The translations under genes and the position numbers were made by a program. The notes under the pieces are model-generated. The model did no database searches. It saw only the letters and a list, made by a program, of their open reading frames with translations, and was not told the DNA's origin. Of a DNA stretch of 64,000 nucleotides, positions 1-64,000 are shown piece by piece; positions within the stretch are counted from its first letter, which is position 1, and each line of letters begins with the position of its first letter. The DNA is from Phaeosaccion multiseriatum (taxonomy: Eukaryota > Protista > Ochrophyta, other classes). The stretch is from NCBI GenBank assembly GCA_965112735.1, contig OZ218962.1, forward strand, positions 3,100,001 to 3,164,000. The letters run 5' to 3'.

Positions 1-351
1 GGGCCCCATCAAGGTGAGCTAGCTGCTGCTGTATCACCAACTGCGATATCACGACGGCTGCTGCTGCTGCTGCTACCGTATCACCAACTGCTGTATTCCC
101 GACTGCTGCCCATCGCGTTCACCTCCTTTGCTGCTCTGCTCTGCTCTGCTCTGCTCTGCTCTGCTCTTCGCCCCTCCTCGTACGTCTCCAATCTCCCTCC
201 TCCCCATATGCCTGCAACCCTCCCCAGGTGGGCTTTGTGCTGGCATCCCTGAGCAGTGGTGATGCCGTCACTCGTTCCTTTTGGAGAGTCGTGCGCAGCC
301 TGGACCCCTCCCTCTTCGCAGCCACGCTCTTCACCTTCCCCTACAGAGAAG

Positions 352-397
<46 letters not shown>

Positions 398-3300
398 ATG
401 TGTTTATGTGTTTATGTGTTTATGTGTGTGTGCGTGCAGCTCCTCCAACAGCTTCAGGCTCATCGTCCCTGACATACCCCTTCCCTTCCGTTCACGGTGC
501 CCTCACCCCCTCTCCCCTTCTTCTCCTCCCCTCCCTCTCTCCATCTCCCCCTCTCCCCTCTCCCTTCCTGCCTACATGCCTGCCTATATACCTGCCTATA
601 TGCCTGCAGATGGGTTGTACCTGCCCCCCTCGCCACCACCCGCCCATGTCAAGGTGGTGGTGCTGCCGTATATGAACATCGGGGCGGCACGGCAGCTCAT
701 CGGAAGGCAACAGATGGACGTCCTGCTGTGGTCAGACTGGTGCGTGCGTGCGTGTGTGAGGGAGGGAGAGGGTGACGCCACGCCACGCCACACACATGTA
801 GTCCGAAACGTTCGCTTCTGGCTGAAACCGCATTTGCTTTTGTTGCTACCTGTTCTCGTCTGCCCTATTTTCTCTCTTCTTCTCCCTTCTCTCTCTCCCT
901 CCCACCCACTCTCTCTCCCTGTCCTCTATCCCCCTTCCACCCTCTCTCTATCTCCCTCCCCCCCTACCCCACCCTTCCTCCCCTCCAGGCTGGAGACGGG
1001 CCCTTTCCTCCTCGCACACACACGTATGGCTCCCCTCCAGGGCGTGCTCTGGTCTACAGGCCTGCCCATATACCTACCGCATATGGACATACACCTCACC
1101 TCAGACCTCCTTCCGCGCCAACCCGGAAACCTCATTGATGTCCTCAATACTGCGAGTGGCCCTTCGTCTTTGGGCTCAGAGGACGATGCAGCAGATGGCG
1201 ACGATGGTCCGGAGGTTGTGTCTGTGAGGGGCCTTCCGTGGCTGCTGGAGGGAGTGGAGGGTACTCAGTGGGAAGGGCAGCAAGAAGGGCGGGAGGGGCA
1301 GGAGGGGGACGGGGAAGGGGAAGGGGACGATAGCAGAGGCAGCATGGAAGGGGACAGCGATGGGAACACCAGTGGTGATGGCAGCGCCACCACCACCACC
1401 ACCACCACCAGCAGCAGCAGCAGCAGCAGCCGCATCAGCAGCCGCGTCAGCAGCACCAACAACAGCTTCAGCAAGCAGCGTGAGGTGAAGGGTGCGAAGG
1501 GTGGGAGGGGTGGCAGCCCTCGATATGAGTACCATGGCCACTTGTTCTTCGAGCACCAGAGGCTCTATGTCGTGCCTCCCGTGCCCCCCGGGTACCTCTC
1601 CCCGGCCTTTGACGAGGCCATCAGCGGCATCCTCAAAAAGGATCCCGACGCGGAAATCGTGTATCTGAAGGAGTCGGATGGAGGAGGAGGAGGAGGAGGA
1701 GGAGGAGCAGGAGGAGGAGGAGGAAGAGGAGCAGCAGCAAGAGGGGGAGGAGGGTCGCTTCACGCTCACCTCCTCCTCCAGCGAAGAGAACGAGCAGAAG
1801 AGGCGAGGCGGAGGGGAGGAAAGCAAGGGTTTCGGAATGAAGGTGGTGATAGCAACGGAGACGATCGGGGCACCAGCAACGGCTCCTACCCCCCCGAGGG
1901 ACTGGAAGATGAGAAGGAGGACGAACATGATAGTAGTGGTGGAAGTGGTGGAAGTGGTGGAAGTGGTGGTGGTGGTGGCGGTGGTGGGGGCGTCCCGGGG
2001 GGTGCGACTCTGGCCTCCTGGCGGGTGCGCTTCTTCCCTCGGCCCCTCAACGCGTCGGAAACCTCGGAGCTGCTCACCATCGCACACGTGTTGCTCGATC
2101 CCTTCCCCAGGGGGGCAGGCGCCGCTGTGTACGAGCAGGTCTGTCTCTGTCTCTGTGTGTCTGTCACTATTGTCTGTCTTGTCTCTGTGTGTGTATGAGT
2201 ATATCCGTGTGTGCTTCTTGTCTGTCTTCGATGAGTGTTTGTCCGTCTCCTGACCTGCACCCTGACTGACCCTGCCCATACGCCTGTGCCTGCTCTACTG
2301 CCCATATGCCTGTGCCTACTCTACTGTCCACACGCTTGTGCCTGCTCTACTGCCCATATGCCTGCGCTTGCTTGCTCTACTGCCCATATACCTGCACCTG
2401 CTTTATTGCCCATGTGCCTGCACCTGCTCTACTGCCCATATACCTGTGCCTTCCCTCCGCCCTCTCTCTTTCGCTCTTCAGCTGCTTCTATCCCGGGTCC
2501 CCGTGGTGACTCTGAGCGGCGGCAGCAGCACCACCAGCACAAGCAGCACCAGCAGCACCAGCGATGGCAGTGGATGGGCGGCCCAGGAGGGAGGGCCTCC
2601 GGCGGCTGGTGTCAGGACTGGCCTGGCCGCGGGACTCTGCTTGTGGCTGGGCCTGGAGGATCTGTGCGCGGCGCAGAGCGTGGGGGACTACGTGAGTCTT
2701 GCCGTGGGGCAGAACAGAACCGAGTGGAGCGTCAGGCTGGATCAGGTCAGTCTAAGTCAGTGGAAGGCAGTGGGAGTGGGGAAGGCTACGGAGGGGTAGA
2801 GTAAGGGAGGGTATGATGGGAGGGGTGTGGACAAGGGCACCTACCATCAGCTACCATCAGCTACCATCAGCTACCATCAGCTACCATCAGCTACCATCAG
2901 CTACCATCAGCTACCATCAGCTACCATCAGCTACCATCAGCTACCATCTATTCAGAAGGGCGAGGAGAGTGTAGAGGGTGTTGGGGGGGGGCAAGCTGGG
3001 GTGTCTTGACTGTGCTTGTGTGGTCTTCCTCCTCGCTCATCGTCCACTGCCGTCCATCCACTGCCGTCCATCCACTGCCTTACGGCCACTTCTTCGTGCA
3101 TTGCCTACGACAAGGGCATTGCTCACTTGAAGGAAAGCGGTCCAGACTGGAGAGGGGAGGGGGCGAAGGAAGTGCAGGTTTATCTTCGGAGAGCGGTGAG
3201 AGGAAGGGGAGGGGCAGAAGGAGGCCACAAAGAGGAGAGCACTCAGGCGGGCATCAATGCGTCAGACGGGCAGCAATGCAGCGAGGGGGGGGGCACGGCA

Positions 3301-3402
3301 TCACGTGGGCAGCAATGCAGGAGAGAGGAGGGGATGGCAGTGGATGGGAGGGAGGAGGGCAGAGGGAGGTGGCGGAAGAAGCGGCGGAGGGGGGATGGCT
3401 GA
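1..3402 (+). CDS. 3' part of a multi-exon SPINDLY/O-GlcNAc transferase-like (GT41-type) glycosyltransferase
   Basis: Spliced reading gives PIK|VGFVLASL, LDVLLWSD-like, RMAPLQGVLWSTGLP, LLDPFPRGAG, VPVVTL and GLEDLCAAQSVGDYVSLAV, matching the SPY/OGT catalytic-domain pattern (RxAPvQ, LDxFP, GVPVVTL, GLxxLxAxsxxxYv). GT-AG introns, e.g. 14-227. The last exon (about 3115-3402) is tentative and the 5' end lies outside the window. Confidence 0.7.
2270..2450 (+). repeat. Degenerate ~26-bp intronic minisatellite (GCCTGTGCCTGCTCTACTGCCCATAT)
   Basis: About 6-7 imperfect tandem copies are visible. Confidence 0.75.
2841..2948 (+). repeat. 10-bp tandem repeat (CTACCATCAG)n
   Basis: About 11 perfect copies within an intron. 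Confidence 0.95.
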
Positions 3403-4649
3403 CGGAGGCAGGCAGGGACAGCAAAAGAGCGATAGACAAAGCCGGAGACAGATAGGTACAGCTAGAGCGTGACACACAAAGCCAGAGGCAGGGATGGCAG
3501 TGGATGGGAGGGAGAGAGAAGAGCACAGCCTCTCTAGTGAAGCCGCGCTGGAAGGAGAGAACAGAGCGCACGGGGCGGGCAGGTCTTTGGCCTTGCCCTA
3601 GAATGTCCTTCTGGACCTCGGCCATGATGGACACGGCCATGATGGACACGGCCATGATGGACACGGCCAGGGTGGGGGATAGCTAGTCTAAAGGGTAGCA
3701 GCAGAGGGTGCCCGCTGCCCGGCGAAGTTGCTGCTTTCTCGCCCTCCTCATCGAGGTCGCCGCTCTCTTGAGGCCTCAGCAGGGAGTCCTCACTCGGCGA
3801 GGGCGAGGCAGGCAGGGCATCCTAGGCAAGGCCGCCCGAAGCCTCGCCGCAGGAGGTCCCGAGGGGGTGTCTCGAGGGGATGTGGTCTCGCACTTGTCTC
3901 GACGTGCCTACCGAGGAGCGCCGCCCACCCGCAGCAGCCCCACCAACAGGTCAGTGCCTGGTGTCAGGAAGTCGGTCAGTGAAGCTACGGAGGGACGCGA
4001 GTGCCCTGCCTGCCCATCATAATATGCCTCTAGTTTCTCTCTCCCCCCCACTGCATTTCCTTGGCGCAGTGCGGCGAGTAGCGCTGGAGGGTGGTGGGGA
4101 TGGAGAGGGAGGTAGGAGGGCAAGATCCAGCGCAGGAGCAACTGAATCCGAGAGGGGAGAGGGATGAGCTTCAGTGAGGGCCGAGCGACAGCAGCGACGG
4201 AGAGGAGCGGCAAGGGGGAAAGCGGCACAGCTGTCGCAGGGGACAGGGAAGCTGAGCAATGGCAGAGTCGGGAGAGGTAGAGACAGCAACTACTTTCTAC
4301 ACAGAGGCACCTCTTAGCGTGTGTAATTTTTTTAAAAAAAGAATTCCAGTTTCATGTCTGCAAGAAGAAATTCCAGCTTTATGTGCTCTCTGCCACCACT
4401 TCCTTCGCTGCAACCACCAGATGTGGCTCTCGGAGCGAGAGCGCGCCTTTCTGGGCCGGCTCAACCGCGGCGTCGGACCTGTACTCCCTCTCCCCAGAAG
4501 AAGAAAGGAGAATTGAGAGACCAACCATCTGTGACCGGACACGGGTAGAATCCATCCCAGCCAGCGGAGGGGGGCTCGAGGGCCCCGGAGACAGAGAACA
4601 GGTGTGACAGACATCAACGAGATAATAACAGGCGCAACAGCGCAAAAAA

Positions 4650-6034
4650 ATGGAGAAGGGCGGTGCCGTTGAGGGCCCAAAACACCATGCTGTGCCTAGT
4701 GAAGGGCCCGCGGCTCTTCGAACTGTGGCGGGGCTCATTTCGAACAAAGCTCTGTGGGGAGTGTGCAAGGAGGTGGATGAGGTCACCTCCCGCACTTTGG
4801 TAATCAGCACCAACATGCCCAACGATGTCCAGCACCGCATCCTGCGTATGCTGGAGCGACAGCAGGGAAAGGATGAGAGAAGGGCCGCTTTTACTTCTTC
4901 ATCAGCAGCTGTGCTATCTACTGCTGCCTCTGCTGCTGGTGGTGATGGTTGTGAGGAACGCGATCTGGCGGAGGGGTTGCGAAGGAGGTCAGGGAGGAGT
5001 AGGGAAAAGCAGGAAGAGCAGCAGAAGCTTGGGCAGAGGCAGCGAAATGAGGCTGGACATCAAGGCGAGGGAGGCTTCTTTCACATCGTGGCTGTGGAGC
5101 TCGGCATCGGGAATTTCCAAAAATGGCTGGCTAACGCGCAAGTGTCTGCTGACAACGCTCTGGCAACGAAGGCACTGGCGCTGCTGCCAGCATCGGTCAA
5201 GCGGGTGCGTTTCTCTGACCACTTCAACCATGTCGACGTGTCTCTACCTGGCACACTCGAGGAGGTGGAATTTGGCCGGGGATTTAACGCATCCATCCAT
5301 CTCCCTGCCTCGCTCAAGAAGATCAAATTCGGCAAGAAGTTCAATCAGCACGTGGTTCTTCCTTGCGGTGTGGAGGAGGTGGATATGGGGAAATACTTTA
5401 ACCTCCCTCTGGAGCTGCCTGCCTCGCTCAAGAAGATCAAGTTTGGCTGGGAGTCACAGTTCAATCAGCAGCTGGACCTTCCTTGTGGAGTGGAGGAGGT
5501 GGTGATGGGGAATAGGTTCAACCTCCCTCTGGACCTCCCTGCCTCGCTGAAGAAGATCAAGTTTGGCAAGAACTTCAATCAGCACGCGGTTCTTCCTTGT
5601 GGTGTGGAGGAGGTGGAGATGGGGGAGGACTTTAACCTCCCTCTGGACCTCCCTGCTTCTCTGAAGAAGATCAGATTCGGCTGGGTGTATGTAAGTTCAA
5701 CCAGCACGTGGTCCTTCCTTGTGGTGTGGAGGAGGTGAATATGGGGAAACACTTTAACCTCCCTCTGGAGCTGCCTTCCTCGCTCAAGAAGATCAGATTT
5801 GGAGAGGAGTTTAATCAGCGCGTGGCCCTTCCTGACGGGGTGGAGGAGGTGGAGATGGGGCAGTGCTTTAACCTCCCACTGGACCTCCCTGCATCTCTGC
5901 GGACTCTCAAGCTGGGGCGGAATTACACCTGCCCTTTGGAGAGCCTACCTGCTGGCCTGAGGGAGTTCATGGGGGGAAGGAACTGCCCGCTGCCTGCAGA
6001 TCTACCCGAGGGGCTGCAGGTGATCCTCTGGTGA
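4650..6034 (+). pseudogene. Intronless FNIP-repeat protein with a possible degenerate N-terminal F-box, frameshifted at ~5690
   Basis: Alternating ~19-aa units FNQHVVLPCGVEEVxMG and FNLPLxLPASLKKIKFG. The repeats continue in a different frame in ORF 5708-6034. The junction ctgg-gtgtatgtaag-ttcaac has 11 nt where the paralogous repeat (gagtcacag) has 9. Confidence 0.75.
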
Positions 6035-6926
6035 GGAGGGATGATGCGACTCAGCTACATCGGAGGGGAACTCGAGGCTGAGAATGGAGGGTCAGGAGGG
6101 AGGCTGGGCAGGAGGGAGGGAGGAAGGAGATGTGCCTTGAGGGTGAAGCGCCAAGGTGCGTCAGGGTCAGGGTCGGAGACCTAGGGTCTTGGCAGGCTGA
6201 GAGTAAGGGTCGCCCTCATTCTCTTGTCGAGTCGAAGATGATTGGGCCTCTATACGAAAGGGACAGGGGGGGTCTGTGCTGCTCTCTCGCTGTTCTCGAA
6301 CTGGCCTACATGCCCACATGCCTCTCTTTCTGTTCACGCCCCCATCCCCCTGGGGGCGACGGCAGGAGCAACAGCACTGTACACCTCGCCACAGGGGGCC
6401 AAAGGGGGTACGGCAGCGGCAGAACCGCACCACGAGGCGTCATGGGTCAAGACCAGCGAGCGGAAGAACTCCTGCTGCTGCTGCTTGTCGTGATGGGGCT
6501 TTCAATTAACTCTGCTATTTATTAGCATGTAAATTTGATGAAGAGTGCGTTGGCGCACCCTCACACACACACCTTCCTTCCTCCGCCGTATTTTGTTTGC
6601 ACGAAGTGTGCCCCCCCCCCCTGTGGTTATGCTGTGGTACAATAAGGCCTCACCGCCCAAGGGATTTGCTGAGCCTTGTTGGGTAGCTTTGGACACCCCG
6701 CCCCCAATTCCAGGAGCGGGGGGAGGCGGGTTTCTTTTCAATTTTTCGCAGCACAGCGCGCCGCCAGGAGGAGTGTAGAGGAGGAGGAGCATAGAGGAGG
6801 AGAAGGAGGGGAGGTGTGGGAGCCGCAGAAGTCTGAACTTTGTTCCATGTTTTTTTTTATGAAGGTTTTGGCCTTGTGATAGAGGGGAAGTGTAGTTCCC
6901 GCCCCCCCCCCAACCTTGTCTTTCCA

Positions 6927-8330
6927 ATGGCGTCTGCCGCAGCAGCAGCAGCAGCGGTCAGTTTGGATGGTACCACGACCGAATGGACCGCTCGGGATGA
7001 CGAGATGCTCAAGGAGGCCGTTGAACGGGTGGGACAGGAGTGGAAAGCCGTATCGAGGGCTGTGCCTGGCAAGACGGAGATGCAGTGCTGTCATCGATGG
7101 CAGAACAAGTTCGGTCCGGGCCACAAGAACCCGTGGACGGCGGAGGAAGACAAGAAAGTGATAGCGCTGGTGCGTAAGGAGGGGCCGAAGAAATGGACTC
7201 AGGTAAAGTAACACACTGACAAGCCCAGTAAAACCCGCGGATACATGCCGTCAATTGGGCACGGCATTTGTGCTTGAACAAGCCTGCTGATGCGAGGGTT
7301 GCCCATAACGCCTTCAGAGTGTCGGGGATGGTGCTGTAGCACATCACCTATCAGGCTGCCGCCTCGATTGACAAGTGCAGACAGAGGAGGGAGCAATGGG
7401 GTTTGAAAATTGAACAAATCGAGCCACCGAGAAGAAACTCCACGCTGACGGCATGCCTGCCCAACCTGCCTGCCCACGCCCCGACCCTCCCTCACGCGTT
7501 GCATTGCTTAGGTGGCGACGGCCTTGCCTGGCCGGACGGCCAAGCAGTGCCGTGAGCGGTGGCACAACCACCTCGATCCACATATCACCAAGAGGCCGTG
7601 GACCGACGACGAGAACCACACAATCCTCTCGGTGCAGCAGGCGCGGGGCAACCGCTGGGCGGAGATGGCGCGGATACTGCATGGCCGGACGGACAACGCC
7701 ATCAAGAACCACTGGAACTCAAGCATGAAGCGCAAGGTAGGTGCCGTATGTGCTTCCGTGCGTGCGTGCGTGCGTGCGTGTGTGCCTTCGGGTATGGGAG
7801 GAGCAAGGCATCATCATCATCAGCAGTAGCAGCAGCAGCAGGCCTGATCATGTCTTGCCTTCCCTTTCCTCCTTGTCATGACTGACGCAGGTGGAGGCAG
7901 TGCTGGCGTCTGGCATGGACTACTCCAGCCCCGAGTGGGCGAGCCACGGCTTCAAGACGCAGCTGGAGTTGCTGCTGGCGGCTGTGCGGGGCTCCATCAG
8001 CATTCCCAAGCCCAAGGACGCCCTGAAGAAGGCCCGCGGACGGAAAGGTGAGTACTTGCGCCAGTACGTGCGAGTGTGTGTGCGTTCGTGCAGGAGCACA
8101 CGCACGAGATCTGTTTGGGTTGGGCATACAGAGGTGTTTTGTGTGATTCTGTGAGTCTCTGCAGAGTCTTCTTCCCAAGCACTCTGTGTGGTGTGTGATC
8201 GGTGGGCGCGTAGGAGTGGAAGGCAGTGGAAGGCGGTGGAAGTGGCAAACGCAAGTGAGTGCTAACACACGACACTTACGTTACAGGCAGCAATCGCAGC
8301 GCAGCCGCCTCCAGACAACACGCGCCCACG

Positions 8331-8363
<33 letters not shown>

Positions 8364-8829
8364 GGGTCGAGCCCCGGGGGGCGGACACCATCAACATCTA
8401 GCTTAGGGCTGCCCCGAGGGTGGGGCCCAGGGCCGGCGTCAGGATCCATGTTGGGAGCAGGAGCGGCGACGAGCGCTGGGGCGGGCTTATCGTCGAGCGC
8501 AGAAGAGCGGCCGTGGCCACAGCAAGGTGAGAGGGGACGGGAGTGGGATGGCAGTGGATGGCAGTGGTTACGAGGGGGAGCTGTAGCATCTGTCTCTGTC
8601 TTGGTGGCATTGTGTATTGCATACGTCAAGGGCAGCGGCACACTCCATCTAGTCAACTGTGGTGCTGACTTGATCCGACGATGGCCTGTCGTGTCTGTCT
8701 GCCTGCCCATATGCCGCAGGGTCGGCGGGGAAAAGGCCTCTGAGTGACCCTTTGGGCGAGGAGCAGCCCTCCAGCCTCTCCAACCCATCACAACCGCAGA
8801 AGAAGGCAGCAAAGACGGCGATGGTGTGA
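6927..8829 (+). CDS. R1R2R3-MYB (c-Myb-like) transcription factor
   Basis: Three Myb repeats: WTARDDEML...[16 protein letters not shown]...[13 protein letters not shown] and PWTDDEN...GNRWAEMA...[13 protein letters not shown]. Exons 6927-7202, 7512-7736, 7891-8047, 8287-8526 and 8720-8829, all with phase-compatible GT-AG introns. The last two exons are less certain. Confidence 0.9.
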
Positions 8830-9176
8830 CGCAAGAGGAGAGGGCCGAAAGGCTACCGACTCGCTGGAGCAGCGTTGGGAGGGAGAAGGAAGGGAGGCAA
8901 CGAACAGCATAAGGCCCCATTCACGCACACACTGACGCACGCACTGGCTGCGGACGGTGGGGCGGATTAGCAGAGCACGCACCAGAACTTTGGGAGGGGC
9001 CAGAGCAGACAAGCAGCTGCAGCAGCAGTTGCAGCAGCAGCAGCAGCGGCGGCGGCGGCAGCACGGGCAAGGCTTTTGGGGAAGTAAGTCCCCCCATATG
9101 ACTCGGGCACTCCCTCCTGAAGCTGTACTGCTGAACCACTGCTCGTGCTCCTGCTCTTGCTCCTGCTACTACTCGA

Positions 9177-9207
<31 letters not shown>

Positions 9208-10098
9208 TGAGAGCGCGGGCCCACAGGCGTGCAGCGCCGCTGAAGCAGCCGCAAACCCGGGGGGAAATGCCCGCTCCCCCCCTCCCTCCCCGGGTGCACA
9301 CGCCTGGGTTCGTTCGACCGACTCCTTCATGCAGTTTTGTTCAGGCCAGCGGCGAGCGTGCAGCAGCCGAGGAGCCTCCCTCCCCCCCTGCGGGAGAGGG
9401 CGAGTACGGAGTACCGGGGGGGGGGGAAGGCGAGGACCGACGGCCACAGCGAGCGATGACGGCGATGAGGGCGGGGCTTGGAGTGGTCCGTCCCAACCTG
9501 CCTCCCTCCCTCACAGCTCAGGGGTATTGGCATGGATATATTGGTGTTGATAGTGAGGTGACAGTAGCGGTGGCGTCACTCCAGCCGGGAGGGAGGGAGG
9601 AGGGAGACAGACAGTCTCCGCCTAAGGGCTAAATGCATTGATTGGCACAGCTGCAAGAGGGTGGCAGGGAGGCAGACGGGGAGGGAGGGAGTACGGCTCC
9701 CCATCAGAGGCATCGCATTGTCACGACTCCAGCATGGAGGGAGGGCGTCTCGCACAGCCCATCAGCGAGTAGGGTTTGAGGTGTCCTCGCCGCCTTCCTC
9801 TGAGGATAGGATAAGAGGATAGGATCAGAGGATAGGATAAGAGAATAGGATCAGAGGAATTATGCGTGAACGCCCCTAATCGCCCCTAATGCTACTGTGG
9901 TTGGCCTTTGCCATTCAACAGCACTGCAACGGCCCATCGCTTAAGTGCCCCCTCTTCCCCGAGGGGCGGTCGTGGACTTGGGTCTGAATAATTGGGCTCT
10001 TTTCCATGCGAGCTCCCACAGTCAGCGTTTGTTTACGCAGGGATTCTCTGAGCATATAGGGTTAGTCGATAGATAAGGAAGGAAGGAAGGAAGGAAGG

Positions 10099-11526
10099 AT
10101 GGGTGCCTGTGTATCGAAGATTATGGAGGCCATGCCGAAGCCTGTGCGCGTCGGTACGTGAAGAAAGAAGCAACCGCAAAGCAGAGCTTCAACCTGTTTT
10201 AAATGCGGCTTTCGTCATCGCTTTTACGCCATGCCCAGGGGACAAATGCCCGGACTTTACGCTGGACTCCACCAAGGGGAGGCTTTCCCTCTACGGGTAC
10301 ATGGCCGATCAGTGGATCGTCCTCTTCAGGTGGGTTGGAGACGAAGACTCCCAAGGTGTCAACCCCTGATACACTATCCGCTATCCGCTATCGCCGGCGC
10401 CAGCCGGCGCGAGCCGGCGCGCTAATTCGCTATCGGGCGGCGGCCGATAGCGCGTATATCGAGAATGTGGACGATAGTGTATCAGGGGTTGACCAAGGAG
10501 CTGATTGCGTTCCGCTACTGTCGCCTCTTGCTTCGCTCCTGCAGTCATCTGGGAGCCCTAACGCCTATCTGCACGACGGAAATAGCGGCTATGGAACGGG
10601 AGAAGAAGGAATATGCAGACCGAGGAGTGAAGCTCGCTGCCCTCACCTGCGACACCGCCGAACAGAACAATCAGTGGATTGAAGGTCGGAAGGGCATGAT
10701 GAGTCCACCAATGCACTCCCATCGCTTGCTGCTTGACTTCCCCCTTCCGCTGCCCCTTCCATGCCTCCTCCTGCCGCGCACACCCCAGACATTGTGCGCA
10801 CTCAGGAGGGGGTCTCGCAAATCTCCTTCCCCATCTTTGCAGACAGTAGCAGGGAGGTGAGTAAGCTGTACGGCATGCTGGACAGCGCCGAGGCTGCCAA
10901 GGGTGCGCTGCATCTCCCGCTCGACGCGCCGCGGAGCATTTCCATCTTCGTCATCGACGAGACCAAGACGCTGAGGCTCTCGCTGTCGTACCCGGTAAGT
11001 GGGAGAACCCTCTTCGATCCAGCCAGTGCTGCCAGCCAGTGGGAAGCAAACCTGATCGACGGGGAGCGAAGAGAAGAAGCAAACAAACCCTGCCTTTTGC
11101 CTCTGAAGGACCTTCTTTACCCCTTCCCTCTCCTTTGTACACCAGGCCTCCACGGGTCGCTCCTTGAGTGAAATCCTCCGAGCAGTCGACTCTCTGAAGC
11201 TGACATCCGCGGTCAACCTGGGGACTCCGGAAGGATGGACCCCCGGGGGCCCACTCGTGGTTCTCGCCGGTGAAACGGACGAGGAGGCCGCCAGCCGCCT
11301 CCCCAAAGTGAACGAAGTGCTTCCGTACCTGCGCCTGACCACGGACCCCAGAGAGAGCGGCGGCACCAACGTGGGAGCCGCCGCCACAACTACCGCCGCT
11401 CCTGGGCAGCAAGTCGGAGAAGGCGTGGCGGCGCCTGTAGCCACCGAGGCTTCAGCGCCGGCCCTGAAGACGTCTGCCGTGGCCACCGCTACGGAAGTCT
11501 CCACCGTCCCGGCTGCGGCGTCCTAG
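10099..11526 (+). CDS. 1-Cys peroxiredoxin (Prx6 family) with N-terminal MGACVSK
   Basis: Exons 10099-10153, 10239-10329, 10545-10684, 10789-10994 and 11146-11526 splice in frame. Motifs VGDKCPDF, FSHLGALTPICTTE (canonical FSHPxDFTPVCTTE), YPASTGR, EILRAVDSL, TPEGW and LPYLRLT. Confidence 0.9.
10359..10492. mobile_element. 134-bp MITE in peroxiredoxin intron 2 (hAT-like 8-bp TSD)
   Basis: Perfect 20-bp TIRs TCAACCCCTGATACACTATC (10359-10378) and GATAGTGTATCAGGGGTTGA (10473-10492). Flanks CCAAGGTG and CCAAGGAG match at 7/8. Confidence 0.8.
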
Positions 11527-12734
11527 ACGAGCAGCCCATGGGCACCTTTTGTTATTACTTATCGTAACAGGCACATACCTACCATTCTAGCTCAGCACAC
11601 GTAAGCCTCCCTCGCTCTCGATCGCTCGTGCCGACTTTCGACTTTCCCCAGCAGCAGAGCCAGTGCCGCTCTGCGTCCTTCTCGCGCTGCGCACACCGCG
11701 GTCTCGTTGGGACGATCTCAAGCAGTACTACTTTTTTCGACTTTAACAAGTGCATCAATTAATTGACAAGTGCATCTCTGTCGAAGATACTACACTCTAC
11801 ATTACGCTGTTAGTTCCAACAGCAAGCCTCACAGTTACTAGCTCCAATAGCAAAAAAAGGGGGGGGCGACGCCATATGCCTTGGCTCTGCTCAAAAGGCG
11901 CGTGGGCGCGTGCTGGGTGAAGCGTGCAGTATCCCAACTCCGGAGCCCCTCTGGGACCTTGGCAATGCTCTTGCTTCCTTCATCTTCCGCATCAATGCTG
12001 CTCTTACTACTCCTCCCCACCCTGCTGGCCGCTACTGCCCTCACTGCTGTATCACCAACTCGCCACTGCTTCTATCTGCTGCTGCTGCTGCTGCTGCTGC
12101 TCCTGCTTCGCCTCGGCCTCGGCCTCTGCCTGGAGAGTCATGACCTCGCTCTGGTTGTGGGCCTACCTACGGACCCACTAAAGCAGAACAGAGCCGAACT
12201 CGACACTGAACCCTTGCACGCACGCACGCACGCAAGCATTACGCAGCAGCCCGTTTTGCGATCCGGCCGTGTGCCTCGTGGCCCGTGTAGGCACATCAGC
12301 GATTATCCCCCCATACCCGGGGCCCTGGGGGGCGTCTCCTATCCACCGCGCGCAGTGCACTCCAGAGGTCAGCCACAGGGGGGGCCCATGCTCAACAGCA
12401 GTGCTTTGCTCCCTGGCAGGTGCACCAGCCGCCGAGTGGGCCAATGCCCATGGCAGTCTACGCGCAATTTCCGAATCGGCCTTGCCTCAAGCAGCGAGAC
12501 GGCTGAAGACTGGGCCCCTCTCCACTGACCTGCCTCCACCCTCCACAGCCATTCGTCAGCCAGCGATGGTGAATGCACTGCGGCCCCTCTGGAGCTGGCC
12601 CATGGCAAATCACTGGAGCTGGAACTGAAACTGCGTCCACACAAGGAGCGGAGACAGCGAGCGCAAGGCGTGGCGGTTCTAGAGTGGGCGGGAAGCCTAC
12701 TATCAGTACTGCTCCCGCGGTTGAGATTTGAGTT

Positions 12735-14194
12735 TCATGTTCTTGGCCCTGGCGGCGCGTTTCTCTCCACGAGCAGGGGCACGACTTGGGTGTTGCGTGC
12801 CTTGGCCTTGGCGCCCCACACCTAAGCAATGGAGGAGAGAGCAAAGAGTGAGAGGGAGGGGGGGAGAGAGGGAGAGGGAGAGGGAGAGAGGGAGGGCGGG
12901 AGAGAGGGAGAAGGCGGAGAGGAAGGGGAAGCGAGGCGAAGCGAGGCGAAGCGAGAGAGAGAGAGGGAGAGAGGAGCAAAGGCAGGGGCATGAGAATTTG
13001 CCGGTTCGGTGGGGGGGGCAGAAGGGCACGTGAATATCAAATGGCGACGAATGGAGGCGACGGAGACACACGACGCAGACAAGCAAGCGGACTGGAGCGC
13101 ACCGCATGCACGCAAGAGGAAGAAGTGTCCTTTCACAAGGGCTCTCTCCTCTCATTCCTCGCCTCGCTGTATTCGCTTCTCTCCTGCTCACGCACCATAC
13201 ATACACACACGCACGCACGCACACACACACACACACACAGAGCTTGCTTCCTCCCCCACCACACCCTCCCACCACCCCTCTCTCCCCTCCGGACCCCCCC
13301 CTGACTCTCTTCCCGCCGTCCCCGCTTCCCGCCTCACCGCCAGGGTCAGGGCGCTGATCGTCTCGCTGTGCACTACCATGACCACGATCTCCTGCTCGCG
13401 AGGGATGCCCAGGAAGAGCGCCTCCAGCGCCACGCACGCACGCACACGCCGTTCGTCGAGGCTCTCTCTGCAGCCCTGAGCAGCGCCGCGCCACAAGAGG
13501 TCAGCGTCGGAGGCCATGTACAGCGCACGGCATCCCGAGGGGGCGGGGGCGGGGCGGCATGCGGGAGGTGTATGGGTATGGGGCAAGGGAGATGGTCCTC
13601 CTCCTCCTCCTCCTCCTGCTCCTCCTGCTCCTGCTCCTTGCTCCGTGGCTGGGCCTCCTTGTTGGCTGGTGAGGAAGAGCATATCCGCATAGGCTGCTCG
13701 CTTTCCCAGGGGGGGGAGATGGGGGGCAGGGCACGGGCATGAAGGGAGGGGTACGGTGGCTGGAGACGACAGCGGCCGTCTGAGGGATGCGGGGCGGGGA
13801 AGGGAGGGAGGGAGATGTGAGAGGCGTATGGGAAGGGGGAGGCGGAGAGAGAGAGAAGGAGGGAGGGAGGGAGGGAGGGAGGGAGAGGTTAGAGGTGTAT
13901 AGAGAGGAGGGAAAGGGAAGAGAGGGGAATGGGCGTGTCCAACAGAGGGGATGAAGCGTCTGATGCATGTCATGCCGCTCTCCACGGCTCGAGGGCTGAC
14001 TGACCTGACTGACCTGTAGTTCGCGGCTTGCGTGGACAGCGCGGCCCTCAGCAGCTCGCACGCCACCACTACCATGTCAACGCTCATGTCTGCACCGCCC
14101 CCACAACCCCCTCGGTTGCCCCCTCCTCCATCTCCAGCGCCTTCTCTCACCCTCGCCCCACTTGGGTGCGGAGTGCAATCACTGCTGTTGCTGC

Positions 14195-14246
<52 letters not shown>

Positions 14247-15520
14247 CGTTGCCTCTCCCGCCCTGCGCCCAAAGAGAACGGCCGCTGTCATGAGTGTGCG
14301 GTCCATAGGAGAGACCATCACCACGGGAGGGCAAGGGATGGCAGTGGATAGGGGGGCAGCCCCAGCAGCAGCAGCAGCAGCTGCAACAGCAGGGGCGCAG
14401 GTCTGTCGACTGCTGGAGACGGTGTTCAGACCCCACGCCTCCAGCCAGGTCATCGCAGGCCGACAGGTCTCCTCCCGCCCGACCTCCTCCTCCTGGTCCT
14501 CCCCTCGGCGGCCGCTGTACGTACCTGCCCTCGCACAGCTGCTGTGCTGCCCAACCCGGGCATCGTGGTCCCAGGGGAGGTGGAGTCTCTCTCGCAGAGC
14601 CTCGGCCTGCTCCTGCCCGCCCGGGGTCAGGGGAGCGTCTACCAAGCGCACAAGCCCTGCTATACCCCCGGACCCATGCACTTCTGCTGCCGTATCACCA
14701 ACTGCTGTCCCTGGCCCACGGGCTGCCACTGCGTCGCCCAAACCAGCAATGACATCGTCGCCGCGAGGGGCATGGCAGCTGCTCCCTTCCCCACGTGCAC
14801 CAGTCTGGCTCTCACCACTGCCACTGCCACTACCACTGCTGTCTTCGCCTTCGTCGTCAGGCTTGTTGTTGTCGAGGGGGGCGCCCCCGACCCCTGCCAT
14901 GCTGTTGTTGCTGCTGCTGCTGGGGGGGTAGAAGCACAGGCGGTCGGTGTCCTGCGGGGCCGCGTTCTGCGTGCTCTGTGCGTGCCGGACGAGGATGAAG
15001 AGTTTGCGGCTCCTGCTTAAGCTGGTGCTCTCGCCCCGGCCTGGGCCAGTCTCGCCAGCCTCTCCAGCAGCAGCAGGAGTGGCAGTCTGCGGGTCTTCTC
15101 TTAGCGCCTCCATGACCGCTGGCCAGCTCGACACGCCAAAGCAGGGCAGGTTCAGGCTGTCTCCTTCGGGCACCGCCCCTGCCTCCTGCGCAAAGAGGCC
15201 TGCGAAGGGAGGAGGAGGAGGGGGTGGGGAGAAGCGGCGCTCATCAGGACCTCTGGCTGCCGGCTGCGCCTCCTCCTATCCTCCCTTGCCTTCAAACCAC
15301 TCATCATGTATCTACCTGGCTTCGGGTTGGAGAACCTCCCGCCCCCTCCGTACGCGGCAGAGAGGCGGCGGTACACGGCGTCCCTCGCGGGACCACAGGG
15401 AGACTGCAGAGCCTGCCACAGAGACTCCACGTCGAGTTGCAGCGCATCAAACCGCTCGGCTCTGGCTCCTGGGAAGGGAGCAGGCGGAGAATAATTTTTG
15501 GAGGAGTTGTTCGCCACCAT
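12735..15520 (-). CDS. Histidine phosphatase / phosphoglycerate mutase-like protein (PMU1-like), multi-exon
   Basis: KLFILVRHAQSTQN (RHG-motif variant), DAPLTPGGQEQA, VSPMDRTLMTA, VACELLR, RESLDERRVR and VVHSETI. Last exon 12821-12735 reads VWGAKAKARNTQVVPLLV. The start codon is uncertain. Confidence 0.8.
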
Positions 15521-15814
15521 ACCCAGCCCAACCCCTCGAAGCCCCCCCCAGACCTGCCAAAGCAATCAACTCAGCCCCATTAGGATTTTCAGCGCTTGCA
15601 GCCTTGCTTGCCGTTACCATTACCATCGATTCACACCTGCAGATTGGAGATTTTGGTGAGGCGTTACTTTTAGACAACCATGGTCCCCTTTCCCAAAGAG
15701 GAGAAGAGACCTTGTCCTCCATTCTTGACCGAAGTTCCATACCGCACTTAACGGTCCTCCCTCGTGCACTCACTCTCTGCCTCCACTCTTGACCGGAGGC
15801 GCGCGGCGTGAAGG

Positions 15815-16870
15815 ATGAAGCGACCACGGCCCGACTCCATCGACTACCATGGGGCCATGCTTTATACGAGGGACGTGCAGCTGCTCGCCCCCGGCAAATG
15901 GCTCAACGATAACGTGCTGAACTTCGGCCTGAGGTTCTTCGAGTTCGAGCTATTTCGCAGTAGCAGTGACAGCAACAGCAGCAGCAGCAGTGGTGGTGAT
16001 GGTGGTGGTGTGACGGCGTCGACATCAGCAGCACCAGAAGCAGCACCAACAGCAGCAGCAGCAGCAACGGCGGCTCCAGTGCAGGTGATATTTGTCGATC
16101 CGTGTGTGACAAGCTGTCTCATGCTCCAGTGTGACGACGAGGAAGAAATGAGGGACATCCGCACTGGCCTGGGCATCGATTGGTCCTGCCCCACCGCGCT
16201 TCTCGTCCCTGTGAACGATAACGACAGCTTCACTTCTGGGTCAAGTCATTGGAGCTTGCTCCTGATATGCACAACGGGGCCAGCGCCCAGCCAGGACCAA
16301 GGCCAGGATGAGAGGCAGAATCAGAGGCAGGACGGCCTGACGGTGCTGCACTACGACTCCTCAAGAGGGCACAACAACTACCGGGCGGAGGCCGTGGCGG
16401 CTAAGATGGCGCAGCTGCTACGCCTGAGCCTCGTAGAGCCCCTCAGTAGCAGTAGCAGCGAGAGTGCGGAGGAAGCCCATCCAGCTTCGTCGCCACTAGC
16501 CCCAGCCCCCTCGCCCCTCCTGCCCGCAACTCGCGCAGTCGCAGTGCGGCACGTGGCGTGGTGCCCCCAGCAGACGGACGGATGGAACTGCGGGACCTTC
16601 GCGCTGGTGGTGGCCAGGTGGGCTGCCAGTCGACTTTTGCGTTCAGCGCCCGCGTCACAAGGCGGTAGTAGTGAACAGGCGGAAGGAGGAGGAGGAGGAG
16701 CAGCAGCAGCAGCAGAAGGAGGAGGAGGGTCAGCGCTGGCCCAGGTGGGCTCGGATAGCGAGGAGGAGAAGCTGTCGCTGGCCGCCGCCACCGCTCCAGA
16801 GCAATTGCTGGAGATGCGGCGCGTTCTGCTCGAGAGGGCCCAGTCGCTGTTCGCGGGGGAGGCGCAGTGA
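15815..16870 (+). CDS. SENP8/DEN1-like Ulp1-family (C48) cysteine protease, intronless
   Basis: WLNDNVLNF, LVPVNDN...GSSHWSLL (His), HYDSS (Asp) and PQQTDGWNCG (Gln oxyanion and catalytic Cys). Confidence 0.9.
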   Translation: MKRPRPDSIDYHGAMLYTRDVQLLAPGKWLNDNVLNFGLRFFEFELFRSSSDSNSSSSSGGDGGGVTASTSAAPEAAPTAAAAATAAPVQVIFVDPCVTSCLMLQCDDEEEMRDIRTGLGIDWSCPTALLVPVNDNDSFTSGSSHWSLLLICTTGPAPSQDQGQDERQNQRQDGLTVLHYDSSRGHNNYRAEAVAAKMAQLLRLSLVEPLSSSSSESAEEAHPASSPLAPAPSPLLPATRAVAVRHVAWCPQQTDGWNCGTFALVVARWAASRLLRSAPASQGGSSEQAEGGGGGAAAAAEGGGGSALAQVGSDSEEEKLSLAAATAPEQLLEMRRVLLERAQSLFAGEAQ

Positions 16871-16877
16871 GGAGGGA

Positions 16878-17400
16878 TCGGCCCCGTGCACGCCTAGCGG
16901 CCTAGGCCTATTTTGGAAAATTGCCCGGCCTAGCGAGGGCCGTAGGCCCTCGGCCTATTTATAGGCCGCCTAGGCGGCGGCCTAGGCGGGGGCCGGAGGC
17001 CCGCGGCCTAGGGCAGACGCCAACTAGGCGCAGGTCCAGGGCGGGAATATGCTCATATGCCCCTGGGCTGGCCCGGAACCCGCCCAAGTGTCGTCAGTTT
17101 TAAGCAAATGTATTGCATGGGAAAAGTGAGGGAGTAGACTTGGTTCGTGTTGTCTCTTTCCGCCTCGCTGGCCCTACGAGGAGTGCAGGCCTACAGGTGT
17201 GCTGCTACCCACTGGCTGGCTGGGCGGCACCACGCACACGCCCACGGTCACTGGGAGGCTGCCTAGAGGTGGGCTATAGGCCGCCTAGGGCTGAAAAGTG
17301 AGCGGCCTAAAGCGGCCGGAGGCCGCCGGCCTAGGCCTATTTCGGCCGAAGGCCGAGCGGCCTACTAGCGGCCTAGAGCGTGCACGGCCGGGGGGGCCGA
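16878..17400. mobile_element. ~520-bp non-autonomous DNA transposon (MITE) with CGGCCTAG subterminal repeats and a 6-bp TSD
   Basis: Ends TCGGCCCC..GTGCACGC.CTAG and CTAGAGCGTGCACGG..GGGGCCGA form an imperfect TIR. GAGGGA flanks both sides (16872-16877 and 17401-17406). Many CGGCCTAG/CTAGGC motifs occur near both ends. Confidence 0.7.
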
Positions 17401-18334
17401 GAGGGAGGTAAGCAAGAAGGGCAGGCCCAGGAGGAGGTGGACATTCACGGCACTGGGCCCCGACTTTTGGCCAGGGTAGGTATACAAGATGAGATAGGGT
17501 ACCCCCAGGGCTAACCCTTTACCCCACACTTTAAATCATACCCATCCAGGACGCCGTAGCTAGCTACCCAAAGCCTCAGCCGAAGCCTAGTACATGTACA
17601 ATGTGTCAGCAACAAGAAGAAATGAAGGCACTGAACAGAGGGCTCCCCGTCGTCCCGTCCCCAGGGGTAGGTATTGCCCCATGTGTATGCCTCTACCCCA
17701 CACCCCCACTGTTGACCGACCAGCTTCTCGCAAGCCAAGCCGATCCCAAGCCTAGAAAAGAGGTTAAACCTCCCCTCCTGGCCAAGCAACGACTTCTGCA
17801 GTGCAGCAGCTTCTCGGAGTATTCATCTCCAGCTGAGGGGGGCGGGGAACAGCTGATAGCTCAATAGCGCTGAGGTCGACTGAGGGGTCGGGAAAAGCAC
17901 TGCGGAAAGGGACGGCCGGGCTGGCAGGAGCAGCGGACACAAGATACATACAGTACCACCTCCTCGAGGATTCTCCTGACCTTGGGGCGTTACTACTTTT
18001 TGTATCCCTCCATTCCGGGCCGCAATCTTTCTTTTTTCTTTTTGTGGGGGCCCCTTGCAATTGCATTTCTGTTTTCGAAGCCAAAAGACAAAACTCTTTC
18101 ACTCGTTCACTTCCCTTCCAAGCTGGGCTTGCACCGAGAGGAGCTTGACCTCCACAGCATTTCTACTGTTGGACTTCTACCTCTGCGGTGTGTGGAGGAA
18201 TTGGCCTGGAATTGGCGAACAGCAGCTGTATATAACAGCGCGGAGCAGCTGTATGCAACAGCGCAAGGCCTCCTCCCTCCCATTTTCAGAGTGACTGACT
18301 GGACATAGACATAGATACGACAAGATACGGGCGC

Positions 18335-18939
18335 ATGAGGGAGGAGGAGGAGGACGAAGAGGAGGAGGAGGAGGGGGAGGAGGAGGAAGAAGAAGAAGAG
18401 GAGGAGGGGAGATGGAGGATGGGGGGAACGGCGGGGATGACGGCCAGCACTTCTTCTGCCTCGCCTCCTTCCGGAGCTGCTGTTGGCAGTGCTGCCGCTT
18501 CGACGCTGACGACGCCTACAGGCTCGACACTTGCAGGCAACAGCGACGCGCGCAGCCCTGCCAACCCCATCCAGAGCCCCGATGGCGGTAGCAGTAGCAC
18601 CGATGCCTTTTCAGACACACCGGCCAGCAAGGGGTCGGAGAAGCGCAAGGGCGGCTTGGCCAAGGGTAAGGGGGGCGTGAGTAGCAGCAGCCTCTTGCGC
18701 CGGAACAATATGAACAAGAGGGCCTGTGACACGTGTAAACAGAGAAAACGTCGATGTGATGGAGACGGCTCGCTGCCCTGCTCACTCTGCCGCTCCCTGC
18801 GCAAGTCCTGCGTGTACTCGCTCCGCACCGGCGTTAAGAGCACCGCACGGCCGCTTGTAAGTGAAAGAGACAGAGAGGGCGTGTGGTAGGGTGTGTGTGT
18901 GTGATAGAGAGAGAGTGGGACGGGAATACAAACCTCTCG

Positions 18940-18970
<31 letters not shown>

Positions 18971-19283
18971 CGTTGTCGGTGTGGTCGTTTGGGGCGACGG
19001 TGGTGTGGCTTGGTCGCTCAAGTGGCATTGAACGTCCCCTCCCACCAACCGACAACCACGCCTCCCTCCCCTCCCCTCCCCTCCCCTCCCCCAGCCGCTT
19101 GACGCAGGGCGTCAGCATGAGTGGCAGCAGCAGCAGAGGGGGGTGGGGGGCGAGCAGAACCAGGGGTTTGATTGGTACCAACAACAGCAGCACCGGGCGA
19201 TGCAGCAGCAGCAGCAGCAGCAACAACACCGGCACCAACAGCACCCCTACCACCGCCAGCAACAACAACAACAACAACAACAA

Positions 19284-19324
<41 letters not shown>

Positions 19325-19436
19325 CGAAGTATACGGGCAGCAGCAGTACAGGCGTATGAAGCGGCCCTTCCCGCTGGGCACGCGGCCCCGGCACCAACAG
19401 CACCCCTGCCAGCAACAACAACAACAACAACAACAA

Positions 19437-19474
<38 letters not shown>

Positions 19475-21491
19475 TCTCCCTCCCCCGCCACGGGCCTGCC
19501 GGGCTTCGAGGAGTCGTCCCTCATCAGCACTTACTTCCAGGAGATGGGCTCCTGGCTGCCCCTAGCGCAGGAGGCAGAGTGAGTGTCAGTTACATGGTCA
19601 CCCACTCACATACTTCACTTCACTTTAGTTGCATGGTCACTCCCTCACATACTTCGCTTAACTACAGTAAACGCCCCAAAAAGCATCTTCCCGTGTTGTT
19701 GCGGAGGAACTGTCCTGAGACGAGGGGCGGGTTGAAACGAGAGGGTGAGGGGGCTATGGATTTCTCTCATATACGTGTCCTTCCCTCCCTGCCCCTGCCA
19801 TCCCATCTCCTTCTTCTCACTCTCCCCCCTCCCTGCTTGTCGTGCCTGCGTGCCCCCTTGCCTACTCCCCATATGCCTCCAACCCCTTAGCATTCGGGAG
19901 GCTCTCTTCGACATAATGTGTCGCCCCAGGGAGGGGGGACAGGCCCAGACGGTGAGCACTTTCGGAGGGGAGGGGAGGGGACAAGCTTCGGGGGCTGACG
20001 TGGCAGTGACCCATTTCGGAGATCGATTCGCTGTATCGGGGATTCTACTGCCATCCACTTCAACCTCCCTCTGCTGCCATCCCCTTCAACCTCCCTCTGC
20101 TGCCATCCCCTCCAACCTCCCTCTGCTGCCATCCCCTGCAACCTCCCTCTTCGCGGGACGCTCTTTCTCTTCCGACTCAACTCCTTCGTCCCTCGTCCTT
20201 CGTCCGACTCCCCGCCTCCCTCTGCTGCCATCTCCCCACCTCCCTCTGCTGCCATCTCCCCGCCTCTCTCTGCTGCCATCTCCCCGCCTCCCTCTGCTGC
20301 CATCTCCCCGCCTCCCTCTGCTGCCATCTCCCCGCCTCCCTCTGCTGCCATCTCCCCGCCTCCCTCTGCTGCCATCTCCCCGCCTCCCTCTGCTGCCATA
20401 TCCCCGCCTCCCTCTGCTGCCATCTCCCCGCCTCCCTCTGCTGCCATCTCCCCGCCTCCCTCTGCTGCCATCTCCCCGCCTCCCTCTGTTGCCATCCAGC
20501 TCATGCCTAACCAAGCCCACAACACGTGTGTGCTGTGGTGCGCCGTGGCGCTGGGGGCGGCTGTGCAAGGCAGGCCCATCGCTCAAGTACTCAGGTGCGG
20601 CAAGGCCCACATCATACCCTATTGATAGCCGAACATAGGCATACCGTAGGCACATAGAAGGAAATGGGTGGAGCAGTGGGGTGTGGTGTCTTTGATCCGA
20701 GAGGAAGGAGAAGAGAAGAGAAGAGACCAGCAGAGGCGAGTGCGTGACGTCATATCTCGGCCCCAGGGCGAACAATCTGGAACTGCGAACTCATCTCTAC
20801 GACGCTACGTCATGCCATACCATTCTCTTTCGTGTAAGGTACAAGGAGATGGCCAAGCACACCCTTTGGGACTGCACCAACGCGGACGACAAAGGCCACC
20901 TCAAGGCCCAGGTCATGTTCTCCTTTGTCAATGAGGCCACCGGTGATGACGCAGTTTTCCAAGCCGGGATGGAGGCATGCATCGGGCATGTGATGCGGCT
21001 GCGCAAGATGGGAGAGGACGTAAGTGTGGGGCTGAGAGCTCTGCTCAGAGAGCGTTAAGGTTGAGTGCTGGCTGCTCAGAGGGGGCGGTGAGAGCCCTTT
21101 GAGAGCCCTTTGAGAGCCCTTTGAGAGCCCTTTGGATAGGGGGGATGAATAGGGCCAGCACGGAGCTGACTCTCAGCGCCGCAGGGTGCCCGAGACCGAT
21201 CTGGCGACTGTCGACGATGGACTCTCCATACGCCTCTAATGTCCTTCCCCATATGCCTGTATTGCCCCTCGCCCTCCCTCCCCATACACCTCCACTCAGG
21301 TGCACGACCTCATGACGGTGTGCCGCACGTACAAGCGCGTTCGATTCCTGTTCGAGACCGACAGAGAAGAGTTCCACGAAATGCTCGACTCACAGTGAGT
21401 GCCCTGCCTGCCCTGTACATCTGAGAAGGGAAGGAGACAGTCCAGACCATGACCCGTTCGGGACTCTCTCGAGACTTTGTGTGTGTGTCTC

Positions 21492-21555
<64 letters not shown>

Positions 21556-22080
21556 TCTCTCTCTGCGCCTCTTTGGATGTTTCTCTCCCCCCTCTCCTTC
21601 TCGGCTGTCGCTCCCTTCCGCCTCTATTGCCTCTAATGTCTCATTGCCTCTAATGTCTCCAGTCCACCACCGCCCTCGCCTGCCCCCTGACGTGAGCACT
21701 GCCACACCCCCCCTGTGACCTGTCCACTGCCATCCCCCCTCCCCAATCTCCAGGGGCGACTTGGTCGGTCCTGAGGAGGTGCTGAGCCGTGTGTGGGGAC
21801 GTTCATGCATGCTCGACGTGCTCAACGACCTCGCCTTCCCTGTCAACGCCGCCTCCTACACAGCGGTGAGTTTGTGCGTGTGTGCGTGTGTGTGTAGGTG
21901 TGTGTGTGTGTTATGTGGGTGTGCGTGGGTGGGTAGGTGTGTGAGTGTGGGTGTTTCCGCCCAGTGTGATAGCCCGTGCTTCCCTCCTTCCCTCTGCTCT
22001 GCACTGAAGCATACTCTGGTTGTGGTCTCGTCTCCCCCCCACCCTCCTTCCCCCTCACCCTCTTGATATTTGTGTGTGTT

Positions 22081-22114
<34 letters not shown>

Positions 22115-24016
22115 CGTGTGTGTGTGTGTGCGGCTCAGGTGAAGGGCCTGGGCGTGGAGCCTCTGGACTGTGTGCTGCAAGAGCAGTCGGGCCGCTTCGA
22201 GGTGAGTGTGAGTGAGCGCTTGCGGTCCAGGGTGGATCTGCCTCTCGCCCACCCCGGAATGTACCCACGGGATGTACCCACGGAAAGCACCCACCATTTC
22301 CTTCATTTTTTTACACCTACTCATCTCTCTGTCTCTCTCCGTCTCTCTCTCTCTCTGCCTGTGTCTGTGTGTACTGTCACCTCCCCCCCTTAACAAATGG
22401 CTTTTGATGGATGCCCAACCCCTGCAGGAAATCCACGCTGTGATTGGGACCATGACCGGAGGCGGTACAGTCTCCAAGATCGAGGTGCGTGCGTTGGTCA
22501 TTCTGTCGTCACCATCTGTCGTCGCCATCTGATGTCTTTGAATCATGCAGCCTTTTGTTCACACACGCACGCACGCACACACTCCTCCCTCTTTCCACAG
22601 ATCTCGATGGGGCTGGCGTGGATGTACATGAACAGGGGACGGGTGAGTGAATAGGAAATCCAATACACCATCGTCATAGCTGCCGATGCCTGGGTCGATG
22701 GCGTCTGTGCTTGACCTTGCTTGACATTCAAAGCAATCCGATACTTGACTGGTGGCCTCCGCTAACGAGGCTGGCCCGATGCCCCTTACCACCCGACCAG
22801 CTCCTCGTCTTCTAACGTACGCCCTTATCATTAGTACACCAATGCCCTCACGCCCTCACGCCCTCCGTACGCATGACCACCCACGTGACAGGTCGACGAG
22901 GCGATGGCGTTGTTTGCCGATGCTTTGCAGTCCCTCGAGGGCAGTCCGGGCATTCTGCGCTTTACACACGTGAGTGCGGGCTAGCCTCGATTAGCCTCGA
23001 TGGGCGGGCCCGGGCTGTGGTGTGTGTAGGGCCTCAAGGACACTGTGCAGTCCATCTGTGGTGTGTGTAGGGCCTCAAGGACACTGTGCAGTCCATCTGT
23101 GGTGTGTGTAGGGCCTCAAGGACACTGTGCAGTCCATCTGTGGTGTGTGTAGGGCCTCAAGGACACTGTGCTGTCCATCTGTGGTGTGTGTAGGGCCTCA
23201 AGGACACTGTGCAGTCCATCTGTGGTGTGTGTAGGGCCTCAAGGACACTGTGCTGTCCATCTGTGGTGTGTGTAGGGCCTCAAGGACACTGTGCAGTCCA
23301 TCTGTGGTGTGTGTAGGGCCTCAAGGACACTGTGCTGTCCATCTGTGGTGTGTGTAGGGCCTCAAGGACACTGTGCAGTCCATCTGTGGTGTGTGTAGGG
23401 CCTCAAGGACACTGTGCTGTCCATCTGTGGTGTGTGTAGGGCCTCAAGGACGCTGTGCAGTCCATCTGTGGTGTGTGTAGGGCCTCAAGGACACTGTGCT
23501 GTCCATCTGTGGTGTGTGTAGGGCCTCAAGGACACTGTGCAGTCCATCTGTGGTGTGTGTAGGGCCTCAAGGACACTGTGCAGTCCATCTGTGGTGTGTG
23601 TAGGGCCTCAAGGACACTGTGCAGTCCATCTGTGGTGTGTGTAGGGCCTCAAGGACACTGTGCAGTCCATCTGTGGTGTGTGTAGGGCCTCAAGGACGCT
23701 GTGCTGTCCATCTCCCTGAACGGATGGTTCTCCCTGGTACATGACCCCTGACGCCTGACCCTTTCCTTCCATTGCATTGCGTTGCTTCACCTCCGGCAAC
23801 ACCCCTCTCGCTCGCCGTGCACCTCGTGACTCCCTATCAAATGGATGGCACCGGATGGCACCGGATGGCAGTGGAATGCCATCATGAATATGTGCGCGTA
23901 CATGATGCTCCATGCGGGCCGTGTGGGGCTGTACGAGCGGTTTCGTCAACTGCACAACTCAGTGGACTCCATCAGCAGGCAACTGCCGTCCTTCGAAGAG
24001 GTGAGTGCGTCACTGA

Positions 24017-24053
<37 letters not shown>

Positions 24054-25604
24054 GGCACCTGAATCGCGCATTGGTCTCACACGACACCACCCCTTCTTAC
24101 CCACCCCCCTTGCCATCCGCCTTACCCCCCCTCCCACCCCTTCGTCTCTCCGTCTCTCCCTCTGTGTGCTGCGCCCCACCCACGTCCCCATACGCCTCTA
24201 CATCACCATGGCCCCATACGCCTCTACATCACCATGGCCCCATACGCCTCTACATCACCATGGCCCCATACGCCTCTACACCAGGCCACCCCTGCCAACT
24301 TGTCATCGCCGCTGTTCTGCACGCAGCACATTGCTAACATGATCGAGGCGGGAGAGCAGCGCAGGCTGCAAGCTAAGCAAGCTGGGGCAGTTGGTGATAT
24401 GGCCACTGTCGCCTGTGACACGGCTGCCGCTGGTGACGATACAGACATTGGCGATACGGCCAGGGAGCTGCAGGCCATGGCCGCACAGGGAGGAGGAGGG
24501 GAGGGAGGAGCGCAAAGAAGAGTCGGCAGTGAGGTGGCTGCCTCTGCCTCTGCCTCTGCCTCTGCCTCTGCCTCTGCCCGTCGCAAGCCCTTGCCTACCC
24601 CTGATCGCGTACCTCTCCCTGCCGGCTATGGCGCCCACCCCAGCGAGGCCGTGCTTGCCTTCCCGGACGGAGCCTTTCCTGAGCTCGCCGTGGGCGGTCC
24701 CTTGGGGGTACGCGGTGAGTCTGAGGAATCGCTGGCTTCTGTGTCTGTGGAACTGCTGGCTTCTCCATCTGGGGAATCGCTGGCTTCTACCAGGTTGCTG
24801 GCGTCTGCTAGGGGGCGCAGTCCCGCTGTACTGCCAGGTACTGTACCTTCCGAATCGCTGACTGCAGCAGCGGCTCGGGCTGTGTCGCAGCAGCGGCTGC
24901 CCGGGCCTTCCTACAGGGGGGCAGTGGCACTGGACGGGAGGATGGCACTGGACGGGAGGAGGGCAGTGTTTTTGAGCCCGACGGAGGCGGGGGAGGGCAG
25001 CGTAGACGGCGGTGAGCGTGAGCCGGCTTGGTGCGCGGCAGTGTGGGATGATTTTCAGGGCGGTCCTCTCCCTCTTGCGACTGATGCACCAATGTCGCGG
25101 CAGATGCTGATACAGCAGCAACAGCAGCAGCACCAGCACCACCAGCAAGGGGGGACATCGAGTGCGTCAAGTGCATTGTTAAGTGCAGGGGTTGGTGGAA
25201 CAGCAGCGGGGCCCGGCGCCCCTGCAGCCGCGTGGGGGGGGCACGGCGCTTCCCCGGGGGATGAGGCCTACAACAGCATTCCCCAGTGGAGCTCCCAGGG
25301 GGGGACGCAGGGAGGCCTCCAGGGGGGGGGGCATAGAGGTTCCCAAGGGGGTCCACGGGGGAGGGGGCAATGGGAGGCGGGGGGGCTGACAGGCGGACCG
25401 ACCGGATTCTCCGACGGCGCACACTCTACCGAGGACTTTGCCCCGCCGCACTTGATGATGCAGCCGCTGCGTGGTCAGCCTCGAGCTCCCACCCCTTCTG
25501 GACAGGGACAGGCTGCCCCTGCGAGCAGTGGGGGAGGGAATGCACAGCAGCTGCCCCCAGACGGAGCGCTGCCGGACGACATTGCTCGACGTGCCGCCAT
25601 CTAG
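18335..25604 (+). CDS. Zn(II)2Cys6 binuclear-cluster transcription factor, multi-exon, with poly-Q and low-complexity regions
   Basis: ACDTCKQRKRRCDGDGSLPCSLCRSLRKSC at ~18720-18815 fits C-x2-C-x6-C-x7-C-x2-C-x6-C. Many short + strand exons bounded by GT-AG run through to the long terminal exon 24285-25604. Exact structure and start are not resolved. Confidence 0.75.
20080..20496 (+). repeat. 24-bp intronic minisatellite (CCGCCTCCCTCTGCTGCCATCTCC)
   Basis: About 12 near-perfect copies at 20210-20496, plus degenerate copies upstream. Confidence 0.9.
23017..23713 (+). repeat. 41-bp minisatellite x17 (GTGGTGTGTGTAGGGCCTCAAGGACACTGTGCWGTCCATCT)
   Basis: 697 bp equals 17 x 41 with no spacers. 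Only one A/T site and one rare A/G site vary. Confidence 0.95.
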
Positions 25605-26199
25605 AAGCGAGGAAGGGGGGGGCATGGCAAAGCCTAGTTCGGCTAGTTACGGTTACTTACGGTTACTTACGGTTTCGGGGTGTGGATGCCTCTCGGCCTC
25701 TCCTCTTGATTCTGTTGAGGGAGCGGGTGGCCGCCCCTCTTGATCCCACTGGGACTCCTTGGAGTTCTATCCTTCCGACATACACCGTAGTATGTCGCAT
25801 CAAACATTCATTTATCTTAGTTTGAGTTTGGCTTGTGTGTTACGTACTACGAAGTAGTATATGAAAGCCACACACGGGTCACTTGCTTATTATGTGGTCT
25901 GATATACGCACGTGTTATTACGTACGAACGACTTCGCGCCGTTCCTACAAACACCCGCTTCATCTTTACCGTCAAAGTCACAAGACTTAAGGTCAATAAA
26001 TATCGATGCCCTAATTAAAGTACTGACAATGAGGAACGAGGCGAGGGAAAGAGAGAGAGACACGCACGCACACACACACACACATACACACACACAGAGA
26101 GAGAGCTTTTTCCAGGTTGACGCAGCCCTGTATCACAAACACCGTCGTCCTGTGCCTGCTGTATCACCAACTTCTTTATCACTAACTGCTCTGTGACCC

Positions 26200-29100
26200 A
26201 ACCCCTCTGTGCAGTCTGAATGAAGTGAAGCCCCCACTGCCTAGTGTCAAGCAGCGCGTGCTGCTCATGCTCGTGCTGGGGGCCTCTCCTTCTCCTTCTC
26301 CTGCTTGCTGCTCCTTGCTTGCTGCGTGGTGCTCGTGCCTCTCTCTGGCGCCACTCAGTCCAAGAGGACCCCTCCTGACCTGTGGACCTTTCGGCCCCCC
26401 GCGGGGCTTCTCGGGCTCCGGGCTTCTAGGCCATAGCCCCCTCCAGGCTTCGGGCTTCTGGCCGCAGGCCAGATGTCTGGGCTTCGGGCTTCTCAGGCTG
26501 GGAAAAAAAATGGGAGACTTGGGCTTCTCGCTACTTTACTGCAGGCTTCTGGCCGCAGGCCAGCCCCGGGCTTCTTGCTTTCGGCCGCAGGCCGCCTCAG
26601 GCTTCTGCTTATCGGGCGGGGGCCCGAGAAGCCCCGCGGGGGGGCGAGGCCTTCCATCTGCCCTCCATCTGCCTTCCATCTGCCCTCCTCTGCCCTCCTC
26701 TACCCTCCTCTGCCCTGTCGTCTGTGGTTCCGTGCCACTTGATCGAAGAGCAACCAACTCATCTCCCTCCCTCTCAGTCGAAGAGCAGCTCATCTCGGTT
26801 CAGCTCCTTCATGAGCCTCGTCAGCTTGGGACTCAGGGGGCCCTGGGGGGGCGCGAACATGCCGTCTGGGGGAGTTACAGAACGTTACAAAGGGGTACGT
26901 ACGTTAGTTAGGGGGACACTCACACCTTACAGCTCCTCTACCTGTCCTTTCCTTCCCAATTCACCTGCGATTCGTCCGACGCACTCTAGAAAGTCGGGAA
27001 ACAGCACCCCTCGATCCTCCTCCTTCTCCTCCTCCTCCTTCTCCTCCTTCTCCTCCTCGTTGTCCCCCCCTGAAGCCTCGCTCTTGCCCTTGCTCTTGCT
27101 CTTGCCCTTGGCCTTGCCCTGCGTCGGATCTTGGCCTGTGCCCCTGTCTCGTCTGTCTCTCCCTCTCGAGGCGTTGGCGGAGAGCAGGAAGAGACGAAGC
27201 ACCACAGAAGAGTCCGTCCAGAAGGACCGGAGAACCTGCCAAATGTCAAGTGTCAAGCACACGGGAAGCATACGGGCACGGGGGCGTATCACGGGATACA
27301 GGCAGGCATCAGATGAAAAGGTGTCGTACTTCGATACGATTGCCGTCGGAGAGGAGGAGGGGGACAGTGAAGCAGGGAAGGCAGGGAAGGCAAAAGCATT
27401 TGAGTGGAGTTGAAGAGCGTTGGCCCAGCTGCGTGGAACATTCTACGTGGAACTTCTCCGTGGAATGTTCTCTCCTCTCCGTCAGTCACTACAATACGTA
27501 ACACGTGTGTGCGAGTCCCCGCCCTGCAGCGTGTGGTGGTGTGACCCTTATGTGACCCTTATGTGAGCCTTATGTGAGCCTTATGTGACCCTTACGTGCC
27601 CTCCCTGTGCACACCCTCTGTGCCTATCCTACCTCACCTCAAAGTCCTGTATGAATTGCTTAAAGCCCTCAACACGCATCAGCGGCTGAGGCTCCTCGCA
27701 AGTCCCCGAAACTGAAACTGAAACTGCTGCTGCCGAGGCCGGAATGGGGCAGTAGCACTCAAACAGGCCCCGAAATTGATCACCGTGTCTATTTCGGGAG
27801 GGGAAGAGGGGCAGAGGGAGGGGAGAGAGGGGAGGGGGAGGCATGCATGAAGAGGCCACAGAAACAAGAGAGGGAAGGAGGGGGGGAGGGGGAGGGGGAG
27901 GGGGAGGGAGGGAGGGAGGGAGGGAGGGAGGGAGGGAGGGAGGGAGGGAGGGAGGGAGGGAGGGAGGGAGGGAGGGAGGGAGGGGAGGGGAGGGAGAGGA
28001 AGACGCAGGGAAGGACAAGATAGCCGAGCAAACCCTGCCGAGCCTTTTGAGGCCCTGCCTTTTGAGGCCCTGCCTTGTGAGGGCATGTGATAAGAGCCTC
28101 CCTCCCTCCCTCACCTCTGCATGAGGGCGAGGACGTCGGGGTGCAGAAGCTTCTGGAACAAGGCCGTTGAGTTGCCGAGGGCCGCGACTGCCGGGGTGGG
28201 GGGGGGGTGTGCATACACAAGGTGAGTCACAGATGGGTGATGGGTGACGGCGGCGATCGATAGGACGCTTTGCCGTAGTCCGTCCTATGACCCATCCACT
28301 GCCATCCGTAAGGCATGCAAACTTTTCTTGCTCTTTGAAGGACCAACACGCACACGCACACACAGTTTACGTACCACAGTCCGCCCCCTGGGCCTCACCA
28401 CCGGGCCCATATGCTCCTGCTTGCCCCCCTCGGGTCTGCCCCCCCCGGGTCCTTGAGCCCCTCATGAGGCACGCCAGGCTGCGCACCACGATTTCGAGGC
28501 GTACGGGCAGGGACAGGGGCAGAGGCGTCTCGGCAGTTCCAGTGGCGGTTTCATGGCCAGTGCTAGTTTCATTGCCATTGGCATGGGCATTGCGAGGGTC
28601 AAGGGCGGCAGCGGCGGCAGCAGCGGCGGTGGCAGCAGCCGCAGAGGCTTCCAGCGCGGCATTATTGCCCTTGCCGTTGCTTGGGTCAAGGGCCGCAGGA
28701 GCAGCTTCAGCTTTAGTTGACGGCTCTACTGGGGCTGTATCACCAACTGCTGATGCCGCTGCCCCTACTGCCGCTGCCCCGTCCTCTGTGGGGCGGAAGA
28801 AGCCTCGCAGCGTCGCCTCTTTGTCCTTCCACGAGCAAGGGCCTGAAACCAAACCATCTCCTGTGCTTGCTGCCCCTCTTGCTGCTGCTCTCCCTGCTGC
28901 TGCCGCTGCCGCCGCTTCTGCTGCTGCTGCTGTGGCCATGGCGGCGGCTTTGGCCCCCGCCTTGGCCGCCTTGGCCGCTCTGCTCTGGGCCTTGACAGCC
29001 TTTGCCGCCGTGATTGCCTTCCACTCCCCGTGCAGCGCCTCGATGGCACTCAACGGCAGGGCAGAGGAGATGGCAGTCAACGCCGCCTCGAACTGCGGGG

Positions 29101-32100
29101 GCGTGAGCGACAGCTCTGCAAGCGAACACGCCGACGCGGAGCCCTGCCCGTCCTTGCCGCTGCCCACGGGCCTGAGGAGAGTGAGCAGGGCAGGACCGTC
29201 CAGCACGGCTGGAAACACGGCCGCTGCAGGGATGGCAGTGGAGCGGGGGGGGGGGGGGAGGAGGTTTGAGTTTCACATTTCTGGAGCTGGATAATCAGGA
29301 CAGACAGAGGCGCTTGCCTCTTCAAAGGGCATCTCACTCCATACACTTCCCCCCACCCCTCCCTCTCCCTTCCCCCCCCATCCACTGCCATCCCGTCTCG
29401 CCCCTCACCTTCCTCCAGCAGCCTCTGTACCGCGCTCCCTGACACGTGCACGGCAGCCCCCATCACGACCGCCCATCCGCTGCCATCGGCTTCCAGGCCG
29501 AGGCCGCTCCAATCTCCACCCTCCCCCTCCTCCTTTGCCTCTTTCCCCTCCGCACCGCTCGTGGCGATGGCCCAGCGCAGGAGCAGCGCTAGTTCGGAGG
29601 AGAGAGACACACACGTGCTCAGCACATCCTCCGCCAGGAGAGGGTCCAGCGCTCGCAGCCTGGCCAGGGGGGGCGGGTGGAGCAGTTGGTGGTCCGGCAG
29701 CAGAGCCGTCGCCAGGCAGTGAGTCACGCCCTTGGCCAAGGCCACCTCCTCTGCGGAGTAGGGACAGGCACCAGCACCGTCAGCACCAGCAGTTGGTGAT
29801 ACAGCAGCAACCTCCTGTCCCACTGTGACTGAGGGAGGCACCCCGGTAACGTTGAGACGGATTTTGCCTGCGAGCTCGAGTAGCAAGGGGACGAACTCTG
29901 CGAAGCTCACCCCCACACACACCGAGCCCACTCTGTCCAGCACAAAGCCGAGGCCACTGGACACGGCACGGGAGGCAGCCTGATGGGGGGGGACAGGGGA
30001 GGGAGGGAGGGGGGTGAGAAGAGAGGAGAGAGGAGAGAGGAAAGTAGCACTCAAACTGGCCCTCCCCTCAAACTGGCACCCCAACTATAGCACTGCACTC
30101 ACGCGGTGGAAGGCCAAGCCCACGTCGGCGAGGCGCAGCCCTGTTGCCAGAGCGCTGTGAGCATCGGCCAGGAGGGAGAAGAAGGCCGCTCGCACCAGGC
30201 GAGGAGTGGCGCTCACACCACTCGCGCTGGCCCCGCCCCCCGGTGGGACGGTGCTGTAGAGGCTAAAGGCGGTCTTGAGGATGGCAAGATCGTGCCCGTT
30301 GAGACCGAACCTCCCGCTGTCGCACAGCTCCGACTGCTCCGAAGAGGATAGAGCCTCAAGCTCCACCTCTTGCTCCTCCTCATCGTCTTCCTCCTCCTCA
30401 CCCTCCTCCTCCTCCTCCTGCTGCTGCTGCTGCTGCTCGTCCTTCCCGTCCTCCTCCTCGACCTTCTGCTGCTGTACCACCAACTGCTGTACCACGAGCT
30501 GGTGCTGCTGCTGCTCTGCCAAGCCCATGTCGCTGCTGGCGATTGCTCCTCCGGGGAAGCTGATGGTGGCACCCCCGGGGAAGGCTGCGGTGGCCGGCCG
30601 AGCCACAGTGGCACCAGCACCCCCACCACCCGCGGCGGGCGAAGAGAAGAAGCCGGATGGACTCAACGAAGAGTCCAAGGGAGGGCCCATACCCATACCG
30701 GTACCAAGGCCCGTGCCCAATCCCCCGGCGCAACTGCTGCGGCTGCTGCGGCTGCCGAGGGTGTTGTACTCCACCCGATCGTCGCCATCTGCCCCCCCTC
30801 CTTCCCTACCCTCTCCAGAGGCCGAGGCTGCCATGGAGTAGGCAGAGCTCACCCTGTCGAGCACTCTCTCGTCTCTGTCGGAGGAGCGGGGGTGGCCTTT
30901 ACCCAAGCAGTGCTCGTCGCGCCCCCCTGGGTCCACCCCCCCGGGGTCCGCCGCCGCCGCTGCCGCCACCCTGGCTGCGTGCCCCATCCGGACTGCATGC
31001 GTCAAGGCCTGCTGCTGCATCGTGCCCCGACTTGCCCCCGACTCTGACCGTGAGCCTGGGCCTGAGCCTGACCATCTGTGATCCCCTCCCGTCTGCCCCG
31101 ATGGCACCAAATGGTTGTGGCCCTCGTTCGATGGCACTACATGGCGGGTGCGTCGGAGGCCCTCGTTGAGCGTGACCTGCATGGCCATCCCCATGCTACA
31201 GCCCAGCCATTGGCTGCCATCCCCTGAAGACGCCCCCGTCCGGTCGCTGCCGCACACAGACAGCGCCGCACCTCCGTCCCATGCACTGCCATCCTCGTCG
31301 CCCTCTTCCTCCTCCTCACCCTCCTCCTCCTCCTCCTCCTCCTCCTCTTTCTCCTTCGCCTCCTCTGCAGATGTCGCAGCCACCGCAGCAGTCTCCGAGT
31401 CGGCCTTCATCGCCGCCAATAGCTGCTGCGGCTCCTGTATCACCAACTGCTGCGGCTGTACCACCAGCTGCTGGATGTGAGGCTGCTGTATCACCAACTG
31501 CCGCATGCGCGCTTCAACGGAGGCCTGCGCCTCCCTCACTGACGCCTGCACAGAGGCCTCGATGAGCTTATCCCTCTCGACCCTGCCACAAGCAACGCCG
31601 CCGCCCATGCCGCCCAACAGCAGGATGCTCGATACGGCCTTCTCCCTCTCCGTCTGCTGCCATCCCTCGCTGCTGCTGGGCAAGCTCTGCCACACCCCAT
31701 CTCCATCTGAGCCTTCTCCTCCTCCTCCTCCTCCTTCTCCTCCTCCTGCTCCTCCTCCTCCTCCTCCTGCTCCTCCTTCTCCTCCTCCTCCTCCTCCTCC
31801 TCCTCCTCCTCCTCCTCCTCCTCCTCCTCCTCCTCCTCCTCCTCCTCCTGTCCCTCCTCCTCCTGTCCCTCCTCCTCCTCCTCCTTCCTCCTGCTGACTA
31901 TTGCGGCTGCCGCTGCTCTCCCCCCCGCCCCTGCTAGCGAGGAACTGCACCAGGTCAAGATAGTACGCCCCCTCGTCCCCCCCTCCCCCCCCTCCCTCCT
32001 CTGCCTCTGACCGAATGACATCCCCCACCTTGCCCTTGGCGGCAGCATTGACATTGACTGCCATCGCCTCACTCGACACGTGCGGGCCCTGCTCCTGCTC

Positions 32101-32825
32101 CTGCTCCTGCTCCTTCGACGGCCGTATCAGCACCTCGTCCGCCCTGTCCACACCGCGACCGCTGCTACCCACATCCCCGTCCGGTGCCATCGCCTTCTCC
32201 TTGGTGTTGAGGCCGATACTGCTAAACGTGCGCATAGAGTGCCTTCCGATCCTCTTGAGCAGCCGCGCCGCCTGCTCCTCCGCGCTGCTTGGAGCCTGGG
32301 AATCATCGATGGGGCCCTCCACGTCCTCGACAAGGTTGACATGGTGATCGATATCATCGACATTATCAATGTCGATATCGTCATGAGCCTCAAGACCGAG
32401 GTCAAGGTCGGGGCCGGCGTTGAGCCTTCCCCTGTTTCTCGGCGCAACTGCTACCCCTTTAGGAGCCCTTTTCGGCGCCCCCCTTGGGATGATTCCCCCG
32501 CGGGTTGCGCTCTCGCTCTCTCTCCTCGCCCTGACGGCCGCCGGAGAGACGGAGGACACGAGAGCCAAAACCTCTTGCCGCAGGGCCTCTCGTCGTCGGA
32601 GAGACGCCACCTCTTGCCCTCCCGCCTCTTGCCGCTGAGAGGGGCTATCGCGTCCCTCCCCTCCCTCCCTTCCCTCCCTTCCCTCCCTTCCCTTCCCTCC
32701 CTTCCCTCCTTCCATCGGCTCTGATGCCTCGAGGAGGTCGAGTGCGTCGGGGGCGGCGTGGGGGTGCGCATGCGCGTGTGTCTGAGCCCCCCCTCGACTC
32801 GGAGACCCTCCTGCTGCTCCTGCTA

Positions 32826-32862
<37 letters not shown>

Positions 32863-35800
32863 ATCACCAACTGCCGTTCCTGGTTGCCCCCTCCCGTCCG
32901 CTGCCATCCGCCCGAAGCCCTCCTCTTCCGAGCAGCCCCCTTCCCCTGCCTGCCCATACGCCTCTAAGTGTACGCCCTCCGCCTCCCTCCGCTGCGCGAA
33001 TGTCTGCAGCTTCAGCAGGACCGCCTCCACATCCCTTCCCTCCCTACTGGGGTCACCGCTCGGCCCCCAACCTTGCTGCTGCTGTACCGCTGACTGCTGC
33101 TGCTGCTGCTGTACCACCAACTGCTGTACCGCCAACTGCTGCTGCTCCTGCTGCTTCTGTATCACCACCTGCTGTGCGATGAGGAGAGCCGTCGCAAACG
33201 CCTCCTCGTCCATCATCCCCTCCTCCCCCCCCTCTCCCTCCTTCCGCTGTATCACCAACTGCTGCTGCTGCTGTTGTGTCTTTCGGCGGTGCAGAGAGAG
33301 CGTCTCCGAGAAGAGGGTTTCCGCATCCGGCACTGTGAAGCCCCCCGAGGGGGACGTATCCAGGCCCGCCGGAGGAGAGGGGCTGAGCAGCGCCGCGTCT
33401 GCACACGCACGCACAAAGGCACGCTTCGACACGCCCCTCCTCTCGCTCTCACAGATGGCGGAGGAGTACAACGCGAACACCGCACTGGCGTCCACCTTAG
33501 CGCTGCCAGTCTCAGGTTCAGTTTGAGTTTGAGATTGAGATTGAGACGGAGTTTCAGTGCCCGGTTCAGACTGTCTCCACGCGGGGGCAGCTCCAGAGGA
33601 GGAGGTGGTGGTGGTGGTGGAAGACGATGATGATGATGAGGAGGAGGAGGAGGAGGAGGAAGAGGCAGCAGATGCTACTTCACCCTTCGCTACTTCGCCC
33701 TCCGAATGCCCCGCCGCGGAAGCCCGACGACTGTGCACATGGACTGCCATCTTCGTGGCCGCGCCCGAAGCGGACGACGACGACGAGGAGGAGGAGGAGG
33801 AGGAGGAGGAGGGAAGGAGGGAGGGGGAGGATGAGGAGGAGGAGGAGCAGGATGGAATGGAGGAGGTGGAGGCTTTCCGGCTAGGAAGGGGGCCCTGCTG
33901 CTGCTGCTGCTGCTGCAACTGCTGCGACTGCTGCATCACCAACTGCTGTTGTTGCTGCTGTACCGCCAACGGCTGCTGCTGCTGCTGTATTACCAACTGC
34001 TGCTGCTGCTCGCGCTCCTGGAGCGGCACTGACTGAGCACTCGCCAACAGGCGCTAGAACACAAGGGGGAGGAGGGGAGTGCGAGTTTCAGTGGCAGTGT
34101 CAGTGTCAGCGTCAGCGTCAGCGTCAGTAAGTTGTCAATTCTTCCAACTCCTCTCCCCACCCCCCTTTCACCTGCTAACTCACAACCCCATCCACCCACC
34201 CACCCACCCCCTCACTTTCCCACCCCCGTCTGTCCTGCCAGCCACTCACAATGATGCTCTTCCTCCGTTGTTGTCTCTCCGAGTCCGTTCCGGTGCTGCT
34301 GCCCCAGGGGGTGCTGCTGCCCCAGGGGGTGCTGCTGCCCCAGGGGGTGCTGCTGCCCCAGGGGGATGGATCGACGTGCCCCGGGGCGCTGCTCCTCCGC
34401 CCCCCCTGGGACAGGCGGAAGAGGGGCGCAGAAGCTGAAACTGAAAGTGTCGCAGCTGCCGAGAACGGAGAGGGTTGCTCCAGGGGGGGCATTCTCTGCG
34501 TCGTGTCAGCCCCGTCAGCACCGTCAGCACCGCTCCTCGGCGGTGCGGTCTTTGTTTGTGCCTCCTCCTGGCGTTGCTGCTGCTGCTGCTGCTGCTGCAT
34601 TCCCAACTGCTGCTGTATCGCCAGCTGCTGCTGATGCTGCTGCTCTCCCTCAACCCCTCGCTTGTCCCCTTGTTCCTTCTCTTGCTGCTGTTCCACCAAC
34701 GGCTGCGCCACACAGTCGCTGCGAAACACCGCACCGTGGGGGTCCATGGCCCGAAACAGAGAGCGGACCGCGCTCGGACCAAGCCTCGCCATCTCCTTCG
34801 GAGGAAGACATGCAAAGTCCGCCAGACTTGTGTTCAGAGCCGGTCCATGGTGCTGTCCATGGTGCTGCCCATGGTGCCGCCCATGGTGCTGCCCATGGTG
34901 TTGTCCAAACTGCTGGAGAGAGTGGTGCTGCAGGTTGTTTCTTGAGCCCAAGCTCGTGACTGAGTTGGAGTGTAAGTTGGCGTGGGATGACCGCAAAGGG
35001 TTCAAAGGGTTCCACGTCACAGACGACACCGCGCTGCTGCACACAGAGGAGGCGCAGGAGGACCCCGCCACTGCCCCCGCCACAGAAACCCCTCCAGACC
35101 TCGCAGAAACCGCAGAGACGGGCCTGGAGAGGGGCTGTTTCGGGGGCGCGAGGGCGGTTTCAGTCTCAGCTGCGTGGCCCTGCCGCCACTCGCGCAGCAC
35201 GGCGCAGGCGTAGAGCGCCTCGAGGAAGTGGGAGAAGGAAAGTGGGGGGCAGGGGGATGCCCAATCAGGCCCACTTGGCCCTCCTCCGTCGCCGTTCTCG
35301 CTTCCCAGGGAGGACAGGGAGGCATCCCGACCTAGCACCTGATGGCAGGGAAGGAAGGAAGGAAGGCAGGCAGGCAGGCAGGCAGGAAGGGGGGAAGGAA
35401 GGAAGGAAGGAAGGAAGGAAGGAAGGACGGAAGGAAGGAAGGAAGGAAGGAAGGAAGGAAGGAAGGAAGGAAGGGAGGAAGGAAGGAAGGACGGAAGGAA
35501 GGAAGGAAGGAAGGAAGGAAGGAAGGAAGGAAGGAAGGAAGGAAGGAAGGAAGGAAGGAAGGAAGGAAGGAAGGAAGGAAGGAAGGAAGGAAGGAAGGAA
35601 GGAAGCAAGGAAGGAAGGAAGGAAGGAAGGAAGGAAGGCAGGCAGGAAGGCAGGCAGGAAGGCAGGAAGGCAGGAAGGAAGGAAGGGCATTTGTGTGAGC
35701 ACGAATGTGAGTGAGTGAATGCGTGCGGTGGCAGCGGAGGATGAATCGGCCAATGAAAGAATGCCGGCACTGGGTCAGTGGAGAGGAGTCGTAACGGCCG

Positions 35801-38389
35801 TCGCTCGCCTCAAGGGCACCCATCCACCCGAGAACCCCCACTCACTCCACTCAACGCAAAGATTGGGAGTCCTCCCGGGCACCCCCCCCCAATTGCACTG
35901 ACCTGTCCGCAGAGGGCCAGGGCATCTCGGGAGCGCAGCAGCGGCGAGGGCAGCAGCGAAAAGTCCGTCAACAGCTGCACGAACGCGGCCGGCTGACGCG
36001 CGGAGGGAGGGGGGGGGGGGACGAGGGGTGTAAGTAAGCCTACGTAAGCTTACGTACGTGAGGTACATGCCGAGCATAGACGAACAGGGCCTCTGCAGGA
36101 CAGACTGTGACCGATGGCAGTCAATGATGCTTGAGTCACGCATATCGCTTCGTCTGCCAAAGAGCAGACATGCATCAAACACCAACCAAGCAACCATCTT
36201 CTGCCAGGAGGGGAAGCGGCTCGCTGACTCACTAACCTGGAGGGCTTTGGGCTGCTGCTGCTGCTGCTGCTGCTGCTGTATCACCAACGGCTGTACCTCC
36301 GTCGAGTATAGAGCGAACATGTGCTCCAGGGAAATCTTGAAGGGCATTGCGTTGGGCAGGGAGGCGCAGAGAGGGGCAGCAGTTGGTGATACAGCAGCAT
36401 GGGATGTGCCTCTCACTCTCTGCCTTTCTCGCTGAGCCCCTCCCCTCCCTCTTGTTTCCCTCTCTTTCTCTCTGTCTGTCCGCCTCACTCTTCACCCTAC
36501 CCTGCCTCAGGTCTGTCTCTTGTCTTTCCCCTCTCCCCATAGTGTGAATGTAACGTGCATATACTCCTACCACACACCATACATACATACATACTCTTAC
36601 ATAACGTCTAACGTACCCTGTGTGGCCGCAGCAGATCGACAACCTCCGGCTGCAGCAGGCCCACCAGCAGGGCACACGACGGAGCCCTCCCCTGCCCATA
36701 CACCCCTGCCTGCCCAGGCGCCTGCCCCTGCCCGCCCATATGCCTGGCCTGGCTGAAGCGCACCCCCCACATTGGGAGCAAGTGGCGCTTGAACAAGGCC
36801 CGCAGCGCCCAGTCAGGCTCTCTGTGACTCTCTGCCTGCGGCTGTACCACCAACTGCCGCCCCTCCTGCAGGTCTGCCAGGGCTAGCAGCGCGCGGTGGA
36901 ATGCCTCGAGGCCGAACAGCACGGGCTGGGCGGACTGCCTGCTACCGCTGCCGCTGCTGCTACCACCGAAGCTGGCAGCACTTCCACCTCGGACAGCAAA
37001 GCTGCCACTATCTAGGGCAAGCCCCCCCTCTACACTTGAGCCACTCGTGTTGGTGGTACAGTAGGTGCCATCTGTGGCGGAGGCGTGGCGGCGGAAGGCG
37101 TCAAGCACTTCAAAGAGCTGCAAGCCGTGCGCGGGACTGGAGCTGCTGGATGACCAACTGCCATGGCTGGTGCTGAAGCTGTCCAACAGACCGGCGTCCC
37201 TGCACATCCACATGAGCTGAGGAGCGTCAAGAGCGGTGCCGAGGGTGCCGAGGGAGGCATCGCTGCGACTGCGGCCCCTCTTCTGTGCTCCCGAGGCTGC
37301 GAGAAGGTGCTGCAGTTGACCCTCCGCAAGGCGCTCCAGCAGAGCCGCAAGGGCGAGCGGCTGAGGGAGGGGAAGAGGTGGATGAGTGGGTGGGTGGATG
37401 GGTGGGTGGGTGGATGGGTGGGTGGTTGGTTGGTTGGTTGGTTGGTTGGTTGGTTGGTATGGGCGAAATGGTCACTCGCTTGGTCGGCTGACCTGAGCTG
37501 CCTCCACCGTGGGCTGACCGAAGAAGGAGAGGGCGAGCAGGCCCAGGAAGTCCAGGAACTCGCTGAAGGACAGCCTCTCGTGTACCACCAACTGCTCAGC
37601 GTGGCCGCCTTGCCCTCCCCCTCGATTCGGAAACCCTCCCCCGCTGCGAGTTTTAGGGTTCTCCTGCTGCTGCAGCGCATCCACCGCAGAAGCGTTCGTG
37701 CCTGGAGATTGGGGGGGGTGGCCGTGGATGAGTGGACGAGGGGGATGGCAGTGCATGGCAGGATGAAGCCACACTCTCTCCCTCCCTCTTACCATTGAGC
37801 TTGGCTGCGAGGAATAGCGCAGAGGCGTTCACCGCCGTGAGCACCTGTTTAACGTTTGGGGCAAAACGTAGTATGACAGTGATTGATAACACCTGTTAGC
37901 GACAGAGGTAGGGCCTTGACCGTCGAGACATTCGAGCTGCGCTGCTTGCTTACCTGCGGGCAGATGTGCAGCTCTCTGAGCAGGAGCAGCACCGCAGGCA
38001 GCCCCACCGTCCCGTTGAGCTCCTCTGCCAGCAGCCACAGACGCGCATACCCCCTACTCCAGGCTATGCCCCCTCTTCCGCTGCTGCTGCTGCCCATGTA
38101 ACTGCTGCTGCTCACGTAGCTGCTGCTGCTACCCATATGACTGCCGCTGGCCCTGCCGTAAGCAGCGTCCCCGCCGCGGAGGAGGGCGAGCACTTCTCTG
38201 TGGAGGCGCTGTAGCTGCGGAGATGCCCCGGGGGGGCTGAGGAGGGGTGGGGAGGACGAGGGGGGGCTTCAGTGAGCGGCGGTGGGAATGCATGGCAGAG
38301 AGAGGAAACACACACACACACATGCACCCACGTACACGCACACGTACATGCACACGCCCACACATGCACACACACACACACACACACTC

Positions 38390-38474
<85 letters not shown>

Positions 38475-40578
38475 CACACGCACATACGCACACACCCTTC
38501 GTTGCTCACGTGTGGTTGGGCGGTCTGTAGCACGCTGCGAAGAGGCTCTGCAACTGCTCCTTGTGCCGCTCCAGTAGCGCCATGCAGGCTGGGGATGGCA
38601 GCGGATGGATGGATAGAGGTGTACGGGCAAGCAACGCGGGGACGGGGGTGGAAAAGACCAAACAAAGAGTCAACCATGTTATCTAGCTTACGGAGAAAGC
38701 ATTTACAAACACACGACACACTGTCATCCACTGCCATCCACAGCCTCAGCCCCTCCCCTGACCTGGATGGTAGAGCGTGTGCGGATGCGCCGTCCACTGA
38801 TACTCCACATGTTGGTTCTCCAGAGCCAGCGCGAAGGGCAGCACTTGCGAGGAGAGCAGGCGATGCATGGCCTCTCTCTGCTGCTTTAGGAGCGCCAGTT
38901 GTGACTCCGCCTCCCTGTGCCCCGCCCCAACACTGCGTTCGTCGCCGCCATCTGTGGTGCTGCCGAATTCCAACAGGTCTGGCACGGAGGAGCAGTGCTT
39001 GACGAAGGCAATGGTGCTGAGTATCTGGTAAAAGGCCTCGTAGCTTAGAGACGTGGGGGGAGGAAGCGCACTGGCCTGGAGACTGGGACCCCCCTCGAGA
39101 CCCCCCTGTTGCTGCTCCTCCTCGAGAATCTGATGCCATTTGTTGTTGCGAAAGAGAACCAACACGTGCGACGCGATGCGGGGAGGTGTGAGAGGGATTG
39201 GGTGGAGGGACCCAACGATGCCAAGCCCGGACACGTACTAGCTGCGGGGATGCCCTACACCGCTGCTCAATGATACGCACTCCCTTCTCTCGTCCCTCCT
39301 GCTCTTCCCTCGTTTGCCCAACCTCCCCCTATGCACAAACCTGTATCACCAACTGGTGCAGCACGAGAGCGTTGATTTTGGTGTCCAGCAGGTCCGCCTC
39401 CCTTGCGAATTGCATGACTCGCTGAGAACGAACGAGAGTTTAGAACAGGGGCGAGGGGGGGGGGTCAGACCTTCTTCTCACTCTCCTTCTTGAGAAGCAA
39501 AGTCTCGTCATAGTCTGCCTGCCTGCCTGCCTGTCTGCCTACCTGCCCAGATACCTGAGTCTCTGACCGAACCGACTCACAGCCTGACAGATGGACTGAC
39601 TGACTCACTCACTGAGTGACTGACTGACTGACTGACTGACTGACGGACTAACTCATAGATGGACTGACTGCCCCACACCGGCCCCGCGAGGCCCTCACCA
39701 CAAGGCCCTTCCCTGCTCACCTCGAAGAGCACTGCCCCTCCTGACACCAGGCTCTGTTGCCGGAAGTACTTGTCGTGCACGTGCAGCAGATGCGTCGCCA
39801 GCTGTTGCAGAGCCTCTCCCTCCGAAGGGACGTGTTGGCTCACCACCCGCTGCGGCTGCTGCAGCTGCTGCTGTATCACTATCTGCTGCGGCTGCCCTCC
39901 CCTCCCCGCCTCGGTCCAGGAGGACCCGCGCGGTACACCCTGCTGCTGCTGGCCCTGCGTCTCCCTCTGGCTAGTGGACAGCAAGGGTGGGTGCTGGCTC
40001 TTCCCTGTGCCTGGTGTCAGGTTCTGGCTCTGCCCCCACGGCCTCTCCTGCTGCTCCCACTGCTGCTGCTCCTGCCTCTCCTGCTGCAGCTCCCGGTCCA
40101 GAGCCTCCACCTCGCGCCGCTGCTCGTCCTGGAACCGCTGCCACTCCTGTCTACGGAGAGTTTCGTGGAGCGACTTCTCTTGTGCTTGCTGCTCCTCTGG
40201 TTGCGCGTATTGCTGCTGCTGCTGGTAGTGGTGGTGGTGCTGCTGCTGCTGCTGCTGCGCCTGTCTCTGCTCCTGCTGTAGCTGCTGTGGTCGTCTCTCC
40301 TCCTGCTGTTGCTCCGGCTGTTTTCGCTGCCTCAGCTGCTGTTTATCGGATCTCTCCTGCCTGGCGTGCCTGGCTCCCCTCAGCATGCCCTCACGGAGCT
40401 CCTGCGTAGAGGGAAATGTGTCCACAGGCCGGGTCGACATTCTTCCCGACCTTCCCGCTACTGCTCGGGAAGAAGAGGAAGGGGAAGGCGTCCAGTACTC
40501 CAGCCCCGCCCCCCCTCCTGTCCTCCTCCTCCGCGACCTGCTCTTGCCTCCCGTCATTGCGAGCATAGAGGTGGCCAT
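26200..40578 (-). CDS. Very large multi-exon low-complexity protein with repeated p25alpha/EF-hand-like helical motifs (possibly more than one gene)
   Basis: Long minus-strand exons (39720-40578, 34230-35340, 30100-34050, 28370-29220 and others). Recurrent pattern F-x-L-Y ... F..L..D ... LSFxEF..L..LA, e.g. VFALYS...AFVRACADA, AFSLYS...FFSLLADA, VSFAEFVPLL, LSFSHFLEAL, LSFSEFLDFLGLLA. The 3' end is approximate. Confidence 0.5.
26391..26647. mobile_element. ~257-bp MITE with TCGGCCCCCC termini and a 6-bp TSD, intronic
   Basis: Perfect 22-bp inverted repeat CCCCCCGCGGGGCTTCTCGGGC (26395-26416) and 26622-26643. Flanks GACCTT and GGCCTT match at 5/6. Internal GGCTTCT and GGCCGCAGGCC repeats. Confidence 0.75.
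35349..35685 (+). repeat. (GGAA)n/(GGCA)n microsatellite, intronic
   Basis: About 335 bp of tetranucleotide repeat. Confidence 0.95.
38305..38495 (+). repeat. (CA)n microsatellite, intronic
   Basis: Long CA tract with imperfect flanks. Confidence 0.95.
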
Positions 40579-41484
40579 GTCTTGGGCGGTGTAGTCTCTA
40601 ATTTTAAAGTCTTTCTACCATGGATTGAAAGGTTCTATCGATGATCACCTGTGCCTCTGAACGACATGATGGGGCCACCCCAGCAATGAGGTCTGTAATG
40701 CTGCACGTCACAAACGTCCTCCCTTTTGATAGTTTTTCCCCTCATTTTCTCACGTTACATCCCCCACGAATTGAAACCAAAATTCACCTTGTTGCAGTTG
40801 GGCCTCCTCCCCGCAATCGACTTTTCTTCCGGTGGTCGTCTTTGATCCCCCTTTCCTTTGTTTGATTTGCGTATTAGGGCTCGCCATTCGCCATCCTTGC
40901 TGCTGCTGCTGCTGCCACTGGTCTACGTGCGTGCGCACTGGTTGCCAGTTGCCACCTTATTTCGCTAGTTTACGCAATCTTTGGGAAAGGAAAGGTTTCT
41001 CGAGCCGCAATCACCCAGTCAGTTCTTTGTTTTAAAAAAAAAAAACGAACATTTTTTTCTTCACTTGTCGGCTGTACGATTTTCTCAGGGTATTGAAGGG
41101 TATCGTAACAACTAAATGAGGATGTGCGGCAAAGCCAACACCACACCGTCCGTAAAGCGGTTACACACATGCACAACACCGGCTTCCCCCCATTCTACAT
41201 AAGTGTACGTAGTGTGAAGCGGAGTGAAGGGCGCCGAGCCACTTCCTCCCCCCTCCTTGCCTTGCCTGCTTCTCGGCCCTGAAATCGTGAGCTACTGTAT
41301 CACCAACTGCTGTTGCTGCCGCTGCCGCCCTCTCCACCTGGCCTGTACCACCACCCGCTACCCACGCCTATACACGCATCTGCCTCCACCCCCCCCCCCT
41401 TATCCACACACCTACCCAGTGAGCCTCCCCACCCCCTGACTCAAGCAATTCACCACCTCACCGCCTCACTTGCCTCCTTTGCCT

Positions 41485-41640
41485 TGTTGAGATAAATCGA
41501 TGTCGACACTAGATATCGATCTCATATCGCTGGTACAAGTCCGTTCACTTCTTCTTCTTTTAGTGTTATGTAGCTAATAAGACGCTTTCCCACACTCGTG
41601 CAAGTTCGTCACCAGTCTCAAGGTGTGAGATATCCCAACA
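41485..41640 (+). repeat. 5' LTR
   Basis: TG...CA termini, identical to 44503-44658. Confidence 0.95.
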
Positions 41641-41768
41641 CGACAATTGTCGGTTGAAAGCTAATGCGCATTAGTGCAGCGGTGGACGTAAAGTACGGGA
41701 TGAGTACGGGAAGTTGAAACGGTCGGAGTAGACTTTAGCACTGGTGCGTCTGCCACGCTGCATTGAGT

Positions 41769-43379
41769 ATGGCGGACCGACGAGTGTCTAGAGCTTCGAG
41801 GGAGAAGGCACGTCGTGCGATCAAGGAGCGGTGGCTCCGCGACCAAGAGAGCACGAGACAGGAGGGGGTTTTGAGTGGAAGGCAGGAGGGGCTACGAGCT
41901 GATTCAGCTCCTTCCGTCAGCATCCATTATGACTTGCGTAGGCGGTCAGGTATCGAACACTCAGACCTCTACCTGTGTGGGTTGCGTAGTGCCCAGGTGG
42001 GGCCCGCAACTGAATCCCCCAGGCGGGCAGCAGCGGTGAATCCCTCTGCTCGTAGCGGGAGCGGTGGCAGAGCGTCTACGCCTGCCATGTCTGGACATAG
42101 GTCTGCTGCAGTGGCCAGTAGACCCACGGTGAAGTCCATCAGAGCTTCGAGAGAGGAGTCACGTCGTTGGATCAAAGAGCGGTGGCTCCAGGATCAAGCG
42201 AGCAAGAAACAGGAGGAATTTCTGAGTAGAAGGCAGCAGGAGGAGCTTCGAGTTGATTCAGCTTTGTCCGGCAGCGGCTATGGCTTGCGTATGCGGCCTG
42301 GCCTTGACTACAAGGAACTCCATACACGAGGGTTGCGTAGTGCCCAGGTGGGGCCCGTAACAAACTCCCCCAGTCGGGCAGCAGCAGTGGATACCTCTGC
42401 TCGTAGCGGGAGCGGTGGCAGAGCGTCTACGCCTGCCATGTCTGGACTTAGGTCTGCTGTAGTGGCCAGTAGACCCACGGTGAAGTCCGTTTTGACACAG
42501 TATAGGGAGTTGGACGACGAGTCCCGCTACTCCGTTTTAATGGAGCTGGACGACGAGTCCCTGGACGACGAGTCCCGCTCCTCTATTGCAGCCTTGAAGG
42601 CAGCGTTGGCACGCAATATGAGGGATGCCGACGAGCGCTTCATGGACGCTGCAGAGGCACAAGAGAGCGAGGAGGCACCACCGGTTGTGGAAGCTCCTGC
42701 TCCACGTCGAGGCACTGTGCAAGAAGCCACGAATGAGGAACGGAGTGAGGAGGCACCAGGTTTGGAAGCTCCTGCTCCAGCCCGGAGTGAGGAGGCACCA
42801 GTCATGGAAGCTCCTACTCCAGCCCGGAGTGAGGAGGCACCAGTCATGGAAGCTCCTACTCCAGTTCGTGTGCAAGGCGAGGAATTCACTCAAGGAGTTT
42901 CTGCCGCGAACGATGACGATACCTTCGTCTTGAATGTAGACGGAGAAGGGGTTGAGGAGCCGGTGGTACCCGCACAAGGAGAAGGGGTTGAGGAGCCGGT
43001 GGTGCCCGACCACGAAGCCACGACATGCCCTACTGGGCAGAGCCGGCGACAGGCAGATGCGGTGGTGCGTGAGCAGTCCCAGCAACTATTGCACAAGGAG
43101 GGGTGGAAGCGGTCCCAGCAGCGGCTACACGAACAAGAGGTGGAGCACGAGGGGCCACAGCTACGTCTGAGGCAGGAGGTGAAGGAAGGCACAGGGGTAG
43201 TGGAAGAGACTGCGCCTCAGCGGCTTGGTCAACTATATCCTGGTCGGCTGGCACCAGCTGGTATTGGTACGGAATGGATATGGTTCCATGTGCGCTTCTG
43301 TTTTTGGCTCAGGATGGCGATGCACCTCTTCAAGAGCATGAGGTGGTGTATGTGGAGCAGGACAAGGTCATACACATGA
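41769..43379 (+). CDS. LTR-element ORF1 of unknown function with a duplicated ~117-aa module and EEAP repeats
   Basis: Open frame inside the element with an internal ~350-bp duplication (~41790-42137 and ~42141-42487). No gag zinc knuckle, protease or integrase motif is recognisable. Confidence 0.5.
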   Translation: MADRRVSRASREKARRAIKERWLRDQESTRQEGVLSGRQEGLRADSAPSVSIHYDLRRRSGIEHSDLYLCGLRSAQVGPATESPRRAAAVNPSARSGSGGRASTPAMSGHRSAAVASRPTVKSIRASREESRRWIKERWLQDQASKKQEEFLSRRQQEELRVDSALSGSGYGLRMRPGLDYKELHTRGLRSAQVGPVTNSPSRAAAVDTSARSGSGGRASTPAMSGLRSAVVASRPTVKSVLTQYRELDDESRYSVLMELDDESLDDESRSSIAALKAALARNMRDADERFMDAAEAQESEEAPPVVEAPAPRRGTVQEATNEERSEEAPGLEAPAPARSEEAPVMEAPTPARSEEAPVMEAPTPVRVQGEEFTQGVSAANDDDTFVLNVDGEGVEEPVVPAQGEGVEEPVVPDHEATTCPTGQSRRQADAVVREQSQQLLHKEGWKRSQQRLHEQEVEHEGPQLRLRQEVKEGTGVVEETAPQRLGQLYPGRLAPAGIGTEWIWFHVRFCFWLRMAMHLFKSMRWCMWSRTRSYT

Positions 43380-43380
43380 G

Positions 43381-44469
43381 GTGGTGTATGTGGAGCACGG
43401 CAAGGTCATGCGCTTGAAGGATGGCACTCTACGACCAGGTCATGTGCTTGAAGAAGGCGCTCTATGCATGGCGTTTGCATCAGGCATCCTCATTGTATTT
43501 GTTGATGATTTGTCCTGCGGAGGAAAGCAGGAGGTGGTGGACTGGCTCTTTACAGAGCTGGACAACAAGTTTTCGTTGAAGAGACTTGGGCCCAATGTTG
43601 ATCAGTTTTTGGGAGTGCGCGTTGTGTTCAACCGGAGCGTAGGCACTGTCACATTGACATTGGAGCACTACATCAAGAAGATGATAGTGAAGTTTGGTTT
43701 GGAGTCTGATCGAGTTTACTCGACACCCGGTGTGTCTGGCACAGCACTCAGCAAGAGTATGGAGCCATCGTCTGCAGCTGATGTAGCTTTTATGACTGAC
43801 AAGGACTACCCCGGTGTGGTGGGCGTTTTGATGTGGATCTCAAACTGGACAAGGCCTGATATTGCCTATGCTGTTCGAGAGTTGTCGCGGTATATGAAGA
43901 ACCCCGGCCCTGAGCATTGGAAGCAGGCTATGCGTGTGTTTGGATACCTGAAGGGTACTGTGGATCGTGCTTTGGTGTTTGGCAAGGGCGAGTGTGTTTT
44001 GGAAGCATATGCAGACGCGAATTACGCTGCATGTGTTGACACTCGCAGGAGTTCGACTGGTTACGCTTTGATGTACGGAGGTGCAGCTATCACTTGGGGT
44101 GTGCGATTGCAGCTGAGTGTGGCGATGTCTTCGCTGGAGAGCGAGTACATGGCGGCCAGTGACTGTGTGAAGGAAATATTATACATTAGGCAGGTATTGA
44201 GTTTCTTGTTCCCTGATGACTCGTCGAAGGCGACAGTTGTTTTTGAGGACAACATGGGGTGTATCAAGCTGGCAGAGAGCAATGCATCGACGCGGAGGAT
44301 GAAGCACATTGATGTTCGGTTTCATTTTCTGCAAGACGCAGTGAAGGAGGCTCTTATTGCATTTGAGTACGTGGCTTCAAAGGCGCAGCTGGCTGACCTT
44401 TTGACGAAGCACGTAACCCCGGCAGTACTTGTAGCTTTACGTGAAAAGATGATGGGTTTTAGGGCGTAG
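43381..44469 (+). CDS. Copia reverse transcriptase C-terminal part and RNase H
   Basis: IVFVDD, TRPDIAYAV, YADANYA...RRSSTGY, SSLESEY, FEDNMGCI, KHIDVRFHF and QLADLLTK. No ATG start, and the N-terminal RT motifs are absent. Confidence 0.9.
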   Translation: MVYVEHGKVMRLKDGTLRPGHVLEEGALCMAFASGILIVFVDDLSCGGKQEVVDWLFTELDNKFSLKRLGPNVDQFLGVRVVFNRSVGTVTLTLEHYIKKMIVKFGLESDRVYSTPGVSGTALSKSMEPSSAADVAFMTDKDYPGVVGVLMWISNWTRPDIAYAVRELSRYMKNPGPEHWKQAMRVFGYLKGTVDRALVFGKGECVLEAYADANYAACVDTRRSSTGYALMYGGAAITWGVRLQLSVAMSSLESEYMAASDCVKEILYIRQVLSFLFPDDSSKATVVFEDNMGCIKLAESNASTRRMKHIDVRFHFLQDAVKEALIAFEYVASKAQLADLLTKHVTPAVLVALREKMMGFRA

Positions 44470-44502
44470 TTAGCGGAATGGACAGTACCAGGCGAGGAGG
44501 TG

Positions 44503-44658
44503 TGTTGAGATAAATCGATGTCGACACTAGATATCGATCTCATATCGCTGGTACAAGTCCGTTCACTTCTTCTTCTTTTAGTGTTATGTAGCTAATAAGA
44601 CGCTTTCCCACACTCGTGCAAGTTCGTCACCAGTCTCAAGGTGTGAGATATCCCAACA
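44503..44658 (+). repeat. 3' LTR
   Basis: Identical to the 5' LTR. Confidence 0.95.
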
Positions 44659-45044
44659 TGCCTTCCGCAGCAAATTGCTGAGGCCTGACGCTCGGCCTCT
44701 CCCCCTCCGACGCAGGAAGGTAGACTTGGTGGTACTGCTGGTGCTAGTGCCAGTGGTGGAGGAGGAGCCTTTGCCACCTGTGGTATACGCACCCTTCGCC
44801 TTGCCCTTGCCCTTGGCCCTGCTGACCGTCGTCGGAACCGGCGTCGGAGTGCAGGCTTTGGCCACCTCCGTGCCTTGATGGTTGCCGAGTGCTCATTCGC
44901 CCAAGCCAGCCCCTCCTCCATGTTGCCCCCCTCTGTCCCTTCCCACCCCCTGTCCACTCTCCATACACTGCATCAGTGCATCTGCTTCCAGCAGACAATG
45001 TCTTAGATACTGAATGACAGAGCACCACTTCTCGTCATCGGTAT

Positions 45045-46766
45045 TCACAGCTCAAGACCCGACCTTGGGCCCTCCACACGCACGCACGCTCGCAGCGCCT
45101 TCCGCCCAAGCCTTTTCCTCTCACTCGCCGTCACCATGCTCTCCTCCAGCACCGCCCACTCCTCCTCCTGCTGCTCATCGTCAGCATCATCACCCCCTCC
45201 TCCTGAGCGATAGCGGTGGTAGGCAGACACAAAGCCTCCAACAATGCTCTCCACGCTGGCCCCCTTCCTCTTGGTGCGGACCGCACAGTAGGGAAGTAGC
45301 CTCACCCTCCTCCGGCCCACAGTCACCACCACGCCATTCGACAGCTCTGTGTCTCGACGACCCAAGCAGACTGTGGCAGCCTCAGCCCCACCACCCTCCA
45401 GCTCCCTCCACAGACCAGCGGGCAGCTGAACCTCGTCCCCGACATGGAGCCCCAGCCTCGCAATCAATCCTGTCCCACTCTCCTCCTCCCTGTCGTTCTC
45501 TTCATTGTCTTCTTCCTTGGTTGGAAGTCTTGCCCTTTTCCCTTCTCTCCCACGGATGTCGGTCGCAGCTCGTCGCTTGGATCCAGGCGCACACTGAAGC
45601 CCCCCCTCCTGCTGCTCTGCTCTCTCGCGTTTCATTCGAGCATGCCCTTTGCACATCCCACCTAAACCATGCTGAGGGTGTTTGTTGCAGCCCCCTTCAC
45701 TACACCTCTTCCTCACAGCTCCATGAGACGTACACAACCCTCCTTGGATACGCCTCTTTTGACACCCCTCGACAGAACACCTCTTGGTCACGGCTCCATG
45801 AGACGCACACAATCCTCCCTGGATACGCCTCTTTTGACACCCCTCGACAGAACACCTCTTGGTCACAGCTCCATGAGACGTACACAATCCTCCCTGGATA
45901 CGCTTCTTTCCACACCCCTCGACAGAGCACCTAATGGTCACAGCTCCATGAGACGCACACAGTCCTCCCTGCTGCGACTGCTTTTGACACCCCTCGACAG
46001 AACACCTCTTCCTCACAGCTCCATGAGACGTACACAACCCTCCCTGCATCGACTGCTTTTGACACCCGTCGACAGAACACCTCTTGAGTTGAGCCCCATG
46101 CAAAATACATAATCCTCCCTGCTTCGACTGCTTTTGACATCCCTCGACAGAACACCTCTTGGTCACGGCTCCATGAGACGTACACAATCCTCCCTGGACA
46201 CGCCTCTTTTGACACCCCTCGACAGAGCACCTCATGGTCACAGCTCCATGAGACGCACACAATCCTCCCTGCTTCGACTGCTTTTGACACCCCTCGACAG
46301 AACACCTCTTGACTACAGCTCCATGGGACACACACAACCCTCCCTGAACCGACTGCTTTTGACACCCCTCGACAGAACACCTCTTCACTTGAGCTCCATG
46401 GGACACACACAACCCTCCCTGAACCGACCGCTTTTGACACCCCTCGACAGAACACCTCTTGGTCACAGCTCCATGAGACGTACATAATCCTCCTTGGATA
46501 CGCCTCTTTTGACACCCCTCGACAGAACACCTCTTGGTCACGGCTCCATGAGACGCACATAATCCTCCCTGCTTCGACTGCTTTTGACACCCCTCGACAG
46601 AACACCTCTTCACTGGAGCTCCATGGGACACACACAGTCCTCCCTGCCTCGACTGCTTTTGACACCCCTCGACAGAACACCTCTTCCTCACAGCTGCATG
46701 AGACGTACATAATCCTCCCTGCTGCGACTGCTTTTGACACCCCTCAACTTTACACACTCCTGGCAT
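45045..46766 (-). CDS. C3H (WRKY19-like) zinc-finger array protein, copy 1: 14 fingers plus capping finger
   Basis: 25-aa repeats C-x4-C-x9-C-x2-H (CSVEGCQKxxxQGGLCxSHGAxxKR). First ATG (MPGVCK) at 46766; the ORF-track start is a GTG. Confidence 0.85.
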   Translation of the reverse strand: MPGVCKVEGCQKQSQQGGLCTSHAAVRKRCSVEGCQKQSRQGGLCVSHGAPVKRCSVEGCQKQSKQGGLCASHGAVTKRCSVEGCQKRRIQGGLCTSHGAVTKRCSVEGCQKRSVQGGLCVSHGAQVKRCSVEGCQKQSVQGGLCVSHGAVVKRCSVEGCQKQSKQGGLCASHGAVTMRCSVEGCQKRRVQGGLCTSHGAVTKRCSVEGCQKQSKQGGLCILHGAQLKRCSVDGCQKQSMQGGLCTSHGAVRKRCSVEGCQKQSQQGGLCASHGAVTIRCSVEGCGKKRIQGGLCTSHGAVTKRCSVEGCQKRRIQGGLCASHGAVTKRCSVEGCQKRRIQGGLCTSHGAVRKRCSEGGCNKHPQHGLGGMCKGHARMKRERAEQQEGGLQCAPGSKRRAATDIRGREGKRARLPTKEEDNEENDREEESGTGLIARLGLHVGDEVQLPAGLWRELEGGGAEAATVCLGRRDTELSNGVVVTVGRRRVRLLPYCAVRTKRKGASVESIVGGFVSAYHRYRSGGGGDDADDEQQEEEWAVLEESMVTASERKRLGRKALRACVRVEGPRSGLEL

Positions 46767-47682
46767 AGCTTCCCTCCAAGGCTCCAGTGGTGTCTTTGAA
46801 ATACTCGAACGCCTTGCTGTTGCTGCTCCTCCTGCCACTGCTTTTGTCACTGCTGCTACTTCCGTTGGGAGTCAAGCTCGGTAAGGTAACACTCTCTCGT
46901 TTCTCCTCTTGACTTGAGCTAACGGGAAGCCTCTCTTTGTAGACAGTGGCGACGTCTGCCCTTTGAACGCCTTGCTGCTGCTGCTGCTGCTGCCTGCTGC
47001 TGAGACTGCTGTCTGGGGTCTCTCGTTCTTGAGCTAAAGGGAAGCCCCTAGAGAAGTGGCTTAAAGAGGGCAAAATGATGACGTTGCTGCTGCCGCTGCG
47101 GATGGTGCCGTTGCTGCTGCTGCCGATGGGTCGATGTGTTCTACTCCTTGCTTCGGGGGGGTGGGGGGAAGGGGGGGTGAAGTTGCTGCTCCCGCTGCTG
47201 ATGGTACCGCTGCTGCTATTGCCGATGGGTCGATGTGTTCTACCCCTTGCTTCGGGGGGGGGGGGGGGGAAGTTGCTGTTCCCGCTGCTGATGGTACCGC
47301 TGCTGCTACTTCCGATGGGTCGATGTGTTCTACTCCTTGCTTCGGGGGGGGGGGGGGGGGGGATGAAGTTGCTGCTGCCGCTGCTGATGGTACCGCTGCT
47401 GCTACTGCAGATGGTCGATGTGTCTGTTTTTTTCCGGGGGGAGGTCCTTCTCCGTACAGAAAGTCAATGAATTAGAGGCATACGGACGACCGACCCTTCT
47501 TTGTTCTTTGTACTACGACGTACTTCGATTTTATACTCTCTCAGAGCCCCTCCTCCATGTTACCCCCCTCTGTCCCTTCCCACCCCCTGTCCACTCTCCA
47601 TACACTGCATCAGTGCATCTACTTCAAGCAGACACTGTCTTAGATACTGAATGACAGAGCACCACTTCTCGTCATCGGGTCT

Positions 47683-49029
47683 TCACAGCTCAAGCCCCGA
47701 CCTTGGGCCCTCCACACGCACGCACGCTCGCAGCGCCTTCCGCCCGCGCTTCTTTCTCTCACTCGCCGTCACCATGCTCTCCTCCAGCACCGCCCACTCC
47801 TCCTCTCGCTGCTCATCGGCAGCATCATCACCCCCTCCACCTGAGTGATACCGGTGGTAGGCAGACACAAAGTCTCCAACAATGCTCTCCACGCTGGCCC
47901 CCTTCCTCTTGGTGCGAACCGCACAGTAGGGCAGTAGCCTCACCCTCCTCCGGCCCACAGTCACCACCACGCCATTCGACAGCTCTGTGTCTCGATGACC
48001 CAAGCAGACTGTGGCAGCCTCAGCCCCATCACCCTCCAGCTCCCTCCACAGACCAGCGGGCAGCTGAACCTCGTCCCCGACATGGAGCCCCAGCCTCGCA
48101 ATCAATCCTGTCCCACTCTCCTCCTCCCTGTCGTTCTCTTCATTGTCTTCTTCCTTGGTTGGAAGTCTTGCCCTTTTCCCTTCTCTCCCACGGATGTCGG
48201 TCGCAGCTCGTCGCTTGGATCCAGGCGCACACTGAAGCCCCCCCTCCTGCTGCTCTGCTCTCTCTCGTTTCATTCGAGCATGCCCTTTGCACATCCCACC
48301 TAAGCCACCCTGAGGGTACTTGTTGCAGCCCCCTTCGCTACACCTCTTCCTCACAGCTCCATGAGACGTACACAACCCTCCCTGCTTCGACTGCTTTTGA
48401 CACCCGTCGACAGAACACCTCATGGTCACGGCTCCATGAGACGTACACAATCCTCCCTGCTTCGACTGCTTTTGACACCCCTCGACAGAACACCTCTTCC
48501 TCACAGCTCCATGAGACGTACATAATCCTCCCTGGACACGCCTCTTTTGACACCCCTCGACAGAACACCTCTTCCTCACAGCTCCATGAGACGTACATAA
48601 TCCTCCCTGGATACGATTCTTTCCACACCCCTCGACAGAGCACCTCTTGGTCACAGCTCCATGAGACACACACAATCCTCCCTGCTTCGACTGCTTTTGA
48701 CACCCCTCGACAGAACACCTCTTGGTCACGGCTCCATGAGACGCACACAATCCTCCCTGGACACGCCTCTTTTGACACCCCTCGACAGAACACCTCTTGG
48801 TCACGGCTCCATGAGACGCACACAATCCTCCCTGCTTCGACTGCTTTTGACACCCCTCAACAGAGCACCTCTTGACTACAGCTCCATGGGACACACACAA
48901 CCCTCCCTGCTGCGAATACCTTTGACACCCCTCGACAGAACACTTCTTGGTCACGGCTCCATGAGACGTACACAATCCTCCCTGCTGCGAATACTTTTGA
49001 CACCCCTCAACTTTACACACTCCTGGCAT
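47683..49029 (-). CDS. C3H zinc-finger array protein, copy 2: 9 fingers plus cap
   Basis: Same architecture, intact ORF. Confidence 0.85.
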   Translation of the reverse strand: MPGVCKVEGCQKYSQQGGLCTSHGAVTKKCSVEGCQRYSQQGGLCVSHGAVVKRCSVEGCQKQSKQGGLCASHGAVTKRCSVEGCQKRRVQGGLCASHGAVTKRCSVEGCQKQSKQGGLCVSHGAVTKRCSVEGCGKNRIQGGLCTSHGAVRKRCSVEGCQKRRVQGGLCTSHGAVRKRCSVEGCQKQSKQGGLCTSHGAVTMRCSVDGCQKQSKQGGLCTSHGAVRKRCSEGGCNKYPQGGLGGMCKGHARMKRERAEQQEGGLQCAPGSKRRAATDIRGREGKRARLPTKEEDNEENDREEESGTGLIARLGLHVGDEVQLPAGLWRELEGDGAEAATVCLGHRDTELSNGVVVTVGRRRVRLLPYCAVRTKRKGASVESIVGDFVSAYHRYHSGGGGDDAADEQREEEWAVLEESMVTASERKKRGRKALRACVRVEGPRSGLEL

Positions 49030-50154
49030 AGCTTCCCTCCAAGGCTCCAGTGGTGTCTTTGAAATACTCGAACGCCTTGCTGTTGCTGCTCCTCCTGCCA
49101 CTGCTTTTGCCACTGCTGCTACTTCCGTTGGGAGTCAAGCTCGGTAAGGTAACACTCTCTCGTTTCTCCTCTTGACTTGAGCTAACGGGAAGCCTCTCTT
49201 TGTAGACAGTGGCGACGTCTGCCCTTTGCACGCCTTGCTGCTGCTGCTGCTGCCTACTGCTGAAAATGCCGTCGGGTGTCTCTCCTTATTGGGCTAAAGG
49301 GAACCTAGAGAAGTGGCTTAAAGAGGGGAAAGAGTGAACTACGTTGATGAAGTTGCTGCTGCCGCTGCTGATGGCGCCCCGATGGGTGGATGTGTTCTAC
49401 TCCTTGCTTCGGGGGGGGGGGGGGAGGTGAAGTTGCTGCTCCCGCTGCTGATGGTACCGCTGCTGCTGCTGTCGATGGTTGATCTGTTCTACCCCTTTTG
49501 CAAGGGGGGGGGAGTCCGTACAGAAAGTCAATGAATTAATTAGAGGCATACAGGCGACTTTTATACTCAATCTCAATCTCGCTCCCGCCGGCCAGAGATA
49601 AGATCTTGATGTTAAAGTAAGCTTTAAGCTCTCAGTCACAGGGGAACACATCCAGGCTAAAGGCCTTGGTCGAGCCTCAATGGCTGCTGCTGCCTACCTT
49701 GAGGCGTAACCACCCTGTTGGCCTTCATCCCCGCTGTTGCCTCTACGGTGGTAAGGAAGGAGCAGGTTCCAGGACCGGTTCCACAGACATGGGAGGAGGC
49801 TCTGTGTGCTTTCTAACCTCATGATGAGGGACTCACACTAGACCTGCCTTCCTTCTTTGACGTATACTTCGATCACACTTGAGGTGTCAAACTCCTTCTG
49901 AAGTGTCAGTCTAGACCTGCCTTCCTTCTTTGACGTATACTTCGATCAATCGTCGGAGCGCAGGCTTTGGCCACCTCCGTGCCTTGATGGTTGCCGAGTA
50001 CTCATTCGCCCAAGCCAGCCCCTCCTCCATGTTACCCCCCTCTGTCCCTTCCCACCCCCTGTCCACTCTCCATACACTGCATCAGTGCATCTACTTCAAG
50101 CAGACACTGTCTTAGATACTGAATGACAGAGCACCACTTCTCGTCATCGGGTCT

Positions 50155-51276
50155 TCACAGCTCAAGCCCCGACCTTGGGCCCTCCACACGCACGCACGCT
50201 CGCAGCGCCTTCCGCCCAAGCCTTTTCCTCTCACTCGCCGTCACCATGCTCTCCTCCAGCACCGCCCACTCCTCCTCCTGCTGCTCATCGTCAGCATCAT
50301 CACCCCCTCCACCTGAGTGATACCGGTGGTAGGCAGACACAAAGTCTCCAACAATGCTCTCCACGCTGGCCCCCTTCCTCTTGGTGCGGACCGCACAGTA
50401 GGGCAGTAGCCTCACCCTCCTCCGGCCCACAGTCACCACCACGCCATTCGACAGCTCTGTGTCTCGATGGCCCAAGCACACCGCGGCAGCCTCAGCCCCA
50501 TCACCCTCCAGCTCCCTCCACAGACCAGCGGGCAGCTGAACCTCGTCCCCGACATGGAGCCCCAGCCTCGCAATCAATCCCGTCCCACTCTCCTCCTCCC
50601 TGTCGTTCTCTTCATTGTCTTCTTCCTTGGTTGCAAGTCTTGCCCTTTTCCCTTCTCTCCCACGGATGTCGGTTGCAGCTCGTCGCTTAGATCCAGGCGC
50701 ACACTGAAGCCCCCCCTCCTGCTGCTCTGCTCTCTCTCGTTTCATTCGTGCGTGTCTCATGCACATCCCACCTAAGCCATGCTGAGGGTACTTGTTGCAG
50801 CCCCCTTCGCTACACCTCTTCCTCACAGCTCCATGGGCTGTGCATAATCCTCCCTGCCTCGACCGCTTTTCACACCCTTCGACAGAGCACCTCTTCCTCA
50901 CAGCTCCATGAGACGCACACAATCCTCCCTGCCTCGACTGCTTTTGACACCCCTCGACAGAGCACCTCTTGGTCACAGCTCCATGAGACGCACACAATCC
51001 TCCCTGCTTCGACTGCTTTTGACACCCCTCGACAGAGCACCTCTTGGTCACGGCTCCATGAGACGCACATAATCCTCCCTGCCTCGACTGCTTTTGACAC
51101 CCCTCGACAGAACACCTCTTCACTGGAGCTCCATGGGACACACACAGTCCTCCCTGCCTCGACTGCTTTTGACACCCCTCGACAGAACACCTCTTCCTCA
51201 CAGCTCCATGAGACGTACATAATCCTCCCTGCTGCGACTGCTTTTGACACCCCTCAACTTTACACACTCTTGGCAT
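50155..51276 (-). CDS. C3H zinc-finger array protein, copy 3: 6 fingers plus cap
   Basis: Same architecture, intact ORF. Confidence 0.85.
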   Translation of the reverse strand: MPRVCKVEGCQKQSQQGGLCTSHGAVRKRCSVEGCQKQSRQGGLCVSHGAPVKRCSVEGCQKQSRQGGLCASHGAVTKRCSVEGCQKQSKQGGLCASHGAVTKRCSVEGCQKQSRQGGLCASHGAVRKRCSVEGCEKRSRQGGLCTAHGAVRKRCSEGGCNKYPQHGLGGMCMRHARMKRERAEQQEGGLQCAPGSKRRAATDIRGREGKRARLATKEEDNEENDREEESGTGLIARLGLHVGDEVQLPAGLWRELEGDGAEAAAVCLGHRDTELSNGVVVTVGRRRVRLLPYCAVRTKRKGASVESIVGDFVSAYHRYHSGGGGDDADDEQQEEEWAVLEESMVTASERKRLGRKALRACVRVEGPRSGLEL

Positions 51277-52416
51277 AGCTTCCCTCCAAGGCTCCAGTGG
51301 TGTCTTTGAAATACTCGAACGCCTTGCTGTTGCTGCTCCTCCTGCCACTGCTTTTGTCACTGCTGCTACTTCCGTTGGGAGTCAAGCTCGGTAAGGTAAC
51401 ACTCTCTCGTTTCTCCTCTTGGCTTGAGCTAACGGGAAGCCTCTCTTTGTAGACAGTGGCGACGTCTGCCCTTTGAACGCCTTGCTGCTGCTGCTGCTGC
51501 TGCTGCCTGCTGCTGAGAATGCCGTCTGGGGTCTCTCCTTATTGAGCTAAAGGGAAGCCCTTAGAGAAGTGGCTTAAAGAGGGGCAAGAGTGAACTACTT
51601 TGATGAAGTTGCTGCTGCCGATGGGTCGATGTGTTCTACTCCTTGCTTCGGGGGGGGGGGGGGGGGGAGTTGCTGTTCCCGCTGGTGATGGTACCGCTGG
51701 TGCTGCTGCTGCTGATGGGTTGATCTGTTCTACTCTTTTCCTTGCAGGGGGCGGAGGTCCGAGGTCCCCCTCTCCCTACAGAAAGTCAACGAATTAGAGG
51801 CATACGATCGGCGACCAGCTCTTCGATTTTAAACTCTCTCAATCTCGCTCCCGCCGGCCAGAGATAAGATCTTGAGTTAGGAGTCAGGCTCCTCTCAGTC
51901 ACAGGGGAACACATCCAGGCTAAAGGCCTTGGTCGAGCCTCAATGGCTGCTGCTGCCTACCTTGACGCGTAACCACCCTGTTGGCCTTCATCCCCGCTGT
52001 TGCCTCTATGGTGGTAAGGAAGGAGCAGGTTCCAGGACCGGTTCCACAGACATGGGAGGAGGCTCTGTGTGCTTTCTAACCTCATGATGAGGGACTCACA
52101 CTAGACCTGCCTTCCTTCTTTGACGTATACTTCCATCACACTTGAGGTGTCAAACTCCTTCTGAAGTGTCAGTCTAGACCTGCCTTCCTTCTTTGACGTA
52201 TATTTCGATCAATCGTCGGAGCGGAGGCTTTGGCCACCTCCGTGCCTTGATGGTTGCCGAGTGCTCATTCGCCCAAGCCAGCCCCTCCTCCATGTTACCC
52301 CCCTCTATCCCTTCCCACCCCCTGTCCACTCTCCATACACTGCATCAGTGCATCTGCTTCAAGCAGACAATCTCTTAGATACTGAATGACAGAGCACCAC
52401 TTCTCGTCATCGGTCT

Positions 52417-53763
52417 TCACAGCTCAAGCCCTGACCTTGGGCCCTCCACACGCACGCACGCTCGCAGCGCCTTCCGCCCGCGCTTCTTTCTCTCACTCGC
52501 CGTCACCATGCTCTCCTCCAGCACCGCCCACTCCTCCTCCTGCTGCTCATCGTCAGCATCATCACCCCCTCCACCTGAGTGATACCGGTCGTAGGCAGAC
52601 ACAAAGTCTCCAACAATGCTCTCCACGCTGGCCCCCTTCCTCTTGGTGCGGACCGCACAGTAGGGCAGTAGCCTCACCCTCCTCCGGCCCACAGTCACCA
52701 CCACGCCATTCGACAGCTCTGTGTCTCGATGACCCAGGCAGACCGTGGCAGCCTCAGCCCCATCACCCTCCAGCTCCCTCCACAGACCAGCGGGCAGCTG
52801 AACCTCGTCCCCGACATGGAGCCCCAGCCTCGCAATCAATCCTTCCCCACTCTCCTCCTCCCTGTCGTTCTCTTCATTGTCTTCTTCCTTGGTTGGAAGT
52901 CTTGCCCTCTTCCCTTCTCTCCCACGGATGTCGGTCGCAGCTCGTCGCTTGGATCCAGGCGCACACTGAAGCCCCCCCTCCTGCTGCTCTGCTCTCTCTC
53001 GTTTCATTCGTCCGTGTCTGATGCACATCCCACCTAAGCCATGTTGAGGGTGTTTGTTGCAGCCCCCTTCGCTACACCTCTTCCTCACAGCTCCATGGGC
53101 TGTGCATAATCCTCCCTGCCTCGACTGCTTTTGACACCCCTCGACAGAACACCTCTTGAGTTGAGCCCCATGAGACGCACACAATCCTCCCTGCCTCGAC
53201 TGCTTTTGACACCCCTCGACAGAGCACCTCTTGGTCACAGCTCCATGGGACACACACAATCCTCCCTGCTGCGACTGCTTTTGACACCCCTCGACAGAAC
53301 ACTTCTTGGTCACAGCTCCATGAGACGCACACAATCCTCCCTGCTGCGACTGCTTTTGACACCCCTCGACAGAACACTTCTTGGTCACAGCTCCATGAGA
53401 CGCACACAATCCTCCCTGCCTCGACAGCTTTTGACACCCCTCGACAGAACACCTCTTGAGTTGAGCCCCATGAGACGCACACAATCCTCCCTGCCTCGAC
53501 TGCTTTTGACACCCCTCGACAGAACACCTCTTGGTCACGGCTCCATGAGACGCACATAATCCTCCCTGGACACGCTTCTTTTCACACCCCTCGACAGAAC
53601 ACCTCTTGACTACAGCTCCATGAGACGTACACAATCCTCCCTGCTGCGACTGCTTTTGACACCCCTCGACAGAACACCTCTTGGTCACAGCTCCATGGGA
53701 CACACACAACCCTCCCTGAACCGACTGCTTTTGACACCCCTCAACTTTACACACTCCTGGCAT
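52417..53763 (-). CDS. C3H zinc-finger array protein, copy 4: 9 fingers plus cap
   Basis: Same architecture, intact ORF. Confidence 0.85.
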   Translation of the reverse strand: MPGVCKVEGCQKQSVQGGLCVSHGAVTKRCSVEGCQKQSQQGGLCTSHGAVVKRCSVEGCEKKRVQGGLCASHGAVTKRCSVEGCQKQSRQGGLCASHGAQLKRCSVEGCQKLSRQGGLCASHGAVTKKCSVEGCQKQSQQGGLCASHGAVTKKCSVEGCQKQSQQGGLCVSHGAVTKRCSVEGCQKQSRQGGLCASHGAQLKRCSVEGCQKQSRQGGLCTAHGAVRKRCSEGGCNKHPQHGLGGMCIRHGRMKRERAEQQEGGLQCAPGSKRRAATDIRGREGKRARLPTKEEDNEENDREEESGEGLIARLGLHVGDEVQLPAGLWRELEGDGAEAATVCLGHRDTELSNGVVVTVGRRRVRLLPYCAVRTKRKGASVESIVGDFVSAYDRYHSGGGGDDADDEQQEEEWAVLEESMVTASERKKRGRKALRACVRVEGPRSGLEL

Positions 53764-56019
53764 AGCTTCCCTCCAAGGCTCCAATTTTACTTTTTTTATA
53801 CTAGAACGCCCTGCTGTTGCTGCCCCTCCTGCCACTGCTTTTGTCACTGCTGCTACTTCCGTTGGGAGTCAAGCTCGGTAAGGTATAAGGTAACACTCTC
53901 TCGTTTCTCCTCTTGACTTGAGCCAACGGGAAGCCTCTCTTTGTAGACAGTGGCGACGTCTGCCCTTTGCACGCCTTGCTGCTGCTGCTGCTGCTGCTGC
54001 CTGCTGCTGAAAATGCCGTCGGGTGTCTCTCCTTATTGGGCTATAGGGAAGCCCCTAGAGCAGTGGCTTAAAGAGGGGGAAAGAGTGAATTATAACTACG
54101 TTGATGACGTTGTGCTGCCGCTGCTGATGGTGCCGCTGCTGCTGCTGCCGATGGGTCAATGTGTTCTACTCCTTGCTTCGGGGGGGGGGGGTGAAGTTGA
54201 TGCTCCCGCTGCTGATGGTACCGCTGCTGCTACTGTCGATGGTTGATCTGTTCTACCCTTTTTGCAGGGGAGGTACCCCGTCTCCGTACAGAAAGTCAAT
54301 GAATTAATTAGAGGCATACAGGCGACTTTTATACTCTCTCAATCTCGCTCCCACCGGCCAGAGATAAGATCTTGATGTTAAAGTAAGCTTTAGCTCTCAG
54401 TCACAGGGGAACACATCCAGGCTAAAGGCCTTGGTCGAGCCTCAATGGCTGCTGCTGCCTACCTTGAGGCGTAACCACCCTGTTGGCCTTCATCCCCGCT
54501 GTTGCCTCTACGGTGGTAAGGAAGGAGCAGGTTCCAGGACCGGTTCCACAGACATGGGAGGAGGCTCTGTGTGCTTTCTAACCTCATGATGAGGGACTCA
54601 CACTAGACCTGCCTTCCTTCTTTGACGTATACTTCGATCAATCTTGAGGTGTCAAACTCCTTCTGAAGTGTCAGTCTAGACCTGCCTTCCTTCTTTGACG
54701 TATACTTCGATCAATCGTCGGAGCGCAGGCTTTGGCCACCTCCGTGCCTTGATGGTTGCCGAGTGCTCATTCGCCCAAGCCAGCCCCTCCTCCATGTTAC
54801 CCCCTTCTGTCCCTTCCCACCCCCTGTCCACTCTCCATACACTGCATCAGTGCATCTGCTTCCAGCAGACAATGTCTTAGATACTGATTGACAGAGCACC
54901 ACTTCTCGTCATCGGGTATTCACAGCTCAAGACCCGACCTTGGGCCCTCCACACGCACGCACGCTCGCAGCGCCTTCCGTCCGCGCTTCTTTCTCTCACT
55001 CGCCGTCACCATGCTCTCCTCCAGCACCGCCCACTCCTCCTCTCGCTTCTCGTCATCAGCATCATCACCCCCTCCACCTGAGTGATACCGGTCGTAGGCA
55101 GACACAAAGTCTCCAACAATGCTCTCCACGCTGGCCCCCTTCCTCTTGGTGCGGACCGCACAGTAGGGCAGTAGCCTCACCCTCCTCCGACCCACCGTCA
55201 CCACCACGCCATTCGACAGCTCTGTGTCTCGATGACCCAAGCAGACTGTGGCAGCCTCAGCCCCATCACCCTCCAGCTCCCTCCACAGACCAGCGGGCAG
55301 CTGAACCTCGTCCCCGACATGGAGCCCCAGCCTCGCAATCAATCCTGTCCCACTCTCCTCCTCCCTGTCGTTCTCTTCATTGTCTTCTTCCTTGGTTGGA
55401 AGTCTTGCCCTTTTCCCTTCTCTCCCACGGATGTCGGTCGCAGCTCGTCGCTTGGATCCAGGCGCACACTGAAGCCCCCCCTCCTGCTGCTCTGCTCTCT
55501 CTCGTTTCATTCGTGCGTGTCTGATGCACATCCCACCTAAGCCACCCTGAGGGTACTTGTTGCAGCCCCCTTCACTACACCTCTTCATCACAGCTCCATG
55601 GGACACACACAGTCCTCCCTGCTTCGACTGCTTTTGACACCCGTCGACAGAACACTTCTTGGTCACAGCTCCATGAGACGCACACAATCCTCCCTGCCTC
55701 GACTGCTTTTGACACCCCTCGACAGAGCACCTCATGGTCACAGCTCCATGAGACGCACATAATCCTCCCTGCTTCGACTGCTTTTGACACCCCTCGACAG
55801 AACACCTCTTCACTGGAGCTCCATGGGACACACACAGTCCTCCCTGCCTCGACTGCTTTTGACACCCCTCGACAGAACACCTCTTCCTCACAGCTCCATG
55901 ACACGTACACAACCCTCCCTGCATCGACTGCTTTTGACACCCGTCGACAGAACACCTCTTAAGTTGAGCCCCATGCAAAATACATAATCCTCCCTGCTTC
56001 GACTGCTTTTCACACCCCT

Positions 56020-59000
56020 GCCAGAAGGGTGTGGAGGGTGGCGTCGGTGGGGCCGTTCTTGTGGGCCCTCAGCGCCCTGTTCCAGTTGTTGAGCGCTCTT
56101 TGCTGTAAGCTACGTCAGCTCGATTATCAGCTTACAGCAAAGAGCGCTCAACAACTGGAACAGGGCGCTGAGGGCCCACAAGAACGGCCCCACCGACGCC
56201 ACCCTCCACACCCTTCTGGCATGGGATGTCTTCCACCACCTCCTCCCTGCCATGCTCTTCTCTAAAGACGGAGCCTACAGCCGCCAGCAGCGGATACAGA
56301 TGGTCCTCGACCTCGACATCGCCCCACTCGCACAAGCAGCGATAGCCACAGCACACGCACGCCGCCCACCACCCCCAGCACAGGCACAGACAGAGGAGCG
56401 ACGGAGAGAAACCTGCGCCCACCTGCTCACCAAACCCGGAGGCCTGCACAAGGCCGCGGCGAGGCTCAGCACAAAGAGCAGAGACGGCCACCTCCCCCCC
56501 ACACATGAAACCTTTAGACGCATCCAGCAAGCGCACGTCGACGAGAGCCTCGAGGAGATTAGCACAGCAGCAGCAGCAGCCAGGGAGTACGCCAGAACCC
56601 AGTTGCAGGAGCACCCCGAGAATGGCAACGACGTCACCAGAGAGGAGATCAGCACAGCCATGCTGCTGACCTACCGGAGGGTCAACTTCTGGAAGGGCCA
56701 AGGAGCAGACGGGCGCAGGGCGAGCCACGTCAAGTACCCCCCGGACAGCCCCCAGGAGTACGCAATCGTGGAGGCTCTGACTGACACCTACGAGCTGCTC
56801 CGAACGGGGGACACTCCACTGCCTCCACAGCTCGTCAAACGGTGGTTCAGCACCAGCGCCGCAGCCCTCGGCGAGAAAGCGCGTCCTGTAACATCCCCCA
56901 ACCTCTACCGCAGCCTCGTGGAGAGCTGTCACATGAAGCTCATCGCGGACAGGGTGGGCCCGGAGCTCAGAAGCGCAGGACAGCCAGCGGTAGCGGTCAG
57001 AGGCGGAGGGGAAACACACGCCGCAGCAGCCCAGCTAGCGCACGATGCCGGCAAAACCGTCGTGCTGCAGGACATCACCAAGGCCTACACCCGCGTGTCG
57101 CGTGCCAGAGGCGTCCTAGCCTCAGGCGCACTCCCTACCATCGACCCAGCAGGCATCAACTACGCCATCGCCAGCCTCTCCCACGCCTCCGCCCACAACG
57201 CCCTCACACCAGACGGCACCCAGACCATCCACCAGAGCTCCGGAGTCAACCAAGGAGCACCAGAAGGGCCTCTCATGTTCGCAGCCGCCATGCACCCAGT
57301 GCTGAAAGTTCAGCACACAGCCGACACCGCAGCGAACCGCCCCACCATCTCCGCCTACGCAGACGACCTCATGGACCAGCTAGAACCCGACGCACCCCTC
57401 GCGACCTACGCCCCACGACATGCCCATCTCCAAGCCCAATTCCGAGGCTTGGGCCTCGAGTTCAACGAGAGGAAGACGGTTTACCTCATGGGCAAAGGCA
57501 AGCAGCCAACACAGGCTGACAGGGACCACGCCCAACGGCAGGGCGCCACACTCGCCACCGAGGGTACCGTGGTAGCCGGCATCCCCGTCGGCACGGAGGA
57601 GTACATCGAAGAGTACCTCCGCAACATCCTCGGCCAAGAAGACCCCAGGGGCTACCTCCAACTCGCCAAACACTGCAGCGAGTGGGACAACACCCAGGCG
57701 GCCACCCTCGTCCTCCTCCAATGCCTCCCAGCCAGGCTCACACACCTGGCGAGAGCCATTGACCCCTCCATCTTCCAACGCGCCCTCGGCAGCAGGGCAG
57801 ACCGCACCAACAGAGCGACAATGGCCCACATCATGCGACTCCCCGATGCCCCCCCTCTGGAGCAGGCCGCAGATGCACAAGAGGAGCCATGGACGGAGAC
57901 GCAGCGCCTACAAATGCATACGGCACGGCGCTTCGGCGGCCTCGGCCTCACCAGCCTCCACGACATCGCCCCAGCAGCATACCTTGGCAACAAGATGCTC
58001 ACCCTCCCCCCCCTGCTCAGCCGCACCGCACGCCGGGAAGGCTCCCAAGAGAGCGCCCTACCGGACCAGCTGTTCACCAACGGAGCCCTCAAGAGCGTCG
58101 CCGACAGCGTCAACCTCCTGCACGAGGAGGGGGTCCCTGAGGCCCCCCTCATCCAAGCAGTGGGTCAGGCACAGTTCGACGAGGCCCGCTCACGCGTACT
58201 CGAGCCGCCTGACCACCAAGCCCAAGACACAGCGCGACGCAACGTGCGCAGGAGCCATCAGGCAGGCCGTCAACCGACCCACGGCGTCCAGAAGGCCCTC
58301 ACCACCTTCATCCACAAACGCCGCCATGAGGAGCTGACGCAGAGCATCGCCACCATCGACGTCACACCGGCAGAGGCACAGAGGGGAGAGGAGACACAGG
58401 AAATGGCAACAGCCCGACTCCACTCACAGCGAGGAAGGGGTGCCATGGCCTTCCTCGGAGCGCTCCCCCACGGCCACAACACCATGGCCCCCGCAGAATG
58501 GACCATGGCCCTTCGTCGCAACCTCGGTGTCAACACGCCATACGCGGACCCGCCCCCACCCTGCCTCGGCACAGGCTGCGCCCGCACGGCAAGCACCACC
58601 CACGCCACCATCTGCCCCCGCACAGGCCTCCACAACCACACACACCACCTCCTCGTCAAGGCCTTCGGGAGGATGATGCACAGCGTGGGCATTGGAGGAG
58701 CACGCGTAGAGGACCAGACCTGCTTCGACGGCCCCACGGGCACCCGAGCAGGCCGAGACCTACGCATGGACCTGACCTATCCCGCAGGTAGCTTCCCGGG
58801 AGCGGACGCACCCCTGCGGAGAAACCTCCTCTGCGACATCACCGTCACCAACCCCACCGCCCCCACCCACGTGGGACGGGCCTCCACCACGCCAGGCCAC
58901 GCAGCAGCCGTCGCCGAAGAACGCAAGCACACACACTACATGGGCAGTTTTCTGCCCGGGACTTCAACCCTGAAGTGCATTGCAATCGAGACGTACGGCA

Positions 59001-59574
59001 GACTGGGCCACCAAACGGACGAGCTCATCGAGGCGATGGCCATCCACAAGGCATCAAGAGGGCTCGGCCCCGCAGCGGCGGCAGCCACGGGCCCCATCAA
59101 GGGCCTCCTGCGCCAACAGCTGTCCCTCGCCCTTCAACGCGCCCTCTCACAGCGGGAGATCAGGTATGGCACCCTCCTTCGAGCCACGATGACGCAGCAC
59201 GAAGCAGCAGAAACCCTCGACTGGGGGCTCATGGGAGCCATCGACGGAGCGGCCGCCTGAGGAGCAGGAGTACACCAGACAGCAGACAGCGAGACCATCA
59301 GCACACAGCATCGCAACCACAGTTAGTCACGACTTGTCTCCCGCACCACCCACAGTAGGATAGTTCACATATCGCCTCACTCCTTCCCACACCCCTTCAT
59401 CTCCCCCTCCCCCCTTCACTCCCTTCCCACTCCCCATTATCCCCTACTCTACCACCCTTCCCATCCTCTTTCCCTCCACATCACGCTCCATCAATACCAC
59501 ACATACACGCATCTACACATGGTTACAACTTACCTCGAGCGCTCCAATACTGAGCCCATAAGCTCTAATATACA
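56020..59574 (+). mobile_element. 5'-truncated CRE-like (RT plus restriction-like endonuclease) non-LTR retrotransposon
   Basis: TSD TTTCACACCCCT at 56008-56019 and 59575-59586. Single RT-RLE ORF, pyrimidine-rich 3' UTR and a 5' inverted duplication. Confidence 0.9.
56252..59260 (+). CDS. Reverse transcriptase with CCHC-type finger and PD-(D/E)xK restriction-like endonuclease
   Basis: RT motifs ARPV, QDITKAYTRVSR, GVNQGAPEGPLMF, AYADDL, GLEFNERKT, GIPVG and RFGGLGL. C-terminal CLGTGC...HATIC, RMDL, CDITV, AEERKHTHY and IETYGRLG. The frame stays open upstream to ~56111, so the ORF is N-terminally truncated. Confidence 0.9.
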   Translation: MLFSKDGAYSRQQRIQMVLDLDIAPLAQAAIATAHARRPPPPAQAQTEERRRETCAHLLTKPGGLHKAAARLSTKSRDGHLPPTHETFRRIQQAHVDESLEEISTAAAAAREYARTQLQEHPENGNDVTREEISTAMLLTYRRVNFWKGQGADGRRASHVKYPPDSPQEYAIVEALTDTYELLRTGDTPLPPQLVKRWFSTSAAALGEKARPVTSPNLYRSLVESCHMKLIADRVGPELRSAGQPAVAVRGGGETHAAAAQLAHDAGKTVVLQDITKAYTRVSRARGVLASGALPTIDPAGINYAIASLSHASAHNALTPDGTQTIHQSSGVNQGAPEGPLMFAAAMHPVLKVQHTADTAANRPTISAYADDLMDQLEPDAPLATYAPRHAHLQAQFRGLGLEFNERKTVYLMGKGKQPTQADRDHAQRQGATLATEGTVVAGIPVGTEEYIEEYLRNILGQEDPRGYLQLAKHCSEWDNTQAATLVLLQCLPARLTHLARAIDPSIFQRALGSRADRTNRATMAHIMRLPDAPPLEQAADAQEEPWTETQRLQMHTARRFGGLGLTSLHDIAPAAYLGNKMLTLPPLLSRTARREGSQESALPDQLFTNGALKSVADSVNLLHEEGVPEAPLIQAVGQAQFDEARSRVLEPPDHQAQDTARRNVRRSHQAGRQPTHGVQKALTTFIHKRRHEELTQSIATIDVTPAEAQRGEETQEMATARLHSQRGRGAMAFLGALPHGHNTMAPAEWTMALRRNLGVNTPYADPPPPCLGTGCARTASTTHATICPRTGLHNHTHHLLVKAFGRMMHSVGIGGARVEDQTCFDGPTGTRAGRDLRMDLTYPAGSFPGADAPLRRNLLCDITVTNPTAPTHVGRASTTPGHAAAVAEERKHTHYMGSFLPGTSTLKCIAIETYGRLGHQTDELIEAMAIHKASRGLGPAAAAATGPIKGLLRQQLSLALQRALSQREIRYGTLLRATMTQHEAAETLDWGLMGAIDGAAA

Positions 59575-60949
59575 TTTCACACCCCTCGACAGAACACCTG
59601 TTGGTCACGGCTCCATGAGACGTACACAATCCTCCCTGGACACGCCTCTTTTGACACCCCTCGACAGAGCACCTCTTCCTCACAGCTCCATGAGACGTAC
59701 ATAATCCTCCCTGCTGCGACTGCTTTTGACACCCCTCAACTTTACACACTCCTGGCATAGCTTCCCCCCAAGGCTCCAGTGGTGTCTTTGAAATACTCGA
59801 ACGCCTTGCTGCTGCTGCCCCTCCTGCCACTGCTTTTGTCACTGCTGCTACTTCCGTTGGGAGTCAAGCTCGGTAAGGTAACACTCTCTCGTTTCTCCTC
59901 TTGACTTGAGCTAACGGGAAGCCTCTCTTTGTAGACAGTGGCGACGTCTGCCCTTTGCACGCCTTGCTGCTGCTGCTGCTGCCTGCTGCTGAAAATGCCG
60001 TCGGGTGTCTCTCCTTATTGGGCTAAAGGGAAGCCCCTAGAGAAGTGGCTTAAAGAGGGGAAAGAGTGAACTACGTTGATGAAGTTGCTGCTGCCGCTGC
60101 TGATGGCGCCCCGATGGGTGGATGTGTTCTACTCCTTGCTTCGGGGGGGGGGGGGGGGGGGTGAAGTTTATGCTCCCGCTGCTGATGGTACCGCTGCTGC
60201 TACTGTCGATGGTTGATCTGTTCTACCCCTTTTGCAGGGGGGGGGGGGAGGTACCCCGTCTCCGTACAGAAAGTCAATGAATTAATTAGAGGCATACAGG
60301 CGACTTTTATACTCTCTCAATCTCGCTCCCACCGGCCAGAGATAAGATCTTGATGTTAAAGTAAGCTTTAGCTCTCAGTCACAGGGGAACACATCCAGGC
60401 TAAAGGCCTTGGTCGAGCCTCAATGGCTGCTGCTGCCTACCTTGAGGCGTAACCACCCTGTTGGCCTTCATCCCCGCTGTTGCCTCTACGGTGGTAAGGA
60501 AGGAGCAGGTTCCAGGACCGGTTCCACAGACATGGGAGGAGGCTCTGTGTGCTTTCTAACCTCATGATGAGGGACTCACACTAGACCTGCCTTCCTTCTT
60601 TGACGTATACTTCCATCACACTTGAGGTGTCAAACTCCTTCTGAAGTGTCTTTGACGTATACTTCGATCAATCTTGAGGTGTCAAACTCCTTCTGAAGTG
60701 TCAGTCTAGACCTGCCTTCCTTCTTTGACGTATACTTCGATCAATCGTCGGAGCGCAGGCTTTGGCCACCTCCGTGCCTTGATGGTTGCCGAGTGCTCAT
60801 TCGCCCAAGCCAGCCCCTCCTCCATGTTACCCCCTTCTGTCCCTTCCCACCCCCTGTCCACTCTCCATACACTGCATCAGTGCATCTGCTTCCAGCAGAC
60901 AATGTCTTAGATACTGAATGACAGAGCACCACTTCTCGTCATCGGGTAT

Positions 60950-62221
60950 TCACAGCTCAAGACCCGACCTTGGGCCCTCCACACGCACGCACGCTCGCAG
61001 CGCCTTCCGTCCGCGCTTCTTTCTCTCACTCGCCGTCACCATGCTCTCCTCCAGCACCGCCCACTCCTCCTCTCGCTTCTCGTCATCAGTATCATCACCC
61101 CCTCCACCTGAGTGATACCGGTCGTAGGCAGACACAAAGTCTCCAACAATGCTCTCCACGCTGGCCCCCTTCCTCTTGGTGCGGACCGCACAGTAGGGCA
61201 GTAGCCTCACCCTCCTCCGACCCACAGTCACCACCACGCCATTCGACAGCTCTGTGTCTCGATGACCCAAGCAGACTGTGGCAGCCTCAGCCCCATCACC
61301 CTCCAGCTCCCTCCACAGACCAACGGGCAGCTGAACCTCGTCCCCGCCATGGAGCCCCAGCCTCGCAATCAATCCTTCCGCACTCTCCTCCTTCCTGTCG
61401 TTCTCTTCATTGTCTTCTTCCTTGGTTGGAAGTCTTGCCCTCTTCCCTTCTCTCCCACGGATGTCGGTCGCAGCTCGTCGCTTGGATCCAGGCGCACACT
61501 GAAGCCCCCCCTCCTGCTGCTCTGCTCTCTCTCGTTTCATTCGAGCATGCCCTCTGCACATCCCACCTAAGCCACCCTGAGGGTACTTGTTGCAGCCCCC
61601 TTCGCTACACCTCTTCCTCACAGCTCCATGAGACGTACACAACCCTCCCTGCTTCGACTGCTTTTGACACCCCTCGACAGAACACCTCTTCCTCACAGCT
61701 CCATGAGACACACACAGTCCTCCCTGCTTCGACTGCTTTTGACACCCCTCGACAGAACACCTCTTCATCACAGCTCCATGCGACGCACATAATCCTCCCT
61801 GATGCGACTGCTTTTGACACCCCTCGACAGAACACCTCTTGGTCACAGCTCCATGGGACACACACAGTCCTCCCTGCCTCGACTGCTTTTGACACCCCTC
61901 GACAGAACACCTCTTCACTTGAGCTCCATGGGACACACACAACCCTCCCTGAACCGAGTGCTTTTGACACCCCTCGACAGAACACATCTTGGTCACGGCT
62001 CCATGAGACGCACATAATCCTCCCTGGACACGCTTCTTTTCACACCCCTCAACAGAACACCTCTTGACTACAGCTCCATGAGACGTACACAATCCTCCCT
62101 GCTGCGACTGCTTTTCACACCCCTCGACAGAACACCTCTTCACTTGAGCTCCATGGGACACACACAATCCTCCCTGCTGCGAATACTTTTGACACCCCTC
62201 AACTTTACACACTCCTGGCAT
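60950..62221 (-). CDS. C3H zinc-finger array protein, copy 6: 8 fingers plus cap
   Basis: Same architecture, intact ORF. Confidence 0.85.
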   Translation of the reverse strand: MPGVCKVEGCQKYSQQGGLCVSHGAQVKRCSVEGCEKQSQQGGLCTSHGAVVKRCSVEGCEKKRVQGGLCASHGAVTKMCSVEGCQKHSVQGGLCVSHGAQVKRCSVEGCQKQSRQGGLCVSHGAVTKRCSVEGCQKQSHQGGLCASHGAVMKRCSVEGCQKQSKQGGLCVSHGAVRKRCSVEGCQKQSKQGGLCTSHGAVRKRCSEGGCNKYPQGGLGGMCRGHARMKRERAEQQEGGLQCAPGSKRRAATDIRGREGKRARLPTKEEDNEENDRKEESAEGLIARLGLHGGDEVQLPVGLWRELEGDGAEAATVCLGHRDTELSNGVVVTVGRRRVRLLPYCAVRTKRKGASVESIVGDFVSAYDRYHSGGGGDDTDDEKREEEWAVLEESMVTASERKKRGRKALRACVRVEGPRSGLEL

Positions 62222-63168
62222 AGCTTCCCTCCAAGGCTCCAATTTTACTTTTTTTATACTAGAACGCCCTGCTGTTGCTGCCCCTCCTGCCACTGCTTTT
62301 GTCACTGCTGCTACTTCCGTTGGGAGTCAAGCTCGGTAAGGTATAAGGTAACACTCTCTCGTTTCTCCTCTTGACTTGAGCCAACGGGAAGCCTCTCTTT
62401 GTAGACAGTGGCGACGTCTGCCCTTTGAACGCCTTGCTGCTGCTGCTGCTGCTGCTGCCTGCTGCTGAGACTGCTGTCTGATGTCCCTCGTTCTTGAGCT
62501 AAAGGGAAGCCCCTAGAGAAGTGGCTTAAAGAGGGCAAAATGATGACGTTGCTGCTGCCGTTGCGGATGGTGCCGTTGCTGCTGCTGCCGATGGGTCGAT
62601 GTGTTCTACTCCTTGCTTCGGGGGGGTGGGGGGAAGGGGGGGTGAAGTTGCTGCTCCCGCTGCTGATGGTACCGCTGCTGCTATTGCCGATGGGTCGATG
62701 TGTTCTACTCCTTGCTTCGGGGGGGTGGGGGGAAGGGGGGGTGAAGTTGCTGTTCCCGCTGCTGATGGTACCGCTGCTGCTACTTCCGATGGGTCGATGT
62801 GTTCTACTCTTCTACTCTTCTACTCCTTGCTTCGGGGGGGGGGGGGGGGATGAAGTTGCTGCTGCCGCTGCTGATGGTACCTGCTGCTACTGCAGATGGT
62901 CGATGTGTCTGTTTTTTTCCGGGGGGAGGTCCTTCTCCGTACAGAAAGTCAATGAATTAGAGGCATACGGACGACCGACCCTTCTTTGTTCTTTGTACTA
63001 CGACGTACTTCGATTTTATACTCTCTCAGAGCCCCTCCTCCATGTTACCCCCCTCTGTCCCTTCCCACCCCCTGTCCACTCTCCATACACTGCATCAGTG
63101 CATCTGCTTCAAGCAGACAATCTCTTAGATACTGATTGACAGAGCACCACTTCTCGTCATCAGGGTAT

Positions 63169-64000
63169 TCACAGCTCAAGCCCCGACCTTGGGCCCTCCA
63201 CACGCACGCACGCTCGCAGCGCCTTCCGCCCGCGCTTCTTTCTCTCACTCGCCGTCACCATGCTCTCCTCCAGCACCGCCCACTCCTCCTCTCGCTGCTC
63301 ATCGGCAGCATCATCACCCCCTCCACCTGAGTGATACCGGTGGTAGGCAGACACAAAGTCTCCAACAATGCTCTCCACGCTGGCCCCCTTCCTCTTGGTG
63401 CGAACCGCACAGTAGGGCAGTAGCCTCACCCTCCTCCGGCCCACAGTCACCACCACGCCATTCGACAGCTCTGTGTCTCGATGACCCAAGCAGACTGTGG
63501 CAGCCTCAGCCCCATCACCCTCCAGCTCCCTCCACAGACCAGCGGGCAGCTGAACCTCGTCCCCGACATGGAGCCCCAGCCTCGCAATCAATCCTGTCCC
63601 ACTCTCCTCCTCCCTGTCGTTCTCTTCATTGTCTTCTTCCTTGGTTGGAAGTCTTGCCCTTTTCCCTTCTCTCCCACGGATGTCGGTCGCAGCTCGTCGC
63701 TTGGATCCAGGCGCACACTGAAGCCCCCCCTCCTGCTGCTCTGCTCTCTCTCGTTTCATTCGAGCATGCCCTTTGCACATCCCACCTAAGCCACCCTGAG
63801 GGTACTTGTTGCAGCCCCCTTCGCTACACCTCTTCCTCACAGCTCCATGAGACGTACACAACCCTCCCTGCTTCGACTGCTTTTGACACCCGTCGACAGA
63901 ACACCTCTTGGTCACGGCTCCATGAGACGTACACAATCCTCCCTGCTTCGACTGCTTTTGACACCCCTCGACAGAACACCTCTTGGTCACAGCTCCATGA
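63169..64000 (-). CDS. C3H zinc-finger array protein, copy 7 (partial; 5' end beyond the window)
   Basis: C-terminal domain, cap and at least 2 fingers; essentially identical to copy 2 over this span. Confidence 0.85.
   Translation of the reverse strand, partial: HGAVTKRCSVEGCQKQSKQGGLCTSHGAVTKRCSVDGCQKQSKQGGLCTSHGAVRKRCSEGGCNKYPQGGLGGMCKGHARMKRERAEQQEGGLQCAPGSKRRAATDIRGREGKRARLPTKEEDNEENDREEESGTGLIARLGLHVGDEVQLPAGLWRELEGDGAEAATVCLGHRDTELSNGVVVTVGRRRVRLLPYCAVRTKRKGASVESIVGDFVSAYHRYHSGGGGDDAADEQREEEWAVLEESMVTASERKKRGRKALRACVRVEGPRSGLEL

Follow-up and report, generated by a model that had tools for sequence, protein, structure and literature searches.

A tandem cluster of Zf_WRKY19-class finger-array genes in Phaeosaccion multiseriatum with variation focused on putative specificity positions

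In the clusters of KRAB-C2H2 zinc finger genes and in PRDM9, replacement changes are focused on a few contact positions of the finger. TALE proteins are built from helical repeats of 33-35 amino acids with a variable di-residue, such that one repeat reads one base. The EsV-1-7 cysteine-rich repeats of brown algae, including those of IMMEDIATE UPRIGHT, have been described as a stramenopile-associated putative novel zinc finger, and their family shows large lineage-specific amplification with tandem gene arrays (bioRxiv 10.1101/2024.02.19.579948). Fingers of the Zf_WRKY19 class occur in oomycetes, plants and diatoms, and a search with a single conserved array of this class matched 3,482 proteins. 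The literature that we searched contained no demonstrated ligand, structure or function for any Zf_WRKY19-class finger, and sequence search found no solved structure of one.

Layout of the paralogues and their surroundings

Positions 45045-64000 of the window (the whole stretch of 64,000 nucleotides from P. multiseriatum that was analysed) contain seven paralogues arranged head to tail on the minus strand. An earlier note on this DNA had claimed at least seven such paralogues built from a 75-bp/25-aa module, and seven is the number found from the ORF listing, TRF and the parsing of units. The paralogues are spaced by 2.2-2.6 kb, every copy contains an array with a 75-bp period in TRF, and the ORF of each paralogue consists of 6-14 units of 75 bp or 25 amino acids, a divergent cap finger and a C-terminal module, in which the fingers are followed by a basic stretch resembling an NLS, then by an acidic linker and an orphan domain. 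Six ORFs are intact, each 1.1-1.7 kb long. G1 (45045..46766, ATG at 46766) has 14 canonical fingers followed by the cap and the C-terminal module, while G2 (47683..49029) has nine fingers and the cap, G3 (50155..51276), from which the structure models below were made, has six and the cap, G4 (52417..53763) nine and the cap, and G6 (60950..62221) eight and the cap, all of them intact minus-strand genes. Of G7 (63169..64000, minus strand) the window includes the C-terminal module, the cap and the last two fingers, and the gene continues past the window end. The C-terminal 660 nt of G2 and G7 are identical.

The string of fingers previously given for G5 was reproduced, but the gene is not contiguous, as a retroelement interrupts the third finger. 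The 5' part (59575..59758, minus strand) contains the ATG, fingers 1-2 and codons 1-7 of finger 3, and the 3' part (54920..56018, minus strand) contains the remainder of the split finger and five more fingers, together with the cap and the C-terminal module. The retroelement of approximately 3.6 kb (56019-59574, plus strand) lies antisense within finger 3, has an RVT_1 ORF at 56252-59260, carries a long fold-back at one end (56019-56221), and is surrounded by an 11-bp target duplication, GGGGTGTGAAA, with copies at 56008-56018 and 59575-59585. Transposable elements abound in this region, and a Copia-type RT is found at 43381-44469.

The cluster could itself belong to a mobile element or descend from one by domestication, in which case the fingers would be the element's own DNA recognition part, a CxC6-like module. 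Both the Copia-type RT and the G5 insertion speak for mobile-element surroundings, and the Pfam family CxC6 (PF18721, described as KDZ-transposase-associated) matches with 41-77 bits, its cutoff being 27.5. We nevertheless consider this origin very unlikely: the 2.4-kb unit has neither a transposase nor an integrase nor terminal repeats, the match to CxC6 falls on the Zf_WRKY19 fingers and scores far below that of Zf_WRKY19 itself, and the copies stand in strict tandem with a common leader and under purifying selection. Among the ORFs scanned with Pfam there was no match to a transposase family, and the ORFs next to the cluster showed no informative families.

Judged from the sequence, the start codon is probably the ATG four codons ahead of finger 1 (MPGVCKVEGC), and the upstream GTG extension of the ORF contains no ATG. 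The 5' leader of approximately 260 nt upstream of the ATG (represented by 51277..51540, minus strand) ends in a (CAG)n run, is without ATG and is nearly identical across all six copies, with a 7-bp duplication inside the leader of G4 and G6. An upstream poly-Q ORF was rejected as a first exon: it lacks an ATG, the copies of G4 and G6 differ by the 7-bp indel and that of G2 contains stops, and joining it in frame would need an intron of 37 nt, which is implausibly short and supported by no data. In one sequencing run, the kind of which is unrecorded, the coding sequence and the leader are covered and the intergenic DNA almost not at all, a pattern that only hints at transcription. Read contigs from sequencing runs were too fragmented by the repeats to be of use.

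The representative C-terminal module (50155..50739, minus strand) encodes 194 amino acids. Its orphan domain matches no Pfam family, and an exhaustive phmmer search against 1.84 billion representative proteins gave zero homologues; the AlphaFold model of the domain has a pLDDT below 35.

Finger units and the positions that vary

Parsing gave 55 canonical units of 25 amino acids, 51 of them distinct as DNA and 47 as protein, and seven cap fingers. The module CSVEGCQK-XXX-QGGLC-X-SHGA-XX-KR proposed in the earlier note came out unchanged, with the C-x4-C-x9-C-x2-H spacing present in 55/55 canonical units, and the parsing also returned all 16 claimed states of the triplet at positions 9-11 (QSQ, QSR, QSK, QSV, QSM, QSH, YSQ, HSV, LSR, RSV, RSR, RRI, RRV, KRI, KRV and NRI) and the secondary variable sites at position 17 (T/A/V/I) and positions 22-23 (VT/VR/VV/PV/QV/QL/VM). 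The strings of the first six paralogues agree exactly with those claimed: QSQ-QSR-QSK-RRI-RSV-QSV-QSK-RRV-QSK-QSM-QSQ-KRI-RRI-RRI for G1, YSQ-YSQ-QSK-RRV-QSK-NRI-RRV-QSK-QSK for G2, QSQ-QSR-QSR-QSK-QSR-RSR for G3, QSV-QSQ-KRV-QSR-LSR-QSQ-QSQ-QSR-QSR for G4, QSQ-RRV-QSK-QSM-QSR-QSK-QSR-QSK for G5 and YSQ-QSQ-KRV-HSV-QSR-QSH-QSK-QSK for G6. The triplets form two classes, x-S-polar and [RKN]-R-[IV], and are not freely combinatorial, since R occurs at position 10 only together with R/K/N at position 9 and I/V at position 11. The array differences between paralogues come as whole units, and the units are visibly mosaic. The arrays may gain, lose and shuffle whole 75-bp units between paralogues by unequal crossover or gene conversion, with the first finger and the cap remaining fixed during this turnover, and on top of it replacement would be focused on positions 9, 11 (10 being coupled), 17 and 22-23.

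It is clear that the scaffold and the C-terminus are under purifying selection. The scaffold omega is 0.14-0.17 (p 4e-12 by site-wise likelihood), and the 660-nt alignment of cap plus C-terminal region among the paralogues has a pN/pS of 0.27. The earlier picture of a homogenised scaffold with variable residues holds in this respect, the replacement rates of the variable codons being at or above the synonymous rate, but the statement that the scaffold shows few changes even at synonymous sites was overstated, as the scaffold pS among units is 0.225 compared to 0.08 in the C-terminal region between paralogues.

Replacements concentrate at codons 9, 11, 17, 22 and 23, where they occur at 1.4-2.3 times the scaffold synonymous rate. 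The factor is 2.3 for codon 11 (binomial p 0.003), 2.0 for codon 17 (p 0.03), 1.6 for codons 22-23 (p 0.05) and 1.56 for all variable codons together (p 0.011); for codons 9-11 the binomial p is 0.09. The site-wise likelihood test gave p 0.013 for codons 9-11 pooled and p 0.058 for codon 11 alone. When the five variable codons are pooled and compared with their own synonymous rates, significance is lost (omega 1.34, p 0.42), and the omega estimates are inflated by recombination between units and by multi-nucleotide changes. The earlier note expected a dN/dS peak at codons 9-11; replacement is focused on 9 and 11 and also on 17, 22 and 23, and positive selection in the sense of omega above 1 at the variable codons is borderline. 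Among positionally homologous copies of the first finger the variable-site pN is 0.365 and the scaffold pS 0.155, the last canonical finger has values of 0.226 and 0.249, respectively, and in the cap finger every replacement falls on five positions, including position 9 and the two residues after Cys3.

The pooled omega and the values of the last canonical finger would fit relaxed drift, close to neutral, at surface positions that tolerate change in a family undergoing rapid duplication and recombination, with the strings as by-products of unit shuffling that carry no target-specific meaning. The small alphabet of only 16 triplets in two classes and the mosaic of units between paralogues point the same way. 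We find this explanation rather unlikely, however, in view of the excess at codon 11 and of how the same positions behave in the rest of the family.

The cluster proteins match Pfam Zf_WRKY19 (PF24906) with E-values from 1e-50 to 1e-95 and 169-311 bits (gathering score 27 bits) in 6-14 stretches per protein, which bears out the proposal of a "WRKY19-like" family. The same C-x4-C-x9-C-x2-H register is present in 72 conserved 7-finger arrays, in which the entropy between fingers at positions 9, 10, 11 and 17 is 2.25, 1.79, 0.92 and 1.92, compared to only 0.02, 0.21, 0.00 and 0.04 across orthologues. A second, plant-type conserved subfamily (38 arrays) shows the same trend at positions 9-11 and the residue after Cys3. 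Because they are almost invariant across orthologues, these positions are not generally tolerant, and conversely positions 2-4 and 7 are nearly fixed in the cluster units but free to drift in the 72 conserved arrays, both of which argue against drift. In sequence comparison, positions 9-11 and the residue after Cys3 behave as specificity positions across the family, and of the five variable positions the family-wide conservation marks 9, 11 and 17 as probable specificity determinants. That the divergent residues are those defining finger identity family-wide suggests modular recognition of a putative, probably nucleic-acid, target.

Structure models and the putative ligand

A full-length G3 model from the paralogue alignment was unusable (pLDDT 46.6) and was replaced by an AlphaFold model of the G3 fingers only, built on the alignment of the 72 conserved arrays (pLDDT 77.8). 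The finger model superposes on residues 89-262 of Arabidopsis WRKY19 (Q9SZ67) with an E-value of 1.9e-11 and a TMq of 0.61, both structures being predicted, and a Foldseek search of it against the PDB gave no significant match. In the model each 25-aa finger forms a small unit with a predicted metal site, in which Cys1 and Cys6 would lie in a knuckle, residues 9-11 and 14-16 would form a beta-hairpin, and Cys16 and His19 would stand at the start of a short helix. Positions 9, 11, 17 and 22-23, which would be exposed, may constitute a ligand-contacting, specificity-determining surface, and if so, each paralogue would present a different contact string to a polymeric ligand. The fingers would presumably contribute additively, and the constant C-terminal domain would serve all paralogues as effector or anchor.

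Such a surface could alternatively contact protein. A20-type zinc fingers have the ligands C-x2-4-C-x11-C-x2-C, and among solved structures the single finger is closest in shape to A20-type fingers with ubiquitin (3vux, 3oj3 and 2fif; rmsd 0.8-1.5 Å over approximately 30 residues), with TNFAIP3 also present in the list of AFDB structural matches. The arrays might then be scaffolds for ubiquitin-like or other repeated protein surfaces, with the variable positions tuning protein-protein specificity. We regard this as rather unlikely, as the A20-type matches lack significance (E above 3), the cluster fingers are C3H with x9 and not C4 with x11, the arrays have a strongly basic character and the motif keeps company with nucleases and transposases.

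The putative ligand is most likely a nucleic acid, and DNA rather than RNA. In favour of a nucleic acid are the pI of the G3 array (9.75, against 5.55 in the C-terminal half) and position 11, which is mostly K, R or Q. In gp37 of Gordonia phage BrutonGaster, three copies of the same C-x4-C-x9-C-x2-H motif precede the HNH nuclease on its N-terminal side (tblastn 31% identity over 127 aa, E 8e-5), although its Zf_WRKY19 score of 20.5 is below the cutoff of 27, and a PHROG search gave matches to HNH endonucleases. The above-cutoff match to the transposase-associated family CxC6 also speaks for a nucleic acid. The C-terminal region of P0002 was considered as a nuclease fusion and found unsupported by Pfam, PDB and PHROG.

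Taken as a whole, we give an even chance to the explanation that the cluster is a lineage-specific tandem set of functional genes whose products are basic and probably nuclear proteins with many Zf_WRKY19-class fingers, diversifying at their putative contact positions. A bolder version, which we consider decidedly unlikely, would make the Zf_WRKY19 finger a modular unit for reading nucleic acid that had gone unrecognised, with residues 9, 11 and 17 of every finger specifying a short sequence element; the cluster would then be a diversifying repertoire of readers, possibly tracking fast-evolving targets such as the retroelements inserting into finger-coding DNA of this genome, and the strings a decodable and engineerable code. 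The cluster is a natural mutagenesis series: its 55 fingers have a scaffold in common, and nearly all their differences lie at five positions. Since the family marks 9, 11 and 17 among these, the question of the ligand becomes directly testable. If the ligand is DNA or RNA, the series could reveal a new modular recognition unit.

Comparison with known systems

The phage HNH modules resemble the cluster in their Cys motif (CSVxxC...KGLCxxH), present in three repeats, but gp37 is prokaryotic-viral, and its fingers number only three and lead into a nuclease domain. The cluster resembles the KRAB-C2H2 clusters and PRDM9 in its tandem genes, the minisatellite-like gain and loss of whole fingers, the conserved scaffold and replacement at few positions. 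It differs from them in its C3H finger, a fold other than the C2H2 beta-beta-alpha of KRAB-ZFPs and PRDM9, and in that its evidence for positive selection is much weaker and its DNA binding is putative; no Pfam match to zf-C2H2, SET or KRAB was found in the cluster proteins. Unlike TALE repeats, the cluster units are 25 amino acids long, contain Cys and His, and are modelled with beta-bridges and one short helix. Since the finger is not C2H2 and the protein has neither PR/SET nor KRAB domains nor TALE-like repeats, PRDM9 and TALE are analogies and not relatives: of the likeness proposed in the earlier note, the signature of scaffold plus variable residues stands and a kinship of domains or repeats does not.

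The EsV-1-7 family, which ranks with the nearest feature clusters, is similar to the cluster in being a stramenopile zinc-finger-type repeat with lineage-specific amplification and tandem genes, but the spacing and the unit length differ, and the match of the cluster proteins to Pfam EsV_1_7_cys (PF19114) is insignificant (E 2.1, 8.7 bits, cutoff 25). The cysteine-rich repeat of a horizontal-transfer preprint was set aside, being secreted and of other spacing.

With the N-terminus of Arabidopsis WRKY19 and with the conserved 7-finger proteins known from oomycetes and plants the cluster shares the finger, the spacing and the 24-25-aa tandem period, and the cap finger is similar. Compared with the 7-finger proteins it has a linker (HGAxxKR) that is one residue longer, tandem genes and a C-terminal domain without detectable homologue, and whereas the conserved proteins have a fixed number of seven fingers with identities frozen across orthologues, the cluster has 6-14 fingers in which the identity positions are hypervariable.

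Anatomy of the zinc-finger-array cluster

From position 45045 to the window end, ORF calling and Tandem Repeats Finder give seven minus-strand paralogues (G1 to G7) at a spacing of 2.2-2.6 kb, each with a single long ORF and an array of 75-bp period; G7 is truncated by the window end. Parsing of the ORFs yielded 55 canonical 25-aa units with the consensus C-[SK]-V-[ED]-G-C-[QEG]-K-xxx-Q-G-G-L-C-x-S-H-G-A-xx-K-R, that is C-x4-C-x9-C-x2-H, and each array is closed by one divergent cap finger, CSEGGCNK[YH]PQ[GH]GLGGMCxxH. G1 has 14 canonical fingers, G2 9, G3 6, G4 9, G5 8 and G6 8. These are the tandem paralogues that an earlier note had described from the sequence, and its designation of the fingers as WRKY19-like agrees with Pfam, which places them in Zf_WRKY19 (PF24906, E 1e-50 to 1e-95); a second match, to CxC6, is above threshold, weaker, and overlaps the first. 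The 16 states claimed for the triplet at unit positions 9-11 and the string of triplets in each gene were reproduced exactly, but the states are restricted to two classes, one with R at position 10, which is always accompanied by R/K/N at 9 and I/V at 11, and one of the form x-S-[K/R/Q/V/M/H]. The descriptive claims on the cluster are secure. Tandem repeats containing G-runs, with a period of 90-99 bp, are found upstream of G1 and G6 only (47079-47423 and 62544-62908), and the C-termini of G2 and G7 are identical (0 of 660 nt differ), and both features are signs that the block of G2 or G7 with its spacer underwent a recent duplication of higher order.

Six ORFs of 1.1-1.7 kb are intact within highly repetitive DNA. 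In the last 660 nt, which comprise the cap finger and the C-terminal module, 0-38 nt differ between paralogues (pS 0.081, pN 0.022), and the ratio of 0.27 indicates purifying selection. The C-terminal module of 194 aa contains an NLS-like basic stretch, KRRAATDIRGREGKRAR, followed by an acidic linker and a further region. It had zero homologues among 1.84 billion representative proteins and matched no Pfam family, and no confident structure model of it was obtained. Three read runs from one sample, of unrecorded library kind, cover the spacers as well as the genes; a fourth, from another study and also of unrecorded kind, covers the coding sequence and approximately 280 nt of leader with the spacers almost bare, which is only a hint of transcription.

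Translation probably starts at the ATG that precedes finger 1 by four codons; the ORF finder's in-frame extension of 84 nt begins with GTG and contains no ATG. The approximately 260 nt upstream of the ATG (46767-47030 in G1, 49030-49290 in G2, 51277-51540 in G3, 53764-54030 in G4, 59759-60020 in G5 and 62222-62490 in G6) are almost identical across the six copies, yet G4 and G6 have a 7-bp duplication there, which is more in keeping with a leader than with coding sequence. Its conservation exceeds that of the C-terminal coding sequence (pS 0.08), and it may be either homogenised by conversion or constrained as regulatory sequence. A (CAG)n run lies at its end.

G5 is interrupted within finger 3 by a 3,556-bp element (56019-59574) with an RVT_1 reverse-transcriptase ORF on the plus strand, flanked by the duplicated 11-mer GGGGTGTGAAA (56008-56018 and 59575-59585). 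Apart from the interruption both G5 halves are open, so the insertion looks recent. The finger concerned is among a small number that have Glu (GAA) at position 7, where 49 of the 55 have CAA (Gln); the changes at codon 7 are replacements only (beta 1.34, alpha 0, p 0.02, site-wise codon likelihood). Similar insertions reported at GGGTGTGAGAAG in WRKY19-like fingers elsewhere in the genome suggest an element that targets finger-coding DNA. At the element end abutting the 3' part of G5, a long near-perfect fold-back with arms of approximately 93 nt and a short loop occupies 56019-56221.

Adjoining the G1 3' end are two adjacent plus-strand ORFs, one without a Pfam match (41763-43379) and one that carries a Copia-type reverse-transcriptase fragment (RVT_2, 43381-44469). 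Elsewhere, the window contains an FNIP-repeat ORF (4650-5738, E 2e-28) and, at 15815-16870, an ORF with a Ulp1-type C48 peptidase domain, and the remaining long ORFs in the first 40 kb are without Pfam families.

Replacement changes among the units

Amino-acid entropy over the 55 units has its maxima at positions 11 (2.49 bits), 23 (1.88), 17 (1.66), 9 (1.59) and 22 (0.79); the earlier note had expected a peak at codons 9-11. In pairwise counts the scaffold, meaning the codons outside the variable sites, has pN/pS 0.14, and the triplet pN is 0.42 against a scaffold pS of 0.225. The latter value, compared with 0.08 for the C-terminal region of the paralogues, shows that the earlier impression of few synonymous scaffold changes was too strong: synonymous sites of the scaffold are not unusually constrained, and the units predate the gene duplications.

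Parsimony on a maximum-likelihood tree of 51 distinct units assigned 20 replacement and 1 synonymous changes to codon 11, 14.5 and 1.5 to codon 17, 16.5 and 5.5 to codon 23, and 12.5 and 0.5 to codon 9, against 23 and 44 for the whole scaffold of 19 codons. Relative to the scaffold synonymous rate, replacement was 2.3-fold at codon 11 (p 0.003), 2.0-fold at codon 17 (p 0.03), 1.6-fold at codons 22-23 (p 0.05) and 1.56-fold over all variable codons (p 0.011). A purpose-written site-wise codon-likelihood test gave a global omega of 0.50, a scaffold omega of 0.17 (p 4e-12), beta 1.75 with alpha near 0 for codons 9-11 pooled (p 0.013) and p 0.058 for codon 11 alone; the five variable codons pooled with their own synonymous rates gave omega 1.34 (p 0.42). 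A comparison of fingers at homologous positions in the paralogues is free of the shuffling problem, and the focus of replacement is the same there as in the pooled units: the first finger has a variable-site pN of 0.365 against a scaffold pS of 0.155, and in the cap finger all replacements fall on five positions, including 9 and the two residues after the third Cys. Replacements at the variable sites thus appear to occur at the neutral rate at least, with probable positive selection at codons 11 and 17, while omega above 1 is not proven because of recombination between units and multi-nucleotide changes.

Finger identity across the family and the putative ligand

The nearest relatives (48% identity) belong to a conserved protein that occurs in oomycetes and their allies and has exactly seven fingers, spaced at 24 aa. 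Among 72 distinct arrays of this type, positions 9, 10, 11 and 17 differ strongly between fingers (2.25, 1.79, 0.92 and 1.92 bits) and are nearly invariant across orthologues at the same finger (0.02, 0.21, 0.00 and 0.04 bits), whereas positions 2-4 and 7 drift freely across orthologues (1.75-2.25 bits). In a plant-type subfamily (38 arrays, 25-aa spacing), positions 9, 11 and the one following Cys3 conform to this trend. By this pattern, positions 9-11 and 17 define finger identity and are kept by selection where function is conserved, and in the present cluster the same residues are those set free. We regard it as the strongest support for the core of the earlier proposal of a candidate PRDM9/TALE-like programmable recognition code, and it is independent of the dN/dS estimates. 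The earlier interpretation holds in part: the family assignment and the placing of the variable sites at identity positions stand, and the evidence for omega above 1 is borderline. That positions 9, 11 and 17 form a ligand-contact surface is rather probable.

An AlphaFold2 model of the G3 fingers from a 73-sequence alignment had a mean pLDDT of 77.8. In this and a weaker full-length G3 model, DSSP assigned beta-bridges or a short strand at unit positions of approximately 9-11 and 14-16 and, in some fingers, short helical turns just past the third Cys. The finger model had a single significant structural match, to the N-terminal array of Arabidopsis WRKY19 (E 1.9e-11), and none among solved structures.

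A literature search returned no paper on the function of a Zf_WRKY19 finger. We give a nucleic acid ligand about even chances, and the circumstantial evidence favours it: the arrays have a strongly basic pI of 9.75 against an acidic 5.55 for the C-terminal half, K, R or Q predominate at position 11, the array matches PHROG HNH-endonuclease families (E 1.3e-9), Gordonia phage BrutonGaster gp37 (L001:678-1442) has three C-x4-C-x9-C-x2-H motifs upstream of an HNH nuclease, and Pfam describes the CxC6 cluster as transposase-associated. The gp37 motifs also suggest that the eukaryotic finger is related to a phage nuclease targeting module. A protein ligand is possible in view of the resemblance of the finger shape to A20-type fingers, which gave the best single-finger superpositions (rmsd 0.8-1.5 A over 27-31 residues), but these were not significant (E above 3). 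A simple readable code in the arrays is improbable.

Comparison with known systems

No earlier account was found of a Zf_WRKY19 cluster that is hypervariable, varies in length and has an orphan C-terminal module. By their fingers the paralogues are members of Zf_WRKY19. KRAB-C2H2 and PRDM9 arrays are characterised by turnover of whole units and focused replacement, and the cluster is like them in both respects without being a member of either group. It is likewise similar to, but not a member of, the tandem expansions of the cysteine-rich EsV-1-7 repeat family in brown algae (bioRxiv 10.1101/2024.02.19.579948).
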